This document shows positions 1-64,000 of a DNA stretch of 64,000 nt, piece after piece. The stretch covers positions 640,001 through 704,000 of the forward strand of contig CM000434.1 in the NCBI GenBank assembly GCA_000165345.1, given 5' to 3'. How positions within the stretch are numbered: the first letter of the stretch is position 1; each line of letters opens with the position of its first letter. The position numbers were made by a program, and so were the translations under genes. The notes below the pieces were generated by a model. That model was not told the DNA's origin, did no database searches, and was given only the letters and a program-made list of their open reading frames with translations.

Positions 1-13
1 AATCTTTTTTGCC

Positions 14-41
14 TGGCGCCTATATGGAAAGTTCACCCGCC
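14..41. promoter_or_regulatory. E2F-like motifs (TGGCGCC, CACCCGCC) upstream of the OTU gene
   Basis: Direct read of the sequence; 75 to 100 bp upstream of ATG 116. Confidence 0.4.
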
Positions 42-115
42 TTATTTCTTTTTATGTCGAAAGAAGCAGAATTGTCAAAAGGAAATGTTGTAATGAGAAA
101 AACTAGAAACAGCAG

Positions 116-1315
116 ATGAGAGAGGAATGCTTGCTTCCATATGAAGTGAGAGTGAAAAATATTGAAGGAGATGGTAACTGTTTGTTTAGGTCTATAGGAA
201 GCCAGCTTTACGGGGAGAGTGAACACCATGAAATAATTAGATCTGCCTGCATGGATTACGTAGATTTAAACAAGGAATCATTTTCTGGATTTGTACATGA
301 ATATTCTTCAATTGAAAAATATATTCAAGAGAAGAGAAAACTGGGGGTCTGGGCTGATAATATTGAAGTTCAAGCACTAAGTGACCTGTATCGTATTCCA
401 ATATATATATTTGAAAAGGTCAGAAATAGTAAACTGAATGCTAGCTTATTAGAGAAGCATAGACTAGAAGGCTTTTCTGGTACTATGTCAGAAAATATTT
501 TCTATGAGAACAAGGAATTTGTTTATAAGTTACTTTGTAAGATAGAGCCAAGGCATTCAAGTTTCCTTGACCAGATTAAGAATTATTATTCAAATAGTAG
601 GCCAATTCGATTGCTTTATTACAATGACTTACATTATGACTCTTTATTTTATAGAAGAGAGCATCAAACCCCAATAATTAACAAGGATATTGGAATAATT
701 GAGGCTGAGAGCATTAAGAACCTTAAAGTTTACAGAGCCATTGCAAAACAAAAAGAAAAAAGTAGTAAGTTTCCTGTTAGAGGCTCTAAAATAAAAACCG
801 ACCAGGTCGGTCATTTTAATCATACATCATATGCACTACTAAGGAAGAAGGCAATTAAAAAGTTCCCTGTTAATTATGGATCTAGCAGTGAAAGTGACAA
901 CTATGTCGCAAAATCGCCATTTTTCCTATCCGTTAAGAATAAATACCGAGACGAACCCGAATCATTTTTCGAGGGGAATTACCTAGATAAAATCTCTGAG
1001 GGTGAAACTCATTTTGAAAAGCTTCACCCCAAGAGCAAAGAGCCACATAGCAAGTTTATATCTGGGCCCAAATCATTTTCCGAAAGGGCAATAGGAAAGC
1101 CCGCCTGTGTTTCAAAAATTAAGTCATTAAATAATACTCATTTGGGAGTAGTTGATAGATACGCCAGGGATGTTCAACTCTCTTCTCATCAAAAGGAATT
1201 TAAAAAGCTGTTGATTAACGATTCACCTCGATTGTCTTCAACCCCAAATCCAAGAAAAAAGTGTGTTGCAATATATTGTCCACAAATTTTGAAACAAAGT
1301 GCGTTTAGAAATTAA
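116..1315 (+). CDS. OTU-domain cysteine protease (deubiquitinase-like)
   Basis: 399-aa ORF. The N-terminal GDGNCLFRS motif is the OTU catalytic-Cys box, and a His is present in the downstream YNDLHYDS region. E2F-like TGGCGCC and CACCCGCC lie within 100 bp upstream. Confidence 0.7.
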   Translation: MREECLLPYEVRVKNIEGDGNCLFRSIGSQLYGESEHHEIIRSACMDYVDLNKESFSGFVHEYSSIEKYIQEKRKLGVWADNIEVQALSDLYRIPIYIFEKVRNSKLNASLLEKHRLEGFSGTMSENIFYENKEFVYKLLCKIEPRHSSFLDQIKNYYSNSRPIRLLYYNDLHYDSLFYRREHQTPIINKDIGIIEAESIKNLKVYRAIAKQKEKSSKFPVRGSKIKTDQVGHFNHTSYALLRKKAIKKFPVNYGSSSESDNYVAKSPFFLSVKNKYRDEPESFFEGNYLDKISEGETHFEKLHPKSKEPHSKFISGPKSFSERAIGKPACVSKIKSLNNTHLGVVDRYARDVQLSSHQKEFKKLLINDSPRLSSTPNPRKKCVAIYCPQILKQSAFRN

Positions 1316-1323
1316 ATTTAAAT

Positions 1324-2409
1324 ATGGACAGTAGAACTTGGTTTGAAGGAGTTTCTGACTGTTCCAAAAAAATAATTGAAGCTTTAAAAAGTGATAATCA
1401 CTTGTATGGGAGAGATTCTAATCATTTTGCAAAAGAAGGTTTATCGATATTTTATAGTTATGACTTATGCTCGAGTTCTTGCTCAGTTCCAACTGTAGTT
1501 ACAGAATCAAACACTTTATCATCTGAAACAAAAGATAACAGAATGCTATTCTCTTCAGTAGATGAGGAGACTCTATTGCTTCTTCAAGAAGCATTAAAAT
1601 ACCATTATTCTGGAGGAGAAGGAACTTTCATTAATTTGGGAACCCCAGTTAATGAGATAAATGGGCTAAATTCAGCTCATAAGATAGTGCATAGCCCTGA
1701 AATTACGGTTCCTAGTGATGATAAAGAAACAAAGGTTAATACCGAAACTGAAGAAGATATTTTTGAAGGTGTTGGGAGCATTTTTGACCATAAAGAGCAT
1801 AAAAGAACACGAACTAGATCTCTAGAAAGATCTTTAACTCCAGATTTAGATGAGTTTATTGAGAATGTTTACGATTTTAAAGAAGAAGCATTGCATAACA
1901 CTAATGTTCAATCGTCTATTCAATCTCAAGTGATACAAACTAGAAAAGATCAAAATTCTGCTCAAAGAAGCTTCGGATTAGCTTCTAGGACGAAAAATAG
2001 AAAGAGAAATATTGACTACTCATTGTTGTCAAGAAAAGGTCCTATGAGTGCTCCTGATAAGAGCTTTGAAAGCCTTAAACTTCCTCAATTTGAAGATTCT
2101 TCTTCTTCTTATGCAGAATGTTACCTAGAAGTTGACGGTGTATCACATTACGAAACTCATCATGAGGAGTTAGAATCTTCAAGTATTAGATCTCAAAACA
2201 AAGAGATGGAAGATTCATCTTCGGCTCGTGATAAATCAAAAAGAAATATCGATAAATACAAACAAAGGAGGAAAGATAAATCTGTTCATCAGGAATGGAA
2301 GTCTATCCAAAAAATTATGAACAAGCAAAATTTTAGGTCTCTTGAAACTTTTAAGAGTTTAATTAGTGATAACAATGGTTCAATTAAGAATAATTTTGGG
2401 CAAATATAA
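1324..2409 (+). CDS. hypothetical Ser/Glu-rich protein
   Basis: 361-aa ORF starting 8 bp after the stop of the OTU ORF. Acidic, low-complexity, no recognisable domain. Confidence 0.4.
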   Translation: MDSRTWFEGVSDCSKKIIEALKSDNHLYGRDSNHFAKEGLSIFYSYDLCSSSCSVPTVVTESNTLSSETKDNRMLFSSVDEETLLLLQEALKYHYSGGEGTFINLGTPVNEINGLNSAHKIVHSPEITVPSDDKETKVNTETEEDIFEGVGSIFDHKEHKRTRTRSLERSLTPDLDEFIENVYDFKEEALHNTNVQSSIQSQVIQTRKDQNSAQRSFGLASRTKNRKRNIDYSLLSRKGPMSAPDKSFESLKLPQFEDSSSSYAECYLEVDGVSHYETHHEELESSSIRSQNKEMEDSSSARDKSKRNIDKYKQRRKDKSVHQEWKSIQKIMNKQNFRSLETFKSLISDNNGSIKNNFGQI

Positions 2410-2492
2410 ATTTAGAGGGGTAGGGAGTTGTAATTTATAAATAACAGAAAGGTATAACTAACAAGATTATCAACACCATTTGATTTTTCTAA

Positions 2493-3956
2493 TTAATTGG
2501 TTGTCCTAGTTAGCTCAAGCTTGCTCCTCAGTTCTTCATTTTCTTTCCTCAGAATTTCCAATTTACGAACAGAAACGTCTAATAAGCTAACTAAAACAGC
2601 GTTTTGTTCCTCACTTTTCTCCAACTCATCCATTAGATATTCAATCTTCTCCCTATCACCTCCTGCTTTAAGCTTATCTTTAATTCCTTGCAGAATTTTC
2701 CTGCGAATTAGGCTATCTAGACCTGTCTTGAACTCTTCTATAGACTGATCTGCCTTTTTAGGCTCTTGATCCTCCGCTAAAGACTGTGGTTTCCGGGTTT
2801 CTGAAGATTTTTGAACCAAGGCTCCAATATCAGATAAAGCAATAGAATGCGAGCTACTGCAAACAACTTGAACAATATTCTTGTTTTGTAAGATTGGGTG
2901 TTTAGAAGGCATATTTGGATGTATTCCTTGAATTCCATGTCCAATATTTTTTGTCATACCCCAAGTATATATATCTCCAACATCGGAAAGAGCTACTGAA
3001 TGGGAATTACCGCATGAGATATCCACAATAAACGCTTTTTCGAGGTTAGAAAGTCTTTTTGGGGACAAAAAGTCGTGTTCTGGACCATTAAAAATGTGGC
3101 CAAGTCTTCCTCCTTGTCCCCAAGTATATACCTTGCCACACTTTGTGACAGCAGCTGAGTGTTGACTTCCTAAAGAAACCTTTGTTATCTGAATATCTTC
3201 CAAAGGTCCTTCTAATAGTCTTGGAATCAAAACGTCGTCAGTTGACCCAAAGCCAAGCTTTCCAAAAGCCCCTCCTCCGAACATATATAACTTTCCAGTA
3301 ACAAGCAAAATTGCTGTGTGATGTCCTCCACATGATATCTCTTTAATTGGAAGCCCTGCCAAACTTTCTATAAGCTTTGGAGTAAATATATCTTGAGTAT
3401 CTCCATGGCCTAATCGTCCTTGGAGCCCCAGACCCCAAGTTAATGCCTTTTTATCATCAGTTAAACACCCTGTATGGTAACTTCCGCATGAAACCTGTAT
3501 TACTTTCTCTCCTTCCAAAGCTTTAACTTTCATTGGTTGGGAGACTACATTATTTGAAATACTTAACTCAAATTGTCCATGCCCAAGCTTGCCATTTTTA
3601 CTACAACCCCAAGTATAAAGCTCACCATTACTCAAGATTGCTGCTGTATGTCTATCGGAGCAAGCAACTTGAATAACATTTTTAAGACTTAGATTTACTC
3701 TAGGTACCAAACAATCCTCTAAATTACCAAAACCTAGTTGGCCGCATCCTCCATATCCCCATAGGATTAAATCACCAGAATTTGTTATTGCTGCTGAGTA
3801 ATTTGACCCACAGCTTACCTTTGATATGCTGCTTAGATGTCTAAGTCCATCAACTAGATGTGGCCCGGGACTTACTTCCTCGCCTTTAGAACCATGCTGT
3901 CCATATTCGGTTGAACCCCACACCACTACTCCAGATTTTGATAAATTCTGTCCCAT
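2493..3956 (-). CDS. RCC1-repeat protein with N-myristoylation signal and C-terminal coiled coil
   Basis: 487 aa. Repeated WG.GG.GQLG / GHG motifs fit a seven-blade RCC1 propeller. The protein begins MGQNLSK, an MGxxxS myristoylation consensus. The C-terminal 90 aa are heptad-rich. Confidence 0.8.
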   Translation of the reverse strand: MGQNLSKSGVVVWGSTEYGQHGSKGEEVSPGPHLVDGLRHLSSISKVSCGSNYSAAITNSGDLILWGYGGCGQLGFGNLEDCLVPRVNLSLKNVIQVACSDRHTAAILSNGELYTWGCSKNGKLGHGQFELSISNNVVSQPMKVKALEGEKVIQVSCGSYHTGCLTDDKKALTWGLGLQGRLGHGDTQDIFTPKLIESLAGLPIKEISCGGHHTAILLVTGKLYMFGGGAFGKLGFGSTDDVLIPRLLEGPLEDIQITKVSLGSQHSAAVTKCGKVYTWGQGGRLGHIFNGPEHDFLSPKRLSNLEKAFIVDISCGNSHSVALSDVGDIYTWGMTKNIGHGIQGIHPNMPSKHPILQNKNIVQVVCSSSHSIALSDIGALVQKSSETRKPQSLAEDQEPKKADQSIEEFKTGLDSLIRRKILQGIKDKLKAGGDREKIEYLMDELEKSEEQNAVLVSLLDVSVRKLEILRKENEELRSKLELTRTTN

Positions 3957-4412
3957 CCTCGAATTTTAGTCAAACACAGGTATTAGTTTTCAAATTCACA
4001 ATATTATCTGAATTCAATAGCCGATGAACAATTTCCGATTATTTCTTGTTCTAAAAATTATATATTTAAATTTCACTTTGAAGTTCTTACTTTATTAGAA
4101 ATTGATATTCATGAGCAAATTGAAGTAGGTTAAGAATTTTTAGCTCGAGGGCTTTAGACTATTTCATCGATATTAACAAATAGAAATTCCTTTACTAGAA
4201 ATGTCAATGTTTTCTAATTTGCAGTATTTAATGTTGAATTTTTTTTGATCTTTTGTGCGCTAAAATTCATTTACATTTTTTACTGTGAGTGCCTCATTTC
4301 TTAGAGAACAGAGAAATAAAAGAATAAGATTTTGCTCTTGAAGAATTTTGATTAGAAATGAATTATCTCTAAAAGTTGTTCAACTCCAGATCTTGTTTAC
4401 GAGAAAATCAAA

Positions 4413-6611
4413 ATGTACGAAATTGAAAGTCACTTTTTTGAAAATAAACTACAAAGCTGGTTCTCTAAAACTTGTATTTCTAACTTCCCAGAAATTCAAA
4501 AACTCATTCTAGAATTTTTATTCAGCTTTAAAACATCCCAAAAACTTTCTTTAGTTAATAAAGAAGGTCTTTCCTTCTACAGAAGTATCCAAAAGGCAAC
4601 TTTGGGATGCATTAAGGAACTGAATACGCTTGAACACCAAACATGGATGAACTCAAACCCAGATTTGTGGCTATCTTGGTTATTAATGGGCAGAAATAAT
4701 TCTAAAGAGAACGATACTTCAACTCTTATTCCATTGGATCCGAGAATTGTCATGAGGATTTTGTTTAACTTTAGGAAGCTTTATCCTGTAAGCTATAAAA
4801 CCAGAATTATCAAAGACACTAATGGGGAACCATTTTTAAATGTTGAACTTTCAGCTATTTCTCTTGGAAATCTGGAAAATGATCTTGAAGACCCAAAAAA
4901 ACCTTTCTCCTCTATATATGACATGTTTTCTTCTAAAAGAATGGTTTTTGGTGTTGACTTGGTATATGGACAAAGAATTTACCAATTTGACTCTGAAAGA
5001 GACTCTGGAAGTGGAGAAATTATAATTAGTGTTCAACCTGAACATATTTTTGATGTTTTATCTCATAAAGAATTCTCTGAACACCTTTACTCAACCCTAT
5101 TAGGACTTGAAAGAAAATTTTGTTTAGGAGACTGGTCAGGTTACTTTAGTAATAATGCAGGGAAGGAAATGTATGGAAAATTCATGAAATCAGTTTTACT
5201 CCCTCTGAAGACTTTTGAGAAAACTTGTAGAAGGCCAACCTTTCCCTTTGTTTCCATTCTTGCTACTTCACATTTATGTAAAGGAAGAGAAGCTGGACGA
5301 GGATCCGAAAATATCAAATCTTCACTTTACGAATCTTCTATAGATCTTCTGGAAGAGATGTCTCACCAAGTTCTGGATGACTCTAGCTGTAGTAGGATGG
5401 TTGAGGATGCTATATTATACAAGTCTCCATCTTTTGCATTCTTTTTAAGCTCCTCCTGTCTAACAGAAAGTACATTCCAGCTCATTATTGACTCTGTTTC
5501 TCAGAAAGAAAAAAGTTTCTTTCTTGGTAAAAATTTGGAGCCTCTGGAAGAGCTTTATGAGACAAATCAATTGGATCTGGTTTGGGAGAATTTTGATGAG
5601 AATTCTCCTCTATTTAAAAATAGTTACAAAAGTAAGCATAGGCCACCATGGAGAACTTCTATTGATAATATTATCAATGCAATGCAAGAAAAGCAATCCC
5701 AAATCATTTCCCAGCAACCTTCCATTGCCTTCAATCATCAGACACTTAGAAATGATGCTGGACATATTAGTAGAGTAAACAGGCCCTCTTTTAGCTATTC
5801 TAACGAAAATTCAAGCACCGAAAGAAACTTCGAACATGATGATAACGATGAAGATAGAACTTATCTTGATGAAGGAAACTCTTTTGATATTTCTCCAAGT
5901 TCAGAACAAAACCATGTGGAAAGTCCAAGTCTTGTTGCTTCTGGGTTTGTCATGGGAGTTAGATGTCTTCCTGCATCTACAGCTATCACTTCTTTAGGAT
6001 CAATTATTGGAAATGGAAATCCAGGTCGTTCTGGTTCAATTAATAGAGTTAGAGGAACGAATTTGTTGGGAAATCAAAGTCAAAGATTATCCATTCCTCG
6101 TTCTGATATAACTGGGAGATTAAGTTCGTGTCCTACATTTAGTTCAATTGCGACAAGTTGGGGTACTCCAGTTCCCATCACTAGAACAATCCCAATTGAT
6201 GATATTCTTGGAAGAAGAAGAGAATCAATTCATAGTACTCTGGATCCAGAAAAAAACGATCAGAATGAACTAATTCTCAGTGAGATTAGAGTTAAATATA
6301 ATTTGGATAGTGATGAGGACGAGGTTCAAAATGGAAAGAATCTTATTAATGGCAAAGATAAGGATGAAGAATCGGAGAATTTTAAAGATAAGCAAAAATT
6401 AGATATTTATCATTTAGAGGAAAAAAGTAATAGCGAACTTGAACAGGCTTTAATTGAAGAAGAAGTTTTGGGATCATTTACTAATATGCAAATCAAAGAC
6501 TCTGATGCATCAATTCTTGCAAAGGAAACCCTAAAATCCTGGAAATATGTCAATTATGACTTTGATGAAGAATTGGAAATGGAGTCGGAGGAATATGAAA
6601 ATGAGGAGTAA
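4413..6611 (+). CDS. hypothetical protein with an acidic C-terminus
   Basis: 732-aa uninterrupted ORF; no family recognised by eye. Confidence 0.5.
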   Translation: MYEIESHFFENKLQSWFSKTCISNFPEIQKLILEFLFSFKTSQKLSLVNKEGLSFYRSIQKATLGCIKELNTLEHQTWMNSNPDLWLSWLLMGRNNSKENDTSTLIPLDPRIVMRILFNFRKLYPVSYKTRIIKDTNGEPFLNVELSAISLGNLENDLEDPKKPFSSIYDMFSSKRMVFGVDLVYGQRIYQFDSERDSGSGEIIISVQPEHIFDVLSHKEFSEHLYSTLLGLERKFCLGDWSGYFSNNAGKEMYGKFMKSVLLPLKTFEKTCRRPTFPFVSILATSHLCKGREAGRGSENIKSSLYESSIDLLEEMSHQVLDDSSCSRMVEDAILYKSPSFAFFLSSSCLTESTFQLIIDSVSQKEKSFFLGKNLEPLEELYETNQLDLVWENFDENSPLFKNSYKSKHRPPWRTSIDNIINAMQEKQSQIISQQPSIAFNHQTLRNDAGHISRVNRPSFSYSNENSSTERNFEHDDNDEDRTYLDEGNSFDISPSSEQNHVESPSLVASGFVMGVRCLPASTAITSLGSIIGNGNPGRSGSINRVRGTNLLGNQSQRLSIPRSDITGRLSSCPTFSSIATSWGTPVPITRTIPIDDILGRRRESIHSTLDPEKNDQNELILSEIRVKYNLDSDEDEVQNGKNLINGKDKDEESENFKDKQKLDIYHLEEKSNSELEQALIEEEVLGSFTNMQIKDSDASILAKETLKSWKYVNYDFDEELEMESEEYENEE

Positions 6612-6744
6612 ATATTTCAATTCAAGAAACAGGTTAAAGAACTTATTATATTACAATTCATTATCATAAGACTTTTTTTAATGCATTATGTAATTTTCCT
6701 TTTCTAATTGGAAATATTACTCGAACAACAAATTATTTAAATGT

Positions 6745-9039
6745 CTAAGCCTTTACTAGGGAGGACTTTCCTCCTCCTCCTTGGATTCCTTTAACAATAT
6801 TAGGAGGAGCTAATTTAGCAAAAATAGGCTTTAGTTTGGAGATATTTTCAATAGTTTTGGTTAATGAGTTACATTGCATTAGTAACTTTGTATACTTTGT
6901 TTTTGCATTGATTAGTGATCTTTCAAGCTGTTCAATTCTTTCTTCCTTCCTCAACAACCTTCTCTCATTTAGTTGACTTTGTGATTTTAGGTTTGAATTC
7001 TGTTCAACCATCTTTTGGTAAAGCTTTCCAAGTTGTTCCATATTTGTATCTAGTTGAGACATTCTTTCAAGCATACTTTTAGTATCTTGGTCATTAATAT
7101 CTAACTTTTTAGCACCTTTATTGCTTTCCTTTAATTGGAGCTCTAAATTAGCAATTCTAGCAACATTATCTTCAATAGTTTCTAATAATGCTTTATGTTC
7201 AGAGCTCCAAGCTGCATCTTCTTTTGGGTCTGTATTGCTTCTAATTGCAAGTAAGTATTCTCTAAGTTGTTGTATTTCACTAGAAAGACTTTGAAAAGCT
7301 TTGTTAGATTCATTTTCCTTTTCTTCATTTCTTCTTTGTGACTCCTCTGACTTATATTCTTCAATTCTGGCTTCTAAGTCGTGAATATGAATCTGTGATT
7401 GCTCAAGTTCTCCTATTAAAGACTTATTTTTGAGTTGAAGATGTTCAACAGTTTCGGCTTGGTCCTGCTGTTGATATTTTGTTTGACTTAACTCTTGGAT
7501 TAAATCGGAAAGTTTGATATTCAAATTTTCCTTTTCTTCAGACATTAACTTGAGATTATTTTCTTTTTCTGAAATCTCTTGCTTTAATTGAGTAATCTTT
7601 TCGCTGTTTTCTTTAAGTTGTTGTTTGGCTTCCTCCAACTCATCCAATTCATCATTATCTAAAGTTCTCATATTTAAAGTGGTCTTTTCAGATCCAGGAA
7701 TGATTCCTTCCTGAAGCTCTTTCCTTTCTCCAATATTCAAAGAAGAATTAAGTATAATACTACCTCCTTTATCTCCAGATGGTTTATTTTCAGGAAGTTC
7801 ACCTCCAAGCTTTTTAACTAACTCTTCGAGAGTTTGAATATAATTGTTTCTCTCTGCCAATTTTCTTTGTGCTGAGTTAAGAAGAACTTGTAATTGTTCA
7901 ACAGAGTATTGTTGGTTGACTTTAGGAGCATTCTTAACCATTTTAGCTCTGATTCCAAATCTTAAAGTACCAATAGTCTCAGATTCATTTACAATACTTG
8001 GAGAACAAGTAACAATTAAAGCTGTAAGAGAGTTCCCACCAAGGGAATTCTGAAGAATTCTTGTTAATTTCGAATCACGATAAGGAATAAAGTTTTTTGT
8101 ATTATCTGTTAGAGCATTGATAACATTTCCCAAGCAACTTAAAGATTTGTTAATGGTTTTAGCTTCATCCAAAGTTAATCCTTCTGCTCCAGTTTTACTA
8201 ATTTTTTCCGATCCTGCAAGATCAACAAGGAAAAGTTTTCCAACTTTAATACTAGAATCAAATACATTCTTTTGCTGAAGTTGTAACATAAAAATCAAAT
8301 GAGATCTTGACGAATATGAATTCATATTTGTAGATGCCACAGCTCTATGCTTATGTCCAAGAGCCATTAACTCAAAAACTTCCTCTGGAGAAGTCACAAA
8401 GTATTCACTTAAGTCCTTTACGTAAATACCATGTATCTTATCTTCATGTATTCTCAGATTACTTTTTGTCCCACTTGTGTCTAATAGATCTCTAATTCTT
8501 TCCATATAAACCTCGCAAATAGAAACTTTTAGTTGAAACTCAATATGTTCCTCAGCATTACTAATGGTTTCAAATACATCATGAACCATACGAGGAATAA
8601 CTCCCATCTTCTCATTGTCTCCAATTATACCTTCCATTGTAAATGTCTTACCACTAGAAGTCTGTCCATAAGCTAAAACTGTTCCATTAATACCTTTAAA
8701 TAGTTGATCTACAATTGGTTTTGCAGCAGTCTTATAAACATAACTTTGATTAGTATCCATAGGAAAAATATGATCTAAATAGAAAGTCCTTTCTTTTGTT
8801 TCACTATCACTTTTTGATTCTGATGAGCTAATCTCTATACATTGTTCAGATCTCACATTTACACACAGCAAGCCATTTCCATGGGTCTTTTCTGCTTCAT
8901 TTGGAGGTCTAACTCTGCAATATACATGGACTCCAGAACCTGAACCATGCTCATTACCTGTTGTTCCTGAAGTTCCGGATACATTTTCTATATTTCCTAA
9001 ATTCTCGTTTTCTCCCATAATGCTACTACAATTCTTCAA
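6745..9039 (-). CDS. kinesin heavy chain-like motor protein (kinesin-1-like)
   Basis: 764 aa. N-terminal motor with P-loop GQTSSGKT, switch I SSRSHLIF and switch II LVDLAGSE. A long coiled-coil stalk follows. The tail ends PIFAKLAPP...GGGGKS, resembling the kinesin-1 IAK/GGGG tail. Confidence 0.85.
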   Translation of the reverse strand: MKNCSSIMGENENLGNIENVSGTSGTTGNEHGSGSGVHVYCRVRPPNEAEKTHGNGLLCVNVRSEQCIEISSSESKSDSETKERTFYLDHIFPMDTNQSYVYKTAAKPIVDQLFKGINGTVLAYGQTSSGKTFTMEGIIGDNEKMGVIPRMVHDVFETISNAEEHIEFQLKVSICEVYMERIRDLLDTSGTKSNLRIHEDKIHGIYVKDLSEYFVTSPEEVFELMALGHKHRAVASTNMNSYSSRSHLIFMLQLQQKNVFDSSIKVGKLFLVDLAGSEKISKTGAEGLTLDEAKTINKSLSCLGNVINALTDNTKNFIPYRDSKLTRILQNSLGGNSLTALIVTCSPSIVNESETIGTLRFGIRAKMVKNAPKVNQQYSVEQLQVLLNSAQRKLAERNNYIQTLEELVKKLGGELPENKPSGDKGGSIILNSSLNIGERKELQEGIIPGSEKTTLNMRTLDNDELDELEEAKQQLKENSEKITQLKQEISEKENNLKLMSEEKENLNIKLSDLIQELSQTKYQQQDQAETVEHLQLKNKSLIGELEQSQIHIHDLEARIEEYKSEESQRRNEEKENESNKAFQSLSSEIQQLREYLLAIRSNTDPKEDAAWSSEHKALLETIEDNVARIANLELQLKESNKGAKKLDINDQDTKSMLERMSQLDTNMEQLGKLYQKMVEQNSNLKSQSQLNERRLLRKEERIEQLERSLINAKTKYTKLLMQCNSLTKTIENISKLKPIFAKLAPPNIVKGIQGGGGKSSLVKA

Positions 9040-9585
9040 TGAGGAGGTAGCCTTTGATTTTATAGAAATAATTAATATAGCCCAGTTGTTTTTTGAGGTG
9101 GCTCTCTAATAATACTTTACAGAGTTTCTAGGTAAGTTCCCCTTAAAACACTGTTCAGTCAAACTTTACCTCCTATTATCCGAACCTTTAAAACATTGGC
9201 CAAACCTATTATTTTTCCTACTTTCCTCCTTTGAAATCCTAACCTTTTTTTTTCCTAATAAAATAAATCTTTATTTTCTAACATTCATGTAAAACTTGAC
9301 TTTCGGCTACATGCCGTCCAAGTGTGATTAAAATTCAGAATTCAACCTACACACCCTCAATTTACATTGTGGCGGGAAATTTGTTAATAAAAAAAAAAAT
9401 TGTGAATTTCTAATTAATGAAAAAAATAAAATAAATTTAGATGTAATGAATGAGGAAATAGTAAACAATTGTAAATTTAGAATCACTTAACAATTACATA
9501 CTTTTATAATCCAAATTCAAAGGGATTACTAGCTTTAAACACAAAACACTAATCGACTTATTTGAAAAGGAATTACAAAAATGAA

Positions 9586-9950
9586 TCAGATTCCGAGTTT
9601 GTCTGCAATAATGAGTAGGTCTATTGCTTGCGAATCCTCAATCTGAAATTCCCGTGGCTCTTTCTGTTTAGATGAATATTGATGTTTGTACTCTAAATAC
9701 TCAATAACCTTCTTCATTTGACTTGAGTTAATGTAGTTAAATTTCATGCTTCCCGCTTCAAATAACTCATCTTTAATATTAGTAATATATTCAGCCAAGA
9801 CTGGTTTTAGTTGAAATTTCACGCCATCCACACTATAATATAAAGGTAATTAGTTTGAACTTCTTTTTAATTGAGATTGTAACATTCATAATACAACCTA
9901 ACTTACCAAATCAAGTCCAAATATCTCTCTTTTGCTGAGTTCTCAGACAT
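9586..9950 (-). CDS. Elongin C (SKP1-fold BTB protein), 2 exons
   Basis: Exon 1 is 9950..9907 (MSENSAKERYLDLI...). A 74-nt GTAAGT..ATAG intron spans 9906..9833. Exon 2 is 9832..9586. The spliced product YLDLICVDGVKFQLKPVLAEYITNIKDEL...EFQIEDSQAIDLLIIADKLGI aligns with Elongin C (YVKLISSDGHEFIVKRE...EFPIAPEIALELLMAANFL). The ORF track shows only exon 2. Confidence 0.7.
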
Positions 9951-10037
9951 GTTGAGCTTTTTCTGTTTCTGAGATAAGATTTGTCCAACAATCCCAGCTA
10001 CAATTAATAATCCCACAACATGACTCTTTATTAATTT

Positions 10038-10047
10038 AGGCGGGAAG
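10038..10047. promoter_or_regulatory. E2F-like GGCGGGAAGG, promoter of Elongin C (minus strand)
   Basis: About 90 bp upstream of ATG 9950. Confidence 0.4.
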
Positions 10048-10355
10048 GTGAGATTTTTTTTTTTCAGTTTTGATTTAATAAATTTTTGATTTCGAAACGG
10101 GAATAAATAATTATTTTAAATATTTTCTATTTAGATTGTTATGGAATGATAAAATTCTTAATAATTGACATATTAATTTTGAATATTTATTTTATAGTTT
10201 CCATCTTTCTGAAACTTCAAATTTCAACATAAAATCTACAGATTGCAAATACAACTTTCTGTGTGATTATTTTCTTATAAAAATGTTATAATTCCTTCAA
10301 TTATCTCTTTTATTACCCTTTTTCTTTCTTAATAACAAAAAAAATTAGTGCATAA

Positions 10356-10370
10356 TTTTTGGCGCCAACT
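10356..10370. promoter_or_regulatory. E2F-like TTTTTGGCGCCAACT, promoter of SRP14
   Basis: About 85 bp upstream of ATG 10452. Confidence 0.45.
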
Positions 10371-10451
10371 CAAAAATGACTAAGGAGGAAATTCGAAAAA
10401 TATTATTAGGGCCGAAACTAAGAAAAATATAAATAAGAATTATATGGCAAA

Positions 10452-10834
10452 ATGAAAGAGTTTGATGTGAGTGGGTTCATTAATGAATTGAACTCAATTC
10501 TCAGAGATGAGAAGAATAAGAAACCTGTAAGGATCACAATAAAGAGATGTAAGTTGTTAACATTTTTAGCTTTAAGCGATAAAGTTAACTTATAAATTCA
10601 TTTATCACTTTAGATTATCCTGAAATTAAGGGATGCAAGAAAAAACGCAAAGCAATTGAGGAGGAAAAGACCAAGGATAACACGGATAAACATTATCACT
10701 TGGTTAGGGCAACAGATGGAAAAAAGAGGAAGTCGAGAGTCGTAATAAAGAATGAAAAAGACTCAAATACACTTGTCTCTGAACTTAGCAAAAGTTTAGT
10801 TAAAGCTGATATCCAAAAAAAGGTTAGAAAATAA
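10452..10834 (+). CDS. SRP14: signal recognition particle 14 kDa protein, 2 exons
   Basis: Exon 1 is 10452..10548. The intron 10549..10613 has a GTAAGT donor and TTTAG acceptor. Exon 2 is 10614..10834. The product contains HYHLVRATDGKKRKSRVVIKNE, matching the SRP14 LLRATDGKKKISTVV core, and has a basic C-terminus. It is absent from the ORF track. Confidence 0.7.
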
Positions 10835-10883
10835 ATACAAAGCATTAACCGTTTGGAGATTCTACCAATGCTAGTCAACCTAA

Positions 10884-11966
10884 TCACTTGTTAATTTCAC
10901 TGTTTAAATGAGAAGCAATAATAGTTTCAAAGTGATCTCTGGCATGTTCTATATTATATAAGGCAGATGCAGAGGTTACGCCTAATTTAACATTAATTAG
11001 ATGATATTTTATAGTAACTTGGTTATTTATTAACTTACTTTTATCGTTGATTACTACTAATATATATGAATTTTGAGTGAATCTTTTGATTATACTAGAG
11101 AAATTAGGGGTTTCCAAGTTTATACCAACAAAATTGGTCTGTGACTTTGCGCAAGTTAGCTTAAATTGCTTACAAATATTGGAAATTCTTTCAAAACGTG
11201 ATCTGTGATGCTTTGAATCTAAAGTATTCGAATTCTCAGCATGGGAAATCACAAGAAATGTAGACTTCTCGAAGAGAACTAATTCCACAGCATTACAAGA
11301 TTCCGCTAAAATCTTGAGATTTTTCTCCAAGAGTCCTACATTTGGTATCAATGCATATACAATTTCGCTCCAAGCTGCAAAAAGAGTTTCATCCCAAATC
11401 GTTGTTGGAAAAACTCTGTAATTCATGTTAGATGCAACCCTTCCTATTTCTCTTTCATAATAGTTTATAGCAGATTCCCTCTCTATTGCTGAAAGCTTAT
11501 CCATCTTGTGAACTAAACAAAATAAATGGGATTTAGGTGAAAGAAGCTTCAAATTCTCCACTGTGCTTTTAAAATAAGCAAAATCTTGTTCAATGTCTTT
11601 TGTTGCGTGCTTGGAAGAGTAGTCCTTTCGAACTTCTAATACATAAATTAATACTTCTGTGCTTCTAAATATATGTTCTCTTTGACTCTCAAAATAATTC
11701 TCCATAAAAATATCCTAAAAAACAGCTAATAAGAAAAACTACCTTGTAATTAATCTTCAAAAACTTACTTGGCCTCCACAATCCCAAAGACTTAACACCA
11801 TATTCCCAAAGAACCTTAAGTGTGAATGCTCTATATTATTTGTTGCTGTTAATCTACTTGTATCTTTTGGAAGATAATTCGCAAAGATTATACTCCTCAT
11901 AGAAGTTTTACCTGCTCCTGCTCGTCCCATTAACAATACTTTCTTTCTATCGGAGTTCATTTTCAC
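10884..11966 (-). CDS. Rag/Gtr1-family small GTPase (RagA/B-like), 2 exons
   Basis: Exon 1 is 11966..11769 and ends WDCGGQ. A 54-nt intron (GTAAGT...TTTTTAG) spans 11768..11715. Exon 2 is 11714..10884 and starts DIFMENYF. The spliced junction reproduces the conserved GGQDTFMENYF of RagA. The P-loop GRAGAGKTS and HKMD motif are present. Confidence 0.85.
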
Positions 11967-12017
11967 TAATTTTTATTTACACATTTCCCCATGTACCTTA
12001 AATATATGGCAAGAAAA

Positions 12018-12027
12018 GGCGCCAAAG
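12018..12027. promoter_or_regulatory. E2F-like GGCGCCAAAG in the divergent RagA / 12232 promoter
   Basis: 52 bp upstream of the RagA ATG at 11966 (minus strand). Confidence 0.45.
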
Positions 12028-12231
12028 TTCTCATAAGGAGTCATAAGTCAATAGCAATATTAAAATGTAAACGAAGTCCTAATTTATTAAGGAGAGTAAA
12101 TTACAGTTTAATGATACTCTTGATTTATTTAATAGGAAAAAGTATCTGGTCTATTACTTGAAGCTATATCTTGGGGAATCAATAGATCAAAAGAAGGTAA
12201 GAATTATTAGATTTGCCATATATAAGTCAAA

Positions 12232-14880
12232 ATGATTCAAATTCCCGAAAAAACTCAGAAAGACTCTTCAATTTATGGCTTAATTGGTGAATTTGACTTT
12301 TTTGGGGCCTCTGATTCAGATTTTGGAGAGCTTGTCCACACTATTGTTGACCAAATTGGAGGAGAAAATACCAATAATGAAAAGTTGTTTGATGTATTAA
12401 AGAAGAAATTAACCATTCTAGATAATGGGACATTAAACTTGTTTGCTCCTACTAAGTCTTCAAAGCCAGATATTAAGGATATTGTTCTACCCGATGAATC
12501 ATATTTTGACTGTAAGTCAAGTCTGAAGAAAGAGTTGAAAAGTATTTGCCAAAATGCTCAAATAGATTCACAGATTTTTCATTCAAAAGATCTTTCCATT
12601 TTAAGGTTTGTCTTTTCCTATCATAAGTTTTTTAACCCTCAAAATGAGACTAGATATCCCCAAGATTATGATTTTTATGTTATTAAGCATCCCAATACTG
12701 ACTTTAATGGATGCAGGACTTTTGCTATCAAGAAGAAACATGGAAAATCCTCTAAACAGGATGAATCTGATAATGAACAACAACTTATTCCAATTAGTTA
12801 TGTGTCATCTGTTGACAATATTACTACAAAATGGGAAAAGGCAGGAAAAAGGATTATTAACTTAATGCAAGCTATTGTTAACATTGTTCCTAGTGATATT
12901 AAGTTATTTATTACTACTATGCAGGATATTTATCCAATAGCTTTTAGAAATTCTTTGGATTCTTATATTTTGTACTCAAAGCTATTATTTCATGGAATTA
13001 AACTAATTCCTTCAACAATGAGTATTTTACTCAGATTTCTCATTAATAAACTCATCTCTTTAGAGTCTGAGATTCATTCCAAAAATCCAAATAACTATAC
13101 TAAAGAAAGGTTCGAAAAATGGAGACAAGAAGAACTTCAGACAGTTGCAATTAAGATCAGGAGAGGAGAATATGCAGACATTAACTCTGCAAAGTCTTAT
13201 ATACAAGATTTGGATGGTCTAAAAGCTCAATTTTCTCAAAGGTTTACAGAGGAAGATATTGATAGAAATGCTCAGGTTATTGATAATGTTATGAAAGGAC
13301 TATTTGATTTTATTTCTGAAGTATATGAAAATGGTTTCCAATATACTAAAATCTTTGTAAACTCTACTGAAACTTCATATTCTACTCAAACCAAAAACTT
13401 GAAAGTTCCCAGCAATGTTTCAAATATTCTCTCAAGTAGTGATTTGGAATCTTCTGCAGTAGAAGATATTGTTGTTTCAGGATATGGAAAGAAAGAGGAG
13501 TTGTTATACAAACAATTTGTTGATCTTGAAAGCACAATTTTGAATATATTTGAAACTCAAATTCTTGCAATAGAAAGTTGTCAATTCGTTAATTATATTC
13601 CTATATATTTGGTTTGTCATTGCGATTCTTGGTGCGAGAAATTCCTTCAAATTATCTTTAAGAAGTTGTTCAATCCCCATGAGACACTTATCATCAGAGA
13701 ATCCTCAGTAGATTACATTGTATTCTTTGTAACAAACTACCAAATAGTTTGCAACTTTAAATTTTACACACCTTGTATTAAATATTTAATGCAGTTTCTT
13801 CACGACTTTGTTGCTCATTGGAGTATTGAAAAATCTGATCAGAACTTAAGCTCCCAAGAAATTCTTCATTCAAATAAAAGATCAGGATTTAAAAGAAGTT
13901 TTGGAGGTGATTCTCAGAAACATTCACATCTTACTTTAAGAAATTTGTTCGGTTTATATTGTCATGTTGTATTTTCTCTTTGTAAATTTGTTTCAGTTAT
14001 AATAAATGCCATTTTAAGCGAAAATATCCAAGATAGTTCTTTTGAAGATTTATGCTTTCTCATTGACTCTTTACTAAACATGAACCGAGGTTTTATTCCA
14101 TTTATATTATGTGGAGATTTATCTCCAATTAATAATATAGACCCAAGTACTCTTACAATTTTTCTAAAATCTGTTATAATACTGATTTACAAGGTGATTT
14201 CTATTCAAAAGGAGAAATTAAGCATCTCAAAATATTATGGTGCTATTAAGCTTATTTCTGAACTCTTGAATTCCAATAGTAACAAGGAGATAGTTAAAGT
14301 TGAATCAAAGTTATTCTTAGATAAATTATGGCTATGGCATTCTGGAAAATACGTAAACAAATTCAAAACTTCCAACTCTAATTTAATAGAAGACCAAGAT
14401 ATTTCATGCCATATTTTAGAGCTCCTAAAGATGATAGAAGATGAAATGGAAATTCATTCTGAAGAAGAGCCAGAACCTCCAAATCAAGAAATCGATATCC
14501 CAGAAAAAAAATATGGTGAAATGGAGTCATCTATTCTTCCAGAACAATCCCTTTGGGAGTATGTATGGGGAGATGTTCCAGTTTCACATGAAGAATTGGA
14601 ACAAGAGCTTTATGTGACAAAAAACAAAATGTATAAAGAAGATTTGGACAAACAGCTCGACTACTCAAGGGAAGAGTTGAATGGACAAGATGAGGACAAA
14701 GAACCCAAAAGAGGCCTATGCTCAAAGAAACCAAGTTCTTCAGGAATGTCATTATTAGACACTCTTTTATCCTCGGATGCTTTCAAACGTGGAGAAGCTA
14801 TTCTACATAGTTATCAACGAAAACATTCCCCTTCAGGGAAAAAGATGAATAAATTTTCTAGGAAATCTAGGCTATTTTAG
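12232..14880 (+). CDS. hypothetical 882-aa protein
   Basis: Long uninterrupted ORF with an acidic segment near the C-terminus. No confident family assignment. Confidence 0.5.
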   Translation: MIQIPEKTQKDSSIYGLIGEFDFFGASDSDFGELVHTIVDQIGGENTNNEKLFDVLKKKLTILDNGTLNLFAPTKSSKPDIKDIVLPDESYFDCKSSLKKELKSICQNAQIDSQIFHSKDLSILRFVFSYHKFFNPQNETRYPQDYDFYVIKHPNTDFNGCRTFAIKKKHGKSSKQDESDNEQQLIPISYVSSVDNITTKWEKAGKRIINLMQAIVNIVPSDIKLFITTMQDIYPIAFRNSLDSYILYSKLLFHGIKLIPSTMSILLRFLINKLISLESEIHSKNPNNYTKERFEKWRQEELQTVAIKIRRGEYADINSAKSYIQDLDGLKAQFSQRFTEEDIDRNAQVIDNVMKGLFDFISEVYENGFQYTKIFVNSTETSYSTQTKNLKVPSNVSNILSSSDLESSAVEDIVVSGYGKKEELLYKQFVDLESTILNIFETQILAIESCQFVNYIPIYLVCHCDSWCEKFLQIIFKKLFNPHETLIIRESSVDYIVFFVTNYQIVCNFKFYTPCIKYLMQFLHDFVAHWSIEKSDQNLSSQEILHSNKRSGFKRSFGGDSQKHSHLTLRNLFGLYCHVVFSLCKFVSVIINAILSENIQDSSFEDLCFLIDSLLNMNRGFIPFILCGDLSPINNIDPSTLTIFLKSVIILIYKVISIQKEKLSISKYYGAIKLISELLNSNSNKEIVKVESKLFLDKLWLWHSGKYVNKFKTSNSNLIEDQDISCHILELLKMIEDEMEIHSEEEPEPPNQEIDIPEKKYGEMESSILPEQSLWEYVWGDVPVSHEELEQELYVTKNKMYKEDLDKQLDYSREELNGQDEDKEPKRGLCSKKPSSSGMSLLDTLLSSDAFKRGEAILHSYQRKHSPSGKKMNKFSRKSRLF

Positions 14881-14980
14881 ATAAAATAATATGACTAATT
14901 CTATATATTTGTTGTTAATATTTGTAAGTTGGAATATTTTTTTATTTTCTTAATTTTTAATGTGTGAATTAAATTTTAAT

Positions 14981-14990
14981 TTGGCGCCAT
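14981..14990. promoter_or_regulatory. E2F-like TTGGCGCCAT, promoter of the METTL13-like gene
   Basis: About 50 bp upstream of ATG 15036. Confidence 0.45.
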
Positions 14991-15035
14991 TTGTCAAACC
15001 AATAATTATTATTATTCTTAGGAAATTATTAGGAA

Positions 15036-17129
15036 ATGGAGCTACTACCAAATTCAGTGGAAGATTTTACAAGTAGTGAATACTGGAGTGAGTTCTTTAA
15101 GAAGTATGGAGGCGAAAGCAACCGAGCATTTGAATGGTATGGAGACTTTGAGGTTCTGAGGGACCTTTTGATACAATCTTTACGTAATAGTGGCAGGTCA
15201 GAACTAGACAATAAGAGGATTTTGCATGTAGGATGTGGAAATTCCACTCTTCCAGCTAAATTGTATGATGAAGGTTTTACAGATATTACAAACATTGACT
15301 TTTCAAGTCAGATTATTGAGTTAATGAGAGAAAAAAATAAGTCCAGGGAAGGATTAAAATGGGTTTGTATGGATATTGAGAAGGACTTTGGTGATTACGT
15401 TGAGAAGGCGGAAAATTTGGGAAAATTTGATACGATTATAGACAAAGGGTTTTTGGATGCTTATTTATCAGACAGTACATCTGAGAATGGACTTTCTTCA
15501 AGAAAAAAATCAACTGATTTTTTGAATTCATCCATTAATCTTTTAGCTCCAAATGGAAGGTATATTTTGATTACTCTAGGCCAGGAGTATGTAGCTAAAG
15601 CTTTAACTATGGGGTTATATAATAAAGGTCTTGAGGTTATTGTTGAGCCTTTAGTTGGAATTAAAGATTCAAAGTTTCTTCCATATTATATTGAGATTAT
15701 CAATAAAAGTGATTTTCAGAATTTTGAGAAGTCATTTTTTAGATTCAGAGGATCTGGGACTGAGGAAATTTGTAGTGCTGAAGGTCAGTGTATTTGGACT
15801 TTAGCAAAAAGACTTAAGGAGCTTTCTGCTATGTTTTGGAATAACAAATATATTGGTGATTTTATGCCAGGAGAAATAAAGGAATACCAGCTTAATATAA
15901 AGGAATCCAAGAATAGCCTTTTTATCACTGTATATGATACAATGAGCAAAGAAAAGAAAAGAAAGCTTACAGTAGGTCTTCTCGTACCTTTAGGAGAGGA
16001 GCAGGATTGGCTTTATTCTACAAGAAAGGGGTTTGAAGAAATCTGTAGTCAAGCCAAGTGTAAGAGATTAATTGTGATTTCAAGATTCTATTCAGATTCA
16101 GAGGAAGCTTTGAAAGTAAGTGAACAGGAAATCCTGGATGAAATTTCGAATAATATCTCTCCTTTAGCTTTAAAAGGTTCTAACAGATTTCCTATTCTAA
16201 CTGTAGGCGGAGACAAGAATCTAGACAAAAAATGTATTTATAGCTGTGATTCAAAGTACTCTAAGGAAATACTTGTTTATGATATTCAAGAGTCTGGTAT
16301 TGAGAAGAGACAAATGATTTTCAGGTCAAGCCCAAGACTTATTCAGTCTGAAGTAGTAATTCGAAGAAATGATTCGAAAACAATTGAAATTGACTATTTA
16401 AGTGGGTTTTCAAATTATTATGTAGGAGTTATATTGGTTTCAAGTCTTATTTTGGATACTAAAAATCAAGACAAAACGAGAAACGCTCTCATTTTAGGCT
16501 TAGGAGGAGGAATCTTAGCTTCAATATTGAGAAAGTTTTATTCAAAGCCTAAACTCCATATTTCTGCAGTTGAAATTGATGAGAATGTAATGAATGTAGC
16601 GAAAAATTACTTTGGATTTTCTGAAAGTGAAACCAAAGTTATTATTGGAGATGCACTGGACTATGTTAATAACAATTATTTAGAGATTAAAGACTCTCTG
16701 GATTATATTATTGTAGATATTAACTCTGGAAATGTGAATGATTCTCTTATGTGTCCAGGAGTAGAGTTTCTTTCTAAAGGGTTTATAGAGAAGCTAATTG
16801 TTTCTTTAACAAAAGATGGTTGTATTGTTTATAACGTTTCATGCAGAGACTCTAATAGAAGAGAAGAGCTTTTTAATGAATTTAGAGATTTGTTGAATAA
16901 AATGGAAGAGAAAACTAATTCCAAAAGAATGATTCTTCAGGCAGTGGAGACAGGAGATGATGAGATTAATGAACTATGGATAATCAAAAGAGAAACAAAT
17001 GATAATATTGAAAAAGTTAGAAACTTTATAATAGAAAATGAATTATTTATAGGTAGTCAGGAAAATACATCTTTAGAGACATATGATAAAAAGGATCTCT
17101 GGATTAAGAGGTTCTCAAATCTTAAGTAG
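15036..17129 (+). CDS. METTL13-like dual methyltransferase (eEF1A-KNMT family)
   Basis: 697 aa. The N-terminal class I SAM methyltransferase has motif I ILHVGCGNS. The C-terminal spermidine-synthase-like MTase has ALILGLGGG...VEIDENV. Confidence 0.75.
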   Translation: MELLPNSVEDFTSSEYWSEFFKKYGGESNRAFEWYGDFEVLRDLLIQSLRNSGRSELDNKRILHVGCGNSTLPAKLYDEGFTDITNIDFSSQIIELMREKNKSREGLKWVCMDIEKDFGDYVEKAENLGKFDTIIDKGFLDAYLSDSTSENGLSSRKKSTDFLNSSINLLAPNGRYILITLGQEYVAKALTMGLYNKGLEVIVEPLVGIKDSKFLPYYIEIINKSDFQNFEKSFFRFRGSGTEEICSAEGQCIWTLAKRLKELSAMFWNNKYIGDFMPGEIKEYQLNIKESKNSLFITVYDTMSKEKKRKLTVGLLVPLGEEQDWLYSTRKGFEEICSQAKCKRLIVISRFYSDSEEALKVSEQEILDEISNNISPLALKGSNRFPILTVGGDKNLDKKCIYSCDSKYSKEILVYDIQESGIEKRQMIFRSSPRLIQSEVVIRRNDSKTIEIDYLSGFSNYYVGVILVSSLILDTKNQDKTRNALILGLGGGILASILRKFYSKPKLHISAVEIDENVMNVAKNYFGFSESETKVIIGDALDYVNNNYLEIKDSLDYIIVDINSGNVNDSLMCPGVEFLSKGFIEKLIVSLTKDGCIVYNVSCRDSNRREELFNEFRDLLNKMEEKTNSKRMILQAVETGDDEINELWIIKRETNDNIEKVRNFIIENELFIGSQENTSLETYDKKDLWIKRFSNLK

Positions 17130-17148
17130 ATAGGAGTCAGAATTTGAC

Positions 17149-17799
17149 TCATTGTTTACTGCTTGATAAGTATAATTGAATATGATATATTTTTCTCTGT
17201 TCATCCCAATATGTTTGAGTTCTTTGCTTAATTAGCTCTATATTTGGAATTCTTATTCCAATAGTATTATAAGGTTCAGCTCCCACAAATAAGTATTGGT
17301 ATTTCGGGTTAGGTTTTTCAACCTTTTGTTCCCAACAAGACATGATTCTGTAACCAGGAATATGATCCTCAAGAATTTCTTGGAAATAGAATTTGCAATA
17401 TACACAGTTAGTACCAGTTGACCCTTCTCTATGCTTGGAGACTTTATATTTTGGTTGTCCTATCCTTGGAGCTCTTGGCTTAGCTTGCTCTGGATTTTCA
17501 GCCTGAGGTTTCACAACAGCCTTCAAATTTTTCTCTTTGGATGCTCTATATGCCAGATTTGTTTGGTGTTTCCTTCCTTGAGTATGAGACAAATATGATC
17601 CCTCATTTGTGTGAATTGTAGAACAAAGTCTGCATTCAACTTGTCCAAGGTGGTTCTTCATATAGTAAGGATCCTTAGAAAGATCTATGGACTCTAGAGC
17701 AAGCCTCCTAAGTCTCTCTCTCCTCTCAATTGCAATATCCTGGGAGCTCGCCAGAGCTCCACTACCCGTTTTGTGGCCTCCTCTGTTTTCATAGTCCAT
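17149..17799 (-). CDS. SF3A2: splicing factor 3a subunit 2 (SAP62/Prp11)
   Basis: 216 aa. RERLRRLALESIDLSKDPYYMKNHLGQVECRLCSTIHTNEGSYLSHTQGRKHQTNL is a near-exact match to the SF3A2 matrin-type C2H2 zinc finger and N-terminal region. Confidence 0.85.
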   Translation of the reverse strand: MDYENRGGHKTGSGALASSQDIAIERRERLRRLALESIDLSKDPYYMKNHLGQVECRLCSTIHTNEGSYLSHTQGRKHQTNLAYRASKEKNLKAVVKPQAENPEQAKPRAPRIGQPKYKVSKHREGSTGTNCVYCKFYFQEILEDHIPGYRIMSCWEQKVEKPNPKYQYLFVGAEPYNTIGIRIPNIELIKQRTQTYWDEQRKIYHIQLYLSSSKQ

Positions 17800-17848
17800 T
17801 TTCTCTTTTAAGTAGAGTCATTTTCTATTAGTTTTTTTTCACAGCACC

Positions 17849-17872
17849 TTGGCGCCAATTGCGCCAAAATAA
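17849..17872. promoter_or_regulatory. tandem E2F-like TTGGCGCCAATTGCGCCAAAAT in the divergent SF3A2 / HAD-phosphatase promoter
   Basis: 50 bp upstream of the SF3A2 ATG (minus strand) and 220 bp upstream of the HAD exon 1 ATG. Confidence 0.5.
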
Positions 17873-18092
17873 TATGCAAGTTCACGAGCATGAATTTGCT
17901 GAAATAAAAGGAAGAAAAAAAATGGTTGAAAAATGAATACATATTCATCTGTTTAGGTTAATATACAATAATCAAGGTCTTAATTAGGGTAACTCTGAAA
18001 GTTGTACTTATTCAATTTTTGGAGTTTTGTAAATTAGATTACTATTTTTAGATTTAGGAAAGCTTGGTCAGCTATTACTTAATCAAGAAAAT

Positions 18093-19521
18093 ATGGTCAG
18101 AGTTCAGTTGTTTTACAATTCCTCATGGGAACGAGTCTTTTTTTACAGTGATGAGCAAGAAAACCTTTTTGATAATGAGCAGAAGTGGGTATTTAGAGAA
18201 ATGAAACCATTAGAAGAAAATTTGGACTGGCATACAATCGAGTTGGAAACAAAAAGGTATGTTGTTTTTTGAAGAATAGGTCTGAAAAGTTAACTTTCTA
18301 CTATTTAGAGCTTTTTTGGAGTTTGTTTTGTGTAATACTGAGAAAACAGAATGGGACAATCCTCCTAGTTCATATGGTAGAAAAAATTACTTTATTAGTA
18401 TCAAAGATGCAGAGAGGGAGTCAGGAAAAGATGCCAAAAAAGGTCTAAAATTTTGTCTAAAGGATGGAAACTTAAGCCATATAGTTTCAAGACCTCCAAT
18501 TGCAATTGTAACAGACTTGGATGGAACTTTGATAGGACATGACGAGTATTTGAAGATGTTCAATGAGATTTGGATTAGACAGCATATGTTCAATAATTCC
18601 AAATTAATCTACTCAACTGGTAGGAACCTCAAAGATTTCCTCCTTGCAGCAAAGCAATTCAATCTTCTTAGACCTGACTATGCAATTTGCGGGGTAGGAA
18701 CAGAAATATATGAATTTCCAAATAAAGAAATGAATCTTGAGACATTTTGTCAAAGGTTATCCAATACTATAGGAAGGAATGTAACAAAAGAGGAATTATT
18801 TTCCTTGTTGAGATTCCAGGACATGGGGGAGCGTGTTGAAACCAAGGAGGGAGACGAGGAGAAAGTGACCAAAGATGTGAATCCCATGTTCCCAAGATGG
18901 TGCAAAAGCAGGTTATTTGCTTGGCCTGTGGATAAGTGGTTGGAAATCATAAGAAAAACATTCAACAGAGATGAATTGAAAAAAGAAATTCAAGAAAATC
19001 TGAACAAGATCGGTCTAGAATATTACATTAATGGAAACAACTTTCATGATCCATTTCGTCTATCAGTATCCATCAAAACAGAATATGCTTTGAAAGTGTA
19101 TGAGGAAATACAAATAAACAAAAAAAGCTATAGGTTCGCCATTAGCGGACAAGGAGCATGGAAATATTTAGATGTGCTTCCTGATAAAGGTGGAAAGCAC
19201 TTATCTATAATATTTCTCCAAGATGAGATTCTAGGAAATTCTATCCCTTTGGAAAGGTTTCTGGTATGCGGAGACTCTGGAAATGACGCTCATATGTTTA
19301 CAATCGAGACATGCAAAAACTGTTGTGTCGGAAATGCTCAACAGGATCTCAAGGATTTCTTATTAGGAGGTTGCCTAGTGAACAGTGATGAGCCTGAGTC
19401 AAGAAAAGTCTTGAGTAGCCAGAGTGAGCTCCTATGTAGAATTATGGCTTGCCAGAATCTGAAGCCTCCAAAAAAAGTAAGTTTTACTCCAAAAATGTCA
19501 TTTTGTATTTCACTCAATTGA
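18093..19521 (+). CDS. HAD-superfamily sucrose-phosphatase-like hydrolase with an extra N-terminal exon
   Basis: Exon 1 is 18093..18256 (MVRVQLFYNSSWERVFFYSDEQ...). The intron 18257..18308 has a GTATGT donor and TATTTAG acceptor. Exon 2 is 18309..19521. HAD motif I IVTDLDGTL and motif IV GDSGND are present. The ORF track started at an internal TTG at 18316. Confidence 0.65.
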
Positions 19522-19940
19522 ATCTGAACTTGATTAGGTTTTCATTTCTATGTTGCCAAATGCTGGCGGAATTATTCAAGCATTAATACATAATGATTTT
19601 ATCACCTATAATATCGACAGTCCAAGCAGTTGATTAGACTTTGGTTAAGTCGGAAACTTGGGTAGCTTTAAAGCCAGATACAGGTCCCGATTCGAATGAG
19701 GGGCCCAAGAAGACGGGGGATCGGAAATATTGAGTATATCTCTGATACTCAACTCCTTTCAAATGATAAGTATATCAGACACTCAGCTATCTTTCTTTCT
19801 CTTTATCTCTCTCTTTCTTTTCTCTATAATAGTTGAAATCCTTCCTATCATTACATCCAATATATTCTAAACGGCTACTATCCGAATATGGGAATAGATA
19901 GCTAATAATTCGCTACCGAGTCTCATATATAAGGCAAAGA

Positions 19941-20723
19941 CTAATAGAAAACTTGGTCTCTTCCAATTGGTAGTTGGGAGTCGTACTTAACCATCTTGAA
20001 GTTTCTTTCTTCTTCGTTAATTTCTTTTACGAGCTGTCTTTTAAGGATATTTGTTGAGTCAATTGGGATTGACATAGAGTTTTCTTGATTATCCACAAAT
20101 GATTCGCAAATCAAGGGAATGTTGGATCTAAAAGAAATAGGGAATACTTCTTTAAAGTGTTCATTATTTGAAGAGTCATTGAGATGGTTGCGCCCAAATT
20201 TCTCAATAAAACTATTACAATTGCCACCTTTGTGTAAGAGATCATCACTCTTTTCTAAATTAATGCCTGAACTATTCTTGAAACTTCGATCGAGATCACT
20301 CATATCTACCTCAGAGTCAGAAGTTCCATCATCGTCTTCATCTTCAGTTAAAAAGCTTCCTTCACTTGTGGATTCGCAGTCATCATAATAGGTCCAAGAC
20401 GCACCTCCAATAGCTTCATTCTGTGTAGAGACGGGGTTTGGAGAGGTTACAATAATGTAACTAGATGATCTATTATGAATTTGAGATATAGAAAGGTTTT
20501 CTTGGGAATTTTCATAAGGAATTACTAATAGATCTTCGGTTCTAGTTTGTATTGGCGGAAGCTCGTCAACAATTCTAACATCACAAATATCCAGGATTGT
20601 AGAGAGAGATAGATTAGAAAGTGAGGATATATCATACTTTTCCGATCCAAGGGATTCATTAATTAGAATAATTGACTGCTTTATCTCCTCCAATACTTGG
20701 TTGATTACAGGTTCCGATTCCAT
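19941..20723 (-). CDS. hypothetical acidic Ser-rich protein
   Basis: 260-aa ORF with Asp/Glu/Ser-rich low complexity. Confidence 0.4.
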   Translation of the reverse strand: MESEPVINQVLEEIKQSIILINESLGSEKYDISSLSNLSLSTILDICDVRIVDELPPIQTRTEDLLVIPYENSQENLSISQIHNRSSSYIIVTSPNPVSTQNEAIGGASWTYYDDCESTSEGSFLTEDEDDDGTSDSEVDMSDLDRSFKNSSGINLEKSDDLLHKGGNCNSFIEKFGRNHLNDSSNNEHFKEVFPISFRSNIPLICESFVDNQENSMSIPIDSTNILKRQLVKEINEEERNFKMVKYDSQLPIGRDQVFY

Positions 20724-21435
20724 GATTCTTCCTTAATAAATAAACACGTTTTTCGAACGCATACAATTCAAGTTAGGCCACTGATTGTATATTAATTGTT
20801 ATTTTAGGCTACTTGGTTCAACTTTTATCATACACGTTTGAATAAGTTAGTCTTCTACTCTACATATTAAAATTGGCTACTACTTTGCGTTTGGTAATTT
20901 TATGCCATCTTTCCTGCGGGCCAGAAATTAATAGAAAATACCCTCTAATAACTTTGGCAGTAAAATAACAAAAATTAAACTTTTGCCCCTCCTTGCCGGA
21001 TTATTGGTTAGATTTGTTAATTTATATATTTTTTTTTAATAATTTTTTGATTATTAGTTGTAAAACAGATTTTTTGAAGCAAGGATATTATTACTTTTTG
21101 TTAAGTTTTGATTAGAATAGGCCTTCCATAAAATTGGCTGTAAATAAGGCAGTTGGAAGCTCTAAATAGAAATTTAATTTCCAAGACTATAAGATAATGT
21201 GATTTTGAATGACCTTTCTGAATTTCACGTAATAGATTGCTTTTTTTATTAAAAAAACTTCAACAAATAAATTGAACATTCTCTGCCGCCAAATTCAACC
21301 ATTAATTATTGAAAAATATTCAAATTTGAATAAATCTCATATTTTTGCGATTTTTTGCAAACAAAACCACATAATTTTAACATTCTGCTCTGACCTTCAT
21401 CTTTGTCCACAAATTTTAGCATGTTTTAGTGGCAT

Positions 21436-21520
21436 ATACCGGTGTTTTGACATTCAGGCGTTTCCCGCCTAAATTCGTATGTAAATTGGCCGCTAGCATG
21501 AAAAAAGCATGTAAAACAAT
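21436..21520. promoter_or_regulatory. promoter motif cluster: ATACCGGTG, E2F-like GTTTCCCGCC, GCATGTAAAA, TACATGCAAAAAAAAC
   Basis: Immediately upstream of ATG 21521. Confidence 0.45.
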
Positions 21521-23635
21521 GTGGGTACATGCAAAAAAAACATGGAAATTAAGAAAATAACACAAATGCAGCAGGATGAGATTTTTCAAGAGAATTTGGA
21601 ACTATTTTTAAGGAACTGTGAGTTGAATAGAGAGGTGGGATGGAGGGAGGTTGAAAACACGGATTTACTAGTCCGTTTGAATGATTATAAAGAGAATCAG
21701 AAGAGTTTGGAGCTTTTTATAAAGAAGCTAAAAGAAGATGAGATTGACTCATGCTTAGGAGAAATTTCGGCAAAAAGTCAGCTTAAAGAGTCTCAGAAGA
21801 TAGTGAGAAGCTTGGAAAAATACAACGAATATTTAAAGGCTATGCTACGTAAGTATATGAATGCTGGTTGCCACATAAATAAAATTTTGAATGGGGAAAA
21901 GATAACTTCGGAAGGATCATTAGAAAATGAATCTGAGGACGAATTCAGAGAGAATTTGAAGAAATGTCTGAACATACTGGAACTGCTTTCGATGGATATT
22001 GAGGAGCAAGTCAAGTATAAGGACAAGTACAAAGCATTGAAGACAGAAAACAAAGATTTAAAAGGTAGAATTGAGAAGTTGACTAGGGTTAAGCCAAGCA
22101 AAAAGGTGAGAATGGAGGTTTCTCTGACAATAATTGAACCATTTGAGTTTGATAAAGAATTAATCAAAGATACCCAAATAGTTGAGGATGTTTTTGAGCA
22201 GATAAAAAACGACCCTGTGGATAAAAGTCTGGAGGAAGAAGATATTGATAACAAAGAAATTGATATTAGTTATGAAGTTGAATGTTTGAATTACCTAATA
22301 AAACAACATAAGAAGGAAAATTTCGAGCTTAAGCAAAAAATTTTCGAGTATGAATTCAAAGATAACAAACTTGACGTGGAAGCACTAATAGAGTCAAAAC
22401 TTATGGATAAGCAAAGGGAACTAGATGAGTTGGAAGAAGAGTACTCAAATTGGGTAATTAGACTTCAGGGAGAGAATTCTGAGCTAAGAAAAGTAATTGA
22501 AATCCAAGAAAAGAAACAATCAGAATTTATTGATAACTTTACCAAAAAAAGCCAAGAGAAAGCAAAAGAAATGCAAAATATGCAGTTAAAGTTGGTAGAG
22601 AATTACGAGGAGAGGCTTAGAGAAAAGAATGAAGAGTTGAGGAAGCTAAGAGGAGAAAATATACAAGGAGAAAAGGATAGTATAGAAATAGAGTCTCTAA
22701 ACAAAATAATTAAGAGTCTCGAGGAAAAATTAGTTTCTATTTCCAGTGAGAGGCATCGTTTATCATTAGAACTTGAAAAAACAGCTAAAGATCTCAAAGA
22801 TACCGATAAGAGACTAGTTTTGAGTGAAGAAGAAATAAAGAAAAGAGAAAAAGAATTTGATTCTCTAAAAGCTGAGCAGGAAAAAATCCTTGAAGAATAT
22901 TACCATGAAAAGAAGTTGCACCAGAAGTTCGAACAAGATGCTCACTCACTAAAAAAGGAGCTCGATAATGTACTCAGTGATATGTACAAGAATCAAAAGA
23001 AAACTAGATCTGGAATTGTTGGCGATTCCATTGATAGCGACAAAATTTCTTCGATTGAAGCTGTTATTAAGCATTGCAAAGAACTTGAAGGTAAAGTTGA
23101 AGAATTAGGTTGCGAATTAGATCAACTTAAAAGTGGGAAATCTGTCACTTATACAAATTCAAGTCATAATAATGCAGAAATTGAAACTCTATTTGATCAG
23201 GTACAAAGCCTCAGGAAAGAACGTGAACAACTTAAAAAAGACATTAGGCAGAGAGATTGGGCCAAAGTCGAAGTTGAAATTCTTCATAAGCGTATTACCG
23301 AGGAAATTGATCAACTCAAGAGGGATAACACTCGACTAATGCTTGAAAATCTCAGATTAAGAGATTCTGGCGGAATCCAGATTTCTCAAAGGCAGAATTT
23401 CTTGAATTCAAACAATGAAAATATTCAAGCCAATAGTACGAGATCATCCATTTCGGGTGACAAGCAGGAATTACTAAATAAAGGCACTGAGACGAACCCT
23501 TCAAATCTTGAAGAAACTAATCATAATAATTCAAACGTTTCTGTTTCTAGAAACAGTATTCAATCTATACTTAATCTAAAGGCTCCTAGAAGGCCTAGTT
23601 TACTAGTTCAACAAAGGAACTACTCCGAAAAATAG
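21521..23635 (+). CDS. coiled-coil protein
   Basis: 704 aa of heptad-rich E/K/L sequence. The promoter carries ATACCGGTG, TTTCCCGCC and GCATGTAAAA motifs within 90 bp of the ATG. Confidence 0.5.
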   Translation: MGTCKKNMEIKKITQMQQDEIFQENLELFLRNCELNREVGWREVENTDLLVRLNDYKENQKSLELFIKKLKEDEIDSCLGEISAKSQLKESQKIVRSLEKYNEYLKAMLRKYMNAGCHINKILNGEKITSEGSLENESEDEFRENLKKCLNILELLSMDIEEQVKYKDKYKALKTENKDLKGRIEKLTRVKPSKKVRMEVSLTIIEPFEFDKELIKDTQIVEDVFEQIKNDPVDKSLEEEDIDNKEIDISYEVECLNYLIKQHKKENFELKQKIFEYEFKDNKLDVEALIESKLMDKQRELDELEEEYSNWVIRLQGENSELRKVIEIQEKKQSEFIDNFTKKSQEKAKEMQNMQLKLVENYEERLREKNEELRKLRGENIQGEKDSIEIESLNKIIKSLEEKLVSISSERHRLSLELEKTAKDLKDTDKRLVLSEEEIKKREKEFDSLKAEQEKILEEYYHEKKLHQKFEQDAHSLKKELDNVLSDMYKNQKKTRSGIVGDSIDSDKISSIEAVIKHCKELEGKVEELGCELDQLKSGKSVTYTNSSHNNAEIETLFDQVQSLRKEREQLKKDIRQRDWAKVEVEILHKRITEEIDQLKRDNTRLMLENLRLRDSGGIQISQRQNFLNSNNENIQANSTRSSISGDKQELLNKGTETNPSNLEETNHNNSNVSVSRNSIQSILNLKAPRRPSLLVQQRNYSEK

Positions 23636-24060
23636 TCAATAATGTACTGTCAAATATAGTTCATCCTCCAAAAATAAGTAATTTCAGACAAATTATGTTA
23701 AATCCCTAAATCTACATTTATCTAAGAAATATAATTAGTGAATATTAATTTATTAATTTATAATCTTTATGGTTTAGAGAATCTTGCAAATATTTCGCGC
23801 CATTTCCTTTTAATGTTTAAAAAATAAATATTTTGAAATTATTTAACTCAATTGTTCATTAAAAATCAAACTCTTACAAGAATTAAGGTAAGAAGAGCTA
23901 AACAATTATAAATATCTGTTTTAATTACTAGAAACTTTAATTGATATTTGAAAGCTCCATATCCAAAAAAGAAAAGTTGAATGCAAGATCTAAAAAAAAG
24001 CCAAAGCAAGTAAATTAGTGTTATAAACTATTCTAGGTGCTTTCTTAAAGATAGCTCTTA

Positions 24061-24813
24061 ATGGAGATAATCAGAAATATAATTAACATATATCTTAAAA
24101 AGTTCTTGCAGCTTGAGGATCTTAAGTGGGACATCAACCAAGGACTACAAGTTGACCATGTTAGGGCAAACTCACAGAGTATCAATAAACAATTCGAAGA
24201 AAAAGGTATTCCCATTCAAATATATAATGGAACTTTAGATTCAATAAAGATTACTTACTCTCCTACAAACGGAACATTTCAAATACATATAAAAGAAATT
24301 AATGCTCAAATCAAGCCTAGGGTACTTTCTACTGTCGGAAAAAAGATCCAGCAAGGAATTGTTAACATTATTCTGGATGAGGACCCCATTGAATTTATTG
24401 ATTCCTACTCATACATCAGAGATCTACCCATATCATACCTAGAACAAGCAAGTAAAAAATCAGAATCATCTATTGCTGATCCCGACCTTATTCCAGACCC
24501 TCCCAGGTTTCCCACTGCTGCCTTGAAAATCAAACAACATACAGATTACCCGCCCAAATATTACCCGCCACTTCATTTTAGTATTTATAAGCCAAAAGTT
24601 ACAAAGATGCCTGCAACATCAACACCACTCATATTTCAAAATCGTTGCCAGGAGCATCATCTACCATCTAGTCCACTGGTGTATGGGCCAAGGAATCAAA
24701 GTGTTCCTATTTTACAGGATTTCCACAGCCAGTTTCAGCCCAGTTATATAACAAATAATAACTGCGAAAATGGACATGTTAGAGCACTTAGGGAAAGCGG
24801 TTTTTGCATATAG
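24061..24813 (+). CDS. hypothetical protein, with an N-terminus weakly resembling a Chorein-N (VPS13/ATG2-type) lipid-transfer domain
   Basis: 250 aa. N-terminus IINIYLKKFLQLEDLKWDINQGLQVDHV...INKQFEEKGIPIQIYNGTLDSIKI follows the chorein-N pattern. The C-terminus is Pro-rich. Confidence 0.35.
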   Translation: MEIIRNIINIYLKKFLQLEDLKWDINQGLQVDHVRANSQSINKQFEEKGIPIQIYNGTLDSIKITYSPTNGTFQIHIKEINAQIKPRVLSTVGKKIQQGIVNIILDEDPIEFIDSYSYIRDLPISYLEQASKKSESSIADPDLIPDPPRFPTAALKIKQHTDYPPKYYPPLHFSIYKPKVTKMPATSTPLIFQNRCQEHHLPSSPLVYGPRNQSVPILQDFHSQFQPSYITNNNCENGHVRALRESGFCI

Positions 24814-24858
24814 ATTAGAGGAAATAGCTTAGCTATCGTTACTACTATCAATGTCATT

Positions 24859-25899
24859 TTACTTTCTATTGCTTCTCGAATTCCTCAACTTGTTTTTTGA
24901 GGCAGTTCTATTTTTGTTTGCACTAATGAAAGTTTTGTTTAAAAGTGTTGAAAGCTCCTTATCTTGTTGATTTATTTGGTCTATTATAAATCCTGTGTTT
25001 GTAATAACATCTTCAGTATTCTCTGATACATCGTATTCCCCTGAGTAATATTCTTCATCTGACAATGAATCTTCTCCCATGTTTAGAGAGTTATCAACTA
25101 TCCCAATACCAGAGAACGAGTCTAACTCATTCTTGTACATTCTATTACAAAGTTTCGGGTACTCTAAAGGTTTATAAAGTTCCTCAATCTGATTTAACCA
25201 ATCTTTTGCTCTTTCTGATTTTAGATTTAAATCCTTAGAGCTTTCGTTACCTGAAATGGCTTTCCCCAGAGTCCTACCATCACTTGGGATCTTGATCCTC
25301 TCAGCTGTCCTGTTAATACCAAAAAATGAATTCTTTCTTGAAGGTAAGCCTCTATTAAAAGAATGCCTTCCATTTCTTGCATCAAAACTCATGGAAAGCC
25401 TACTTTCTTTCAAGTCAAATTCATTCAAACCTCTCAAATTTAACCTGTTCTTTTTTTCGAATCTACTATTTTCATTATTAAAGTAGCAATCATTCTGAAA
25501 TAATTCGTTTATCTCAATCTCAACCTGTCTTGAAACTGCCAAATCTACTTGTCTACACTTACTTTTTAAACTATCTCCTTTTAACCTGTCAATTTCGCTC
25601 CTCATCAGCTCATTATGTTCTAATGTATTACTGTATAGCTGGTATGTTTCTAGAAGCTTTTTTCTTAAATTATTTACTTCATATCTTAACTGTCTTCTTA
25701 GCTTTAACTCAGTCTTATGTTCTAATTCTACTTGTCTCAATTTTCTCTCGAGGAATCCAACAGTTTGTGCTTCCCTCTCCTTAGTCTCTAAATGTCTCTT
25801 TTCCAAATCATTCAACTTCACCTCTAACCGACTTTTGAGAATAAAGTCCTTCTCATTGATTAGTCCAGAATTATCCTCCATTAATAAGCTTTTGATCAA
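24859..25899 (-). CDS. coiled-coil protein
   Basis: 346 aa, heptad-rich in the N-terminal half. Confidence 0.45.
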   Translation of the reverse strand: MIKSLLMEDNSGLINEKDFILKSRLEVKLNDLEKRHLETKEREAQTVGFLERKLRQVELEHKTELKLRRQLRYEVNNLRKKLLETYQLYSNTLEHNELMRSEIDRLKGDSLKSKCRQVDLAVSRQVEIEINELFQNDCYFNNENSRFEKKNRLNLRGLNEFDLKESRLSMSFDARNGRHSFNRGLPSRKNSFFGINRTAERIKIPSDGRTLGKAISGNESSKDLNLKSERAKDWLNQIEELYKPLEYPKLCNRMYKNELDSFSGIGIVDNSLNMGEDSLSDEEYYSGEYDVSENTEDVITNTGFIIDQINQQDKELSTLLNKTFISANKNRTASKNKLRNSRSNRK

Positions 25900-26094
25900 T
25901 TCAAACTACCCTACATTAACTTAAACATTAAGTAATATTAAATACTAAGTTTAAACCCAAATAATTGCTCTCACTTTATTCCTCGATTTGTAAACAATTT
26001 TAAATCTTTTTTTTAAATTTTTTTAATTTTTAATATTTTCTTTTTCCTCAATTAGATTAAATCTTTGTAATATAATAAATATGCTTACTTGCGT

Positions 26095-26106
26095 GGCGCC
26101 AAAAGA
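26095..26106. promoter_or_regulatory. E2F-like TGGCGCCAAAAG in the divergent promoter
   Basis: Between the 25899 (minus strand) and 26244 (plus strand) gene starts. Confidence 0.45.
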
Positions 26107-26243
26107 TTCCCATTTGCATGCTTTTTAAAAAAAGCCCTCAAATATTCAAGAAAAAAGAAAATCTGAAAGATTCGTCTGACACAGATAAATATGTTTTTAA
26201 ATAAAATCTGAAACTTCAGATGGTAATTAAATCTTTTGTTTAA

Positions 26244-27464
26244 ATGAGTCACATTAGGCCAGTAATTAAATTAAAAGGAATAGAACCAATATGGAAGAAT
26301 TCAACAGATATTCTCTCATTTGAAGAAACTTCTATCATACAAAAGTCTCTCAAGCATATGTCTAATGAAATTAAAGAGCTAAAAGAATGTAAACAAAGTT
26401 TATCTTATTTAGAAGTTGTTGATATTTATAAAAGATTTGGTGATCTTATAAACTGTTTTGTTACTCATTTTGACTTTAATAGAGTAAAGATATTTTCTCA
26501 AAGGAGAAGCATTGCAAAGTACTCCTACCATATATTGATATGTATTATCAATATTATTGAAGATAAGTCATTTCAGCTTGATAAAGAAAGTTTAGTAAAA
26601 AGTTGTCAGATATGTTTGAATTATTACTTTCCATCAAAGGCAATCAAACAAATGGAATCCAACTCAAATAAATCAGAATTCGATCTAAATAGCAGTTCTC
26701 AGAGGTTTGATTTAAATAGAAGTCAGGATTTATGTAGTACTCCTCCTAGAAGTTCCGTATCTATGGATATTTCAAACTGTCTTCCCAACCCAAGTCCATT
26801 TAATTTATCTTTAATATCACCAGGATCTTCAAGTATTTCAATTTACCAACAACCTATTACAAGATATAACTCTTCAGAAAATTGTCTCTCTGAATATACA
26901 AATTTACATATCCAACATAATCAAGAAGAACCTTTTAGCTGTGAATCAGAGTTTTTCCCAAATGAATTTCAGTTGCCAATGCCAATTGAGGAAGCAAAAA
27001 GAAGACTCAGAGAAAAGCTATTGAGGAAGGAAATATCTGATATGAAGAAACAAAAAAATAAGGAGCTTGACTACCAATCCGACTATAGCAATTTAAGCTC
27101 TCCTTTAAAAAGTAAATCTCTCTTACATTCTTGGGGAAGCGAGCAAAGCGATAAGTCTGAATTACATATTGAAGATCTTGCTGGTGCATCAAGTGAAAAT
27201 CCATACAAAAGCAATAAAGTTGTCAATATCAAACATAATCTACAAACCCAATCAGACTTTTGGGAATCTACAAAAGTTGCTGCTCAATTAGCTGAAACAT
27301 TACCCGAACCTCACAGGACTCGTAGAATCAGAAAAGAAATCTATCAACAAAGTATAGAAAGATCTGTTGAACTTTTAAAGAGCTTAGGGATTTGTAGGAA
27401 CTTCAGACCATCAGTCCTTACAAAGACGATGATACATACTGTAGAATGTATAATAGATTACTGA
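26244..27464 (+). CDS. hypothetical Ser/Asn-rich protein
   Basis: 406-aa ORF. An E2F-like GTGGCGCCAAAAG lies 140 bp upstream. Confidence 0.45.
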   Translation: MSHIRPVIKLKGIEPIWKNSTDILSFEETSIIQKSLKHMSNEIKELKECKQSLSYLEVVDIYKRFGDLINCFVTHFDFNRVKIFSQRRSIAKYSYHILICIINIIEDKSFQLDKESLVKSCQICLNYYFPSKAIKQMESNSNKSEFDLNSSSQRFDLNRSQDLCSTPPRSSVSMDISNCLPNPSPFNLSLISPGSSSISIYQQPITRYNSSENCLSEYTNLHIQHNQEEPFSCESEFFPNEFQLPMPIEEAKRRLREKLLRKEISDMKKQKNKELDYQSDYSNLSSPLKSKSLLHSWGSEQSDKSELHIEDLAGASSENPYKSNKVVNIKHNLQTQSDFWESTKVAAQLAETLPEPHRTRRIRKEIYQQSIERSVELLKSLGICRNFRPSVLTKTMIHTVECIIDY

Positions 27465-27511
27465 TATTTAGAATGACGGATTCTATTTTCTATATACTAA
27501 TATCTAAATTC

Positions 27512-28835
27512 TTAATATAATGCTAAATACTTACTTTCTATATTTTGTTTTAAAATAATATCGGGAGGAAGTCTTTTAATTACTTTTAATATATAGTTTG
27601 TGATTCCCAGATAAGTAAACCAATGTTTGAATTTCTTAATCTGTTCAAATTTGAATTTTAATTCATCTTCACTGAGTGAGTTTAAAATATCGAATAAATC
27701 TTCAATCTGAGAGATATGGATAACTATTCCAAGTCTCTCCATTAAATTCCCATATGGAATCCAATTTACATCGTCCCAAATATATATTGGAATAGTTCCT
27801 AATTGAACTGATTCATATAGTCGAAAAGAAGTTCTTCCGAACCCTCTAGGACATAAATGAAAAGTTGAACGTTGAATTACTTGTTTGAACTGATCTCCTT
27901 GATAGTGAATAAATTGGTTTGTTACATTTTCTAAAACCTTAAAGGGGGTAATTTTATCCAACATTTCATCAGTCACATTATAATATGAAAAAGTCTCAAA
28001 TAATTTTTTCCTAACAGGGAAGTGTTTTTTAACAATAGTTGAAGATACCCAAATATCCTTTTTTGCTTTAAGTCCTTCATATTGAAGTTCGCCTTTAATT
28101 AATGGTATAGGAACTTGTTTAAATCCAGTGGTTGCTCCTCCAGCATTGAATACTATTAGATTTGACATGGACATAAATTTCAATTTAGACTTTTTAAATC
28201 CTTCTGCATCCTATATTGAGTTAGAGTTATAAAAATGATTGAATATTTGGAATAATACCAAATATTTTAAAGCTTACCTGTAGTACAGTAAAATACATTG
28301 TTTCATTTTTAAGTGAATTTAATACATCCTGAGCTTCTTTTTTCCATTCTTTCTTTAAATCAAGCTCAACCTTATTTCTATGAATTGAAGTCCAAAATAT
28401 TGGGATGTAAACTGGAGGAATAGGTTCAGATTCATTACATACTTTGATTTGTTTTGTTGAATACTGTGTAATCCAATTGCAAAAGACTCCATCTTCTATC
28501 CATGGTCCCATATATCCTGAATAGTTTGTATTTAGTCTAGGCCTTAAATTTTTGGTTAGGTTGAAAATTCGGATTTGTTCATCACTTAAACATATTTCTG
28601 TGGTATTATCTCTATTTTGTTTTGTTATATTTTGCAAGTTTATTTGATCCAAATTTCCATCAAAATTCAAATTGCAGTCCAAATAGTCAAACTGAGGATA
28701 GTTTTCCAGGAAGAAACTCCTTGGATTATTATTGCTAGGAAATTCTTGGATGTACAGGTAAATTATTATTCCACCGGTAATTATTAGCATGCATGCAAAT
28801 TCTAATAAAATTAGAAAATTGCATGACAATTTCAT
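27512..28835 (-). CDS. exostosin-like (GT47-type) type II membrane glycosyltransferase, 2 exons
   Basis: Exon 1 is 28835..28278 and begins with a signal-anchor (MKLSCNFLILLEFACMLIITGGIIIYLY). A 67-nt intron spans 28277..28211 (CAG|GTAAGC...ATATAG). Exon 2 is 28210..27512. The C-terminal FHLCPRGFGRTSFRLYESVQLGTIPIYIWDD matches the exostosin family signature. Confidence 0.6.
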
Positions 28836-29350
28836 TTTCTAATATTTTTTGGAAGAAAAAAATGATTTTTTTTTTAAGAAAAAAAAAAATTTAAATCTTT
28901 TTAGGAAAAATAATATCTCTTGCCACTGTCACTTTTATAACCTTTTCAGTATAATTTTATTCCTTTCTGAATCAATATTTAACTCAAACACTCTTTTCTT
29001 GAAGTTTAGAAATATCATCTACACTTTGTTCAATTACTCTTATTTTTCAAAAATATTATTTCTATATTCTAGAAATACTTCCAGTTCAATGCTTTAAAAT
29101 ATTTTGTTTCTTTTGAAATATTTTTTTTTAATTAAATTAATTTTTGTATTACGTGTCATATTATGATACCTTTTAGTAACGCGTACATGTAATCTTTAAA
29201 TATTATTTTTTCGAATTAATGTGGACGCCCCCAATTAATAAGGAAAAAAAAAATAAAATAAAAAAAATTTTAAAAAAATTTTAAATAAATAAAATTTAAT
29301 ATTTTAAAAATTCTACAAATTAATAGTGTTTGTGAAAGAATACTATTGAA

Positions 29351-30110
29351 ATGCAAAGCCAAGAAATGAGACCTTTGGAAACTTCATCAGAAAGATCTGG
29401 CGAGGTTGTGGGTAAGTTAAATTCCGTGCATACGTATGTGGGGTTAAAATAATTTACAAAAATCTCAGAAAATTCAACTAAAGCAATGGAAGTAAAATTA
29501 GAGGAGAACTCTGAGCCAATGACTCCGAACTATGTTGTTTTCTTAAGAGAACTATTTGTGGGAATGATTGGGGTGCATGCACTATATATTTTTGTAAATT
29601 TCATATTCAGGAACTACCCTGGTTCATTATTATCTCTATTACTGTAAGTTTAATAATATTAAGACATTTAATAATAAAATATTTATACTTTTTTTTAGTA
29701 CAATTTCTGCAATTTATACCCATTTTGACAGAAGAGTTGCGACTTATTCATTAAATACAGGTATAGAACTTCTATTGGGAATTACAATAGGATTGTCAGG
29801 TAAGTTATTTGGTTATTTTTAGTTAAAAATAGATTATTTATATTAATTTATCTTAACTTATAGTTTACTCTCCAGTCCAAGGTTTCGAAAAGTATTTTAA
29901 CGATTCAAACTTAAAGGTGAGTTAGGAAAAAGGATTTGAGTTTTTTTTTTAAAGAATTTCTAATTAAACTATTAATTTTAATCTATTTTACAGAGAGTAA
30001 CTCTTCCTCAACTTGTTTATTGTGCTTTATTTGCATTAATTTCCATTATTTTGGCACGTTTTGAGTACAAATTCAACCAGAAGAGAATAATTAATTCAAA
30101 AAGAACATGA
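29351..30110 (+). CDS. small multi-pass membrane protein (about 168 aa), 5 exons
   Basis: The exons are 29351..29411, 29469..29643, 29699..29799, 29864..29916 and 29994..30110. All four introns are GTAAGT or GTGAGT ... YAG and 55 to 77 nt long. The reading frame is continuous across all junctions. The product has hydrophobic helices (FVGMIGVHALYIFVNFIF, LLGITIGLSVY, LVYCALFALISIILA). It is not in the ORF track. Confidence 0.55.
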
Positions 30111-30220
30111 AATTATTTAAAACATCTTTTTTAATTTGTTTATTTAATTTTAATAAAAAAAATGGAAGAAGTCAATTGAATAAGTATTTAGTACGTGGAA
30201 GCTTGTTTATGTTACATGAC

Positions 30221-30253
30221 TTGCATGTAAAATTGCATGTAAACACCGGTATA
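30221..30253. promoter_or_regulatory. TTGCATGTAAAATTGCATGTAAACACCGGTATA promoter cluster
   Basis: 140 bp upstream of ATG 30394: two GCATGTAAA copies followed by ACCGGTAT. Confidence 0.45.
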
Positions 30254-30393
30254 TGAGTTTATTTACTAAATATTGACTAGTTATTAAGGATGATTAATTA
30301 ATTCTATAATTTCTTGAATAAAACATATATATATAATTTTTTTTTTGGAATAAAATTAGTTATTAGATTAGAATTGAATCTAAGTATTCGAGT

Positions 30394-31659
30394 ATGAACC
30401 TACATAATGATTTAACAAGTGGTAAAGCAGTAAAGTTCCAATTACTTGCCTTTGGATTGTCAATATTAATATTCATGGGAGGAACTTTTTATATGTTAAT
30501 AAATTCAAGCAGAAACCTTGAGAATGGAAAACAGAGAATTTTTCTCGAGTTAGAAGAGAAAGATATAACAAATCAAAAAAGCTTGGACGAATTAGATAAG
30601 CTAAATGACTCGATGCTCAGAATTTCACTTAAGTTGTCAGAAAGCAAAGATATGTTTGATACCATTGGTGCTTCAATTAATAAAATTGCCAAATATGTGG
30701 AAGCAAATGAAAAGAATATGACAGCAAAAGAATTTATTATTAAAGAAGAGTCAAAGAATGGCTTTGTTTTGGATTCAGTGTTGTTTCCATGTAAATATAG
30801 TTTTGATGGCCCGATATATATATTACTTACTACTACCCCAAAAAGAATTGATAACTTGGGTAAGTATTTGGACTTATTACATAAACAGACTTATGGGATT
30901 AAGGAAGTGATTTTATCCATTCCATACATTTTTGAAAGGACAGGAGAAGAGTATCCACCAATTCCAGGTTATTTGCAAGATAAAAATAGATTTCCTTTAC
31001 TGAGAATTTTAAGGGGAAAAGACTACGGTCCAGCAACAAAATTTCTATTACCAATAGAGATTGGGAATATTCCAGAAGATTCAGGACTGGTAATATTGGA
31101 TGATGATACAAGATATTCAAGACATCTAGTTTGCGATTATATTTATATACACGAAAAATTTCCAGAAGCAGCTTTAGGTAGAAGAGGACAGGCTTTTCAC
31201 GATAAATGCGATCCAACATATAGAACAGATAGAACTCACAGAGTAAGTCACGATCAAAAGAGTGCAAATTTTGTTATTAGAAGCGTAGATCTCCTGAGTG
31301 GAGTTGGAACATATTTTATTCAAAAAAAGTTCATTAGTAAGGATATTTTAACTCTAAAGAATAATTGTCCTACAGAAACTATCAATCATATGTTCTTTAC
31401 TGATGATATTTTGATTTCAGGTTATCTTGCATACAAGAACATTTCAAGGATTGCATTTTCAGATGAGCTTTCAATAGAAGATTTGAATCGACCATATTTG
31501 TTAGGATCTGGTCCTGGAGCTCTTTGGGATATTAATAAGGAAACCTTTCATAATGACAATAGTACAGCAGCATTTGGTTTATATTGGGGATGTAGGAACA
31601 AAGATACAATAGTAAGCAAGCATGGAGAGATACTTTGTAGGTGGAGAAACGAAGTTTGA
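30394..31659 (+). CDS. type II membrane protein, putative GT-A fold glycosyltransferase (DxD)
   Basis: 421 aa. An N-terminal TM anchor (FGLSILIFMGGTFYMLI) and a GLVILDDDTRY DxD-type motif are present. Confidence 0.5.
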   Translation: MNLHNDLTSGKAVKFQLLAFGLSILIFMGGTFYMLINSSRNLENGKQRIFLELEEKDITNQKSLDELDKLNDSMLRISLKLSESKDMFDTIGASINKIAKYVEANEKNMTAKEFIIKEESKNGFVLDSVLFPCKYSFDGPIYILLTTTPKRIDNLGKYLDLLHKQTYGIKEVILSIPYIFERTGEEYPPIPGYLQDKNRFPLLRILRGKDYGPATKFLLPIEIGNIPEDSGLVILDDDTRYSRHLVCDYIYIHEKFPEAALGRRGQAFHDKCDPTYRTDRTHRVSHDQKSANFVIRSVDLLSGVGTYFIQKKFISKDILTLKNNCPTETINHMFFTDDILISGYLAYKNISRIAFSDELSIEDLNRPYLLGSGPGALWDINKETFHNDNSTAAFGLYWGCRNKDTIVSKHGEILCRWRNEV

Positions 31660-31819
31660 TGTATTCCAGATCAAATAAACATCAATTTAAGTCTGAAGAA
31701 TCGTAATGCCTTTATTTTTTTTTTTTTAATAGCTTTAAGGGAATACTTTTAAATTAAAAAGTAATTTCTTGATTCATTAAAGAACTGATAATTGTGTTAA
31801 TGATAAAAAAAATGGAAGG

Positions 31820-34800
31820 TCATTCTTGGTCATTTAAAATCTCGATCTCAGCCTCATTCTCAGATAAGTTGGAATCTTCAACTATATCATCTTCTTCATC
31901 GAAATCAATACTATCTTCCTCGTCATCATCATCATCTTCCAAGTACATAACTTTTGATGTTGAAGCTCTAGAAGGTCTTTTTCTTTTTGACCTATTATTT
32001 TTGGATTTTGAAGGATCAACAATGCTATTTTCTATTGAGGTACTTATTGAATGATTTTCAGAATCTTTGGTTGACTTTTTGCTGGATATCTGATTTTTAT
32101 TGGAAATTTTCTTCTCAGATCTGCCTGAAATAATATCCAAGAAATTCATTATATCATTATCAAGTAGCTCCTTATTCAACATTACCGAAAGCCTAATACC
32201 TCCAGAAGAGTTGTCTTCATCGATTCCACAAAGAGACTTAGCCTGTTCCAGAATCCTTTGAATCTCGGGAGCAGAAAGTGAATTAATCACGGTTTTTCCT
32301 CCTCCTGGAGCGTTTTGAGTCATGAGGAAGTCCAAAAATAATTTAATAATTCCCTTAGTTTTAATACCTTTCTCAATGAGTTCATCCCTGGAAATGATGT
32401 CTCTAAATACCGGAATAGATATCTCTCCAAAGAGAGAAAATCGCAAGCATTCAAGAATTGACCTTGACAAATCTGAGGTGTTAGATTTAATTATTTCTTC
32501 TACTCTTCTCCACCCAAATCTAGAAGAGAATGTTGGGAATAGTTTCTTACTAAGCCTTTGAGCTCTTGCATGATTGTCTTGGATATAGGAAATAATTATA
32601 CAAGTTAATATACAAGTAAATACTCCCAAACACTCTTGGTCTTCTTTTAATAGTGCAGATTCAATGAAATTATTTGCAAAAGCAAGCTTTTCTTTGCTAG
32701 TTTCAGATCCTAAATTTGAATGAAGGCTTTCAAGATAATAATTATTAATCATAACATCTTCAATATCTGTCAGATAATTTATAAGGATCGGAGTAAAGAC
32801 CTGTAGAGTGGTTTTATACTGAGATGAAATTGATATTATTGAAAGAATACAACCAGGAGAAAATGGATGACTAAGAAAATCACTGATTTTGTTTTTATAA
32901 ATTCCCAAAGTCTCAGGAGTTGTGACAAAAGCCTCATCTTTTAGATTATCCAGTGGCTCAAAGATTCTACAACTTGGATAAAGCAAGTAATATGGCTTAT
33001 CTTTATCAGAAAAGTTTAAAATACCATTAAATCCTTCAATCAAAGAAGATGAAAGGCTTGAAATTTTAAAATCTTCATTCACATTTTTACTACGGTTTGT
33101 ACAGGTCCAGTAAATTAATTCCTTTGTAATTAATGCCAATTCAGAATCTGAGAGAGCCCACTTTAACTCACAATCTGCATCTGGGTCTCGTAAGTTGTTT
33201 TCAATTGTTCCCTGAAGTCCCGTAATTACAAGAAAAGAACATAAAGAAAGGAGGCTAATTAAATTGAGACATTGGTTATCTGTTGATTTATGTTTGATAT
33301 TATTTCTCAGAGACTCAAGCAATATGCTGCTCAACTTATGTCTAACTGCCTTATATATTTCAATTGTGGATTCTTTAAGATTACTTAAAGTAAGGTAATT
33401 ATTTTCACTTACTTGGTCATCCTCATTGCCTATTTCGTTATTTTCAATAGAGTCAACATCTACTCCTTGCAAAAGATCTTGAACAAGGTGGGCATAACCT
33501 GTAGTAAGCATATCGAGAGTAAGACTATAAAGTTGAGTACATTGGTGTGAGAGAATTTGGTCAAGATTCAGTTGAATAATTCTTTCAGTTCTTTCTAGAA
33601 CCTCAAAAAGAATTTCAAAGGTTATTGGAACACCTGATCCCTGTTCTGGGGACATTTCCGAAGATTTCAATGTTGATAAACTATCTCTATATTGGCTTGA
33701 CAAATATATATTACTGGTAGTAAGGTATTTCACAACTCCAAAAGCTTTTCTAAAGTTACACATCGTATTTAATGCAGAATTTTGTGCATTTTCACTCTTT
33801 TTTGAAGATTTCTTCGATTTCTTTGAATTTGACGTGTTTTCTGCTACATTCGAGTACAAAAGCCCATCAGTATTTGCCAGGAACTCTCTTCCCGACGCAA
33901 AGAAAGTGTCCAAGAGCTTTTTATTAAGGGATTCAACATCAGATTGAATATCTATTAAAGAATTTTCATTAAATTGAAGATTTTTACAATCTAAGCTGGC
34001 AATTGGAGAAAAAGTCATACAAATTCCATCAATTACTCTTGAGTCGCTATGGCTTTGAATAAGAGCAATGAGCTTTTTAATAGGGAAATGTCTCATTCCA
34101 GATGGGATAAAATTTGAATTTTCCTTATCTTGTATTATTTTGCAATACAAACTTATACATGTTGAGAATGTTGAAAGTAATATTGTAAGATAATCAGTAT
34201 TCTGTTCATGAAGAAGAATAAGAGGTTCCATATATTCAAGAATCACAGAAATTGCTACAAATGCTCTGAATCTAGTTAATATAGATTCAGCCTTTGAATA
34301 TAATAAGCTTGAAGTACCTTCAGGTTCTATGAATAACAAATCTTCAATTCGAGAAACATTTGCATGTAAAACTAATAACAAAACTTTCCTCATTTCCTCA
34401 CCTAAAGGCTCAAGTTGCGAGCTTGACGAGCATTCTGTTGCTAGAAGCATTTCTACAAGGAATTTTGAATCTCTAACACAAGGAGCTTTGGACCAAAAAG
34501 CATTAACACATCTATGAGTAAGGACTACCAAATCTCTTCCAAATTCATGAATAAACTCCAGGAAAGTTTGAAGATCTGATCTGATTCTGCCTGGTTCAAG
34601 AGTTTTAAGTTCTTCCAAATTTATCAAACTTTTAACCTTTTTGTTTTCAATTTGGTGACATGCAAGCTCAATGAGTTCTCGTGCCTCAATATTTTCATGG
34701 GAAATTCCACCTTCAAAAAGAGCAGAGTCTACAAACTCAGCAAGAAGGGAACTAATCGCCGGTGATGATGGTCCAAGCCAAAGTAAATCTACAATCTCAT

Positions 34801-36034
34801 CAACAAACTCCTCTTGAAGAAGTTCGTTTTTAAGAAGACCTATTAAAACTCTAATTGCCAGTTCTCCACATGATAATACTTCAGGATCTGAAGGAAGCTT
34901 TGAGGCAAGTGCTACCAAATTTCTGAGACTTCTTAGAAAAGGACTATCTGTCAAAATTACGCTACACTTATTAAGAATGTCCTTAGTCTCAATGCAAATC
35001 AAAATTGAACGGAGAATTTGGATACGATTTGAATTCAGTTCTTCTGGAAGGAGACTAATAAGCATTGAGGGAATTTCAGCTTCACAAACTATACTGGCCA
35101 TATGGGGCTGTAGGATGCTTTCAGAAAGAGTACAAAGACAGTTATTGCGTATTTCTGGACTCACATCTTGTACTCTTGATTTCCAAGAATCAAAGACAAT
35201 ATCTTTAATAATTGAATCAAGCCTTTCACATAATTTGCTAGTTTTGGAAAGCTCTTCTTCCAGACTCTCCTTAGCTCCAGTACCTGGTGACTCATTTTCA
35301 AACTGGATCTTAAATCTAGAAAGCTTCTCTAACAGTTCAAGCTTTGTTAATATTAGGCTTCTTAAGATTCCATTCAGAGCAACACATCCTGAATGTCTTA
35401 GAGGTCTGATTGATGCATTTGCTGTGGATTTAATCCATTTACATGTAATTGCAATTGATTCAAGATTTATATCTTTCACTATACTTTTGCATAATACATC
35501 ACCAATTCCAAGAAAGAAATCAGTAAATATCTCACAAAAGTAAAGATCAGAAGGTTTCTTGGGCCTAATTGGGTAATATTGGAGTATAGAAGTATTATTA
35601 TCTTGAAGATCAATAATTAAGTTTTCAAGACATTTCTCAGCAGAATCTGATCCTGTCCAATCTGAAATTGATTGCAAAAACACGCTTGGGATTCCACCAC
35701 CTTCCAGAATCAGTCTTATAATTTCCTTAAGACTTGAGGTGAATGATGAGTGATTTGGGCGTTCTAATAGTCCTTTTCTTATTTGGTTGAACACTGAATT
35801 GGTGATTGTTTTTGACTGTTTTGGATTTTCTACAGCAGATCTTATTGTTTTGAAAAGTCTACATCTGGTTTGAAGTTGAGTCTTTGAGAAGTTCCGTTTT
35901 GATAACTGGTAATTTGAAATTGTCCAGTTTTCTTTGTGATTTGGATCTGCATCTGGGCTGGGAGTATTACGTAGCTTCTCCGGGATTGCAAACCCCTCAG
36001 GGTCTCTATTTAAAGCCTTAGTTCTCTTTGGCAT
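31820..36034 (-). CDS. large HEAT/ARM-repeat-like protein with acidic C-terminal tail (possibly cohesin/condensin-associated)
   Basis: 1404-aa uninterrupted ORF, helical and repeat-rich. The C-terminus carries a basic KRKRPSR stretch followed by an acidic DDDDDEEDS tail. Family unresolved. Confidence 0.55.
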   Translation of the reverse strand: MPKRTKALNRDPEGFAIPEKLRNTPSPDADPNHKENWTISNYQLSKRNFSKTQLQTRCRLFKTIRSAVENPKQSKTITNSVFNQIRKGLLERPNHSSFTSSLKEIIRLILEGGGIPSVFLQSISDWTGSDSAEKCLENLIIDLQDNNTSILQYYPIRPKKPSDLYFCEIFTDFFLGIGDVLCKSIVKDINLESIAITCKWIKSTANASIRPLRHSGCVALNGILRSLILTKLELLEKLSRFKIQFENESPGTGAKESLEEELSKTSKLCERLDSIIKDIVFDSWKSRVQDVSPEIRNNCLCTLSESILQPHMASIVCEAEIPSMLISLLPEELNSNRIQILRSILICIETKDILNKCSVILTDSPFLRSLRNLVALASKLPSDPEVLSCGELAIRVLIGLLKNELLQEEFVDEIVDLLWLGPSSPAISSLLAEFVDSALFEGGISHENIEARELIELACHQIENKKVKSLINLEELKTLEPGRIRSDLQTFLEFIHEFGRDLVVLTHRCVNAFWSKAPCVRDSKFLVEMLLATECSSSSQLEPLGEEMRKVLLLVLHANVSRIEDLLFIEPEGTSSLLYSKAESILTRFRAFVAISVILEYMEPLILLHEQNTDYLTILLSTFSTCISLYCKIIQDKENSNFIPSGMRHFPIKKLIALIQSHSDSRVIDGICMTFSPIASLDCKNLQFNENSLIDIQSDVESLNKKLLDTFFASGREFLANTDGLLYSNVAENTSNSKKSKKSSKKSENAQNSALNTMCNFRKAFGVVKYLTTSNIYLSSQYRDSLSTLKSSEMSPEQGSGVPITFEILFEVLERTERIIQLNLDQILSHQCTQLYSLTLDMLTTGYAHLVQDLLQGVDVDSIENNEIGNEDDQVSENNYLTLSNLKESTIEIYKAVRHKLSSILLESLRNNIKHKSTDNQCLNLISLLSLCSFLVITGLQGTIENNLRDPDADCELKWALSDSELALITKELIYWTCTNRSKNVNEDFKISSLSSSLIEGFNGILNFSDKDKPYYLLYPSCRIFEPLDNLKDEAFVTTPETLGIYKNKISDFLSHPFSPGCILSIISISSQYKTTLQVFTPILINYLTDIEDVMINNYYLESLHSNLGSETSKEKLAFANNFIESALLKEDQECLGVFTCILTCIIISYIQDNHARAQRLSKKLFPTFSSRFGWRRVEEIIKSNTSDLSRSILECLRFSLFGEISIPVFRDIISRDELIEKGIKTKGIIKLFLDFLMTQNAPGGGKTVINSLSAPEIQRILEQAKSLCGIDEDNSSGGIRLSVMLNKELLDNDIMNFLDIISGRSEKKISNKNQISSKKSTKDSENHSISTSIENSIVDPSKSKNNRSKRKRPSRASTSKVMYLEDDDDDEEDSIDFDEEDDIVEDSNLSENEAEIEILNDQE

Positions 36035-36269
36035 CCCTGATATATGAGGAGGAGCTTCTTATTATTTGAATTTCCAAGGCTTTTTTTTGAGATTTTATAT
36101 TTTCCTATCTAAAAAAGAAAAAAAGCCGGGCTCGTAAGTTGCAAGGGGGGCTCTACCTCACCAAGTATGCGTGGGGGGTTTGGAGGCATGTAAGTAAATC
36201 AACTTGGGATGACCAAAGTCCAGAGGCCTTGAAGAAATTAAAAAAAGGTGTTTAATAATTTAATCAGTC

Positions 36270-39200
36270 ATGATAATAGAGAACTTGCTTGCTGATGGCC
36301 TTTGTGAGTCTACTACACCAGATAATCTTTCTGAACTTTCTGAGCAAGTTTTGGAGGCATGGGCTATGGTTAGTATTTCAGCGAAAAACTTTGTAAGTGA
36401 CATTAATAAAGTATTAGATGAATATTTGTATAATTCAAAGGTTTATGAAAAAGTTGAGACTTATCAGGATAATATTTTTAATGGATTCCAATCAGTTCCA
36501 AAATCTCCAGAAAGCAAATTACAGCTTGAAAGATTGGTTTCAACGTTGGAAACTCCGGAAATAACTGAGGCTTTAGAATGTATATATAGAAATGGTCTTT
36601 CAATACAAATCTTAGAAAGCTTTTTAGGTTATTCTCTGGATTACATAATCTCAAAAGAGATCACATTTTTTTGGACTACTTTGCTTTTACTTGGTGAAAC
36701 AGATACAAGTGACTCAAGAATGACAAGTAATGATACAAATTCTGTAGATGGGAGTTTTGTTGAAAATAAAGATTATTCTAAGGATGGTAAGACTCTTATT
36801 CCAATGGATAGAGATATTTTATCTTTTCATAGTTGTTTGATTTTTGGATTGGTAAGATTACTTTGGAATATTGTTTTCATTCTATATGGAGCAACTTCTT
36901 TGGTTAATATTCCAAATATGGAGAGGAGTAGCTTTGTATATGATTGCCTTTCTCAAAAAGATCAAGTATTTCCTAATAATCTTGGTGAATGCCCACTTCG
37001 TAGAGTGATTTATGGTTTTATGACAAAGATTCGTTTATTATTAATAGAAAGTATTCCTTCAGACTTTGACTTAGTATTGGAAAGATATATATTTGGAATA
37101 CTCACTTTTCTTTCTGAGAAGATACTTAATAATGATGAATTTTCGATAAAAAATGATATAAGTCCTATAATAATGAGAGAATATTTGTTAAAAGTTTTAA
37201 TTAATGATTCTTGTGGGAATACAAAAAAAAGAATGGAGATTTGTAAGTCAAGATTAGAGAATCTTCAGCATATATATGAACACAAAGCATCCAGAGTATT
37301 GAGTTTGAATGGTTCATTTCCATCGAATTTGGATTTTGAGACTTTAGAGGTATTATTAAGTTTGATTGGTTGCTCAAATCCTAATGAGAAATGCATAGAT
37401 CAGTTGAATTCAAGTTTTAGTGATAATAGATATATTGGAGAGGAAATTGTAAGACATAGAAATACTGGAGATCAAGATAATTGGGATAACAAGAAGATTC
37501 AGGAAATTCTTAGAGTAATTGCTCAAGGCCCAATTATAGAGGATTTATATAAAAATAATGGAGAGAATTCACTTGAAGAACTTTCAAGAATACATACAAC
37601 ATTATTGGACGAGCTGATTTGGTTAGTTTTTTGCTCTATAGAGCAAGAGAAAGAATATGTGCCTAATAAGAGTAGTCAAATAACTTTGATGACTAGAATT
37701 GGAGATCTTCCAGTTTTAATGAAATTGGTGGGATTTGAACATTTGTGGAAAAAAAGAGTGGTTTACTTGTTAAAAATGCAATCAGTAAATGCTGTGTTAT
37801 TTTTAGAAGGAAGAAAGACAGAGGAAAGTAATTTGAGAATATACTCGAAATATGTTCATGAATTTATGGGCCCAATATTAATGGGTTTATTAGATGGAGG
37901 GTTTGGATATATTAAATCTCAGGATTTTGAACTTGTAGATCAAGAGAATGACAAGAGTGAAAGTTCTGGAATGGCTAATTTTCAAGTAAATAATAACATT
38001 AGTATGATTGGGAAAGAATGTGAGCCAATGAATGGTGATTTGGCATTTCAGATGATATTTGAGGAGTTTTATATGGAATACAATTGGAGTCTTAAAAGAA
38101 GAGTTATAGACCTAATTATGGAATTTCCAAGGAGTAAAAGTTCGATTCTAGACCTTTATATTACAATGAATTACTTTCCAAGCAGCAATATATTAAGAGA
38201 TGTTTGGTTTTCGGAGATTTCAAGAGAGATCTTAAATTATGTGAATGGAAAATTACTTCATTTACATGTTGATACCTCTATAATTGTAGGATTTTATGTC
38301 AAATCGATAATATTTCTGCTCATGTTGGATTTCCCAAATGACAGGATGGATAAAACTTTGATCAGTTTTAGTGATGCTTTGAGGCAGAGAGGAGATACAA
38401 CACTTTGTATAGTTAGTTGGATGCCATTAATGCTTGAGAATTGTTCTCCAGCATTGAGTGATTCTGAGATTATAATGCCAATAAGTTGTTCAGATGAGGG
38501 CGTATATCCTCAGTTTTCAATTTCCAACCCAAACTATAGAAATGAGTGTAGAGGTTTGTTTGAAAAGTCATTTGATCAGATTCAAGAATACTCTCATTGT
38601 TTTCATATTCCCCAGATCAAGTTGGTTTTGAGTTGGATTTCTCGAATTTATGGAAGTAACTTAACTCTTCTATATGATTATATCTATAATTTGGCTTCAA
38701 GAGTGATAGGAAGTGGACAAGAATTGGGTTTTGAATCAAATTCTGTGGATGGTACAGAAAAATGTAGTCTTATTGATGAAAATACTTGGGAAATTGATGA
38801 GAGACGCTTCCAGAAGGATGAATCAGTTTATGAAATGATAAAGCTGACAATTGGTGGAAGGAGTGGTGAAAATTTGCTAAAAGGAGGTTCAGGAAGCTCC
38901 AAATTTGGGAGCAAAGATGAGCAACAATTATTGACCAACTGTAGTATAATTCTACAGGATATAAACAGCTCAATATTAGATAATAAGGAATATAGTAAAT
39001 CTAGAGAAGGATCTTTGCTTAATGCAGAATCCAAGCCAACTGTGACAGGATTTACAATTTCAAGGAATTACTGGTCAGAAGGTGTAATTAATATGGAGAT
39101 AAGAGATGACACCTTTCCTTTAGCTCCAGTATTGGAAGATGAGATTAAAGAGTACAGGCAATTCTTTGAAAGAGAACATCCAGGAAGAACTTTCAATTGT

Positions 39201-40673
39201 TTTTGTGGATATGGAATTGGTTTAGTTGACTTAACAGCAATTGATGGGACAGTGAAAAGCAACATAGCTTTGAATTTCCTACAAATAAGTATTTACGACT
39301 ATATATCAAGCAAACATCCAGAAAATGATTTGGATTATCCAGAAGGTGAATCATCAAAAGACGGATTCCTGGATTCTGATAAACTTTTAAGTTCAAATTC
39401 TATTTTGAATTGGTTTACAATCAGCCCTAAGGCTACAGATAGATCTTCTGATCGTATTAGCAAACCATTAACAGACAAGGAGGAAGTTAAGGTCACATTT
39501 ATGGATATTTTGAATCATTTTAGATTGGATGAACAGACTATTCGTTGGAGTATTGAAAATATGTTATCAAGGGGGATTATTCAAATAGTTACCAAAGAGG
39601 AAGGACTTGAGTGCTTTGATATTCCACAAACCTTTAGCAACATAAAGCTTACAAGGGAGGCAGGCGGAGAAGATGAAAAAGAGCAAGGACGAGAAATGTC
39701 TGTAGCTCAGAAAGATGAAAGTTTCAGCTTAATAAAGACAACAGAAGAAGGATATGGTTCTAATATTAATGATATGACGGTTATGTTGGACTTTAATAAT
39801 ATGCTTAATAATAGGAACAGTAATGCCTCATTGATTGGATTAAATCGTCAAAGCAGTTCTCTTAAAAAAAACTTCACTCTTTCAAGCGTAATGGAGACTC
39901 CAAAGAGGACTCCTCATGAAAATCTAGGAGAAACATCCAGTGAGAGAGCAAGTAGGAGGGAAGAAGAGGGAACAGCCTTCGATAGTCGATATTTGTCAAC
40001 TAGACGTAGTGAAATTGAGAATCAGGATAATATGCAAGAGGGCGAATATGACGAGGGTGAAGAAGAAGACGAGGATTTAAATTTGAACTTCCCAACAGGA
40101 ATAATCACTACAACCATTTCCTTCAAACCTAAAGATTTAGCACAAGATACTAGGCACCAAGGTCCAACTGCAAGCCGCGATGGGCCTTCCTACTCAAAAA
40201 AAGGAGAAAACAATCCTGGGAGTTCTGCTGGAGGAGGAAGCCTTCCTCCAATGATTGCTTTTTCGGAGACATATTTGGAGAAGTACTGTTACTTTACAAC
40301 GCCTTCTGTACTAGACCAGCAAGATAATGGATTAGACTCCTCTTCACCTAGCAATTCCAGATCTAACAAAGACAGAGAACACGCTAACTATGATATTATT
40401 AAAGAATGCGAGCTGCTCATTAGAGCTACACTCCAATTAAACGGTGCAATGGCTCCAGCTGTGCTATTTGCAAGAGTTAGAGCAGCAATTGCAAGTCAGG
40501 GTGAGGACAAGTTCTCCCAAAAAGACTCTGACGATCATCAGGGCTCTAAAGCATCTACAAATACTGACACACAATATACTTTGACATGGCCGCAGCATGT
40601 ACAAGCTATAAATAACATGGTTGACCGAGGAGAAGTATACAACAAAGGTGGAAGATTGTTCTTAGAAAAGTAA
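36270..40673 (+). CDS. large hypothetical protein (1467 aa)
   Basis: Long uninterrupted ORF transcribed divergently from the 31820..36034 gene. The C-terminal region has a winged-helix-like segment (FMDILNHFRLDEQTIRWSIENMLSRGIIQIV). Confidence 0.55.
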   Translation: MIIENLLADGLCESTTPDNLSELSEQVLEAWAMVSISAKNFVSDINKVLDEYLYNSKVYEKVETYQDNIFNGFQSVPKSPESKLQLERLVSTLETPEITEALECIYRNGLSIQILESFLGYSLDYIISKEITFFWTTLLLLGETDTSDSRMTSNDTNSVDGSFVENKDYSKDGKTLIPMDRDILSFHSCLIFGLVRLLWNIVFILYGATSLVNIPNMERSSFVYDCLSQKDQVFPNNLGECPLRRVIYGFMTKIRLLLIESIPSDFDLVLERYIFGILTFLSEKILNNDEFSIKNDISPIIMREYLLKVLINDSCGNTKKRMEICKSRLENLQHIYEHKASRVLSLNGSFPSNLDFETLEVLLSLIGCSNPNEKCIDQLNSSFSDNRYIGEEIVRHRNTGDQDNWDNKKIQEILRVIAQGPIIEDLYKNNGENSLEELSRIHTTLLDELIWLVFCSIEQEKEYVPNKSSQITLMTRIGDLPVLMKLVGFEHLWKKRVVYLLKMQSVNAVLFLEGRKTEESNLRIYSKYVHEFMGPILMGLLDGGFGYIKSQDFELVDQENDKSESSGMANFQVNNNISMIGKECEPMNGDLAFQMIFEEFYMEYNWSLKRRVIDLIMEFPRSKSSILDLYITMNYFPSSNILRDVWFSEISREILNYVNGKLLHLHVDTSIIVGFYVKSIIFLLMLDFPNDRMDKTLISFSDALRQRGDTTLCIVSWMPLMLENCSPALSDSEIIMPISCSDEGVYPQFSISNPNYRNECRGLFEKSFDQIQEYSHCFHIPQIKLVLSWISRIYGSNLTLLYDYIYNLASRVIGSGQELGFESNSVDGTEKCSLIDENTWEIDERRFQKDESVYEMIKLTIGGRSGENLLKGGSGSSKFGSKDEQQLLTNCSIILQDINSSILDNKEYSKSREGSLLNAESKPTVTGFTISRNYWSEGVINMEIRDDTFPLAPVLEDEIKEYRQFFEREHPGRTFNCFCGYGIGLVDLTAIDGTVKSNIALNFLQISIYDYISSKHPENDLDYPEGESSKDGFLDSDKLLSSNSILNWFTISPKATDRSSDRISKPLTDKEEVKVTFMDILNHFRLDEQTIRWSIENMLSRGIIQIVTKEEGLECFDIPQTFSNIKLTREAGGEDEKEQGREMSVAQKDESFSLIKTTEEGYGSNINDMTVMLDFNNMLNNRNSNASLIGLNRQSSSLKKNFTLSSVMETPKRTPHENLGETSSERASRREEEGTAFDSRYLSTRRSEIENQDNMQEGEYDEGEEEDEDLNLNFPTGIITTTISFKPKDLAQDTRHQGPTASRDGPSYSKKGENNPGSSAGGGSLPPMIAFSETYLEKYCYFTTPSVLDQQDNGLDSSSPSNSRSNKDREHANYDIIKECELLIRATLQLNGAMAPAVLFARVRAAIASQGEDKFSQKDSDDHQGSKASTNTDTQYTLTWPQHVQAINNMVDRGEVYNKGGRLFLEK

Positions 40674-40720
40674 TTTTACCACACAAAAAATCCCTCATCC
40701 AATAGAAACCATGTGCTAGC

Positions 40721-40743
40721 CGCCCGCCAAAATTCAGGCGGGC
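40721..40743. promoter_or_regulatory. inverted-repeat E2F-like element GCCCGCCAAAATTCAGGCGGGC
   Basis: Perfect 7-bp arms GCCCGCC / GGCGGGC, positioned 930 bp upstream of ATG 41658 at the start of a purine-rich block. Confidence 0.4.
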
Positions 40744-41657
40744 AAGTGTGAGGGGAGTGGCGCGCATGTGGTGCGGGGTATAAGTAATATGGGGGTAACT
40801 AATAATTAATATATATATACAAATGAATAAATTGAAGTTGATACAAAAAATAAGAGTGAGCTTGAGGCGCGGGACTCGGAGGATATAAAGAATTTATGCG
40901 AGTAGAGCAGTGAATTGGGGAACCAAGACAAGTATGTATGTGTATTTACAGTATATATATAAGTAGATATACGTGCGAGATAATTAGCGGAAAGTAATTA
41001 AATAGGCGTTCAGAATTTACGCGTGAAATTTAGCTTGAGATTTTGAGGTGAGGTACATTGAAAACAAGAGTGGTGTGAGAAGTGTGGAACTTGAGATTTA
41101 TACGTAAGGGTCAATAAGTGGGAATAAGTTAAATAATACAGGTATCAGGAAAGTATTATAATCTAAAGCATTAAATAAGTGTGTCAAAATTAAAATGATT
41201 ATATAGAGGTAACTGGACTCCTCACAAAATTACATATAAATTTTTTGTAATTTTTCAGTATCGAAAGAATACAATTCGTTTATATATGTATATTACGAAT
41301 AAAAATAAATGAACAATCAATAAACAAAAGATCAAACAGGAGTATTATAGACTCAAGAATTGGACATACAACTAGTTTACTCTGAAGGATCAATGTAATT
41401 TTAGAGTGATTAGAGGAATTTGGAATATTTAGAGAACATTTTGAAATACGAAAAGAATCGTGTGGTAAATAGAAGATTGTTCAGAAAGGTAGTAAAATCT
41501 AGTAAGTCAAGAAGGTCTTCGTCACTGCTGAACAGTCACTGGGGATTTTGCCCTGGAGCTGTTTCTCACAGTGAACGTTTCTGGACCTATAGAGTAAATA
41601 CATATAGGAAAGAAGAAAATTTTTGTGTGAAATGATCATTAGGATATTCGAATACCA

Positions 41658-44474
41658 ATGAGTTTCGAAGAAAGAATTTCAAGTGAAAATGGAGGAATCG
41701 AGATTTTGGGAGGTGCAAATCTTGTATGTGGGGTAACAGATTCTAGCCGTGGCTTAGTTTCTGTGTCAGACTTGAGTCCAAATCTCTCTGGAATAAAAGT
41801 TCAGTTTGGAGATCCCTCCCCTATTTGTGGAATTACTGGGCAGGATGCTTTGGGTGGCTTCCAATCTATCAACCAAAAGACCAAAAGCTCTGAGATAGGA
41901 ACAACTTTAAATGAATCTTTTCTGGTTTCAATTTCGGAGCTCAGATACATTGTTTTGATATGTATCCGATGGAGACTTCAAAATAGCTCCGAGCTGTCTT
42001 CAAACGTAAGTACAATCTTGGGAATTGGAACTGGAAGTTCAATCGCTCCAGTAGACTCCCCTTCAACATGTGGTGAGGAGTCTATAACTCCTTCCAAGGA
42101 GTATCTAGTATCTAATATCTTTCTCTACAGATCCTGTATTAGCGATTCTCATAGAGTGGAGCTAGAATTTCAGGTTGTTAGAGATATCTTGAGGCTTATA
42201 GACCCAACAGTTGAGTCTGGAGGCCGACATTTCTCTGGAAGGCTTGTCAATAGTGCCAACAGAAACATTATCAAGGAACTTGCTGGAGGGTTGGATTCCC
42301 AGGAGGCTAATGAAATGAGAAATGCTGAGAGTGTCTTGGGTTCTCAGTTCCTTCTGAGCAAGCTTCCATTTCCCAATTACGGGACTTTTCTTGGGAAGGA
42401 GACTGCTGAGTACACAATAGGTGATATAATCAACACTACAGAACATCCAACTGGACTAAACCTGGCCAATGTTGCCAGTACTCCCTCTATATTGGGAATT
42501 CTTCTCAAGTACTTTGATGTTTCCTGGCCGAGTCATATTTTTGAAAGTCTTCTTAAGAGTGATGTGGTTGGAGGCGGACTTCAGCAACAAGAAGACAATA
42601 TTAGTTCAACTGTCAAGGATTCTGGAGATGTTTCTCTTTCCTTGGGGTCTTTTACGCACGTTTTGGGCTTATGTAAGCCTTGTGTTTTTGTCAATAAGAC
42701 CAATAAGAAGTGTAGAAACGGTGTACATTGTTGTTTCTGCCATTTTCAGCATAAAGAAAGGAAGAGAGGCAAGAGGTATAAGTCTTCTGCTAACTGCTCC
42801 TCGACATCTAATTCCTGTAATAACTCTGGGGCTGGAACAGGAGTATGTTTGACTTCCTCTTCAGGGCAACCGAGCCATTCAGGGGCAAACAATTCTGGAG
42901 GTATTGCAAGTAATTATGAAGAACTTGGAGGAGGTATCGGGAATACCTCAGGATTTGGAGTCACATCAAATGGGGCCGGTATACTAAATGTTGAGGGCTT
43001 CTCCAAACAGGATATATCAGCTTTAGCTGAAGATTGTCTGCGGGTTTCCTCAATATCTCCAGCATCTATAAGAGGGCCCCACAACATATTTGGATCTAAT
43101 CGTTCTGAACTGTCTCAAGGGGCAGTGGGGCTTAGTTCTATTCAGCCTGCAGGTATGACAGCGGCTTCGGGATCACAATGTCTCCCAGATGTACTCTTCT
43201 CTCACCATGGATCCCAACAGCTCCAGAGGTACCCTTTGAAAGCTAATCAAGGCGCTAACAACCCTCTAACATCTTTCCAATCATCGGCCAGGAGCAATTC
43301 TGTCTTTGGAAAATCGTCTTGTCCTACAGGAAGTGAACAGCAACAGCAAATGCCAGTTAGATATCTTGTACCTCCTCCACCTCCACCTCCTTCCAAGACA
43401 TCAGGTGCTCTTCAAATATTTCAGAATGAAAAGGATGTCAATTTCCGAGATAACTCAAACCCTGTTGCAACATCGACTTCGGCAGGGTTTAACCAGCTCG
43501 GGACAAATTATCAGAAGGGTAGCTCTGACAAACATTCAATGAGGATTCCTGGATTAGTGTTGGATTCATGCCCATTCCAAAGCTCCCAAGGAGCTTCTCA
43601 GTCCTTTAATGACTCATTTTTTGGAGATTTTATTGGTTATAACAAATTGATCAATGAGGCTTCGGAGATGAATAACTGGATATCAGCCAATAACCCGGAG
43701 AACTCGTCTAATGCTATAAATCAAAACTCAAAGGTATATGGCTGCTTTCAGTGGCTCGATCAGCCAGAAATTGGTGAATCCATAGTCGATGCTTGGGGAG
43801 TAGGAAATACCTTTGACTCATTTATAAAGGGAAATGGTGCCAGTACCAGCCCTCAAAACTTGAATCAATGTCTTTATGATTCTCATTCATATTCTAAAGC
43901 TGCTCAAGATTGGACCTTTGCATCATCTATCATTAAGAATTCTTCAATAAACGCTTCCAATAGTGCTTCAGAGTCATCTTTTACTGTTAATAATCATAGC
44001 AACCTAGTAAATCCAAATTCTGCGTCTTCTCTACAGATCTCCACCAGCCAGCCCTCTTCCCAGAAGCTAAGAGAGTCTATTATCGGTTCACCATTAAACC
44101 TGGAGGCCAGCAGCATTAATTTCCATGACCAGGCTCAAACTCAATCTCAAGCCCAGGTTCAGAGTAGTCAGGCTTTACCTGAACTTGCTGAGGGAGTCCC
44201 AAATAGTCATAATGACTACTTTTTGAGCTCGCCTAGTGTATTTAATTCCAATGCTACAACCTCTTCACTCCCATCATCTCTTTCAGATAACAATAATATC
44301 AATAACGGCTCTTTCATTATGCCAAGTGGAAGTGTCGTTCCTCCATTTTTAAGAGGTAACCAGGGAGCTGGAGTTTCTTCTGAATACTCTGACTGTTCTC
44401 CTTTATCCTTTTTAACAGGAGGAGGAGCAACTAACTTTGGGATGGATTTCTGTTTCCTTAACTCATGGAAGTAG
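41658..44474 (+). CDS. low-complexity protein with a single CCCH-type zinc finger
   Basis: 938 aa, rich in S/N/G/Q, with a PPPPPPPS run. CKPCVFVNKTNKKCRNGVHCCFCH fits C-x9-C-x5-C-x3-H. Confidence 0.5.
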   Translation: MSFEERISSENGGIEILGGANLVCGVTDSSRGLVSVSDLSPNLSGIKVQFGDPSPICGITGQDALGGFQSINQKTKSSEIGTTLNESFLVSISELRYIVLICIRWRLQNSSELSSNVSTILGIGTGSSIAPVDSPSTCGEESITPSKEYLVSNIFLYRSCISDSHRVELEFQVVRDILRLIDPTVESGGRHFSGRLVNSANRNIIKELAGGLDSQEANEMRNAESVLGSQFLLSKLPFPNYGTFLGKETAEYTIGDIINTTEHPTGLNLANVASTPSILGILLKYFDVSWPSHIFESLLKSDVVGGGLQQQEDNISSTVKDSGDVSLSLGSFTHVLGLCKPCVFVNKTNKKCRNGVHCCFCHFQHKERKRGKRYKSSANCSSTSNSCNNSGAGTGVCLTSSSGQPSHSGANNSGGIASNYEELGGGIGNTSGFGVTSNGAGILNVEGFSKQDISALAEDCLRVSSISPASIRGPHNIFGSNRSELSQGAVGLSSIQPAGMTAASGSQCLPDVLFSHHGSQQLQRYPLKANQGANNPLTSFQSSARSNSVFGKSSCPTGSEQQQQMPVRYLVPPPPPPPSKTSGALQIFQNEKDVNFRDNSNPVATSTSAGFNQLGTNYQKGSSDKHSMRIPGLVLDSCPFQSSQGASQSFNDSFFGDFIGYNKLINEASEMNNWISANNPENSSNAINQNSKVYGCFQWLDQPEIGESIVDAWGVGNTFDSFIKGNGASTSPQNLNQCLYDSHSYSKAAQDWTFASSIIKNSSINASNSASESSFTVNNHSNLVNPNSASSLQISTSQPSSQKLRESIIGSPLNLEASSINFHDQAQTQSQAQVQSSQALPELAEGVPNSHNDYFLSSPSVFNSNATTSSLPSSLSDNNNINNGSFIMPSGSVVPPFLRGNQGAGVSSEYSDCSPLSFLTGGGATNFGMDFCFLNSWK

Positions 44475-44847
44475 GAGAGGGGTGCACCGATAATGCGACT
44501 AAGGGTTTGACACAAACATGTCGTGGATACCTAACTCCAGAATGTGCATCTTATCTGCCTAGTTCTTTAAAATAAGATGATGGGATTTCTAAAAGAGAGA
44601 TAATAAAAGATCAAAGATGTAATGTTATCAGGAAAGTGGAAAAGAAGAGACTCCATGAGAGAAATAGCGGAGGAAAAGTAGAGTAAGACATGCCAGAGAA
44701 GTTGTAGGTAACGTAAATAGTGTTTTGTCTGAAATTTCGGTTAGAATGTTGACTAATGAGACAAATTGTTTTCTCTGCATAGATTAATGTGGATATCAGT
44801 ATAACGATATTCTAGTCATGAAATAATAATTGTTAATAATCCGAGTT

Positions 44848-45588
44848 CTATTCCTTCTTTCTACGTTTTTCCTCCTCTTCTTGTTGTTTTCTGATTAGAA
44901 TGACTACAATCTTAGTAAAGAGGTTGACAGCATCAAGGTAAAGCTGAATAGAGTGAAGAAGGAAATCTCTTTCACCATATGCAATAGCTTCAAGAGTCTT
45001 TTGGGTATCGTAGTAAATATAAAATGAGTAAACCATAACAAAAGCATAGGATAAAAGTGAATCAACAAATTTGGATCTTGTGAAGATATTAAAGAATGAT
45101 ACAAGTCCAAGATATGCAATAGTTGTGAAAATAAAAGAAGTAGTATATAGAGAAAGTCTCTTCTTAGTGAATAAAACTCCAAAAGATAGCGAAATAAAGA
45201 TAATACATGTGGTTGCAAGAGCTGTGGGAATGATAACAGGATTAACAAAGTTACTAAATAGAATCAAAGGTCCAAGTCCATTACCAATTACAAAGCATAG
45301 TAACAAATAGGCTGCTAAACGTTTAATGGAAATAGAGCTCTTATTAGATGATGATGCTGTCAAATAGAATGTGACACCAATTCCAGCCAAAAGACCAACA
45401 AATGAGTTGATTCTTAACATTCCATTAATAAATGCAGTCACCCCAAATACTGTCATAAATGAACCAGCAATAATAGAGGAGTACATTTTTAACAAGTGGG
45501 TTTGCTGAATTGAAGTCAGATCTGATGAATTAAAGAAGTTTCCACTGAACTGGGACTTTCTTGAATTAGTTGCAAAGAATGATTCCAT
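44848..45588 (-). CDS. Bax inhibitor-1 (TMBIM6 family)
   Basis: 246 aa with 7 predicted TM helices. GNGLGPLILF, FDTQ...AIAYGERDFLLHSIQLYLDAVNLF and the basic KRRKKE C-terminus match BI-1. Confidence 0.8.
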   Translation of the reverse strand: MESFFATNSRKSQFSGNFFNSSDLTSIQQTHLLKMYSSIIAGSFMTVFGVTAFINGMLRINSFVGLLAGIGVTFYLTASSSNKSSISIKRLAAYLLLCFVIGNGLGPLILFSNFVNPVIIPTALATTCIIFISLSFGVLFTKKRLSLYTTSFIFTTIAYLGLVSFFNIFTRSKFVDSLLSYAFVMVYSFYIYYDTQKTLEAIAYGERDFLLHSIQLYLDAVNLFTKIVVILIRKQQEEEEKRRKKE

Positions 45589-46143
45589 TTTTTTTTAATT
45601 TTAATTGAATCTTAGTCAATTCGAGTTGTGTGTTTGAATTTACAAAATCTAATAGAGGTTGTTCGCTATAATAAGGATAAACGACTGTATGCCTTTGTTC
45701 CTTCGCAAATTTTCTTTCTGTTTACAATTTAAAGGCAATAATTAAATAAAAATCCAACTTTCTTTGTCAGATCTTTCTTTCTTTTTGTTTTACCCTGAAT
45801 CCTGGCATTTCTTAATTTTGTTTAATACCGGTATGTGAGCGTCTTGTCTACTGACTTTTAAAAATATTTATTAATGGCAGGAAAGAAATGGAATTTTGTT
45901 ATTGGGCGGGAATTGTTGGAAGTGGTGGGAAAATTGGTGTGTTAGGTATGAATTACGTGTTTGAGCGGCAATTTCATGCAAGTTAGGGTTGGATGGGGGG
46001 ACTAGAGGGAAGAGGGTGCGAATATGCAGTGGTTGTAGCAATACAGTGCATGCATGTGTTTACAATGAACATGTAGGGAAGAAGTGAAAAGAGAGGAGAG
46101 AAAAGGAGAGGAAAACGAGAGTAAAGAGATGAGGGGAGTGAGA

Positions 46144-46188
<45 letters not shown>

Positions 46189-46258
46189 GAAAAATCATTA
46201 TTAAGGATAAAAAGCTAATATAGCAGTTATTTTCAAGAGTTCAAGTATTGATGAACAA

Positions 46259-47389
46259 TTACTTGGTGACTTTGAATGACTGAACAAGCTGTAAAAGCTC
46301 TTTGGCCCTAGGGTCAGTATTAAAATGGTCACGAATTGGTTGTAGCATAAGGTTCAAAGCGTCAGAAAGACCTTTTTTCAAATCACCAGGGTGAAGATCG
46401 CCACTAAGATAAGCCTTATGGAAATCTTCTTTATTGGTAAAGGTGATATCACCACCATACTCTTCTTTTCTAGAAACATGGAAATGACCGAATTTGGGGA
46501 ATACTAGAGTATTAATATATTCAATGCATGGATTTCCTTCAATAATGCCTGGAGGACAGAAAGCCTTTTTAATTTTTTTAACAACAGCTTCAGGAGTATC
46601 TTCAACAAATATTGCAGAAGAAGTGTCAGATTTTGACATTTTTTCTTGTCCTTCAAGTAACCCAGGAAGCATCTTATGGGAAAGGATTACAGGTTTATGT
46701 TTGATTCCAGCTGCATCACAGTATTCTCTAGCAAGCATGTTAACTTTTCTTTGATCCATACCTAACTGGCAAATATCTGCCTTGAGTTGGAATATATCAG
46801 CACATTGCATGCATGGATAAAATACTGAAGCACACGGTTGTTCATCATTTTCTTGTCTTCCCATAATTTGGCAACATCTTTTAATTCTAGTAATATTAAA
46901 CTTTCTAGAAATATCAAAAACTCTTAACCAATACTCATTAGAATCTTCCCCATTAATAAAATCAGATGCCCAAACAAATCTTACATTTGTCATATCCATT
47001 CCTGCAGCCTTCCATATGTGAACGAAATATTCACCAACAATCTTAATTTTTTCAAGATCACCACCCATCTTATTATTGAGCAGAGCAAACCAATCTGCTA
47101 CGTAGAATACAAAAACGCATCCGCATTCAGTTAACTTATTTACATTAATAGTCTTTAATATACATTGAGCAATATGCATTCTTCCTGAAGGTTCAAATCC
47201 ATCATAACAAATTGGATGTTCTTTTCTCTTTAATAATTCCAACAATTCTGCTTCTTGAATACATTCTTCACCAACTGATAAACATAACTTATGTCTTTCC
47301 TCCAAAGTTAACTTTGATCTTTTCAATGGCTCTTCACTTCCTTTCAAAATGTATTTGGGGATAGTTTCAGTACAACTATTAGATGACAT
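46259..47389 (-). CDS. tyrosyl-tRNA synthetase (class I, archaeal/eukaryotic type)
   Basis: 376 aa. CYDGFEPSGRMHIAQ corresponds to the HIGH region, a KMSKS motif is present, and AFCPPGIIEGNP resembles the TyrRS AYCP..EGNP segment. Confidence 0.85.
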   Translation of the reverse strand: MSSNSCTETIPKYILKGSEEPLKRSKLTLEERHKLCLSVGEECIQEAELLELLKRKEHPICYDGFEPSGRMHIAQCILKTINVNKLTECGCVFVFYVADWFALLNNKMGGDLEKIKIVGEYFVHIWKAAGMDMTNVRFVWASDFINGEDSNEYWLRVFDISRKFNITRIKRCCQIMGRQENDEQPCASVFYPCMQCADIFQLKADICQLGMDQRKVNMLAREYCDAAGIKHKPVILSHKMLPGLLEGQEKMSKSDTSSAIFVEDTPEAVVKKIKKAFCPPGIIEGNPCIEYINTLVFPKFGHFHVSRKEEYGGDITFTNKEDFHKAYLSGDLHPGDLKKGLSDALNLMLQPIRDHFNTDPRAKELLQLVQSFKVTK

Positions 47390-48070
47390 ATTTCCAACAA
47401 GTTCTTTATGAGAAGTTTATTTTTCTTTTTCTTGAAGAATCTTTCTCCCTTTAAACCTCTTTTTCAGTCCTAAATGATCTTTTCCAGTCTAAACTATTTA
47501 AAAGAACTTTGAGCGCCAAAGACACACTAATTATTTGCCCTATAATAACTTGAGTCATGAATTCAGAACTTCTAGAATTACTTTTTTTGGCATATTTCCT
47601 CCTTTAAGTCGTTCAAAGTGTGTTTTAGTACACTCTAAAGCTATGAGTAGTGTTTATAGGAAGGAAAAAGAAGGAAAAATGGTAAAATTTGTTAGCATGT
47701 AATATTTAAATTCTAAAAATTAAAGATATAATCGAAGTAACTAGAGCCTAAAGATAGAAACAAATAAATAATTTAAAATTTAGATAACTATTTAGATTGC
47801 AAAATGCGAATTATGAATATTTATTTTAAAAAAAGAAAATAAAGTCAAAAAGAAAAGCAGTAATTTCCCACTGCGTATTTTCATTCATTTTTACATTATT
47901 ATATACCAGCATGAGACGAAATGAGCGGGAAAATCTCCGGGCCATAAAATACTAAAATAAATTGAAGGAAAAGAATCAATTTGAAGGAGGAAGAAGGAAG
48001 AGCAAATCTTCTCAATGAATTAGTTCAAGTATAATGGAAATAGTATTAAATCACTTAATACATACAGGCA

Positions 48071-48958
48071 ATGCAAAAGTCATTGTCTATACATAAGCAT
48101 AAGATGGTGTTAAAGTTATTATTAACATCACTTTTGGGATTATTAAATATTATTGTGTGGGCCAATGGAGAAGAGCGAGAACCATTTTGTTTGGAGATTT
48201 ACGACAATAAAAATGATGAAAAGCATCTCCCATACTATTTCTTGAACGAGTTCCCAATCTGTAAAGAGCATGAAAGACGAACTTGCTGTAAAAAAAGTCA
48301 TTCTGAGGCAATTTCAAGACTTTTCTCAACATTAGTAGCAAGATCATCCCTTTCTACCAGATGTTCAAACTTTTACCAAAAGTCTTTATGTTCATACTGT
48401 GATGCAGATATAGGTGTTGGAAAAAAAGTTATACAGAAATCCCCAATCCTTTGTCAATCTTACTGTAACCTATGGTATGATGCTTGCTACGAAGATTACT
48501 TTGATAATATACAAAACTCCTATATACGAAATATTGAAGATATATCTTTTATTCGATTAAATCTTATTCCCTGTACGGATTCATCAGCTATTTGTTCCCC
48601 TTTACATGCAATTACATTAGACCCTACAGAGTTTTGTTCCTTAAATGGGTTCTCCACTCATCAAGATTTTCATTCATCATCAGGGCCTGCAAGTCTCACT
48701 GAGTACAATACAGAATGTTTTAATGGTATTCCGGCAGCTTCGGTTCTTAAACCTGGAATTAGACAAAAGACCCAAAGTTACAAATATAAAAGATCGCAGT
48801 ATAGTAAAAAGCCAAAGGCTAAAAACAAATTTTATCAAATTATTCAGGATCATATTAACGTTTTCTTGGAAAACGTTAAGGTTCCTTTACCTGTTATTGT
48901 CTTTATTTCTATCATTTCGATTTGGATTATTAACCAAGTCATAAACTTTTTTATCTAG
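48071..48958 (+). CDS. cysteine-rich secreted/membrane protein
   Basis: 295 aa with an N-terminal signal peptide, more than 16 Cys including CC pairs, and a C-terminal hydrophobic segment (VIVFISIISIWIINQVINFFI) consistent with a TM or GPI signal. Confidence 0.5.
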   Translation: MQKSLSIHKHKMVLKLLLTSLLGLLNIIVWANGEEREPFCLEIYDNKNDEKHLPYYFLNEFPICKEHERRTCCKKSHSEAISRLFSTLVARSSLSTRCSNFYQKSLCSYCDADIGVGKKVIQKSPILCQSYCNLWYDACYEDYFDNIQNSYIRNIEDISFIRLNLIPCTDSSAICSPLHAITLDPTEFCSLNGFSTHQDFHSSSGPASLTEYNTECFNGIPAASVLKPGIRQKTQSYKYKRSQYSKKPKAKNKFYQIIQDHINVFLENVKVPLPVIVFISIISIWIINQVINFFI

Positions 48959-49606
48959 CTTTATACTTAAGCCCGTATACATTTAGAAAATTCCCATTAT
49001 ATATCTTTATTTATCTAATCTTTCTCATTTATTTATTTCTTGACTTCTATAGGTTTACTTTGAATAATTCAATCCTCCGATATATTTCTACGCCACGCAA
49101 TTTGGCGGTAAGAACATGCACGCATGCACTTGCAAATTTTGCAAACGGTAATATTTTCTATGTATACAAATGGTACAAATAGAAAAGTGAGTAACCTGTT
49201 GAGATATATTTGAATTAAAATATTTGAGGTCGAGAATAGAGTTTTATCTGGAAATTTAATATTTTGAGCAACAGTTTACTAAATGTTTTATGTTGGTTTT
49301 CACATTCCTAAAGCGGTAATTTTATAATTTCCAGTGAGAATGCTCAGAAATGGATGCTGTGGTATGTGGGGAGGGAATGACGAAAAGCTTAAGGGAATAT
49401 ATGCAAAAGACAATACATATATTTCGAAAAAAAATAATTATAATTAAATGTAAAGGTATCAATATAATAACATGTAACGGTAAATTATTGCCATTTTTAA
49501 GTAAACAAACTTCTCTATTTTCAATACCTAAATTTAAACCATAAATCCATGTAATTATAGGGATTGCTTATGATAAAAACGTTAATCACTATAAAACATA
49601 ACAAGG

Positions 49607-50389
49607 ATGAAAGATATTAAAAAAGTCGCTGAAACCATTAAATTATTGGTTGCATATAGGGAAAAAAGTGTGAGAATATTTGGGGATGGACTTGACTTAA
49701 GAGCTCCAATTCAGCCATTATTTCCAACCAAAGCTGAGAACATTTCTGGAACAGAGAATTCTATATCCAGATCAAGCTTAGAATCAAGGACCATTACAAC
49801 TGATGCTGCTGATTTGTTGAATGAGCTTGCAGCAATGCACTACGAATGGGCATTGGATAACTATGCAAAGGTAAGAACTAGAGACCATCAGGAACAGCAG
49901 AAAAAATGCTCAGCTATCCAAAAGGAGGAAATAGCAGCTCCAAGCCCATATTTGAGCTACTTATCTAGCCAATACGATGGAATTGACAGTCCAATCGTGG
50001 GTGAGATACTTGAAAATAAGCACGGATATATTGTAATGGAATGTATTCTACTACTACTTAACCAAAACAATTCTATTGAGTATGGTACAGAGCATTTTAA
50101 AAAGTATGCAAGTTTAATGCTTCTTTTAAGTGATATACTTAGATGCATGAAGAGACAAAAATCTTTGCATTGCGATACAATGGACTTCCATGTACTAGTG
50201 GATATTTTATTCAGAGAAATGGTTATCATGAGAGACTCTGGTTTTGCACTATTCGAGTACGTTTCATGCCTAAATATAGTTATCAAATGTATTGCTTCAA
50301 CAAAGGAAAAGTATAGATGGGGTGAGGCTACTTCCCTTCTTTCAGTTACAGAATCTCTGATTGAAGGGTTTGGGGTTTCATCTCAATGA
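49607..50389 (+). CDS. hypothetical protein
   Basis: 260-aa ORF, no recognised domain. Confidence 0.4.
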   Translation: MKDIKKVAETIKLLVAYREKSVRIFGDGLDLRAPIQPLFPTKAENISGTENSISRSSLESRTITTDAADLLNELAAMHYEWALDNYAKVRTRDHQEQQKKCSAIQKEEIAAPSPYLSYLSSQYDGIDSPIVGEILENKHGYIVMECILLLLNQNNSIEYGTEHFKKYASLMLLLSDILRCMKRQKSLHCDTMDFHVLVDILFREMVIMRDSGFALFEYVSCLNIVIKCIASTKEKYRWGEATSLLSVTESLIEGFGVSSQ

Positions 50390-50528
50390 GTAGTTTGGAA
50401 TTGTACAAGAAAATTACTGGCAAATTTTTTTTACGTCATAAAAATGCCCATAGCATTTAAACAAATTGTTTAATTACTATCACAAATGTTCCCGCCAATG
50501 CTCACAGAATATATTTAAAATTTGGTAA

Positions 50529-51465
50529 ATGGTAAATAATTTGATTTGGAGGATCAGCAGGCCAATCTCCTCGAGAGTTTTCTCTGCCATACCATATTTT
50601 AGTAAGAGAACGCTTTTTCTGTCTTTTAAACGCTTCTTTCACTCAGATCCAGAACTATGGACCAAAGATGTTCATCCGAAGATGTAAGTTAATCTATTCT
50701 AGACTTAAGAAATTATAATTAAAGTTCAACTTTTTAATTCACCATTAATTGGATCCTTAGAGAACTTTCGTTTATATTGAGAGATGGTGAGAAGAAAGTT
50801 TTTAATGTAAGTTTAGAGATCTATATCTTTTATAAATACTTTAACCATTTAACTTTGCTATAACTCAGGCTCCAAAGAATATTTCTTTACTAGAAGCTGC
50901 TCAGCATGAAGAACTAGACATAGAAGGAGCATGCGAAGCATCTTTAGCATGTAGCACATGTCATGTCATTTTGGACAAAGTAAGTTTATTGAATAGATTA
51001 ACTGGGGACGAGGAAAAAAAAAGGAAACGGAACAAACTATCGGTCTAATTTCGATGTGAAGTTCCAAATAAATAACATAAAGATCTTCCTAATATAAAGA
51101 CCCAAAAATTCACAATTCATTTGCAAAAGGGGGATAACTATAAAAGCAAACATCTATTCTTCCTCAGATGCGCACAAACTAGAACTTGTCCATGAGACTT
51201 GCATCTTAACTTTGTGCTCTCATACCCTTAAAGGCCTCGCACTTATCCTTATTTTTCACTCTTTAATCCATAGGAAATTTATGATGAACTAGAACCGCCA
51301 TCAGAGAGAGAAGAGGATATGCTGGATATGGCACCGCAAGTTTGCGAAACTTCAAGATTAGCATGTCAAATCAAAGTCGACGAAAGACTGACAAAGGGTA
51401 ACATTCATCTTCCTAACATGACACGAAATTTCTATGTCGATGGATTTAAACCATCACCACACTAA
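50529..51465 (+). CDS. adrenodoxin-type [2Fe-2S] ferredoxin (mitochondrial/mitosomal Yah1-like), 5 exons
   Basis: The exons are 50529..50601, 50648..50684, 50761..50806, 50869..50979 and 51274..51465. The introns are 46, 76, 62 and 294 nt long. Their donors are GTAAGA, GTAAGT, GTAAGT and GTAAGT, and every acceptor is YAG. The spliced product has an Arg/Ser-rich presequence (MVNNLIWRISRPISSRVFSAIPYF). The mature part, FILRDGEKKVFNAPKNISLLEAAQHEELDIEGACEASLACSTCHVILDKEIYDELEPPSEREEDMLDMAPQVCETSRLACQ, aligns along its length with adrenodoxin (INRDGE...GACEGTLACSTCH...MLDLA...SRLGCQ). Confidence 0.7.
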
Positions 51466-51484
51466 GGCGGGAAGTTTTGGCGCC
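51466..51484. promoter_or_regulatory. E2F-like GGCGGGAAGTTTTGGCGCC, likely PABP promoter
   Basis: Starts 1 bp after the ferredoxin stop and lies 640 bp upstream of the PABP ATG. A purine-rich leader follows. Confidence 0.4.
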
Positions 51485-52008
51485 GAGCCACTTTGTATGC
51501 CGATACTTTTCCGTCTCTAATATATTTGGGAAGTTTAAGGTCGTGAAGAAAGAAAGGTTAGGAATAAAGATTATTTAATTACATAAGATCCCGCAAGGTA
51601 GACACGTATCCAAAGTAAATTTTAAGTCAGATTTGACAGGCAAGTATATTGTAAATAATGGTATTTGCGGATAACAATGACTTGTAAATCCACTAATACA
51701 GGCCCAGTTAATTTGGCGCTAAATGGTTAATTAGATTTAGTGAATTAATCAGAATGATTACGTCTAAAATAAGTGGAGCGTTATACGTAAAATGATTTAA
51801 GCACTATAAAGTAATTGAAATTAAAGTAAGAATAAGTAACGATGCACCAACGGCGACAGGAAAATATGTCCAGTAGAAATGAAGGTAATAAATGAATAGT
51901 ATTTTAATAGTATGATAATAAGGTCTAATGAGGTAATAGAGAGAAAAGGCTCCAGTCAAGAATAACATTGTAAATTTAAAGAAAAAATTCAAAAGGCTGT
52001 TTTTAGTC

Positions 52009-52032
52009 AAAAAAAAAAAAAAATAAAAAAAA
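52009..52032. promoter_or_regulatory. oligo(A) tract (A14TA8) in the presumed PABP 5' leader
   Basis: Direct read of the sequence; 95 bp upstream of the PABP ATG. Confidence 0.45.
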
Positions 52033-52125
52033 GACCATTGGTTGCAATTATAGTGACAAAGGGTCGCCCTATAGTTCTAGCCAAACAAATACATCAGATT
52101 TTTGTGAAGAAGGCCTATTGGAAAG

Positions 52126-54366
52126 ATGACAAGTAATAATAACGTAGTACCGGTTAGTGCCTCCCTTTATGTGGGTGATTTGGATGCAGATGTGACTGAG
52201 ACAATGTTATATGAAATATTTAATAGTGTTGCAGTTGTATCATCAGTACGTATTTGTAGAGACGCTCTTACAAGAAGAAGCTTGGGTTATGCTTATGTCA
52301 ATTACAATAGTGTAGCGGATGCTGAGAGAGCTCTAGATACTCTTAATTTCACATGCATCCGTGGCCGTCCATGCAGAATTATGTGGTGCTTACGCGACCC
52401 AGCATCCAGAAGAAACAACGATGGAAATGTATTTGTAAAGAATTTGGATAAGTCGATTGATAATAAGACATTATTCGATACTTTTAGTCTATTTGGAAAT
52501 ATTATGTCATGTAAAATCGCTACCGATGTTGAGGGTAAGTCTTTGGGATATGGTTTTATCCATTTCGAACATGCAGACAGTGCTAAAGAAGCTATTTCTA
52601 GGCTAAATGGGGCTGTATTGGGAGATCGCCCAATTTATGTCGGAAAGTTCCAGAAGAAGGCTGAACGCTTTTCTGAAAAAGATAAGACATTCACTAATGT
52701 CTATGTTAAACATATCCCTAAGAGTTGGACTGAAGATCTTCTATACAAGATATTTGGAGTATATGGTAAAATTAGCTCATTGGTCCTGCAATCCGACTCT
52801 AAAGGTAGACCTTTTGGTTTTGTGAACTTTGAAAACCCCGATTCCGCTAAGGCTGCAGTTGCTGCCTTACACAATGCTTTAGTTACTCCAGTAGGGGTTG
52901 AGTTGGACTCTACAGCAGAGACTCCAGTTGATAACGAGGCTGGAGCTGATTCTGAGACATCATCCAAGCAAGAATCTGGAGAAGCTTCTAATAAAAAACA
53001 AACTGCATCTGGCGAAGCATCAAAGGATTCTTCAGGAACATCAAACGAGGAATCTGCACAGAATGAGGATGGATCAGCTGACAAGAATGTTTCAGCTGAT
53101 GTACAACCAAATAGACTATATGTTTCTAGAGCACAAAAAAAGAATGAACGTCAGGTGGTCTTGAAGTCTCAACACGAAGCTGTAAAGGAGAGCCACCAAA
53201 GATACCAAGGTGTAAATCTTTATGTAAAGAATTTGGCAGATTCAATCAATGAGGAGGACCTCCGTTCTATGTTTGAACCATTTGGAACAGTATCTTCCGT
53301 AAGCATTAAGACTGATGAATCAGGTGTCTCAAGAGGATTTGGGTTTGTTTCATTCCTCTCCCCTGATGAAGCTACAAAGGCTATTACTGAGATGCACCTT
53401 AAGCTTGTGCGCGGAAAGCCACTGTATGTAGGCCTTCACGAACGTAAAGAACAAAGAGCACTACGTCTTCAGCAGCGTATTAGAGGGGGTGCAGTCCCTC
53501 CAGTTTTAAGACCCGGAGCAATTCCCCCAGGCCCTCCAGGAGTACATGGAGCTCCCATGCAATTTGGTGTACCACCACAAATGTACTTTATTCCTGGAAA
53601 TCCAAATGTGGCAGCAACTGCTATGCCACATGGAAGAGCGATGGTTACAGGAGGTTTCCCTAATCAAAATGCAATGAATAATCCATGGAGGCCAAATCCA
53701 ACAAGAATGCCATACACTGCAGGAGGTGTGCCTCCTCAAATGACAGGCGGTCCTCAAATGACAGCCTATAATGGCAACGTTATCCAACAAAATGGAGTAT
53801 CTCCAAACGGAGCTGCTAATGCTACCGGGTCTGTCCAAAATGGAGTCACCGGTAATGCAGTTACAGGAGTTCAAGGTGCTCAAAATAACAGAACTGGAGG
53901 AAATAACCAGAGAATTCATAATAGACATGTTCAAGGTAATGGGCAAGGAGGAAGGCCGGGCTCCCATGGTCATCAAGTTCAGCAAATGCAAAAGCAAGGA
54001 TTCAAATTTCCACAAAACGTTAAGGGATCTGAAATGCAGCGCGTGGATATGATGCAAAATAGACAAATGGATTCATCAAACGGCGCACTTGTTCAGAATC
54101 CATTAATCCCTCAACCAGATGTTCCTCTAACTGCTGCTACCTTGGCAGCTGCATCCCCTAGCATGCAGAAACAATTACTTGGAGAGAGACTTTTCCCAAT
54201 TATTGCCCAATTCCAACCAGAATTGGCAGGAAAGATCACCGGGATGATGCTTGAAATGGATAACAATGAATTATTAGAACTTTTGAGTTCTGATATTGAA
54301 ATCAAAAACAAGGTAGATGAGGCCATGGTCGTACTTGAACGTGCTCAGCAACAAATTAGCACGTAA
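52126..54366 (+). CDS. PABP: poly(A)-binding protein (four RRMs plus PABC/MLLE domain)
   Basis: 746 aa. The first RRM starts LYVGDLDADVTETMLYEIF and three more RRMs follow. The C-terminal LGERLFPIIAQFQPELAGKITGMMLEMDNNELLELL is a canonical PABC domain. Confidence 0.9.
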   Translation: MTSNNNVVPVSASLYVGDLDADVTETMLYEIFNSVAVVSSVRICRDALTRRSLGYAYVNYNSVADAERALDTLNFTCIRGRPCRIMWCLRDPASRRNNDGNVFVKNLDKSIDNKTLFDTFSLFGNIMSCKIATDVEGKSLGYGFIHFEHADSAKEAISRLNGAVLGDRPIYVGKFQKKAERFSEKDKTFTNVYVKHIPKSWTEDLLYKIFGVYGKISSLVLQSDSKGRPFGFVNFENPDSAKAAVAALHNALVTPVGVELDSTAETPVDNEAGADSETSSKQESGEASNKKQTASGEASKDSSGTSNEESAQNEDGSADKNVSADVQPNRLYVSRAQKKNERQVVLKSQHEAVKESHQRYQGVNLYVKNLADSINEEDLRSMFEPFGTVSSVSIKTDESGVSRGFGFVSFLSPDEATKAITEMHLKLVRGKPLYVGLHERKEQRALRLQQRIRGGAVPPVLRPGAIPPGPPGVHGAPMQFGVPPQMYFIPGNPNVAATAMPHGRAMVTGGFPNQNAMNNPWRPNPTRMPYTAGGVPPQMTGGPQMTAYNGNVIQQNGVSPNGAANATGSVQNGVTGNAVTGVQGAQNNRTGGNNQRIHNRHVQGNGQGGRPGSHGHQVQQMQKQGFKFPQNVKGSEMQRVDMMQNRQMDSSNGALVQNPLIPQPDVPLTAATLAAASPSMQKQLLGERLFPIIAQFQPELAGKITGMMLEMDNNELLELLSSDIEIKNKVDEAMVVLERAQQQIST

Positions 54367-55286
54367 ATCTAGAGATTCTGAGTCTTTTTTTTTGCTACTA
54401 GAAGTGTTATAACACTAGATTTTTTTTTATTTCTACGCTTGTTTTAACTTTTTCCATTGCTTTTCTAAATTAGTGTAATACAAATCTTGATTGCTTCTAG
54501 AATCAATGTGTAAATTTCTCTCTTCACTCCTTTATATGCGTTTCGAATGGTTTTTACCACTATTGTTATTAATGCAACTACTACTACTACTGATCCCGGT
54601 TCATCAAGAGTTTGAAACAATGTCTTTAATCATTATCGTCACATTAAATAAACATTACTTTATATATAGAGAGCGCGCACATGCATGTAAAATTTCAAGT
54701 GCATGCAAATTGTCAAAATCTGTGAAAGTTAACTAATAAGAAAGAAAACATATCCTAATTAAAATTTACTTAATCTAGATACACAGCCTAATCCAATTCA
54801 CTGCAACTTTTTAATTAAACAAATACACTCATTAATTTTTTTTTTTTTTTTTTTGCTACTAAAAATAAAACCATTATTTTTCTTAAATTCATCATTACTA
54901 ATGTGTCCACATAAATTGACAAATGCAATTATAAAAATTACATGATGTTGGCGCCCAACACGTAATCTAAATTAAAAAAATGGGGAAATATAAGTAATTA
55001 ATGCTAAATAGATAGAGGGGAAATTATATGGGGAAAAGTCAGGACAAAATTTACATGGAAAATTTGAGAAAAAATATTTGAAAAATAAACGCTTTTAAGT
55101 AATTGATTTTTTTTTTAAAGTGTTTATTAAAATCAAGAGTATTATATTCATGCTAACTAAGGAAATATATTGTATAAATAGTACCAAAGAAGTGAATAAT
55201 ATATTTGAATTGGCAAGATAAATAAAAAGATATTTATCCAAAAAAAAAAATTAAAGTGGAAGAGTGAGAGAAAACTTGAGGAAAAA

Positions 55287-56570
55287 ATGACTCAGGGAGT
55301 AATTTTGGAAATGATTCCAAGAGTAGAACAAACGGAAAATGTAATCGAAGAAAAACCTGTTGAAAATAATGATACTGATTTAGCAAAACTAAGTAATAAA
55401 ATCTTTGGTAATGAAATGGCTAATGTTCCACTAGTTTTCGATGAATTTCCAGTGACGAAGTTGTTACTCAGCTTTTTTGTAATACTATTTATATGTTTTG
55501 GAGTGATTGACATGATTCTAGGCTTTATTAGGCTTGGATTAATGTCATTTATTATTTCAATGTTTGTGTTATTTTTCAGATGTGGAGAAAGAAATCGTCA
55601 GCATAGTTCCATTTTTGTACTTTTTATTGTAGCATTGACCTCATCTCTAAGTTGGAATTCAATATCAAATTATATATTGAAAAATGAAGGAACACTTTTT
55701 GAAGAGAAAATATACCCACTATTGATTCTCGAGTTTTCATCATCACTATTTTTAACACTTTGGCTAATGTTAATAGCTCTTTCTGGTTATTCTGTTAAGA
55801 ATCAGCAAAATATTTATATTGATAATCAATTGTACAGAACAAACACAAATTTACGTTTTACAGCATTATCCGCTTTTAACTGGTATCTAATTTCAATGGG
55901 ATTTGAATTTTCAGTTCTTGTTTTATATTTATTGGAAGGATTTTACATAGTTTCAATCATTCCATTTATAAGTTTGCTAGTTTCAATGTTTTATGTAATT
56001 AGCAAATCCAAACGTATTTTACAATATTCAGAAATCTTTTTACCGTTTGTTATGTTGGCATATGTAATACTTAGAATGATTTATGAGTGGGTGGCTCCTG
56101 ATGACTATTCATCTATGATTGGAGCCTATTTGGTAACTATTATGGTCTTTAAACAGGTTGTCGGTCTTTCAATCTTATTTATCCCAAGCATTAACTATTA
56201 TGACATGATTAATGATAATGGTTCATATAGTGTCACTGTTGTTGTTTCTTTTAAGATTCATCAAAATAAGCAAGAAAATGCTGTTAAGAGTGCAGATATT
56301 ATTGATATTTCACCCACAAACAGAGTAATTGCTGAAAATCCCGAGTCTGAAAATAGGGAAGAGGAGGCTATTACAGTAATTCAAGTCTCTTCTAGCGAAG
56401 ATCCGGAAGGATTGATTAAATCCGTTCAAAATGATCAAATTGAGTTAAATAAAGAATCATTTGACTTAGAAACGCAAAAAAGTCACTCCGCAGTAGAGGA
56501 TGACGCAGAAGCAAATATCCCATACGAGGATGAGTCTTTAAAAATTGAAATAAATAGTAAATTAAATTAA
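55287..56570 (+). CDS. multi-pass membrane protein (hypothetical)
   Basis: 427 aa with about 8 hydrophobic helices and an acidic C-terminal tail. Confidence 0.5.
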   Translation: MTQGVILEMIPRVEQTENVIEEKPVENNDTDLAKLSNKIFGNEMANVPLVFDEFPVTKLLLSFFVILFICFGVIDMILGFIRLGLMSFIISMFVLFFRCGERNRQHSSIFVLFIVALTSSLSWNSISNYILKNEGTLFEEKIYPLLILEFSSSLFLTLWLMLIALSGYSVKNQQNIYIDNQLYRTNTNLRFTALSAFNWYLISMGFEFSVLVLYLLEGFYIVSIIPFISLLVSMFYVISKSKRILQYSEIFLPFVMLAYVILRMIYEWVAPDDYSSMIGAYLVTIMVFKQVVGLSILFIPSINYYDMINDNGSYSVTVVVSFKIHQNKQENAVKSADIIDISPTNRVIAENPESENREEEAITVIQVSSSEDPEGLIKSVQNDQIELNKESFDLETQKSHSAVEDDAEANIPYEDESLKIEINSKLN

Positions 56571-56730
56571 ATAAGTAGGTAAATTTTTGAAAAGAAAAAC
56601 CTACATATAGTGATTCAAGCCTGAATATTTTCGAATTCTTGATTTTTATTTAAAAAAATTATGCTTAAATAGAAAATAGGTAATAATTAATTTTGAATTT
56701 ATTTTTCTTTTTTTTGTTAATTTGCTTGCA

Positions 56731-56794
56731 ATTGCATGTATACCGGTATTGCAATATTGTCATGCTAATAGGCGGCAAAGTTGCCCCACGTAAT
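56731..56794. promoter_or_regulatory. promoter cluster: GCATGTATACCGGTATTGCAAT ... AGGCGGCAAAG
   Basis: The palindromic ATACCGGTAT at 56740..56749 lies 138 bp upstream of ATG 56887, with an E2F-like GGCGGCAAAG at 56771. Confidence 0.45.
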
Positions 56795-56886
56795 ATTATT
56801 TGAAGGTCAACAATATTTTGTGTGCAAATAAAATTTTAGTATTAAAAAGTAGGGATTAGGTTAGAGAGAAAATTGTGAGGTTGTAG

Positions 56887-59800
56887 ATGAATAGAATTCG
56901 GAATGCGGTAAGATTGAGGAGGAAAGAGTCCCAAGAGACTACAGGAAAGAAGAGTGAAGGAGAGATAAATTTTCAATCGGAGAATAGTAAGGGCTTAAAT
57001 ATTGTGGGGAAGGAAAATTCGGGTGAAATTGGAATTCCTGAAATTTTGAGTTATTTTCCTGACTTATACGTCGATAGTTCGAACGGATTTTCCGCTAATG
57101 GAGGAGGAGTTGGACAAATGATTTGTGGAACAATATCATCCTTTTTCGAGGATACTTGGAACAGAGCAATGGGTGAAATGAAACAGGTCAAATCAAGAAA
57201 TATTTGTAATTTATCATCTGATTTAAGTCTTGGTATTCATTTGAAAAGAGAATGGCATCGTTTGTGGCTTGTAAGAAGCTTTTTGGCATTCGCATGGGAG
57301 AGTTATCTTGAAGACCTGATGATTGAAAATGATAAGTTTCCTAAAGAATATTTGAATCTCCCTAGTTATGGCACTAATTTGGAGGGAATTGGTAAAATTT
57401 CCCTTGGTGAGATTCTTTGTATTGTAAGTTGCAGCAAATTGACTTATTCTGAAAAGAGTACTATTTCAATCCCATTTTCTACAATTCAAGGCAAGATGAT
57501 AATTAAAAAATCACTAAGTTTTAATTATAATCTTCATTGGAAGACCCCTACTCCTAATACAGTTGCTAAATTTCGTGTTCTTCAGGATCAGAAAAAGCTG
57601 CCAAAGACAAATACTAGTAATGTTGAAGGTGGAGATTCTGTATTTATGTCATTGGATATTGATAATCCCCAGTTTCTTTGGAAAAGTTCTTTTTCTAATC
57701 AAATTCCAAAAGAGTTTGAAGATCTTCAAACACTTGCATCTTCCGTAAGAGTTCTAAGAAAGGATGAGACAGCAAAGTTTACTATTGATGGTAAGAAAAG
57801 TATTGTAATAAAATTACTTAATTGGTATCGTGAGACACAAGATATAATTACTTATGAAAACAAAAATGTAAATTGTAAATATTTTATTGAACAAGAAGAC
57901 TTTTACTTTGACAATGATTTAAACAATTCTCAAATTCAAGGAAACGTGACAAGTGTTGAGTATTCCATTACTTCCGATGATAATAGAAAAAGGAAGCTCT
58001 TCACTGGTTTGACATATATATCTAATGGAAGTTATTTCTCTCCAATGTTAGGAACGGTAATGAGAGGAAATTCTAAAGCCGTTATTTACATTACCAAAGA
58101 GTTAGCAAATCTTGAATTGGGAATATTAAAAAAACATTCTGATAACTCCAAGTTTTCAAATTGTCTAAGAAGTATTGTGACTGGAATGGACTCTGGAAAA
58201 AGATATTTTCTTCATTTAGAGATTCCTTCAATAGAAAAAGAGCTACAAGATCTTCAAATAAAAGAAAAAAATAAGACTTTAATGTTTAAACATGTTATCC
58301 AGAATAAAAAGCAATTTGAAAGCAGAATACAACTACTACAAGACCTAAAAGCTTTTGGGCATTTAGTACTTTCCAAATTTTCCATTGGAAATGGAGAGTC
58401 TGCAATAATAGAGAATGTATATATTAGGGAAATTGGAAACGATCCTATTCTATTGGAAACTCTTAGAGTCAAGTTAAATCAACATCTCCTTGAGAATAAC
58501 TTATTTGAAGTTCCATTTGTATTTTTTGAAATTGAAAATCATTCTAAGAGTAAATATCAGGCTTTTATAGTTTGCCCTTGTATCAGAAATTATAATGAAC
58601 TACTCTTTTATTCTCACTTTAGGTGGCTTAAAGGGGAATATATAAAAAAGAAAAGGTTTGAAATCAGTCCAAATGAAGCTTATTCAAGACATATTTTTGG
58701 AGATTTGAGACAAACCAAGGAACAGAATCATCAAAGGAATGACCAAATTCAAATGGGAATGTCTCATTACAATAAAGGAGTAACTCTACTAGTAGAGCTT
58801 GGAAGATTCAACTTCCATCTAGAAGAAGGAATTTTGGAAGATCTGAGAGATAATAGAAGTCTATATTCTTTAGAATGGGAATTTGAATGGTTAAATAATA
58901 ATTCTGAAGGAGGATTATCCTTATTCTTCCATGTTTTAAGAACTTCCTTTTTTATATTATATGAATCTTATGGAGGAGCAATTTCTGATCTAAATCAGGT
59001 TCTACTTGATACACTTAACTTTACTAATATTCAAAAATGGAAATTATCTTTAAGATTTGAGAAAATGATGGAGTTTTTGATCTTAGAAACTAAAAAAAGA
59101 GCTGGATCTATCTATTTTAATATTATTGGATTATTATCCCAGTTATTAATGGAAATTCACTTAGAAGGAAAGACCAGTAAAAGATTAGTTGAGGAAATAT
59201 TGAACAAAGTAAGAGAAAGTATGAAACATGCATCAGTTCAGATTATTTTGTTGGATTACTTGGTAACTTGGATACTAATTAATGTTTCAGTATTTAAAGT
59301 ATGTACAAAGGATTTATCTTTGAAACTTGGGAGTATTTTCCAGAATCTCCTAGTTTTTCATAGAATTTGTAGAAAATTTCTTCAGGATAGAAAAGATCAA
59401 GTTCAAATTCAATTGGAAGTTTTATGTGAAAGAATGACTTTTACAGGAATTATTAATAGTATTTTACCTGTTACGACATCAAATATGAAAGGAGAGAATG
59501 GAAAGGAGGCATTTTTCAAATACATCATGAGGTTTTATATTTTTGAGAAGTTGTCTCAGTTTTTGGTAAATCCAATGGATGCAGAGACTCAATATAATAA
59601 TGAAAAGATAAGTTACTTTAATCTTCTCAGAGAAGAACCAACACTTGATATATTATCTTTGGGAGATAATAGAAGTGGGGTACTAGGACTAGGATCTCCC
59701 AGAATACAACTTTTTTCCGATTTGGAATGTAATCTTTACCGAGGGTTATCAAAAATCAATGAAACTTTCTTGCTAGATAGAGTTGAGGAAGAGAAAACAA

Positions 59801-61221
59801 AAATTTTACAAGATGTTATGATATCAGATGAATCATTCTTAGTAAAGGGAATTAGTTCAATAGCTTATGGGACTGATCATATTGTCATTCTTGGAAAAGA
59901 GGGAGATATTTTGATTTGGGGTAGTAACTCTTCAGGCCAATGTTGTATTGAAAAGAAGCCTATTAGCAAAAAGATTAATGCTGAATTCAATAATGAAAAA
60001 GATTCAAAAGAATTATTAAAAAGAATTGAAGATTATGAGAATACAATTTTTTACCCAACTCGGATATCTTGTTTCTCAAACATTTGTGATAAAATAACAA
60101 TTAGCAAGATTGATTGTGGAGCTTTTTTCACTCTTGCTTTGGATCATAATGGAGATTTATTTTCATGGGGTCAAGGTAGAGATGGATCTCTTGGGACAGG
60201 AAGCTACGAGGACTCATTTGTCCCACAGAAAATTAAACTTGAAAACAAAGTTAAATCATTTTCTGCAGGAATGTTCCACTGTGGTGCTATTGACGAGAAG
60301 AATCAACTTTATGTTTGGGGTTCAAATGAATTTGGACAACTTGGGACAAAACTATATATGGATAATAAGAATTTAAATACCCCTTTTAAGATTTTAGTAA
60401 AGTTTTCAAGAAGTAGCGTGACAAGTTCAAAAATAACTTTAGTAGCTTTAGACAAACAAGATTCAGGAAATACAGAAGAAATAGTTGAATGGAAAGGAGT
60501 GTCTTTTGGAGAAGCTCATTCAATTGCTTTGGATACAAATGGACTTGTTTGGGTATGGGGCCAAAACAATCTCAAACAATTAACGGGAATTCCAGAAATA
60601 CTTGAGACAGAAATAATGATTTCTAATAATATAATTTCTTCAGATTATTATAGAAAACTATGTTCTCAAGTCATTTTCCCAACCCCCTTAGTATCTACAG
60701 ACAAAGTAGTGGTTTTTGCTTCCAGGAAGATTAACATGATCTTCTCAGGAAGTACTACTTGCTGTGCTATTGATGAACAAGGAAAACCTTGGTTATGGGG
60801 ATTAAGTTTTTCAGGAATAGATCATCATAACGTTAATTCAATATTTTCAAGGAAGAATACTTCTGGTTCTACCGAACATAAAAATCTTATTGAATTTGAG
60901 TTTCCTGTTCGGGTTTTCAGAAATATTACTCCAGATTTTGATTCAATTAGAACAGTAAGATTTGGAAAGGGAAATAACAATATTTCAATGGTAAGCAGAC
61001 TAGGAAGATGCTACCTCTGGCTTGAAAACAAAGATTTAGTTACTGATCAAATGAAGTATTTGAATAATCATAACTGTTTTATTCTGGAAGACTTACAAAG
61101 TATTAGTTTCAGAAATAACCATTTAAAAAATTCTCGTCATCATTCAATTCTTGACGTAGCTTTACTTTCAGATTCAATTATCTTTATAACCAAGAAAACT
61201 AACAAAGTCAAAAACAATTAA
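56887..61221 (+). CDS. large protein with a C-terminal RCC1-repeat propeller
   Basis: 1444 aa. The C-terminal 500 aa carry repeated RCC1-like signatures (GDNRSGVLGLGS, WGSNSSGQCC, WGQGRDGSLGTGS, WGSNEFGQLGT). The N-terminal 900 aa match no family I recognise. Confidence 0.65.
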   Translation: MNRIRNAVRLRRKESQETTGKKSEGEINFQSENSKGLNIVGKENSGEIGIPEILSYFPDLYVDSSNGFSANGGGVGQMICGTISSFFEDTWNRAMGEMKQVKSRNICNLSSDLSLGIHLKREWHRLWLVRSFLAFAWESYLEDLMIENDKFPKEYLNLPSYGTNLEGIGKISLGEILCIVSCSKLTYSEKSTISIPFSTIQGKMIIKKSLSFNYNLHWKTPTPNTVAKFRVLQDQKKLPKTNTSNVEGGDSVFMSLDIDNPQFLWKSSFSNQIPKEFEDLQTLASSVRVLRKDETAKFTIDGKKSIVIKLLNWYRETQDIITYENKNVNCKYFIEQEDFYFDNDLNNSQIQGNVTSVEYSITSDDNRKRKLFTGLTYISNGSYFSPMLGTVMRGNSKAVIYITKELANLELGILKKHSDNSKFSNCLRSIVTGMDSGKRYFLHLEIPSIEKELQDLQIKEKNKTLMFKHVIQNKKQFESRIQLLQDLKAFGHLVLSKFSIGNGESAIIENVYIREIGNDPILLETLRVKLNQHLLENNLFEVPFVFFEIENHSKSKYQAFIVCPCIRNYNELLFYSHFRWLKGEYIKKKRFEISPNEAYSRHIFGDLRQTKEQNHQRNDQIQMGMSHYNKGVTLLVELGRFNFHLEEGILEDLRDNRSLYSLEWEFEWLNNNSEGGLSLFFHVLRTSFFILYESYGGAISDLNQVLLDTLNFTNIQKWKLSLRFEKMMEFLILETKKRAGSIYFNIIGLLSQLLMEIHLEGKTSKRLVEEILNKVRESMKHASVQIILLDYLVTWILINVSVFKVCTKDLSLKLGSIFQNLLVFHRICRKFLQDRKDQVQIQLEVLCERMTFTGIINSILPVTTSNMKGENGKEAFFKYIMRFYIFEKLSQFLVNPMDAETQYNNEKISYFNLLREEPTLDILSLGDNRSGVLGLGSPRIQLFSDLECNLYRGLSKINETFLLDRVEEEKTKILQDVMISDESFLVKGISSIAYGTDHIVILGKEGDILIWGSNSSGQCCIEKKPISKKINAEFNNEKDSKELLKRIEDYENTIFYPTRISCFSNICDKITISKIDCGAFFTLALDHNGDLFSWGQGRDGSLGTGSYEDSFVPQKIKLENKVKSFSAGMFHCGAIDEKNQLYVWGSNEFGQLGTKLYMDNKNLNTPFKILVKFSRSSVTSSKITLVALDKQDSGNTEEIVEWKGVSFGEAHSIALDTNGLVWVWGQNNLKQLTGIPEILETEIMISNNIISSDYYRKLCSQVIFPTPLVSTDKVVVFASRKINMIFSGSTTCCAIDEQGKPWLWGLSFSGIDHHNVNSIFSRKNTSGSTEHKNLIEFEFPVRVFRNITPDFDSIRTVRFGKGNNNISMVSRLGRCYLWLENKDLVTDQMKYLNNHNCFILEDLQSISFRNNHLKNSRHHSILDVALLSDSIIFITKKTNKVKNN

Positions 61222-61274
61222 TCTTTATTTTTCAGTGACTACGAAAAAAAAATCCCTTTCCATTCACAAACACT

Positions 61275-61334
61275 ATACCGGCATTCCAATAGCTACATGC
61301 ATTATTCTATAAAAAATTGGCGGGCTTTTGAGGA
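61275..61334. promoter_or_regulatory. promoter cluster: ATACCGGCAT, TACATGCATT, TTGGCGGGC
   Basis: 100 to 150 bp upstream of ATG 61430. Confidence 0.4.
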
Positions 61335-61429
61335 AAAGTCCTGGCGAGATATTTATTATTAGGAAAAAGTAATTGGGGGATGTAAAAGAGTTTAGTAAAA
61401 ACGAGTAAAATTACAAGGAAAGGTTGATA

Positions 61430-62734
61430 ATGGAAGAGTTTCACCGTATTCCGATAGTAATAGTGGAAGATGAAGATGAGTTGGAACGGATAGTGAATGA
61501 AGGCAAGAACAAATTAGAGGTACAAGATGAAGATGAGGATAAAAAGTCACGTATAGATCCAAAGGATTTGGCAAATCGAATGAAGGAGAAGGGTGGACAA
61601 TGTTACAAAGAAAAAAAGTTTGATGAAGCTTTAGGGTTTTATTTGAAAGCATTGGGGATTTTAGAATTGGAACAGAGCTTGAAAGAAAATGGAGAAGATT
61701 TTGAGTTGTTGATGGGAGAAATTGTACTAAGGAGTAATTGTATAGCTTGTTATGTAGAGAAAAAAGATTTTGAAAGAGCAGTTTCTGAGTCTAGAAAATT
61801 ACTGAAATATATTAACGAGGAAGGAGACTTTTATTTAAAGAAAAATGGAGAATTACCAACTTTGTGGGTGAATATTGAAAACAAAACAAGATATAGATTA
61901 TCTGTATCTTTATATAATTTATTTGGATGTGGTGATGTTTTCTCTGATGAAATCTCAAAATCTTCTATTAACGAGTCTTTTGAAATGATTCAAACAGTTT
62001 TGGACTACTACCAACATTGGTTAAAGGTATCACCACCTCACGAGATAACTGTTTTGTACTCTAAAGTAAAAAGAGCTATAGAATCTCAGAATTATGAAAC
62101 AAAAAAAGTTAATTCATCACTTGAAAACCTGGATTTCAGAGAAAAAGAAGTTCAATCTCAAACTGAGAAACAAGATGAAGAAGAGATATCTACAAAACAA
62201 AACGAATCACACTATCTAACATCCTACATAACATGCTTTTTAGAAGAGTACTTTGAAGAATCTGGCTCTTGTCCAAAATCTATTAAATCTCCAATCCAAA
62301 TTGTAGACAAAATGAACTGTAACAATTCAATAGAATTCCTTCGTATATGGCAAAACATCTATCAAAACAACCAGTTTATTGATTACTACTTATTTTTTAG
62401 TCATATATTCACAAATTTGGATAAAATATATAACAAGACAGAAATAGAAGTCAATATATTGGAAAAAATTCTTGAAAGGATATCCGTTGTTCTCGATGAA
62501 TTGTTAAAGAATTCTTTTCAATCAAAACCTAAAGAGAAACTTATTTCACACATCTTTAAAATTATCCAGAATTTGGAGAAAACAAAGAGATTCGACTTTG
62601 TTGTATTAATGCTTAATGAAAACTTTCAAATTTTAAATAAGATGGTTCAATTCGAAAAATATTTAAGTAATAATCTTCTACAAGAAATTAAACATTTCCA
62701 AGAAAATCAAACTTCCAAAGGAATCCAAATATAA
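61430..62734 (+). CDS. hypothetical TPR-like helical protein
   Basis: The ORF track starts at TTG 61424; the first ATG is at 61430. A TPR-like segment is GQCYKEKKFDEALGFYLKALGI. Confidence 0.45.
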   Translation: MEEFHRIPIVIVEDEDELERIVNEGKNKLEVQDEDEDKKSRIDPKDLANRMKEKGGQCYKEKKFDEALGFYLKALGILELEQSLKENGEDFELLMGEIVLRSNCIACYVEKKDFERAVSESRKLLKYINEEGDFYLKKNGELPTLWVNIENKTRYRLSVSLYNLFGCGDVFSDEISKSSINESFEMIQTVLDYYQHWLKVSPPHEITVLYSKVKRAIESQNYETKKVNSSLENLDFREKEVQSQTEKQDEEEISTKQNESHYLTSYITCFLEEYFEESGSCPKSIKSPIQIVDKMNCNNSIEFLRIWQNIYQNNQFIDYYLFFSHIFTNLDKIYNKTEIEVNILEKILERISVVLDELLKNSFQSKPKEKLISHIFKIIQNLEKTKRFDFVVLMLNENFQILNKMVQFEKYLSNNLLQEIKHFQENQTSKGIQI

Positions 62735-62828
62735 ATCTCTTTTATTTCTATTATTTAAAGTATAAAGGAGATAAATTATTATAAAATTATTTTATTGTCT
62801 TACCATGACTAACCTTTTATTTTCTGGA

Positions 62829-62866
62829 TTGGCGCCACACATCTTAGATGGCGGGCTATGGCGGAA
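62829..62866. promoter_or_regulatory. triple E2F-like cluster TTGGCGCCAC ... TGGCGGGC ... TGGCGGAA
   Basis: About 330 bp upstream of the mucin-like gene ATG, followed by a purine-rich leader. Confidence 0.45.
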
Positions 62867-63185
62867 TTATATTAGATCACGAGGAAAGTATTGTCTTAAT
62901 GGATCTAAAAATGATTGGAATATAAACAAAAGAAGGGCTTAGAGAGCGAACCAAAGTTGTGTTTTTATAAGGGATTCTTCGGAAACTGGGAATTTAGATT
63001 TTCTAAGAACTTATTTTTTTTTTTATTTTAAAACTTTCAAGGTTGAAGAGACTGAAGAAATATTCAGAACTAAACTCTTAACCTCTGTTAAGAAAGAAAT
63101 CTAAATTAGTAAAAAAGCAAGAAAATTCACGATTATAGTAAGAAGATCATCAGATTACTCATTTATTAATTTGGAGTTATCGAAA

Positions 63186-64000: not shown

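What the first reader, a model, noticed from the sequence alone, without database searches (positions are those of the whole stretch)
9586..10834. Divergent pair of two-exon mini-genes (Elongin C and SRP14) that the ORF track misses or truncates
Elongin C (minus strand) and SRP14 (plus strand) start 500 bp apart. Each has one short intron near the 5' end and one E2F-like site about 90 bp upstream of its own ATG (10038 and 10356). SRP14 is invisible in the ORF track. Elongin C is shown without its first 15 codons. A spurious minus-strand ORF (10696..10887) overlaps SRP14 instead.
Basis: partly seen in the sequence, partly recalled or inferred. Interest (0 to 1): 0.5.

Follow-up and report, generated by a model that had tools for sequence, protein, structure and literature searches.

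The report
Known Cryptosporidium Elongin C / SRP14 gene pair

Summary
The window is Cryptosporidium parvum chromosome 6; 9000-12000 is 100% identical to CP141123.1.

- **Gene models.** Splicing out 9906..9833 (minus strand, 74 nt) and 10549..10613 (plus strand, 65 nt), both GTAAGT...TAG, gives proteins of 96 and 105 aa. These are residue-for-residue identical to deposited C. parvum proteins QOY41162.1 (Elongin-C / SKP1-BTB-POZ) and QOY41163.1 (SRP14).
- **SRP14.** It passes Pfam PF02290, and its predicted fold matches SRP14 chains.
- **Elongin C.** It gets no Pfam Skp1_POZ hit. A profile search of the PDB and a fold search return only Elongin C (TM 0.74).
- **Introns.** Position and phase are the same in all seven Cryptosporidium species examined.
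- **E2F-like boxes.** GGCGGGAA at 10039 and TTGGCGCC at 10359 each lie about 90 bp upstream of their own ATG. They form the only long invariant blocks in a five-species alignment of the 501-bp spacer. They match the published C. parvum E2F-like motifs 3 and 4 and are 13-45 times enriched in the window.

All of this is already known. The only added value is a list of annotation gaps in other assemblies: Elongin C, SRP14 or the neighbouring RagA gene is missing or mis-modelled in several of them. Interest is low.

The parts
9586..9832 (-). Elongin C exon 2 (last base of codon 15 through codon 96, plus the stop at 9586-9588)
   Evidence: It equals the 81-aa ORF plus one base. The spliced product is an exact match to QOY41162.1.
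9833..9906 (-). Elongin C intron, 74 nt, GTAAGT...TATAG, phase 2, 23% GC
   Evidence: Same position and phase in C. meleagridis, C. canis and C. felis, with lengths 74, 86 and 81 nt. The C. ubiquitum gene span implies 76 nt. Introns are also present in C. ryanae and C. serpentis.
9907..9950 (-). Elongin C exon 1 coding part (MSENSAKERYLDLI plus 2 nt). It encodes the first beta strand of the BTB/POZ-like fold.
   Evidence: It aligns to human Elongin C MYVKLIS. It forms strand E11-14 in the model.
10036..10046 (-). E2F-like box upstream of Elongin C. It reads TTCCCGCCTAA on the gene's strand and lies 89 bp from the ATG.
   Evidence: The block TTAGGCG.G is invariant in 5 species. It is one mismatch from the published motif 4, TTTGGCGGGAAV. 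The word is enriched 6 against 0.31 expected.
9951..10451 (.). 501-bp AT-rich divergent spacer (24.6% GC) between the two start codons
   Evidence: The length is 495-504 bp in five species (coordinates used). No Rfam match.
10359..10368 (+). Palindromic E2F-like box TTGGCGCCAA upstream of SRP14, 84-93 bp from the ATG
   Evidence: GGCGCCA is invariant in 5 species. It matches the published motif 3, DTTGSCGCCH. TGGCGCCA is enriched 5 against 0.11 expected.
10452..10548 (+). SRP14 exon 1 (codons 1-32 plus 1 nt)
   Evidence: It aligns to the human SRP14 N-terminus.
10549..10613 (+). SRP14 intron, 65 nt, GTAAGT...TTTAG, phase 1, 23% GC
   Evidence: Same position and phase in 5 species, with lengths 65, 65, 65, 56 and 59 nt. 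Also present in C. ryanae and C. serpentis.
10614..10834 (+). SRP14 exon 2 (to the stop at 10832-10834)
   Evidence: The spliced product is an exact match to QOY41163.1. Pfam PF02290 scores above its cut-off.
10696..10887 (-). Spurious antisense ORF (63 aa, GTG start) over SRP14 exon 2
   Evidence: No Pfam hit. The open frame is not conserved in C. canis or C. felis.

Best explanation
This is the annotated head-to-head gene pair on Cryptosporidium parvum chromosome 6. Elongin C is on the minus strand (96 aa) and SRP14 on the plus strand (105 aa). Each gene has one short, canonical GT-AG spliceosomal intron near its 5' end.

Shown here: the exon-intron models, their identity to deposited proteins, the protein family and fold assignments, and the conservation of intron positions, gene order and the two GC-rich boxes.

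Inferred from what is established for these families:
- SRP14 pairs with SRP9 on the Alu domain of SRP RNA and contributes to elongation arrest during co-translational targeting.
- Elongin C is the small BTB/POZ-fold adaptor that links BC-box substrate receptors to a cullin-RING ubiquitin ligase, and possibly to an Elongin A-type factor.
- Each gene is transcribed outward from its own E2F/DP-type box, which sits about 90 bp upstream of its ATG. The two boxes are 313 bp apart, with no conserved sequence between them. This fits the published picture that E2F motifs mark most C. parvum promoters and open-chromatin peaks.
For: - Gene models and reading frames.
- Exact identity of both products to C. 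parvum GenBank proteins, and 100% DNA identity of window 9000-12000 to CP141123.1.
- Annotated gene spans of 365 and 383 nt equal the models.
- SRP14: Pfam PF02290 at 36 bits against a cut-off of 27; PDB sequence hits are SRP14 chains apart from three weak ribosomal bL33 matches (E ~0.6-1) at the bottom of the profile list; model pLDDT 77, with the top 12 fold hits all SRP14.
- Elongin C: significant PDB hits are all Elongin-C, with no Skp1; model pLDDT 69, with the top 50 fold hits all Elongin C, TM 0.74; the profile recovers proteins of about 100 aa, most of those scanned carrying Skp1_POZ, including one named Elongin-C from Vitrella.
- Intron position and phase are conserved while intron length varies by non-multiples of 3.
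- Gene order kinesin / Elongin C / SRP14 / RagA is conserved across the genus.
- The boxes are invariant in 5 species, enriched and confined to non-coding DNA, and match the published motifs 3 and 4. ATAC-seq peaks are dominated by E2F motifs, and more than half of them are annotated as bidirectional.
- Intron GC (23%), spacer GC (24.6%) and their sizes match genome-wide values (22%, 25%, 99 bp, 552 bp): PMC4637869.
- Introns of the CPATCC annotation are stated to be 100% supported by RNA-seq: PMC8744675.
- An SRP9 gene was reported in C. parvum (cgd7_new_03).
Against: - No transcript evidence was seen directly. The exon-junction sequences were absent from the metagenome contig collection, but that collection is not expected to hold Cryptosporidium cDNA.
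- The Elongin C peptide itself has no Pfam Skp1_POZ hit, and its structure model has only moderate confidence (pLDDT 69).
- Binding of E2F/DP to these boxes, the transcription start sites and the protein partners (Elongin B, cullin, SRP9, SRP RNA) were not tested.
- C. serpentis has no GGCGSS word in the equivalent spacer. In C. ryanae the boxes sit about 190-230 bp from the SRP14 ATG. The promoter architecture is therefore conserved only among the closer intestinal species.
Confidence: 0.93

Rival explanations
1. Elongin C is a single-exon gene. Either the 81-aa ORF is the whole protein, or the protein starts inside what is here called the intron. This is how C. hominis TU502 XP_665667.1 (81 aa), C. 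felis KAF7457072.1 (103 aa) and a Logan-derived 109-aa call are modelled.
For: Such models exist in public data.
Against: - The 81-aa ORF starts with GTG, which is not a normal eukaryotic start codon.
- It lacks the first beta strand, which aligns to human MYVKLIS.
- An exon 1 of exactly 44 nt encoding M..E..Y/F..LI, followed by GT(A/G)AG, is found in C. parvum, C. meleagridis, C. canis and C. felis, with a conserved exon-1 peptide also in C. ubiquitum.
- The sequences read from inside the intron are not conserved between species.
Confidence: 0.03
2. The spacer is one shared bidirectional promoter: a single nucleosome-free region in which both boxes act on both genes. This contrasts with two independent unidirectional promoters.
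For: More than half of C. parvum ATAC-seq regulatory peaks are annotated as bidirectional promoters. The spacer is only 501 bp, and its length is conserved at 495-504 bp.
Against: The boxes are 313 bp apart. Each is proximal to its own ATG at about 90 bp, and no invariant sequence lies between them. No data here decide between the two readings. This is a refinement of the main explanation, not a contradiction of it.
Confidence: 0.35
3. The two GC-rich words are chance occurrences, or reflect composition only, and have no regulatory role.
For: Each is just an 8-mer. E2F/DP binding has not been demonstrated at this locus.
Against: The words are 13-45 times enriched over dinucleotide-preserving shuffles. 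All 18 of 18 sites are non-coding. They are the only long invariant blocks in the five-species spacer alignment, whose mean column identity is 64%.
Confidence: 0.03
4. The 96-aa protein is a Skp1 (SCF adaptor) or a generic BTB protein, not Elongin C.
For: GenBank names it 'SKP1/BTB/POZ domain containing protein' and 'Skp1 family protein'. Elongin C and Skp1 share Pfam family PF03931.
Against: No Skp1 chain appears at E<=1 in either the sequence or the profile search of the PDB, whereas 22 Elongin-C sequences do. The top 50 fold hits are all Elongin C. At 96 aa there is no room for the Skp1 C-terminal F-box-binding domain.
Confidence: 0.03

Closest known systems
C. parvum QOY41162.1 / WRK32882.1 (CPATCC_002817; UniRef 'Elongin-C', A0A7S7LGP2)
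   Same: 100% identical over all 96 residues. The annotated gene span of 365 nt equals the two-exon model.
   Different: Nothing. It is the same gene.
C. parvum QOY41163.1 / KAL5368154.1 (CPHLJ_6g2795, SRP14 subunit)
   Same: 100% identical over all 105 residues. The annotated gene span of 383 nt equals the two-exon model.
   Different: Nothing. It is the same gene.
Human and yeast Elongin C (ELOC; Elc1; PDB 1vcb_B, 5zb2_B)
   Same: Same size (96 aa against 96-112). The alignment covers nearly the full length (residues 9-94). The fold matches with TM 0.74 at about 33% identity in the structural alignment.
   Different: The protein is too divergent for Pfam Skp1_POZ to detect. Like yeast Elc1, it lacks the roughly 8-residue loop that human Elongin C has after the second helix (gap in the alignment). 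Its partners are unknown.
Mammalian SRP14 (Pfam PF02290; PDB 4uyk_B, 1e8o_B)
   Same: The predicted fold matches SRP14 chains first. The LVRATDGKKRKS strand motif aligns to human LLRATDGKKKIS. The C-terminus is basic.
   Different: It has no Ala/Thr-rich C-terminal tail (known for primate SRP14; from memory). The internal loop at residues 34-58 is lysine- and glutamate-rich and is predicted to be helical.
C. parvum E2F-like upstream motifs 3 (DTTGSCGCCH) and 4 (TTTGGCGGGAAV), Oberstaller et al. 2013
   Same: The SRP14 box TTTGGCGCCA fits motif 3 exactly. The Elongin C box TTAGGCGGGAAG fits motif 4 with one mismatch.
   Different: Nothing new. This locus adds a five-species footprint of the two boxes.

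Membership tests
Elongin C (Skp1/BTB-POZ superfamily) | Significant sequence similarity to characterised Elongin C rather than to Skp1 | tested here: met
   phmmer against the PDB: the best 22 hits are all Elongin-C, best E 3.4e-4. A 7-sequence profile gives E 1.1e-5 over residues 9-94, with no Skp1 hit.
Elongin C (Skp1/BTB-POZ superfamily) | Pfam PF03931 (Skp1_POZ) match above the gathering score | tested here: not met
   No PF03931 hit at E<=1 for the C. parvum protein. Eight of the ten profile-recovered relatives scanned do pass it; the two that do not are the C. felis and C. ryanae orthologues. C. serpentis has a faint hit on record. I read this as a sensitivity limit for a divergent, AT-biased sequence.
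Elongin C (Skp1/BTB-POZ superfamily) | A single BTB/POZ-like alpha/beta domain of about 100 aa, without the Skp1 C-terminal domain | tested here: met
   The protein is 96 aa. The AF2 model has pLDDT 69. The top 50 Foldseek PDB hits are all Elongin C chains, with TM 0.74 and rmsd 2.2 A.
Elongin C (Skp1/BTB-POZ superfamily) | Binds Elongin B, BC-box proteins and Cul2/Cul5 | not testable with these tools
   No access to the rest of the genome and no interaction data. A literature search found nothing on Cryptosporidium Elongin C.
SRP14 (Pfam PF02290) | Pfam match above the gathering score | tested here: met
   36.0 bits against a cut-off of 27, E 9.6e-9, residues 7-80.
SRP14 (Pfam PF02290) | SRP9/14-type alpha-beta-beta-beta-alpha fold | tested here: met
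   The AF2 model has pLDDT 77 and the elements helix 6-18, strands 26-33, 60-67 and 71-77, and helix 80-103, plus an extra loop helix (41-53). The top 12 PDB fold hits are SRP14, followed by SRP9.
SRP14 (Pfam PF02290) | An SRP9 partner and an SRP RNA Alu domain are present in the organism | not tested
   The supplement of PMC4637869 lists a newly found C. parvum SRP9 gene, cgd7_new_03. The SRP RNA was not examined.
Canonical spliceosomal GT-AG intron | GT...AG boundaries with a GTAAGT-type donor, stop codons in frame, low GC, and conserved position and phase across species | tested here: met
Canonical spliceosomal GT-AG intron | Junction-spanning transcript reads | not testable with these tools
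   The junction sequences are absent from metagenome contigs. The indirect support is the statement that introns of the CPATCC annotation are 100% supported by RNA-seq.
E2F/DP binding site (C. parvum motifs 3 and 4) | Sequence fits the consensus, is enriched in upstream DNA, and is conserved across species | tested here: met
E2F/DP binding site (C. parvum motifs 3 and 4) | Occupied by E2F/DP and required for transcription | not testable with these tools
   The literature itself notes that ChIP-type evidence is lacking. ATAC-seq gives only an association.

The most novel reading that the evidence does not exclude
In the intestinal Cryptosporidium clade, the two E2F-like boxes are the only sequence-constrained elements of a length-constrained (495-504 bp) spacer. 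Each box alone would position and drive a unidirectional core promoter about 90 bp from its ATG. E2F/DP would then be acting as a general promoter-defining factor for housekeeping genes, not as a cell-cycle switch. This compact pair would be a clean natural test bed for that idea.
Probability: 0.3. Interest if true: 0.3.

Novelty: already known. Interest (0 to 1): 0.1.

Why it matters
It matters little for biology. Both genes, their introns and the E2F-like motif class are already in GenBank, UniRef and the literature.

The practical value is for annotation quality. Prokaryote-style ORF tracks, and several deposited Cryptosporidium annotations, miss or mis-model these short two-exon genes:
- Elongin C is absent from two C. 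parvum assemblies and one C. canis assembly.
- Elongin C is mis-started in C. felis and truncated in C. hominis TU502.
- SRP14 is not called in C. ryanae.
- The RagA neighbour has three conflicting models.

The five-species footprint is also a tidy single-locus illustration of how strongly E2F-like boxes are constrained in Cryptosporidium promoters.

Tried and rejected
- Pfam scan of the Elongin C peptide found no Skp1_POZ hit.
- Direct transcript evidence was sought by scanning metagenome contigs for both exon-exon junction sequences. There were no matches, which is uninformative.
- Alternative GT-AG combinations that keep an open frame exist, for example SRP14 with a 75-nt exon 1 and a 104-nt intron, or a 97-nt exon 1 and a 104-nt intron. 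They were rejected because they delete residues that are invariant in Cryptosporidium and align to human SRP14 (VRITIKRY...).
- A hidden RNA gene in the spacer was rejected: no Rfam match at E<=0.1 in 8500-12500.
- The antisense ORF 10696..10887 as a gene was rejected.
- Literature searches for cgd6_2790, cgd6_2795 and cgd6_2800, and for Cryptosporidium Elongin C, found nothing specific. The supplement of PMC4637869 has no SRP14 or Elongin entry.
- The upstream ATGs in the SRP14 leader were considered as regulatory uORFs. The peptide is not conserved and the ATG is absent from C. canis and C. felis, so this was not pursued.

Full report
**Source of the window.** The window is 33% GC. Positions 9000-12000 are 100% identical to Cryptosporidium parvum chromosome 6, GCA_035232765.1 CP141123.1. 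The local gene order is kinesin (minus strand, 6745..9018), Elongin C (minus), SRP14 (plus), RagA/Gtr1 GTPase (minus), RRN3 (plus). The same order is found in C. parvum, C. tyzzeri, C. meleagridis, C. ubiquitum, C. canis, C. felis, C. ryanae and C. serpentis.

**Checking the observation.**
- The Elongin C ATG is at 9950 (minus strand) and the SRP14 ATG at 10452, so 501 bp lie between them.
- Removing 9906..9833 (74 nt, GTAAGT...TATAG) joins a 44-nt exon 1 to 9832..9586 and gives a 96-aa protein.
- Removing 10549..10613 (65 nt, GTAAGT...TTTAG) joins a 97-nt exon 1 to 10614..10834 and gives a 105-aa protein.
- Without splicing, both frames stop almost at once.
- The mechanical ORF list shows Elongin C as an 81-aa ORF starting at GTG, so 15 codons are missing. 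SRP14 appears only as 47- and 44-aa fragments. A 63-aa antisense ORF at 10696..10887 is also listed.
- That antisense ORF has no Pfam hit. Its open frame is not kept in C. canis or C. felis. I regard it as a by-product of the lysine- and glutamate-rich sense codons.

**Identity of the two genes.** Both spliced products are already in public databases, residue for residue. The 96-aa protein equals C. parvum QOY41162.1 / WRK32882.1, named 'SKP1/BTB/POZ domain containing protein' in GenBank and 'Elongin-C' in UniRef. The 105-aa protein equals QOY41163.1 / KAL5368154.1 and others, named 'Signal recognition particle SRP14 subunit', locus tag CPHLJ_6g2795. The annotated gene spans of 365 and 383 nt equal the two-exon models.

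**SRP14 family tests.** Pfam PF02290 scores 36 bits against a gathering score of 27. The significant PDB sequence and profile hits are all SRP14 chains; three ribosomal bL33 chains appear only at E ~0.6-1 in the profile search. The AlphaFold model has pLDDT 77, and its top 12 PDB fold hits are SRP14, followed by the related SRP9.

**Elongin C family tests.** This case is less direct, because the peptide has no Pfam Skp1_POZ hit at E<=1. The other evidence is consistent:
- phmmer against the PDB returns only Elongin-C among its first 22 hits; the best is 5zb2_B (recognised from memory as yeast Elc1) at E 3.4e-4.
- A 7-sequence Cryptosporidium profile raises this to E 1.1e-5 over residues 9-94 and still finds no Skp1.
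- The structure model has pLDDT 69, and its top 50 PDB fold hits are all Elongin C chains, with TM 0.74 and rmsd 2.2 A.
- The same profile, searched against 1.8 billion representative proteins, recovers only proteins of about 70-150 aa. Eight of the ten scanned carry Skp1_POZ; the C. felis and C. ryanae orthologues do not. One hit, from Vitrella, is named Elongin-C.
- Exon 1 encodes the first beta strand. RYLDLI aligns to human MYVKLI and forms strand 11-14 in the model. The 81-aa ORF form would therefore be a truncated fold.

**Are the introns real?** No transcript data were available here. Scans of metagenome contigs for both exon-exon junctions found nothing, which is uninformative. The comparative evidence is strong.
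- Elongin C exon 1 is 44 nt with the intron in phase 2 in C. parvum, C. meleagridis, C. canis and C. felis, with intron lengths of 74, 74, 86 and 81 nt. The script's donor pattern produced no model for C. ubiquitum, but its annotated gene span implies a 76-nt intron and its exon-1 peptide is conserved.
- SRP14 exon 1 is 97 nt with the intron in phase 1 in all five species, with intron lengths of 65, 65, 65, 56 and 59 nt.
- C. ryanae and the gastric species C. serpentis also have one intron in each gene.
- Intron GC (23%), spacer GC (24.6%) and spacer length (501 bp) match the genome-wide figures of 22%, 25% and 552-589 bp. The two introns (65 and 74 nt) are somewhat shorter than the genome mean of 84-99 bp (PMC4637869).
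- The CPATCC annotation that holds these two models states that its introns are 100% supported by RNA-seq (PMC8744675).

**The E2F-like boxes.** GGCGGGAA lies at 10039-10046, 89 bp from the Elongin C ATG, and reads TTCCCGCC on that gene's strand. TTGGCGCCAA lies at 10359-10368, a palindrome 84-93 bp from the SRP14 ATG.
- They are not chance words. GGCGGGAA occurs 6 times against 0.31 expected, TGGCGCCA 5 times against 0.11, and GGCGSSA 23 times against 1.7. No shuffle reached these counts.
- All 18 distinct sites fall in the 25% of the window that lies outside long ATG ORFs. Those near a recognisable start lie roughly 50-350 bp upstream of it.
- In a five-species alignment of the spacer (mean column identity 64%), the only long invariant blocks are TTAGGCG.G and GGCGCCA, which are exactly these two boxes.
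- They match the published C. parvum E2F-like motif 4 (TTTGGCGGGAAV, one mismatch) and motif 3 (DTTGSCGCCH, exact). These were reported as the most over-represented upstream motifs in the genome (PMC3734150).
- A 2025 preprint finds E2F motifs to dominate ATAC-seq peaks, more than half of which are annotated as bidirectional promoters.
- The architecture is not universal in the genus. In C. ryanae the boxes lie about 190-230 bp from the SRP14 ATG, and C. serpentis has no GGCGSS word in its spacer.

**How it most likely works.** The gene structures, family assignments and conservation are shown here. The rest is inferred.
- Each gene is probably transcribed outward from its own E2F/DP-type box, or the two boxes share one open-chromatin region. 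This could not be decided.
- After removal of one short intron, SRP14 would pair with SRP9 on the Alu domain of SRP RNA for elongation arrest. A C. parvum SRP9 gene is reported.
- Elongin C would act as the adaptor between BC-box receptors and a cullin-RING ligase. Its partners were not examined.

**Verdict.** The only new by-products are annotation inconsistencies in other public assemblies, listed under the passing observations, and a neat phylogenetic footprint of the two boxes.

Noticed in passing
window 10884..11960 (minus strand): The RagA/Gtr1 GTPase gene next to SRP14 is also truncated in the ORF track, which shows 273 aa at 10884..11705. The ATG at 11960 gives a P-loop N-terminus ([20 protein letters not shown]). 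A 54-nt GTAAGT...TTTTAG intron at about 11768..11715 joins WDCGGQ to DIFMENYF, for 340 aa in total. Public C. parvum models disagree: 301, 321 and 340 aa. The 301- and 321-aa models appear to use a 111-nt intron that removes conserved residues, and the 301-aa model also lacks the P-loop.
   Followed up: partly
L010 about 1837..2245 (minus strand), C. ryanae GCA_009792415.2: No SRP14 gene is called between RagA and Elongin C in this assembly. tblastn finds a two-exon SRP14 there, with exon 1 MFETDASGFVNELASILQSDRNGRSTRITIKK.
   Followed up: partly
L006, L008 (C. parvum GCA_031892065.1, GCA_048859185.1); L003 (C. canis GCA_027243985.1); L004 3136..3447 (C. felis): Elongin C is not called at all in two C. 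parvum assemblies and one C. canis assembly. The C. felis model (103 aa, intronless) starts inside the intron, and another C. canis model (151 aa) has an unsupported N-terminal extension. A conserved 44-nt exon 1 is present in both C. canis and C. felis.
   Followed up: yes
window 10376..10432 and 10445..10456: There are upstream ATGs in the likely SRP14 leader. One opens an 18-codon uORF (MTKEEIRKILLGPKLRKI) 76 nt upstream. Its ATG is kept in C. meleagridis and C. ubiquitum, but the peptide is not conserved and the ATG is absent from C. canis and C. felis. The other is a 3-codon uORF, ATGGCAAAATGA, overlapping the main ATG. Whether they are transcribed depends on the unknown start site.
   Followed up: partly
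window 9371..9378: A third GGCGGGAA box lies between the Elongin C stop (9586) and the kinesin ATG (9018), 353 bp upstream of kinesin. The Elongin C 3' end and the kinesin promoter therefore share a 567-bp interval. A similar box sits in the equivalent interval in C. canis and C. felis.
   Followed up: partly
window 12018..12026: An E2F-like box (TTTGGCGCC on the minus strand) lies about 60 bp upstream of the RagA ATG (11960), in the divergent spacer shared with RRN3. The arrangement resembles that of the Elongin C / SRP14 pair.
   Followed up: no
window 10350..10358: GTGCATAAT, immediately 5' of the SRP14 box, contains the TGCAT core reported as an ApiAP2 motif. It is conserved in C. parvum, C. 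meleagridis and C. ubiquitum but not in C. canis or C. felis.
   Followed up: no

What the first reader, a model, noticed from the sequence alone, without database searches (positions are those of the whole stretch)
18093..18308. Extra 5' exon on the sucrose-phosphatase-like HAD enzyme, possibly a carbohydrate-binding module
The ORF track begins this gene at an internal TTG. An upstream exon (18093..18256) spliced through a 52-nt intron adds 55 aa: MVRVQLFYNSSWERVFFYSDEQ...WVFREMKPLEENLDWHTIEL. The pattern is a beta-strand-rich Trp/aromatic module reminiscent of CBM20/CBM48 starch-binding domains. A CBM fused to a sugar-phosphate phosphatase would tie the enzyme to amylopectin or trehalose metabolism.
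Basis: inference. Interest (0 to 1): 0.5.

Follow-up and report, generated by a model that had tools for sequence, protein, structure and literature searches.

The report
Starch-binding module on a sugar phosphatase
The extra 5' exon is real but already in public Cryptosporidium annotations (gene cgd6_2840); with the start of exon 2 it encodes a divergent, unannotated CBM25-type starch-binding module fused to a sucrose-phosphatase-like enzyme, which probably ties that enzyme to the parasite's amylopectin stores.

Summary
An ATG exon (18093..18256) joins through a 52-nt GT..AG intron (18257..18308) to the ORF that the track started at TTG 18316. I also found a second, 61-nt intron (19477..19537). 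Together they give a 475-aa protein identical to deposited C. parvum models of cgd6_2840, so the exon itself is not new.

The carbohydrate-binding idea is right in kind but wrong in family and boundaries:
- Exon 1 encodes only the first four strands of the module. The module spans about residues 1-113, across both exons.
- A profile of 28 homologues hits solved CBM25 structures (E=9.4e-7).
- No member hits the CBM20 or CBM48 models.
- The residues aligned to the CBM25 ligand residues are conserved: W32 and Y18 in exon 1; W70, N72 and N81 in exon 2.

The catalytic domain is an intact HAD-IIB phosphatase, closest to cyanobacterial sucrose-phosphatase. It fails NCBI's sucrose-phosphatase equivalog threshold and carries Asn at a Ser needed for sucrose-6-phosphate activity. 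Its substrate is therefore open.

The fusion is conserved across apicomplexans and dinoflagellates. The gene is about 7-fold up in female gametes. Interest is moderate: the gene model is known, the domain assignment appears new, and the function is untested.

The parts
17800..18092 (.). A 293-bp divergent intergenic region between the SF3A2-like gene (17149..17799, minus strand) and this gene. It contains an E2F-like palindrome TTGGCGCCAA (17849..17858) followed by TTGCGCCAAAA (17859..17869).
   Evidence: A GGCGCC motif is also present in the equivalent region of chipmunk genotype I and C. canis, and GGCGCT in C. muris. A promoter role is inferred, not tested.
18093..18256 (+). Exon 1 holds the start codon and residues 1-54 plus 2 nt of the Arg55 codon. 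It encodes strands 1-4 of the CBM25-type module. These include W12, Y18 (aligned to His26 of B. halodurans CBM25), W32 (18186..18188, aligned to ligand-platform Trp34) and W46.
18257..18308 (+). Intron 1 is 52 nt, GTATGT...TTTAG, phase 2. An in-frame TGA lies just upstream of the point where the exon-2 frame opens (18289).
   Evidence: the old partial model starts inside it. The intron has the same position and phase in the deposited C. felis (51 nt) and C. muris (108 nt) models. It is less conserved than exon 1 in the C. canis and C. felis comparisons, with 7 and 13 gap columns.
18309..18483 (+). The first part of exon 2 encodes residues 55-113, the second half of the CBM25-type module. It includes F60, V61, the W70-D71-N72 motif (W70 at 18352..18354), N81-Y82, a helical insert specific to the C. 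parvum-like species (residues 86-99), and the last two strands with G108.
18484..19476 (+). The rest of exon 2 encodes a short linker and the HAD-IIB sucrose-phosphatase-like catalytic domain. Motif I is D124-L-D126-G-T128 (18514..18528). Motif II is S157-T158-G159-R160-N161. The motif III lysine is K351. Motif IV is G376-D-S-G-N-D381. A large cap insertion spans about residues 195-260.
19477..19537 (+). Intron 2 is 61 nt, GTAAGT...ATTAG. The ORF track and several deposited models read through it to a spurious ...VSFTPKMSFCISLN* tail.
19538..19633 (+). Exon 3 encodes residues 444-475, VFISMLPNAGGIIQALIHNDFITYNIDSPSS, plus the TGA stop. This is the conserved C-terminal strand and helix of the HAD core.
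   Evidence: It aligns to the C-terminus of Synechocystis sucrose-phosphatase, SHAGAILEAIAHFDFL. The 10-residue blocks covering residues 431-460 average pLDDT 93-98 in the full-length model. It is conserved in C. muris, C. felis, C. canis and chipmunk genotype I.

Best explanation
The window is Cryptosporidium parvum and the gene is cgd6_2840. Its pre-mRNA is spliced at two short introns to give a 475-aa, two-domain protein.

Residues ~1-113 form a divergent CBM25-type starch-binding beta-sandwich. This module exists only after intron 1 is removed. Exon 1 supplies the start codon, strands 1-4 and one half of the predicted sugar-binding platform (W32, Y18). Exon 2 supplies strands 5-9 and the other half (W70, N72, N81).

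Residues ~119-475 form a catalytically intact, Mg-dependent HAD-IIB phosphatase of the sucrose-phosphatase (S6PP) family. It has the Asp124 nucleophile, Asp126, Thr158, Lys351, Asp377 and Asp381.

Inferred mechanism: the CBM holds the phosphatase on alpha-1,4-glucan (amylopectin granules or soluble maltodextrin), so that it dephosphorylates a small glucose-containing sugar phosphate at the site of storage-glucan turnover. The gene is induced in female gametes, which lay down amylopectin for the oocyst.

What is shown: the gene structure, the fold, the family relationships, the conservation of residues aligned to ligand-binding and catalytic residues, and the stage-specific expression.

What is inferred: actual glucan binding, granule localisation and substrate. 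My preferred substrate class is a di- or oligosaccharide phosphate rather than sucrose-6-phosphate, but this is the weakest step.
For: Gene model:
- The splice sites give a 475-aa product that is identical to deposited proteins.
- Intron position and phase are conserved in the deposited C. felis and C. muris models.
- Exon 1 shows a codon-position-3 substitution bias, and the intron is less conserved with more gap columns in two of three comparisons.

CBM25 assignment:
- The family profile hits PDB CBM25 2c3v at E=9.4e-7 and 2laa/2lab at about 3e-4.
- Eight of 28 members hit Pfam CBM_25 and four hit CBM53.
- The profile search of 1.84 billion representatives puts bacterial multi-CBM25 GH31, GH13 and CotH proteins among its top hits, interleaved with members of this family. 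The matched stretches coincide with Pfam CBM_25 calls.
- hhalign against those CBM25 repeats gives 99.0% probability and E=4.4e-18.
- The B. halodurans CBM25 ligand residues W34, W74, H26, N76 and D81 (PMC4625611) align to W32, W70, Y18 (His in most homologues), N72 and N81. W32 is invariant, and W70 and N81 are at least 90% conserved.

Phosphatase:
- Pfam S6PP scores 129.6 bits.
- All four HAD motifs are invariant.
- The full-length model has pLDDT 90.3 and pTM 0.91.

Biology:
- C. parvum stores amylopectin.
- cgd6_2840 rises from 5.69 to 8.46-8.90 log2 CPM in females, logFC 2.77. In the same study 22 amylopectin and trehalose enzymes are female-induced.
Against: - No individual family member reaches Pfam's CBM_25 gathering score. 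The best among the ten full-length members scored is 23.7 bits against 27.3.
- The C. parvum sequence alone gives no CBM hit. The assignment therefore rests on profiles and a predicted structure.
- The His26 position is Tyr in the C. parvum-like species, and D81 is Asn.
- No binding assay, localisation or enzymology exists for this protein.
- I could not inspect model coordinates. Whether the CBM site and the active site face the same way is unknown.
- The A4 set used for hhalign was chosen from hits of the A1 profile, so that test is not fully independent.
- HAD-IIB enzymes with a closing cap normally take small substrates, which argues against the polymer itself being the substrate.
- I had no RNA-seq junction reads.
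Confidence: 0.8

Rival explanations
1. The protein is a genuine sucrose-6F-phosphate phosphatase that makes sucrose, as its database name suggests. The N-terminal module would only be an accessory.
For: The best Pfam and NCBIfam matches are sucrose-phosphatase models. The closest solved structure is Synechocystis sucrose-phosphatase. The catalytic motifs are intact.
Against: - The score against the TIGR01485 sucrose-phosphatase equivalog is 100.1 bits, with a cut-off of 183.65. The score against the SPP subfamily model is 73, with a cut-off of 107.15.
- Ser44 of the Synechocystis enzyme is Asn161 here and in at least 90% of the family. In Arabidopsis SPP2 the equivalent S54A change abolishes activity (PMC5113954).
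- From general knowledge, not tested here: apicomplexans are not known to have sucrose-phosphate synthase or to make sucrose.
- A starch-binding module has no obvious role in sucrose synthesis.
Confidence: 0.07
2. It is a HAD-family glucan or phospho-maltodextrin phosphatase. On this reading the CBM25 docks on amylopectin and the active site removes C6 or C3 phosphate esters from glucan chain ends or released phospho-oligosaccharides. It would then do the job of laforin or SEX4 in a parasite that lacks laforin.
For: - Cryptosporidium makes amylopectin but lacks laforin (PMC2064834 and PMC2714694).
- The sucrose-phosphatase fold has a glucose-binding cap next to the phosphate site (PMC5113954). 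That could accept a glucosyl residue adjacent to a phosphorylated sugar.
- The high pTM of 0.91 for the two-domain model suggests a fixed inter-domain arrangement (this is an inference).
- The gene is induced in females.
Against: - There is no biochemical evidence.
- Capped HAD-IIB enzymes generally exclude polymers.
- Eimeria has both this protein and laforin (E. tenella is among the five protists reported in PMC2064834; this detail is from my memory). The two are therefore not simply alternatives.
- I did not verify that Cryptosporidium has a glucan water dikinase.
Confidence: 0.12
3. The N-terminal beta-sandwich no longer binds carbohydrate. On this reading it is a degenerate Ig-like domain used for protein-protein contacts or simply for folding of the phosphatase.
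Against: - The residues most conserved across about 30 divergent homologues are those aligned to the CBM25 ligand contacts. W32 is invariant, and W70, D71, N81 and Y82 are at least 90% conserved.
- Tyr can still stack or hydrogen-bond with sugar.
Confidence: 0.08
4. The upstream ORF is a chance open frame and the intron is not spliced. The real protein would then start inside exon 2.
For: A 59-codon open frame in DNA of about 33% GC arises by chance with probability of about 1% per position (my estimate). The early annotations XP_627632.1 and CAD98573.1 omitted the exon.
Against: - No in-frame ATG precedes the catalytic Asp in exon 2.
- The exon, the splice sites and the intron phase are conserved across the genus.
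- The encoded half-domain is conserved out to dinoflagellate transcripts.
- Without it the beta-sandwich is incomplete.
Confidence: 0.02

Closest known systems
CBM25 starch-binding modules of bacterial amylases, for example Bacillus halodurans amylase G-6 (PDB 2C3V/2C3W) and Paenibacillus polymyxa beta/alpha-amylase (2LAA/2LAB)
   Same: - Profile-level sequence similarity is significant (E=9.4e-7; hhalign 99%).
- Residues align to the Trp-Trp platform plus the polar contacts (W34/W74/H26/N76/D81 aligning to W32/W70/Y18/N72/N81).
- The W-D-N and N-Y motifs are shared.
   Different: - This module is eukaryotic, presumably intracellular, single-copy and N-terminal. It is attached to a phosphatase, whereas known CBM25s are attached to secreted glycoside hydrolases of families GH13, GH14, GH31 and GH119 (PMC4625611).
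- Individual members score below Pfam's family threshold.
- It has WDNPP instead of WDNN in most members.
- The C. parvum-like species carry a 14-residue helical insert.
- The coding sequence is split by an intron.
Sucrose-6F-phosphate phosphatase of cyanobacteria and plants (Synechocystis slr0953, PDB 1S2O; Pfam S6PP; TIGR01485)
   Different: - It fails the equivalog and subfamily score cut-offs.
- The motif II Ser is Asn.
- It has a cap insertion of about 60 residues (my estimate from the alignment).
- It has an N-terminal CBM25 in place of the plant C-terminal S6PPc dimerisation domain.
- The host is not known to make sucrose (general knowledge).
Glucan phosphatases laforin (CBM20 + DSP; PDB 4RKK) and SEX4 (DSP + CBM48; 3NME)
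   Different: The catalytic domain here is an Asp-nucleophile HAD, not a Cys-based dual-specificity phosphatase. The CBM family differs. Activity on glucan is untested here.
CBM53 repeats of starch synthase III (Arabidopsis, Ostreococcus)
   Same: These are eukaryotic, intracellular starch-binding modules related to CBM25. The equivalent Trp/Tyr binding positions are shared (PMC4625611). Four of 28 family members give weak CBM53 hits.
   Different: The matches are weaker than to CBM25 (best E=0.0046 against 4.8e-6). CBM53 occurs as tandem repeats on a glycosyltransferase.

Membership tests
CBM25 (CAZy family; Pfam PF03423) | Significant sequence similarity to established members | tested here: met
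   The family profile hits PDB CBM25 2c3v at E=9.4e-7 and 2laa/2lab at about 3e-4. Hits among 1.84 billion representatives include Pfam-confirmed CBM_25 repeats. hhalign gives 99.0% probability and E=4.4e-18.
CBM25 (CAZy family; Pfam PF03423) | An individual sequence passes Pfam's gathering score (27.3 bits) | tested here: not met
   C. parvum gives no hit. The best among the ten full-length family members scored is 23.7 bits (P0046). As isolated domains, 8 of 28 members hit with a best E of 4.8e-6. This is a divergent subfamily detectable only by profile or structure.
CBM25 (CAZy family; Pfam PF03423) | A beta-sandwich fold of about 90-100 residues that superposes on solved CBM25 | tested here: met
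   [not shown]
CBM25 (CAZy family; Pfam PF03423) | Conserved ligand-binding residues (Trp34, Trp74, His26, Asn76, Asp81 of B. halodurans CBM25) | tested here: met
   By alignment these correspond to W32, W70, Y18 (His in most homologues), N72 and N81. Two of the five are conservative replacements in C. parvum.
CBM25 (CAZy family; Pfam PF03423) | Demonstrated binding to starch or alpha-glucan | not testable with these tools
   This needs a pull-down or ITC with the recombinant domain.
   None of the 28 members hit the CBM20 or CBM48 Pfam models at E up to 10. One member gave a weak CBM_21 hit at E=0.18.
   [not shown]
Sucrose-6F-phosphate phosphatase (EC 3.1.3.24; TIGR01485 equivalog) | Membership of the Pfam S6PP family and the HAD-IIB fold | tested here: met
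   [not shown]
Sucrose-6F-phosphate phosphatase (EC 3.1.3.24; TIGR01485 equivalog) | Score above the curated equivalog or subfamily cut-offs | tested here: not met
   TIGR01485 scores 100.1 against 183.65. TIGR01482 scores 73 against 107.15. The Eimeria and Polarella homologues also fall below.
Sucrose-6F-phosphate phosphatase (EC 3.1.3.24; TIGR01485 equivalog) | HAD catalytic motifs I-IV (DxDxT, S/T, K, GDxxxD) | tested here: met
   D124, D126, T128, G159, R160, K351 and G376-D381 are invariant in 38 sequences.
Sucrose-6F-phosphate phosphatase (EC 3.1.3.24; TIGR01485 equivalog) | The motif II Ser (Ser44 in Synechocystis, Ser54 in AtSPP2) required for sucrose-6-phosphate hydrolysis | tested here: not met
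   The position is Asn161 here and in at least 90% of the family. The S54A change inactivates AtSPP2 (PMC5113954).
Sucrose-6F-phosphate phosphatase (EC 3.1.3.24; TIGR01485 equivalog) | A partner sucrose-phosphate synthase in the genome, and activity on sucrose-6F-phosphate | not testable with these tools
   I held only a 64-kb window and no enzyme assay.
Glucan phosphatases (laforin / SEX4 / LSF2) | A dual-specificity phosphatase domain with a CX5R catalytic loop | tested here: not met
   The catalytic domain is a HAD. No DSP family was hit.
Glucan phosphatases (laforin / SEX4 / LSF2) | Dephosphorylation of glucan-bound phosphate | not testable with these tools
   This needs an assay on labelled phospho-amylopectin.

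The most novel reading that the evidence does not exclude
cgd6_2840 and its myzozoan orthologues could be a previously unrecognised class of glucan or phospho-maltodextrin phosphatase. This class would be built on a HAD (Asp-nucleophile) catalytic domain with a CBM25 anchor. It would supply the dephosphorylation half of reversible amylopectin phosphorylation in Cryptosporidium, which stores amylopectin but has no laforin. That would be convergent with laforin and SEX4.
Probability: 0.12. Interest if true: 0.7.

Novelty: new member of a known kind. Interest (0 to 1): 0.38.

Why it matters
Cryptosporidium oocysts and sporozoites depend on amylopectin as their energy reserve. The enzymes that control this store are candidate determinants of oocyst survival and infectivity.

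Recognising that cgd6_2840 carries a starch-binding module changes its status. It moves from a vaguely named "sucrose-phosphatase-like hydrolase" in an organism not known to make sucrose to a likely granule-associated phosphatase. It is conserved from Cryptosporidium and gregarines to Eimeria and dinoflagellates, and it is induced in female gametes.

The result gives a concrete, testable hypothesis about its location (W32/W70-dependent glucan binding). It also narrows the substrate search to glucose-containing sugar phosphates or phospho-glucans.

There are practical lessons too. Truncated models, such as the old 411-aa and 321-aa entries and bacterial-style ORF calls, remove half of a domain and the start codon. 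Several deposited Cryptosporidium models still miss the last exon. The gene model itself adds nothing new.

Tried and rejected
- Single-sequence searches of the C. parvum N-terminus found nothing meaningful. Pfam gave only Poxvirus_B22R_N at E=0.15. PDB phmmer gave PsaL at E=0.6 and a lectin at E=2.1. The CBM assignment became visible only with a family profile (A1).
- CBM20 and CBM48 were rejected as the family. No member hit those models, and the structural scores are lower.
- The 55-aa exon as a self-contained module was rejected. It covers only strands 1-4 of a nine-strand sandwich.
- A genuine sucrose-phosphatase was considered and down-weighted, because the equivalog cut-off is failed and Ser is replaced by Asn.
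- Literature searches found no paper that describes this protein or a CBM25-phosphatase fusion. The searches were Cryptosporidium + sucrose-phosphatase; CBM25 + apicomplexa; CBM25 + phosphatase + HAD; sucrose phosphatase + CBM + dinoflagellate; and cgd6_2840. The gene appears only in supplementary expression tables.
- The AFDB fold library was unavailable.
- The Plant Cell 2005 structure paper for sucrose-phosphatase could not be read. I therefore could not compare the sucrose- and glucose-binding residues of the cap.
- Model coordinates are not exposed, so I could not analyse the geometry between the CBM site and the active site.
Full report
**Source and setting**

The window is AT-rich (about 30-37% GC), gene-dense, eukaryotic DNA. 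The spliced product of the gene in question is 100% identical over its full length to Cryptosporidium parvum proteins. The accessions are QOY41168.1, WRK32888.1 and KAL5368159.1. [quoted passage not shown] Its neighbours are a methyltransferase/spermidine-synthase-like gene (15036..17129, plus strand) and an SF3A2-like gene (17149..17799, minus strand). Both are syntenic in C. felis, C. canis and chipmunk genotype I.

**Checking the observation**

The ORF list starts the phosphatase ORF at TTG 18316, which is not a eukaryotic start codon. An ATG ORF begins at 18093. I verified base by base the following structure:
- Exon 1 is 18093..18256, which is 164 nt, or 54 codons plus 2 nt.
- The intron is 18257..18308, which is 52 nt, GTATGT...TTTAG.
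- Exon 2 starts at 18309.
- The join is in frame through a split Arg codon, reading ...HTIELETK-R-AFLEFVLCNTEKTEWDNPP...

It runs 19477..19537 (61 nt, GTAAGT...ATTAG). Exon 3 (19538..19633) encodes VFISMLPNAGGIIQALIHNDFITYNIDSPSS*. The resulting 475-aa protein equals the deposited model exactly.

**Is the exon real?**

Several independent lines say yes.

1. No alternative start. Exon 2 has no in-frame ATG upstream of the catalytic DLDGT motif. The old 321-aa model (CAD98573.1) starts at the first Met, which lies after the nucleophile. The 411-aa Iowa II model (XP_627632.1) is flagged partial and begins inside the intron.

2. Conserved signals. A DNA alignment with chipmunk genotype I, C. canis and C. 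felis shows the ATG, the GT donor and the AG acceptor conserved.

3. Coding-type divergence. Exon 1 mismatches fall mainly at codon position 3. The counts for positions 1/2/3 are 6/3/12, 8/5/21 and 12/11/31. Its only indel is in-frame (3 gap columns, in C. felis). In the C. canis and C. felis comparisons the intron is less conserved than exon 1 and has 7 and 13 gap columns. In the chipmunk comparison the intron is about as conserved as the upstream region.

4. Conserved intron position. In the deposited C. felis and C. muris models an intron sits at the same position and phase, splitting the same Arg codon. The lengths are 51 and 108 nt, against 52 nt in C. parvum.

5. Deep conservation of the peptide. 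The encoded N-terminus is found in gregarines, Eimeria, Cyclospora and dinoflagellates. Several of those proteins come from transcriptome assemblies, in which the N-terminal domain and the phosphatase are on one mRNA.

I had no RNA-seq reads, so direct junction evidence is missing. The comparative case is nevertheless strong.

**What the N-terminus is**

Alone, the C. parvum N-terminus hits nothing meaningful in Pfam or the PDB. I aligned the N-terminal regions of 28 homologues (alignment A1). The alignment shows a Trp-rich pattern: Y8, W12, W32, W46, F60-V61, W70-D71, N81-Y82 and G108.

Five kinds of evidence place the domain in CBM25:
- **PDB profile search.** The A1 profile hits Bacillus halodurans amylase CBM25 (2c3v) at E=9.4e-7. 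It hits Paenibacillus CBM25-1 and CBM25-2 (2laa, 2lab) at about 3e-4. CBM26 structures match more weakly.
- **Pfam scan of members.** Eight of 28 members hit CBM_25 (best E=4.8e-6) and four hit CBM53. None hit the CBM20 or CBM48 models.
- **Exhaustive profile search.** A search of 1.84 billion representatives gave 284 hits. Bacterial proteins with 3-13 tandem CBM25 repeats are among the top hits, interleaved with members of this family; they are GH31 glucosidases, a GH13 amylase and a CotH protein. The matched stretches coincide with Pfam CBM_25 calls.
- **Profile-profile comparison.** hhalign of A1 against six of those repeats gives 99.0% probability and E=4.4e-18. The six were selected from A1's own hits, so this test is not fully independent.

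**Ligand-binding residues**

The B. halodurans CBM25-maltotetraose complex uses W34, W74, H26, N76 and D81 (PMC4625611). Through the profile alignment these map onto C. parvum as follows:

| B. halodurans CBM25 | C. parvum | Conservation in the family | Encoded in |
|---|---|---|---|
| W34 | W32 | invariant | exon 1 |
| W74 | W70 | at least 90% | exon 2 |
| H26 | Y18 | His in most other members | exon 1 |
| N76 | N72 | Asn in most members (consensus WDNPP) | exon 2 |
| D81 | N81 | at least 90% | exon 2 |

The model places strands 1-4 in exon 1 and strands 5-9 in exon 2. Neither exon alone encodes a module, and the predicted sugar platform is assembled only from the spliced product. The family is CBM25-like, not CBM20 or CBM48. 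The module is about 113 residues across both exons, not the 55-aa exon.

No individual family member reaches Pfam's CBM_25 gathering score. The best among the ten full-length members I scored is 23.7 bits against 27.3. This probably explains why the precomputed domain lists show only the HAD families.

**The catalytic domain**

The full-length model has pLDDT 90.3 and pTM 0.91. Much of the exon-3 segment (residues 444-475) is predicted confidently: the 10-residue blocks covering residues 431-460 average pLDDT 93-98, and it includes a helix at 452-462. That segment aligns with the C-terminus of the Synechocystis enzyme, which supports intron 2.

The protein nevertheless does not pass as a true sucrose-phosphatase:
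- It scores 100.1 bits against the TIGR01485 equivalog cut-off of 183.65.
- It scores 73 bits against 107.15 for the SPP subfamily.
- The motif II serine (Ser44 in Synechocystis, Ser54 in AtSPP2) is Asn161 here and in at least 90% of the family. The S54A change abolishes AtSPP2 activity (PMC5113954).

The enzyme should be an active phosphatase, but its substrate is not established.

**Biological context**

C. parvum stores amylopectin. It is reported to lack the glucan phosphatase laforin (PMC2064834 and PMC2714694).

In sorted-stage RNA-seq, cgd6_2840 averages 5.69 log2 CPM in asexual stages. It averages 8.46 in females in vitro and 8.90 in females in vivo, a logFC of 2.77 (PMC6877471, supplementary file 4). 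In the same study 22 amylopectin and trehalose enzymes are female-induced. I could not confirm whether this gene is among those 22. No paper in the searchable library discusses the gene or a CBM25-phosphatase fusion.

**Most likely mechanism**

Splicing creates a protein in which a CBM25-type module anchors a sucrose-phosphatase-like HAD phosphatase to alpha-1,4-glucan. This concentrates phosphatase activity at amylopectin granules during their synthesis in macrogametes and later mobilisation.

The sucrose-phosphatase fold has a glucose-binding cap next to the phosphate site, and capped HAD-IIB enzymes take small substrates. I therefore favour a glucose-containing di- or oligosaccharide phosphate as the substrate. 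Sucrose-6-phosphate itself is less likely. Direct action on glucan-bound phosphate is possible but speculative.

The architecture and the conservation are shown. Binding, localisation and substrate are inferred.

**Comparison with known systems and verdict**

It works like other CBM-tethered enzymes of storage-glucan metabolism, such as laforin, SEX4 and the starch synthase III CBM53 repeats. It is not a member of the glucan-phosphatase family, because its catalytic domain is a HAD rather than a dual-specificity phosphatase.

It is a divergent member of CBM25 by profile, fold and binding-residue criteria, although it is sub-threshold for Pfam. It is a member of the S6PP/HAD-IIB family, but not a demonstrable sucrose-phosphatase equivalog.

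The exon is already annotated. The domain assignment appears to be new but unsurprising in kind. Overall the interest is moderate.

Noticed in passing
window 19477..19633; L002 ~4400..4520; L004 ~2935..3030: There is a second, 3' intron (61 nt) and a short conserved last exon (VFISMLPNAGGIIQALIHNDF...). The ORF track and several deposited models read through this intron. These are C. canis P0003 (459 aa), C. felis P0007 (451 aa), C. hominis KAL3127633.1 and C. sp. 43IA8 (458 aa). The conserved exon is present downstream in C. felis and C. canis, so those models appear to be mis-annotated at the 3' end.
   Followed up: yes
window 17849..17869: An E2F-like palindrome TTGGCGCCAA is followed by TTGCGCCAAAA in the 293-bp divergent intergenic region between the SF3A2-like gene and cgd6_2840. 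A GGCGCC motif is also present in the equivalent region of chipmunk genotype I and C. canis, and GGCGCT in C. muris. TGGCGCCA occurs 5 times in the window (10360, 14982, 17850, 26094, 62830).
   Followed up: partly
window 18309..18483 (residues 86-99): The C. parvum-like species (C. parvum, chipmunk genotype I, C. canis, C. felis) carry a charged insertion of about 14 residues (KDAERESGKDAKK). It is predicted as a helix between two strands of the CBM25 sandwich. It is absent from C. muris, C. xiaoi, coccidia, gregarines and dinoflagellates.
   Followed up: partly
proteins P0050 and P0135 (Effrenium voratum and a related representative): Some dinoflagellate gene models fuse Pumilio (PUF) repeats upstream of the CBM25 plus sucrose-phosphatase-like unit. 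These are probably merged neighbouring genes rather than a real three-part protein.
   Followed up: no
proteins P0066, P0069, P0074 and others (bacterial, ~690 aa): The more distant bacterial hits to the phosphatase domain are fusions of an S6PP domain with GH100 (alkaline/neutral invertase) and GDE_C-type domains. They combine a sucrose-phosphatase-like domain and an invertase-like domain in one polypeptide.
   Followed up: no
hit list: Orthologues were recovered from Cryptosporidium, gregarines, Eimeria, Cyclospora and dinoflagellates. None came from Toxoplasma, Neospora, Sarcocystis, Plasmodium or piroplasms. This suggests lineage-specific loss, but the search is word-seeded, so absence is not proven.
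   Followed up: no

Follow-up and report, generated by a model that had tools for sequence, protein, structure and literature searches.

An ACCGGT-core word recurring upstream of unrelated Cryptosporidium parvum genes: a candidate conserved promoter element

The word ACCGGTAT, sometimes extended to the full palindrome ATACCGGTAT, recurs ahead of unrelated genes of Cryptosporidium parvum. On the sequence comparisons described here it is probably a conserved cis-regulatory promoter element, the most likely candidate function being that of a site for a sequence-specific protein on double-stranded DNA. We regard it as a putative docking site for a regulator because the word recurs before unrelated genes and persists amid diverged non-coding DNA. 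Such a factor, which might be a dimer, would recognise the symmetric core ACCGGT but would require at least one complete GGTAT half-site. It would then aid the activity or the architecture of some promoters.

Little is understood of how Cryptosporidium controls transcription. A 2025 review counts no more than six families of upstream motifs, and published work has found many over-represented upstream motifs that are not AP2 sites, with E2F dominant in open chromatin. A high-information 8-10-mer conserved across species would lengthen this short list and might serve as a practical handle, both as oligonucleotide bait for DNA-affinity purification and as a defined site for CRISPR promoter mutagenesis. 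If rare or inert genome-wide, it would be a mere local curiosity.

Recurrence ahead of unrelated genes

The window, which is the whole 64-kb stretch of DNA analysed, belongs to C. parvum chromosome 6 and extends from about cgd6_2760 to cgd6_3050. All five sequences named in a preliminary description were found between genes, the second of them starting at 30243 and not at 30244:

21436..21445, no strand assigned: ATACCGGTGT, 106 bp upstream of ATG 21542 (cgd6_2860, coiled-coil protein), in a divergent spacer
30243..30252, no strand assigned: ACACCGGTAT, 151 bp upstream of ATG 30394 (421-aa protein)
45825..45834, no strand assigned: perfect palindrome ATACCGGTAT, 237 bp upstream of the minus-strand BI-1 ATG 45588 (cgd6_2960)
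56740..56749, no strand assigned: perfect palindrome ATACCGGTAT, 147 bp upstream of ATG 56887 (cgd6_3030, RCC1-domain protein)
61275..61284, no strand assigned: weak variant ATACCGGCAT, 155 bp upstream of ATG 61430 (cgd6_3040, RPAP3_C-domain protein)

The C. hominis copy of the product starting at 30394 is glycosyl transferase 64-like according to a UniRef entry. If the element acts as proposed, the genes it serves would make up roughly 1 in 7 in this window.

The recurrence lies above chance. In the window, 0.32 matches to ACCGGTAT are expected and 6 are found, spread over 4 loci; for ATACCGGTAT with at most one mismatch, 0.59 are expected and 8 found. With an intergenic-only Markov-1 background, ACCGGTAT is expected in 0.10 regions and observed in 4 (p about 4e-6). 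An unbiased ranking of the roughly 7,500 8-mers in the window's 13 kb of intergenic DNA placed only E2F variants and CACGTAAT above it, making it the third motif family. Strictly corrected (Bonferroni over 32,896 canonical 8-mers), window enrichment alone is borderline (about 0.1). The counts covered about 83 kb of C. parvum DNA in all, and 18.6 kb of DNA flanking the window contained one further copy, an intergenic ATACCGGT. This out-of-sample site shows the same module: it is preceded by GCATGTA, ATTACGTG and TACATGCA and followed after 24 nt by TTTCCCGCC.

Intergenic DNA amounts to 20% of the window, and all five motif loci fall in it. The preliminary description had placed the element in intergenic DNA only, which is true of the five listed sites but not of the family: the one-mismatch set also has a coding match, ATACCGGAAT at 32407, and the ACCGGT core occurs within CDS at 28773, 52149 and 53848. 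Several candidates were considered and rejected. The sequence CACCGGTAAT at 28773, adjoining GCATGCATGC, was not accepted as a sixth site since it lies in an exostosin-like CDS, and its ACCGGT is not kept in chipmunk genotype I, C. ubiquitum or C. canis. The one-mismatch variants with ACAGGT (29755 and 41136) are not members, as they lack the CCGG core; that at 29755 falls within the span of a small intron-containing gene. A general TAC-NN-GTA family joining TACCGGTA and TACATGTA was likewise discarded, the 10 central-dinucleotide classes showing no enrichment pattern.

Shape of the element and distance to start codons

In the window the element sits in compact composite promoters, 100-240 bp before start codons and in either orientation. 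The distances described as about 140 bp, measured here as 151 bp to ATG 30394, 147 bp to ATG 56887 and 155 bp to ATG 61430, are right, as is the 237 bp to the BI-1 ATG. The 77 bp given to a start at 21521 does not stand: that position is a GTG, the product of a bacterial-style ORF call, and the first in-frame ATG is at 21542, 106 bp away. The fixed distance that had been proposed is in fact loose: within the window it takes the values 106, 147, 151, 155 and 237 bp, and the out-of-sample site adds one of 336 bp. Three of the six C. parvum sites lie near 150 bp (small n).

The element had also been described as a perfect 10-bp palindrome, which is correct for only two of the five sites (45825 and 56740). 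What is invariant is the 7-8-mer (A)CCGGTAT. Every copy, orthologous or lineage-specific, has CCGGTAT in one orientation, and the other flank reads AT, AC, AA, GT or CT. AT-rich flanks would complete a perfect palindrome by chance in ~12% of cases, so that two of five corresponds to P about 0.1; the constrained unit is the 7-8-mer, the full palindrome not being clearly above the expectation from such flanks. Dimeric binding of the palindrome is for this reason best described as plausible.

The same numbers feed a second reading, in which the asymmetric (A)CCGGTAT is a monomer site read by a single DNA-binding domain, for example of AP2 type, and the palindrome is incidental. We consider this a possibility to be taken seriously, though not a probable one. 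The constancy of CCGGTAT beside a varying opposite flank speaks for it, as does the frequency of perfect palindromes, and the plant dehydration-responsive element (DRE), TACCGACAT, resembles TACCGGCAT/TACCGGTAT. Against it, the ACCGGT core is symmetric with both halves conserved, the C. felis copy of the 30243 site has evolved towards the perfect palindrome, and the oomycete motifs discussed below are reported as full palindromes. Nothing alike is found, moreover, among published C. parvum AP2 binding motifs.

Conservation and promoter context

Four of the five sites stand out as phylogenetic footprints amid otherwise diverged non-coding DNA. At 21436, ATATACCGGTGTT is identical across C. parvum, chipmunk genotype I, C. 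ubiquitum and C. canis, and C. felis has ACGGGT with the same 19-nt spacing to an E2F box. At 30243, ACCGGTAT is invariant in 5 species, the C. felis version being ATACCGGTAT; this 8-mer is one of just 16 perfectly conserved intergenic runs of at least 8 bp in 3.6 kb. The 45825 site is identical in C. meleagridis, reads CCGGTATG.G.GCGTCTTGTCT in C. canis and keeps ATACCG in C. felis, and C. serpentis has AACCGGTAC in the matching spacer. The 56740 site is the same in four Logan assemblies. Both C. meleagridis and C. canis retain ACCGGTATTGCAA; the counterpart is GCGGTATTGCA in C. felis and TACCGATA in C. serpentis, and only ATACC is left in C. ryanae. The variant at 61275, ACCGGCAT, is retained only in C. 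meleagridis and is missing from C. canis and C. felis; its membership in the family is doubtful.

In C. canis, ACCGGTAT/ATACCGGT is perfectly kept at three of four loci, compared with an intergenic 8-mer background of 6.1% (P about 9e-4). Across seven other species and nine loci, the word occurs at 14 non-coding sites and at 1 in CDS, lineage-specific sites being present in C. canis (in an intron), C. ryanae and C. serpentis. CCGGTA/ATACCG is among the few hexamers conserved between C. parvum and C. canis in 4 separate spacers; CATGCA, TGGCGC and CACGTA are others. Conservation weakens in the distant species C. ryanae, C. serpentis and, in part, C. felis. Part of it could be hitch-hiking, because the motif sites fall within promoter blocks conserved as wholes. 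These blocks contain further boxes:

30223-30229 and 30235-30241, plus strand: two GCATGTA boxes, directly upstream of the 30243 site
56734..56740, plus strand: GCATGTA box, with a 1-bp overlap with the 56740 site
61294..61300, minus strand: TACATGC (GCATGTA on the minus strand), 9 bp downstream of the 61275 site
21462..21469, no strand assigned: E2F-like TTCCCGCC, 19 nt downstream of the ACCGGT at 21438, invariant in 5 species
56771..56778, no strand assigned: E2F-like GGCGGCAA, 23 nt downstream of the ACCGGT at 56742
61319..61324, no strand assigned: E2F-like GGCGGG, downstream of the 61275 site
45905..45912, no strand assigned: E2F-like GGCGGGAA in the BI-1 upstream spacer, on the BI-1-distal side of the ACCGGT site and about 70 nt off
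56787..56794, no strand assigned: CACGTAAT box, a second recurrent conserved motif that has spacers in common with ACCGGTAT

GCATGYA had been counted within 30 bp of the element at four of five sites. The count is three, at gaps of 1, -1 and 9 bp (61 and 212 bp at the other two), which is still an excess over chance (background 6.9%, P = 0.003). The sequence TTGCATGTAAA at the 30223..30241 GCATGTA boxes is invariant in 5 species; for the 56734 box, C. canis has ACATGCA and C. meleagridis has lost it. E2F-like boxes accompany the motif 19-40 nt downstream at three sites. The spacing from 56742 to 56771 is equal in C. meleagridis and C. canis, both of which also retain GGGCGGG at the 45905 box. 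Further CACGTAAT boxes lie at 21226 and 45952. The supposed separation from E2F-like promoters holds for the core, which is CCGG and not E2F, but not for the promoters, an E2F-like GGCGG(G/C) box being present in four of the five spacers.

This crowding bears on whether the recurrence is a matter of chance, the motif riding along in promoter cores conserved for other reasons and binding nothing. There are only 5 loci, the motif was picked after the sequence had been seen, the blocks also hold conserved GCATGYA, E2F and CACGTAAT boxes, and strict correction leaves the window enrichment borderline. We nevertheless find such an account unlikely. Enrichment, restriction to non-coding DNA (newly gained sites included) and conservation (three of four loci against 6%) independently agree, and the same module appears at the out-of-sample site. 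Moreover, the bases between the motif and its neighbouring boxes diverge while the motif stays; between the ACCGGT at 21438 and the E2F box at 21462, spacing is kept and the intervening bases are not.

A protein site might also act without stage-specific expression, as a boundary or roadblock. A general regulatory factor, Reb1-like in function, would then sit between closely spaced tandem genes, set a nucleosome-free region and halt upstream read-through. The yeast Reb1 site TTACCCGG resembles the motif, and of the six C. parvum sites five occupy spacers between head-to-tail genes, at 54-425 bp past the stop codon of the upstream gene. This proportion is not significant because tandem spacers are the commonest promoter-bearing type in the window. 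Around the 21436 site, moreover, the spacer is divergent and no 3' end is close by. The expression evidence is compatible with a role of this kind, the genes being functionally unrelated and falling into different clusters. The shared expression programme of the preliminary description did not find support: the four genes with data belong to four different clusters of 200, namely 102 (cgd6_2860), 82 (cgd6_2960), 14 (cgd6_3030) and 77 (cgd6_3040) (Oberstaller 2013 Table S2); the file searched had no entry for cgd6_2920, another gene whose promoter carries the motif. This argues weakly against a common programme, the clusters being fine-grained and compared by number, not by profile. On balance, we think a boundary function quite improbable.

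An element acting as RNA, as part of the 5' UTR and through control of the translation or stability of the downstream mRNA, is very improbable. Lying 106-237 bp before ATGs, some copies could be transcribed, but the motif occurs in both orientations relative to the downstream gene and a 10-nt perfect palindrome leaves no loop for a hairpin. The reverse complement of the 21436 site, AACACCGGTATAT, is the 13-mer found at 30243, so that one and the same 13-mer is used in opposite orientations, and recognition of double-stranded DNA is therefore favoured over RNA. As for structured RNA or tRNA-like explanations of the conserved blocks, Rfam and ARAGORN gave no matches in the window.

Candidate readers and comparison with known systems

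The interpretation as a transcription-factor site fares well in its general form: this is a real, non-random promoter-region element, non-coding, conserved above intergenic background and used in both orientations. Its assignment to AP2 or Myb does not. The Myb core YAACNG (CNGTTR) is absent, there being no AAC[N]G in the conserved core ACCGGTAT, and the sole CGGTTA-type sequence, TACCGGTTAG at 52148, is coding. No ACCGGT-like motif is found among the C. parvum AP2 binding motifs (2025 review) or the primary ApiAP2 motifs published from protein-binding microarrays, which for C. parvum comprise AP2_1-like, AP2_2-like/GTGTGT, G-box, GCGTGCA and AAAA; the motif of the AP2 protein cgd4_3820 is GGTGCACC (Oberstaller 2014). 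An AP2-type factor may still be the reader because five C. parvum AP2 proteins yielded no binding motif; proteins of this kind include cgd3_2970, cgd6_5320, cgd3_1980 and cgd6_1140.

Similarly, no ACCGGT-like motif appears in the C. parvum expression-cluster-based motif catalogues or the ATAC-seq MEME analysis searched, which counts against the element because a frequent one might have surfaced there. The strings CCGG, ACCG and CGGT do not occur in the Oberstaller 2013 main text, Oberstaller 2014, Mullapudi 2007 or Campbell 2010, nor in the 2019 ApiAP2 review, the 2025 ATAC-seq preprint or the 2025 review of Cryptosporidium regulation. Neither CCGGT nor ACCGG occurs in the Oberstaller 2013 supplements searched. 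Full-text literature searches for ACCGGT with Cryptosporidium or ApiAP2 returned primers only.

The closest match comes from oomycetes. TACCGGTA is motif M94 of Phytophthora infestans (PMC3597505), and ATACCGGTAT is streme-5 of Plasmopara halstedii, where GTACCGGTA is cited as motif-9 of Seidl et al. (PMC10031896). The oomycete palindrome is identical to the sites at 45825 and 56740, differs by one mismatch from those at 21436, 30243 and 61275, and was likewise predicted computationally in upstream regions, without an assigned binding factor. Its sister palindrome TACATGTA resembles the GCATGTA/TACATG boxes beside the Cryptosporidium sites. In contrast, it belongs to Stramenopila and not Alveolata, and is tied to genes induced at particular stages (germinated cyst/hyphae; RxLR effectors). 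That the two binding factors share an ancestor is no more than speculation, and the lineages may well have converged on so short a palindrome; the exact match raises the testable question of shared or convergent regulators. In a bolder and rather doubtful version, ACCGGTAT/ATACCGGTAT would be a third major Cryptosporidium promoter code beside E2F and AP2_1, whose unrecognised reader would be distinct from the AP2 domains with a known motif. If this reader, or its mode of recognition, were common to oomycetes, it would be an ancient SAR-clade factor of general promoter architecture in very compact genomes.

Within Cryptosporidium, the AP2_1 motif TGCATGCA / GCATGCA, a target of ApiAP2 domains with cgd2_3490 among them, is a comparable short palindromic promoter element, conserved and over-represented in non-coding DNA of the same chromosome. 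It adjoins three of the five sites but differs in sequence, the ACCGGT element containing no TGCAT. The E2F/DP site ([A/T][C/G]GCGC[G/C][A/T]), the dominant C. parvum promoter motif, likewise forms a GC-rich island in AT-rich spacers near start codons. Its core ([C/G]GCGC[G/C] or GGCGGG) is not in the motif, and it is much commoner, with boxes in well over 10 window spacers compared with 4-5 for the motif.

Further afield, the plant DRE/CRT is asymmetric and bound as a monomer by DREB-type AP2/ERF domains. It has TACCG...AT in common with the motif, is one base off the 61275 variant, and illustrates that an AP2 fold can read CCG, whereas ApiAP2 domains are highly diverged from plant DREBs. The Grainyhead/CP2 site AACCGGTT, from a family described from opisthokonts, has the symmetric ACCGGT core and is bound by dimers. 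Its flanks differ (A-ACCGGT-T as opposed to T-ACCGGT-A), and it demonstrates that a dimeric factor can read this core.

Recurrence of the motif in the window

The window, a part of Cryptosporidium parvum chromosome 6, has a GC content of about 32% and carries mostly intronless genes, intergenic DNA accounting for about 20% of it (13.0 kb in 29 spacers). All five motif sites listed in a preliminary description were found again, and the recurrence of the motif is real.

Motif sites, by window start position
21436: ATACCGGTGT
30243: ACACCGGTAT
45825 and 56740: ATACCGGTAT
61275: ATACCGGCAT

The PABP gene was identified by an exact match with the same neighbours in BX526834.1 and CP029785.1, the other genes below from product names and Table S2 of Oberstaller 2013.

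21542-23635: cgd6_2860, coiled-coil protein
44848-45588: cgd6_2960, BI-1
46259-47389: cgd6_2970, TyrRS
52126-54366: PABP gene
56887-61221: cgd6_3030, RCC1-domain protein
61430-62734: cgd6_3040, RPAP3_C-domain protein

Two minus-strand ORFs (27512-28174 and 28227-28835) belong as exons to a single exostosin/GT47-like gene (27512-28835), annotated with 402-417 aa in other species and with start codons that vary by species.

With at most one mismatch, the perfect palindrome ATACCGGTAT matches the window eight times, against 0.59 expected from dinucleotide shuffles; besides the five sites, these eight comprise a coding ATACCGGAAT at 32407 and a pair of ACAGGT variants. Its 8-mer motif ACCGGTAT occurs at four loci (six matches, 0.32 expected), and the ACCGGT core also lies within coding sequence at 28773, 52149 and 53848. 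Because the motif had been chosen post hoc, we enumerated all intergenic 8-mers, taking a Markov-1 model of the intergenic DNA as background. E2F variants lead the ranking (GGCGCCAA in eight spacers), followed by CACGTAAT (five spacers versus 0.17 expected) and then by ACCGGTAT (four spacers versus 0.10 expected, p ~4e-6), ahead of TGCATGTA. Since the enrichment of ACCGGTAT in the window is by itself borderline after Bonferroni correction over all possible 8-mers, independent evidence was sought.

Conservation and occurrence in other Cryptosporidium DNA

Syntenic loci were obtained via two anchor proteins, comparing window 42-64 kb with C. meleagridis, C. canis, C. felis, C. ryanae and C. serpentis, and window 16-37 kb with chipmunk genotype I, C. 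ubiquitum, C. canis and C. felis. In their intergenic DNA the C. canis loci are 48-57% identical to C. parvum; for C. felis the figure drops to 38-42%. At site 30243, TTGCATGTAAA-N-ACCGGTAT is unchanged in all five species, the C. felis copy being a perfect ATACCGGTAT. At site 21436, ATATACCGGTGTT is the same from C. parvum through C. canis; in C. felis, ACGGGT stands at exactly this spacing, 19 nt from an invariant TTCCCGCC, with different bases between them. Site 56740 retains ACCGGTATTGCAA in C. meleagridis and C. canis and reads GCGGTATTGCA in C. felis, TACCGATA in C. serpentis and only ATACC in C. ryanae. Site 45825 is unchanged in C. meleagridis, CCGGTATG.G.GCGTCTTGTCT in C. canis and ATACCG in C. 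felis; the corresponding BI-1 upstream spacer of C. serpentis contains AACCGGTAC. Site 61275 is retained in C. meleagridis only.

ACCGGTAT is perfectly retained in C. canis at three of four loci, against a background of 6.1% for intergenic 8-mers (P ~9e-4), and a list of hexamers kept in several spacers across the range from C. parvum to C. canis, drawn up blind to the motif, includes CCGGTA/ATACCG (four spacers), CATGCA (six), TGGCGC (five) and CACGTA (five). Conservation of the coding ACCGGT at 28773 was looked for and not found. Of the five sites, all but 61275, whose membership is doubtful, are conserved promoter footprints. Hidden coding sequence in the conserved blocks was ruled out by stop codons and frame-breaking indels; Rfam and tRNA scans gave no match.

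In nine foreign loci, 14 ACCGGTAT/ATACCGGT sites lie outside coding sequence and one lies within a CDS. Part of the non-coding sites are without a C. parvum counterpart:

C. canis: ferredoxin-gene intron, adjoining GGCGCCAA
C. ryanae: 480 bp 5' of the PABP gene
C. serpentis: 35 bp upstream of a SPIN90-like gene

The same C. canis intron holds the species-specific GGCGCCAAACCGGTATTGCAAG (locus L008, 9020-9050), flush with an E2F box; it repeats ACCGGTATTGCAA from the RCC1 promoter, and its counterpart is absent in C. parvum and C. meleagridis. Outside the window, 18.6 kb of flanking C. parvum DNA contains a single ATACCGGT (L017, position 17233), which is intergenic and has an ATG 336 bp downstream of it. 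It sits in the module known from the window sites: GCATGTA, ATTACGTG and TACATGCA precede it, and TTTCCCGCC follows after 24 nt.

Anatomy of the motif and its promoter company

CCGGTAT is present in every instance, in one or the other orientation, and an A almost always stands before it; the far flank varies. The perfect 10-bp palindrome initially described holds at 45825 and 56740 and fails at the other three window sites; beyond these two it is complete only at the C. felis 30243 site. As CCGGTAT is found in all instances and the full palindrome in few, the constrained unit is (A)CCGGTAT, built around the symmetric core ACCGGT. Sites 21436 and 30243 share the 13-mer AACACCGGTATAT, whose orientation towards the downstream gene at one site is the reverse of that at the other, an arrangement that points to an element read as double-stranded DNA rather than as RNA.

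GCATGYA boxes, the known AP2_1 motif, lie within 30 bp of three of the five sites, not four as first counted, which is nevertheless above the background of 6.9% (P = 0.003). The distance of 77 bp given for site 21436 was counted from a GTG (21521); the first ATG is at 21542, so the distance is 106 bp. Spacers with the motif contain GCATGYA boxes (5/5), E2F-like GGCGG(G/C) (4/5) and CACGTAAT (3/5). The motif had been set apart from E2F promoters; with E2F-like boxes in four of its five spacers, it accompanies E2F and does not replace it.

From ACCGGT to the E2F-like TCCCGCC (window 21438-21469) the spacing is 19 nt in five of five species, including the orthologous loci of window 16-37 kb, while the intervening bases diverge; the ACCGGT-E2F spacing at 56742 is 23 nt in three species. 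The BI-1/TyrRS spacer also contains a long (GA)n microsatellite within a purine-rich tract (~46140-46200), which is missing in the orthologous spacer of C. meleagridis.

A second element, CACGTAAT/ATTACGTG, occurs at the following positions:

21226-21233
29148-29155
45952-45959
54959-54966
56787-56794
~17190 in the flanking DNA (L017)

Its enrichment in the window exceeds that of ACCGGTAT, with ATTACGTGTCA conserved in five species, CACGTAATCTAA in four and CCCCACGTAAT as far as C. ryanae; both elements occupy a common spacer in three of five cases and at the out-of-sample site. The ACGT core suggests a bZIP-like site. The element is absent from the Oberstaller 2013 text and the accessible part of its supplements, and from the motif table of a 2025 review. 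An 85-bp block (29148-29233) upstream of a small intron-containing gene (~29330-30080) includes ATTACGTGTCA, AACGCGTACATGTAATCT (which includes TACATGTA) and ATTAATGTGGACGCCCCCA as runs perfectly conserved in five species, an unusually strong case of promoter conservation. Directly 5' of ATG 21542, ATGTGGGTACATGCAAAAA (21519-21537) is unchanged in five species; public annotations differ on the start codon of this gene, giving 697-aa or 689-aa products.

Interpretation and comparison with known motifs

Four motif-bearing genes with data fall into clusters 102, 82, 14 and 77 of the 200 in Oberstaller 2013. These being four different clusters, the shared expression programme suggested earlier gains no support, in a comparison made by cluster number, not by profile, among fine-grained clusters. 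The motif is probably a binding site for a sequence-specific factor, which would act inside composite AP2_1/E2F promoters. Candidates are an AP2 protein without known motif, a Myb, a C2H2 or another factor, which may read the motif as a dimer or as a monomer and may serve as a stage-specific activator or as a general architectural/boundary factor. As leads only, the motif resembles the Grainyhead site AACCGGTT, the plant DRE TACCGACAT and the yeast Reb1 site TTACCCGG.

The 2025 review names AP2_1, AP2_2, G-box, E2F, GAGA and CAAT-box as upstream motif families and tabulates, protein by protein, the AP2 binding motifs obtained on microarrays, five AP2 proteins being without one; an ACCGGT-like motif is absent from both sets. 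The strings CCGG, ACCG and CGGT are absent from the main texts of Oberstaller 2013, Oberstaller 2014, Mullapudi 2007, Campbell 2010, a 2019 ApiAP2 review and a 2025 ATAC-seq preprint, as are CCGGT and ACCGG from the accessible part of the Oberstaller 2013 supplements. In a full-text search the same palindrome emerged as a predicted promoter motif of oomycetes, there without a named factor: M94 of Phytophthora infestans is TACCGGTA, next in the list to M93, TACATGTA (PMC3597505); motif-9 of Seidl et al. is GTACCGGTA, as cited in PMC10031896; and streme-5 of Plasmopara halstedii is ATACCGGTAT itself, upstream of 206 genes (PMC10031896).

What the first reader, a model, noticed from the sequence alone, without database searches (positions are those of the whole stretch)
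27512..31659. Compact glycosylation-gene cluster: GT47-like enzyme, five-exon small membrane protein, and a DxD type II glycosyltransferase
Three consecutive genes within 4 kb all encode membrane-anchored proteins. The first is a two-exon exostosin-like type II enzyme carrying the FHLCPRGFGR...IPIYIWDD signature. The second is a 168-aa multi-pass membrane protein with four introns, unusually many for a genome this intron-poor; it resembles the small accessory subunits of ER/Golgi glycosyltransferase complexes, but I could not assign a family. The third is a type II protein with an LVILDDDTRY DxD motif. The clustering suggests one functional module for glycan synthesis, plausibly acting on mucin-type substrates like the gene at 63186. 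Neither multi-exon gene is correctly represented in the ORF track.
Basis: partly seen in the sequence, partly recalled or inferred. Interest (0 to 1): 0.65.

Follow-up and report, generated by a model that had tools for sequence, protein, structure and literature searches.

The report
Female-stage glycosyltransferase pair in Cryptosporidium
Two neighbouring Cryptosporidium parvum genes encode Golgi-type sugar-adding enzymes, one exostosin-like and one newly recognised as a relative of bacterial heparosan GlcNAc-transferases; published data show both are switched on in female gametes and fractionate with the oocyst wall, making them candidate builders of its still-unidentified glycan.

Summary
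All three gene models are exact matches to deposited C. parvum chromosome-6 proteins.

- **G1** (418 aa, two exons; old split models, probably cgd6_2900 plus cgd6_2910) is a type II GT47/exostosin-family enzyme.
- **G2** (168 aa, five exons) is a four-helix membrane protein found only in Cryptosporidium, with no assignable family.
- **G3** (421 aa, cgd6_2920, annotated "hypothetical") has a type II anchor, a helical stem and a GT-A DxD domain. It has no Pfam or NCBIfam hit. It belongs to a large unnamed family whose only solved relatives are KfiA and the GlcNAc-transferase half of heparosan synthase PmHS2 (CAZy GT45 from memory).

Published data link G1 and G3. Both are about 16-fold up in female gametes, and both are on the 44-gene hyperLOPIT oocyst-wall list. 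Nothing links G2 except its position.

The mucin-substrate and accessory-subunit ideas are unsupported. The best reading is a macrogamete secretory-pathway glycosyltransferase pair acting on oocyst-wall material. The sugars are unknown. A GlcA/GlcNAc (heparosan-like) product is an attractive but unproven guess.

The parts
27512..28210 (-). G1 exon 2 (residues 187-418 plus stop). It encodes the C-terminal, nucleotide-sugar-binding half of the GT47 domain, with CPRGFGRTSFRLYE at 27812-27853 and IPIYIWDD at 27770-27793. The old annotation calls this part alone a 220-aa 'exostosin-like protein' (cgd6_2900).
28211..28277 (-). G1 intron, 67 nt, GTAAGC...ATATAG.
   Evidence: The joined product aligns without a break to intron-less bacterial homologues and equals the deposited 418-aa protein.
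28278..28835 (-). G1 exon 1 (residues 1-186). It encodes the signal-anchor (residues 7-29, 28749-28817) and the N-terminal half of the GT47 domain (motifs GPWIE, PIFWT, YFTVLQ). Some assemblies annotate it as a separate 202-aa gene, most likely cgd6_2910.
28836..29350 (.). A 515-bp AT-rich spacer between the divergently transcribed G1 and G2. It is presumably a shared promoter region. TGCATG copies sit just inside the G1 5' end (28788-28825).
   Evidence: The promoter role is inferred.
29351..30110 (+). G2, a five-exon gene (29351-29411, 29469-29643, 29699-29799, 29864-29916, 29994-30110). It encodes a 168-aa protein with four predicted helices and an invariant YTHFDRRVATYSLN...ELLLG core. Found only in Cryptosporidium.
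30111..30393 (.). G2-G3 spacer holding a tandem TTGCATGTAAA pair (30222-30239). An AG at 30364-30365 followed by 27 in-frame nt underlies a fused G2-G3 model in one C. hominis annotation, which is probably an artefact.
30394..31659 (+). G3 (cgd6_2920), 421 aa. Signal-anchor at residues 15-37 (30436-30504), a helical stem at about residues 40-120, and a GT-A catalytic domain from about residue 130 (30781). Family motifs: LTTTPKR (30826-30846), DYGPATK (31021-31041), DDD (31099-31107) and TDD (about 31399-31407).

Best explanation
The interval holds three C. parvum chromosome-6 genes.

Shown:
- G1 is a type II membrane protein of the GT47/exostosin family.
- G3 is a type II membrane protein with a helical stem and a GT-A DxD catalytic domain. 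It belongs to a large family with no Pfam or NCBIfam model, whose only solved relatives are the alpha-1,4-GlcNAc transferases KfiA and the C-terminal half of PmHS2.
- G2 is a four-helix membrane protein restricted to Cryptosporidium.

Shown by published data:
- G1 and G3 transcripts are nearly absent in asexual stages and about 16-fold higher in female gametes.
- Both proteins were assigned to the oocyst-wall class in a hyperLOPIT fractionation.

Inferred:
- G1 and G3 work one after the other in the secretory pathway of the macrogamete, building a glycan on material destined for the oocyst wall.
- G1 would add a beta-linked sugar from a UDP-sugar with inversion, as GT47 enzymes do.
- G3 would add an alpha-linked sugar, most likely a HexNAc, through a metal-DxD site with retention, as GT45 enzymes do.
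- UDP-GlcA from the female-induced UDP-glucose dehydrogenase cgd8_920 is a plausible donor for G1.
- G2 has no demonstrated connection beyond genus-wide conserved position.
For: Gene models:
- The models are exact matches to deposited proteins.

G1:
- PF03016 scores above its gathering score.
- The profile of 54 homologues hits EXT1 at 6e-19, EXT2 at 3e-13, EXTL3 at 2e-10 and chlorovirus A075L at 4.5e-6.

G3:
- No Pfam hit.
- An exhaustive profile search finds 4618 relatives.
- The family profile hits only PmHS2 residues 276-523 (6e-16) and KfiA (8e-9) in the whole PDB, with colinear motifs xPxR, D..GK, DDDxxYP, GxxG, GTG and xD.
- The narrow Cryptosporidium/chromerid profile still hits PmHS2 alone, at 4.9e-4.
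- KfiA is an alpha-UDP-GlcNAc transferase, according to the Hodson 2000 title in the reference list of PMC3418500.

Expression (Tandel 2019, PMC6877471, suppl. 4):
- cgd6_2900, cgd6_2910 and cgd6_2920 have logFC female vs asexual of 4.23, 4.35 and 3.97.
- cgd6_2930 does not occur in the files searched, and the rows next to the trio in the DE table are cgd6_2860 and cgd6_2960.

Localisation:
- The oocyst_wall_LOPIT list of 44 genes contains cgd6_2900 and cgd6_2920, alongside cgd6_2090 (COWP1) and the pyruvyl transferase cgd6_1450.

Mapping to cgd numbers:
- The Bax1-I and TyrRS ORFs in the window fit cgd6_2960 and cgd6_2970.
- The 202-aa plus 220-aa split models appear in a public assembly.

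Context:
- No oocyst-wall polysaccharide has been identified. UDP-glucose dehydrogenase and two pyruvyl transferases are female-expressed.
- The 2022 glycosylation reconstruction does not mention these genes.
- Gene order is conserved in C. muris.
Against: - No biochemical data exist for either enzyme. Donor and acceptor are inferred from distant relatives. GT47 donors vary (GlcA, Gal, GalA, Xyl, Ara, from my own knowledge), and G3 is peripheral to GT45 (PmHS2 scores 61.6 bits against 110-140 for ordinary family members).
- Adjacency is not conserved outside the genus. The Vitrella homologue of G3 has no GT47 neighbour.
- Three prokaryotic G1-like loci have no G3-like gene.
- No fusion proteins were found among 246 sampled proteins.
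- Synteny within Cryptosporidium is weakly informative, because I understand these genomes to be largely colinear.
- A membrane-anchored glycosyltransferase in an 'oocyst wall' fraction may reflect residual bodies or co-sedimenting membranes rather than wall residence.
- The AF2 model of G3 is poor outside residues 130-260 (mean pLDDT 57).
- The cgd6_2910 = G1 exon 1 mapping is inferred, not read from CryptoDB.
Confidence: 0.6

Rival explanations
1. Heparosan-like synthase pair. This is a specific version of the main reading. G1 acts as a beta-1,4-GlcA transferase like the GT47 domain of EXT1. G3 acts as an alpha-1,4-GlcNAc transferase like KfiA and PmHS2. Together they alternate to make a GlcA-GlcNAc chain, possibly pyruvylated, on oocyst-wall proteins.
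For: - G1's best solved relative is the EXT1 GT47 domain.
- G3's only solved relatives are the two bacterial heparosan GlcNAc transferases.
- Known heparosan systems pair one enzyme of each activity (PMC3418500).
- UDP-glucose dehydrogenase cgd8_920 is female-induced, and the glycosylation literature I read names no enzyme that uses UDP-GlcA.
- UniRef names the C. hominis orthologue of G3 'Glycosyl transferase 64 domain-containing protein'. From my own knowledge, GT64 is the GlcNAc-transferase domain of exostosins.
Against: - Both family relationships are distant, and donor specificity is not conserved across GT47.
- The GT64 name could not be reproduced with Pfam-A or with the PDB profile search.
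- My literature searches found no uronic-acid polymer reported from Cryptosporidium.
- The two families are not a recurrent pair elsewhere. Only 9 of 80 G3-like viral or bacterial loci carry a GT47-like ORF within 10 kb, and only one is a strong adjacent case.
Confidence: 0.12
2. The genes are unrelated neighbours. G1 and G3 serve different glycans, or one is catalytically dead. Their proximity and shared female expression reflect genome compactness and the large size of the female programme.
For: - Gene density is high, and adjacency of two glycosyltransferases is not improbable by my estimate.
- The list of differentially expressed genes is long.
- There is no conserved linkage outside the genus.
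Against: - Both are on a 44-gene oocyst-wall list. The chance for two given genes is about (44/3900)^2 by my arithmetic, taking about 3900 genes in the genome from my own knowledge.
- cgd6_2930 is absent from the files searched, and the rows flanking the trio in the DE table are cgd6_2860 and cgd6_2960.
- Both proteins keep the invariant catalytic motifs of their families.
Confidence: 0.2
3. The trio elongates mucin-type O-glycans on sporozoite or merozoite mucins such as the PT-rich gene at the right end of the window, with G2 as an accessory subunit of the enzyme complex.
For: - A signal-peptide, Pro/Thr-rich gene starts near 63185.
- A 2026 review says the second wave of female expression includes glycosyltransferases and mucins, so female-stage mucins could be acceptors.
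Against: - G1 and G3 are almost silent in asexual stages (log2 CPM about 1-1.4).
- The 2022 genome-based reconstruction predicts mainly single-HexNAc O-glycans and no further Golgi processing.
- G2 has no similarity to any known subunit and no expression data tie it to the others.
Confidence: 0.08

Closest known systems
EXT1/EXT2 exostosins (animal heparan sulfate co-polymerase; GT47 domain plus GT64 domain)
   Same: G1 shares the GT47 C-terminal domain, including the PRG....SFR..E motif (EXT1 E=6e-19). The type II membrane architecture is also shared. The locus as a whole places a GT47 enzyme next to a GT-A enzyme related to alpha-GlcNAc transferases, which echoes the two domains of one EXT chain.
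   Different: - These are two separate genes with an unrelated gene between them.
- G1 is only 418 aa. Its closest non-Cryptosporidium relatives are roughly 250-410-aa bacterial and metagenomic proteins in polysaccharide gene clusters.
KfiA (E. coli K5) and the C-terminal GlcNAc-transferase half of Pasteurella PmHS2 (CAZy GT45, from my own knowledge)
   Same: - The motifs are colinear: TTxPxR with S(Y/I)P(P/S)R, DyGPaTK with D..(V/N)GKF, DDDxxYp with DDDIIYP, then GxxG, GTG and xD.
   Different: - The relationship is distant. PmHS2 scores 61.6 bits and KfiA 38 bits, against more than 110 for ordinary family members.
- G3 has a eukaryotic type II anchor, a helical stem and six conserved cysteines.
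- The G3 family is very large (4618 representatives), whereas CAZy GT45 was too small to cluster in 2019.
- Activity and anomeric outcome are untested.
Chlorovirus PBCV-1 A075L (a small exostosin-like enzyme that I recall as a beta-xylosyltransferase) and giant-virus glycosylation islands
   Same: - It is a small single-domain GT47-like enzyme, matched by the G1 profile at 4.5e-6.
- G3-like genes are common in giant-virus MAGs. One island (L047) has a G3-like gene and a GT47-like gene about 0.7 kb apart.
   Different: - I found no sign of UDP-xylose synthesis in Cryptosporidium in the literature I read. 'Xylose' does not occur in PMC9713705.
- G1 is closer to EXT1 than to A075L.
Bacterial capsule and exopolysaccharide gene clusters (e.g. 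the kfi region, cyanobacterial EPS loci)
   Same: - Prokaryotic G1-like genes sit among many glycosyltransferases, methyl- and acyl-transferases.
- Cryptosporidium females also express UDP-glucose dehydrogenase and two polysaccharide pyruvyl transferases of bacterial capsule type.
   Different: The Cryptosporidium genes carry spliceosomal introns, are monocistronic, and encode Golgi-type anchored proteins. The nearest relatives of G3 are chromerid (Vitrella, Chromera), which argues for old eukaryotic residence rather than recent transfer.

Membership tests
GT47 / Exostosin (Pfam PF03016), tested for G1 | Score above Pfam's gathering threshold | tested here: met
   36.3 bits against a 33.4 cut-off, over residues 284-364. 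All orthologues carry PF03016 in the precomputed annotation.
GT47 / Exostosin, tested for G1 | Significant similarity to the GT47 domain of experimentally characterised exostosins, with the conserved PRG...S.R..E nucleotide-sugar motif | tested here: met
   Profile A4 hits EXT1 at 5.9e-19 (residues 204-392), EXT2 at 2.9e-13 and EXTL3 at 1.9e-10. CPRGFGRTSFRLYE is present, and P307, G309, S314 and E319 are invariant across 54 homologues.
GT47 / Exostosin, tested for G1 | GT-B two-Rossmann fold | not tested
The second slot went to G2.
GT47 / Exostosin, tested for G1 | Inverting transferase activity and donor sugar | not testable with these tools
   Needs an enzyme assay.
GT45 (KfiA / PmHS GlcNAc-transferase), tested for G3 | Significant sequence similarity to KfiA and the PmHS C-terminal domain, with colinear motifs | tested here: met
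   Family profile: PmHS2 6e-16 and KfiA 8e-9, the only significant PDB hits (the next best has E=0.41). The narrow profile gives PmHS2 at 4.9e-4. The single sequence alone gives nothing.
GT45, tested for G3 | GT-A fold with an Asp-rich (DDD) metal/nucleotide site | tested here: met
   [not shown]
GT45, tested for G3 | Assignment by CAZy/dbCAN family model | not testable with these tools
   No CAZy HMM library was available. The family-size mismatch (4618 representatives against a tiny GT45) suggests a sister or unclassified family rather than GT45 proper.
GT45, tested for G3 | Retaining alpha-GlcNAc transfer from UDP-GlcNAc | not testable with these tools
   Needs an enzyme assay and linkage analysis.
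GT64 (Pfam PF09258; the name UniRef gives the C. hominis orthologue), tested for G3 | Match to the GT64 domain model or to solved GT64 domains | tested here: not met
   [not shown]
GT2 (Pfam PF00535), tested for G3 | Score above the gathering threshold | tested here: not met
   G3 has no hit. Single-domain relatives reach only 13-21 bits against a 23.3 cut-off around the DxD strand.
Small accessory subunits of ER/Golgi glycosyltransferase complexes, tested for G2 | Sequence or fold similarity to a known subunit family (e.g. DPM2/3, OST4/5, PIG-Y, TMEM258) | tested here: not met
   [not shown]
Heparosan-type synthase system, tested for G1 plus G3 | A beta-GlcA transferase, an alpha-GlcNAc transferase and a UDP-GlcA supply acting on one chain | tested here: inconclusive
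   Family-level counterparts of both enzymes are present. UDP-glucose dehydrogenase is present and female-induced according to PMC6877471. The product and the specificities are unknown.

The most novel reading that the evidence does not exclude
An apicomplexan makes its own glycosaminoglycan-like acidic polymer. G1 (a GT47 GlcA-transferase type) and G3 (a GT45-like alpha-GlcNAc-transferase type) would form a 'split, hybrid exostosin' that polymerises a heparosan-like chain in the macrogamete. UDP-glucose dehydrogenase cgd8_920 would supply the donor, and the female-specific pyruvyl transferases might decorate the chain. This polymer would be the long-sought structural carbohydrate of the Cryptosporidium oocyst wall.
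Probability: 0.12. Interest if true: 0.85.

Novelty: new member of a known kind. Interest (0 to 1): 0.5.

Why it matters
The oocyst wall makes Cryptosporidium chlorine-resistant and water-borne. Its carbohydrate component has not been identified, and no chitin or glucan synthase exists in the genome (PMC6877471). [quoted passage not shown] It does not mention these two genes.

Three points together give two concrete, genetically tractable candidates for wall-glycan synthesis:
- cgd6_2920 is a glycosyltransferase related to heparosan GlcNAc-transferases.
- It sits beside the parasite's only detected exostosin-like gene.
- Both are female-specific and fractionate with the oocyst wall.

They also offer a candidate use for the parasite's otherwise unexplained UDP-GlcA supply.

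Separately, the G3 family (more than 4600 representatives, common in giant viruses, no Pfam or NCBIfam model) is a sizeable unannotated glycosyltransferase family.

Tried and rejected
- **G1 structure.** I did not repeat it with an orthologue.
- **Fold libraries.** The afdb50 library was unavailable. The viral fold search failed because the model was no longer held.
- **Linkage outside the genus.** The Vitrella G3 locus has no GT47 neighbour. Three prokaryotic G1-like loci have no G3-like gene. No G1-G3 fusions were found among 246 proteins. P0030, the closest non-Cryptosporidium G1 relative, could not be traced to a contig. Its chromerid origin is only guessed from its UniParc number.
- **Bacterial genome scan.** The scan with the narrow G3 profile gave a single locus, and the broad alignment was too diverse to seed a scan.
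- **GT64 name.** The name UniRef gives the C. hominis orthologue was not reproducible.
- **cgd6_2910 mapping.** I first equated cgd6_2910 with G2 and counted it as co-expressed. I rejected this after searches showed that G1 is split into 220-aa and 202-aa genes in older annotations, and that G2 carries tags 6g2915 and 6002913.
- **Fused G2-G3 protein.** This model (C. hominis OLQ16432.1) is rejected as probably artefactual, because C. muris has stop codons immediately upstream of its G3 ATG.
- **Literature gaps.** The single-cell atlas paper (Walzer 2024) is not held. No paper mentions cgd6_2900, cgd6_2910 or cgd6_2920 in its main text.


Full report
**Organism and gene models**

The window is AT-rich (26-43% GC). 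The three translated products are exact matches to deposited Cryptosporidium parvum proteins. Downstream ORFs with Bax1-I and class-I Tyr/Trp-tRNA-synthetase domains fit the names cgd6_2960 and cgd6_2970 in a published table. This places the finding on chromosome 6 at cgd6_2900-2920.

- **G1** is on the minus strand. Exon 1 is 28835..28278, the 67-nt intron is GTAAGC...ATATAG, and exon 2 is 28210..27512. The product is 418 aa.
- **G2** is on the plus strand, with five exons (29351-29411, 29469-29643, 29699-29799, 29864-29916, 29994-30110). Its four introns are 55-77 nt, all GT[AG]AGT...YAG. The product is 168 aa.
- **G3** is a single ORF, 30394..31659, encoding 421 aa.

The spliced G1 aligns without a break to intron-less bacterial homologues across the junction (YFTVLQ | ...G...). 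C. muris shows the same split of G1 and the same exon blocks of G2.

Older and some current annotations split G1 into a 220-aa 'exostosin-like protein' (exon 2) and a separate 202-aa gene (exon 1). G2 carries locus tags 6g2915 and 6002913, which lie between 2910 and 2920. So cgd6_2910 is most likely G1 exon 1 and not G2. This mapping is an inference.

**G1 is a GT47 enzyme**

- Pfam PF03016 scores 36.3 bits against a cut-off of 33.4. RXYLT1_C is just below threshold.
- A profile of 54 homologues hits the GT47 domains of EXT1 (5.9e-19), EXT2 (2.9e-13) and EXTL3 (1.9e-10), and the chlorovirus exostosin-like A075L (4.5e-6).
- The protein has one N-terminal hydrophobic segment (residues 7-29) and eight N-glycosylation sequons. 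This is a type II architecture.
- Outside Cryptosporidium, its nearest relatives are roughly 250-410-aa proteins from cyanobacteria and metagenomes. The three I inspected sit in large polysaccharide-synthesis clusters.
- The exostosin annotation already exists in public records.

**G3 is a glycosyltransferase that current annotation misses**

- Neither the C. parvum protein nor seven orthologues have any Pfam family hit, even at E<=10.
- Word-indexed search found only Cryptosporidium species and the chromerid Vitrella, plus one weak metagenomic hit.
- An exhaustive profile search with the catalytic domain found 4618 representatives at E<=1e-3. Chromera was next after Vitrella, followed by mostly 240-320-aa single-domain proteins.
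- Sixty members share invariant P149, R151, P177, D210, G212, P213, K216, D236, D237, D337 and D338. These form the motifs TTxPxR, DyGPaTK, DDD and xDD.
- Members give only sub-threshold GT2 matches around the DxD strand, and no NCBIfam model covers the family.
- Against all PDB sequences, the family profile matches only PmHS2 residues 276-523 (6e-16) and KfiA (8e-9), with colinear motifs. The narrow Cryptosporidium/chromerid profile still finds PmHS2 alone (4.9e-4).
- KfiA is an alpha-UDP-GlcNAc transferase, and PmHS2 carries GlcUA- and GlcNAc-transferase activities (PMC3418500). That the matched PmHS2 half is the GlcNAc site, and that both belong to CAZy GT45, is from my own knowledge.
- G3 has a signal-anchor (residues 15-37), a long helical stem, and six cysteines in the catalytic domain that are invariant or nearly so among orthologues.
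- UniRef names the C. hominis orthologue 'Glycosyl transferase 64 domain-containing protein'. I could not reproduce a GT64 match.

**G2 has no assignable family**

G2 occurs only in Cryptosporidium. It has a strongly conserved core, YTHFDRRVATYSLN...ELLLG. It has four predicted helices, two of them strongly hydrophobic. There is no family match by Pfam or by fold.

**Evidence that G1 and G3 work together**

Adjacency and genus-wide synteny (C. ubiquitum tags 02418-02420; C. muris) carry little weight in this compact and, as I understand it, largely colinear genus. The informative evidence is external.

- *Expression.* In sorted-cell RNA-seq (Tandel et al. 2019, PMC6877471, supplementary file 4), cgd6_2900, cgd6_2910 and cgd6_2920 have:
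  - mean log2 CPM of 1.44, 0.96 and 1.36 in asexual stages;
  - 5.67, 5.31 and 5.33 in cultured females;
  - 6.39, 6.05 and 3.87 in females from mice.
  
  The logFC values are 4.23, 4.35 and 3.97. cgd6_2930 does not occur in the files searched, and the rows next to the trio in the DE table are cgd6_2860 and cgd6_2960.
- *Localisation.* The analysis code of Tandel et al. 2023 (PMC10233709) lists 44 genes classed as 'oocyst wall' from the C. parvum hyperLOPIT data set. The list includes cgd6_2900 and cgd6_2920, next to cgd6_2090 (COWP1) and the pyruvyl transferase cgd6_1450.
- *Context.* The 2019 paper states that no wall polysaccharide has been identified and that there is no chitin or glucan synthase. 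It reports that females express numerous glycosyltransferases, two polysaccharide pyruvyl transferases and UDP-glucose dehydrogenase cgd8_920. A 2026 review places glycosyltransferases in the second wave of female expression. A 2022 reconstruction of Cryptosporidium glycosylation does not mention these genes and concludes that there is no Golgi elaboration. No paper mentions the three gene IDs in its main text.

**Tests of linkage outside the genus were mostly negative**

- The Vitrella G3 homologue has no GT47 neighbour.
- Three prokaryotic G1-like loci lack G3-like genes.
- There are no fusions among 246 sampled proteins.
- G3-like genes are frequent in viral contigs, many of them giant-virus MAGs: 142 relatives, of which 79 loci were fetched.
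- Nine of 80 loci hold a GT47-like ORF within 10 kb. One is a strong adjacent case in a three-glycosyltransferase island (L047). There is no baseline, so this is only anecdotal support.

**Interpretation**

The best-supported reading is a female-gamete secretory-pathway glycosyltransferase pair acting on oocyst-wall material. G1 would add a beta-linked sugar by inversion. G3 would add an alpha-linked sugar, probably a HexNAc, by retention. Both mechanistic steps are inferred from family membership.

The tempting specific version is GlcA from the female-induced UDP-glucose dehydrogenase plus GlcNAc, giving a heparosan-like chain. It rests on two distant family analogies, and I rate it at about 0.12.

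G1's annotation is already known. The gain here is the identification of G3, its pairing with G1, and the link to published stage and fractionation data.

Noticed in passing
window 28788-30239 (also 46047-46056, 46806-46815, 54680-54707); L002 about 65 nt upstream of the C. muris G3 ATG: TGCATG occurs 41 times in the window against 20.8 +/- 4.5 expected. I recall it as the core of the apicomplexan TGCATGCA AP2-type element. Eight copies fall within the 1.45 kb spanning the G1 5' end, G2 exon 2 and the G2-G3 spacer (tandem TTGCATGTAAA at 30222 and 30234). C. muris has ACATGCATGCATGTA upstream of its G3 orthologue. This is a possible shared cis-element for female expression.
   Followed up: partly
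window 27512-28835; loci L006 and L007: Public C. parvum annotations disagree on G1. Iowa II and GCA_031892065.1 call two genes (a 220-aa 'exostosin-like' protein plus a 202-aa hypothetical). CPATCC and CAD98579.1 have the spliced 418-aa protein. Expression tables keyed to cgd6_2900 and cgd6_2910 therefore probably count one gene twice.
   Followed up: yes
window 29917 to 30365, then 30394: One C. hominis annotation (OLQ16432.1, 559 aa) splices G2 exons 1-4 to an acceptor 27 nt upstream of the G3 ATG, in frame (IRIESKYSS). This would make a multi-pass G2-G3 fusion. The geometry is impossible in C. muris, where stop codons lie directly before the ATG. It is likely a prediction artefact, but RNA-seq junction reads would settle it.
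   Followed up: partly
public orthologues of G2 and G3 (P0007, P0017, P0021, P0022): Several deposited orthologue models look truncated. G2 is 96-132 aa in one C. meleagridis record, C. ubiquitum and C. muris, missing the last exon. G3 is 382 aa in C. felis, missing the N-terminal anchor.
   Followed up: partly
window about 63185-64000 (runs off the end): A gene with a signal peptide (MKVNRLFSPIGIFIAILLVNSFG) followed by Pro/Thr/Val/Ala-rich repeats (VSPPTTQT.TSVAVPT...). No link to the glycosyltransferases was found.
   Followed up: no
window 48071-48958 (+): A 295-aa ORF with a clear Folate_rec (PF03024) domain, E=3.9e-22. This is an unexpected family to see in this parasite.
   Followed up: no
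loci L009-L087 (IMG/VR), especially L047 6376-8974: The unnamed G3-type GT-A family (TTxPxR / DxGPxTK / DDD) is common in viral contigs, including many giant-virus MAGs (142 relatives). In L047 a G3-like gene, a 258-aa DxD protein and a GT47-like gene form a tight island. The family has no Pfam or NCBIfam model.
   Followed up: partly
L001 13619-15509 (Vitrella brassicaformis): The gene downstream of the Vitrella G3 homologue carries Epimerase and NAD_binding_4 domains. It may or may not be sugar-nucleotide related.
   Followed up: no
UniRef A0A0S4TGX6 (C. hominis orthologue of G3): UniRef names this protein 'Glycosyl transferase 64 domain-containing protein'. Current Pfam-A gives no GT64 hit at E<=10, and the PDB profile search does not reach GT64 structures. 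The origin of the name is unclear.
   Followed up: yes
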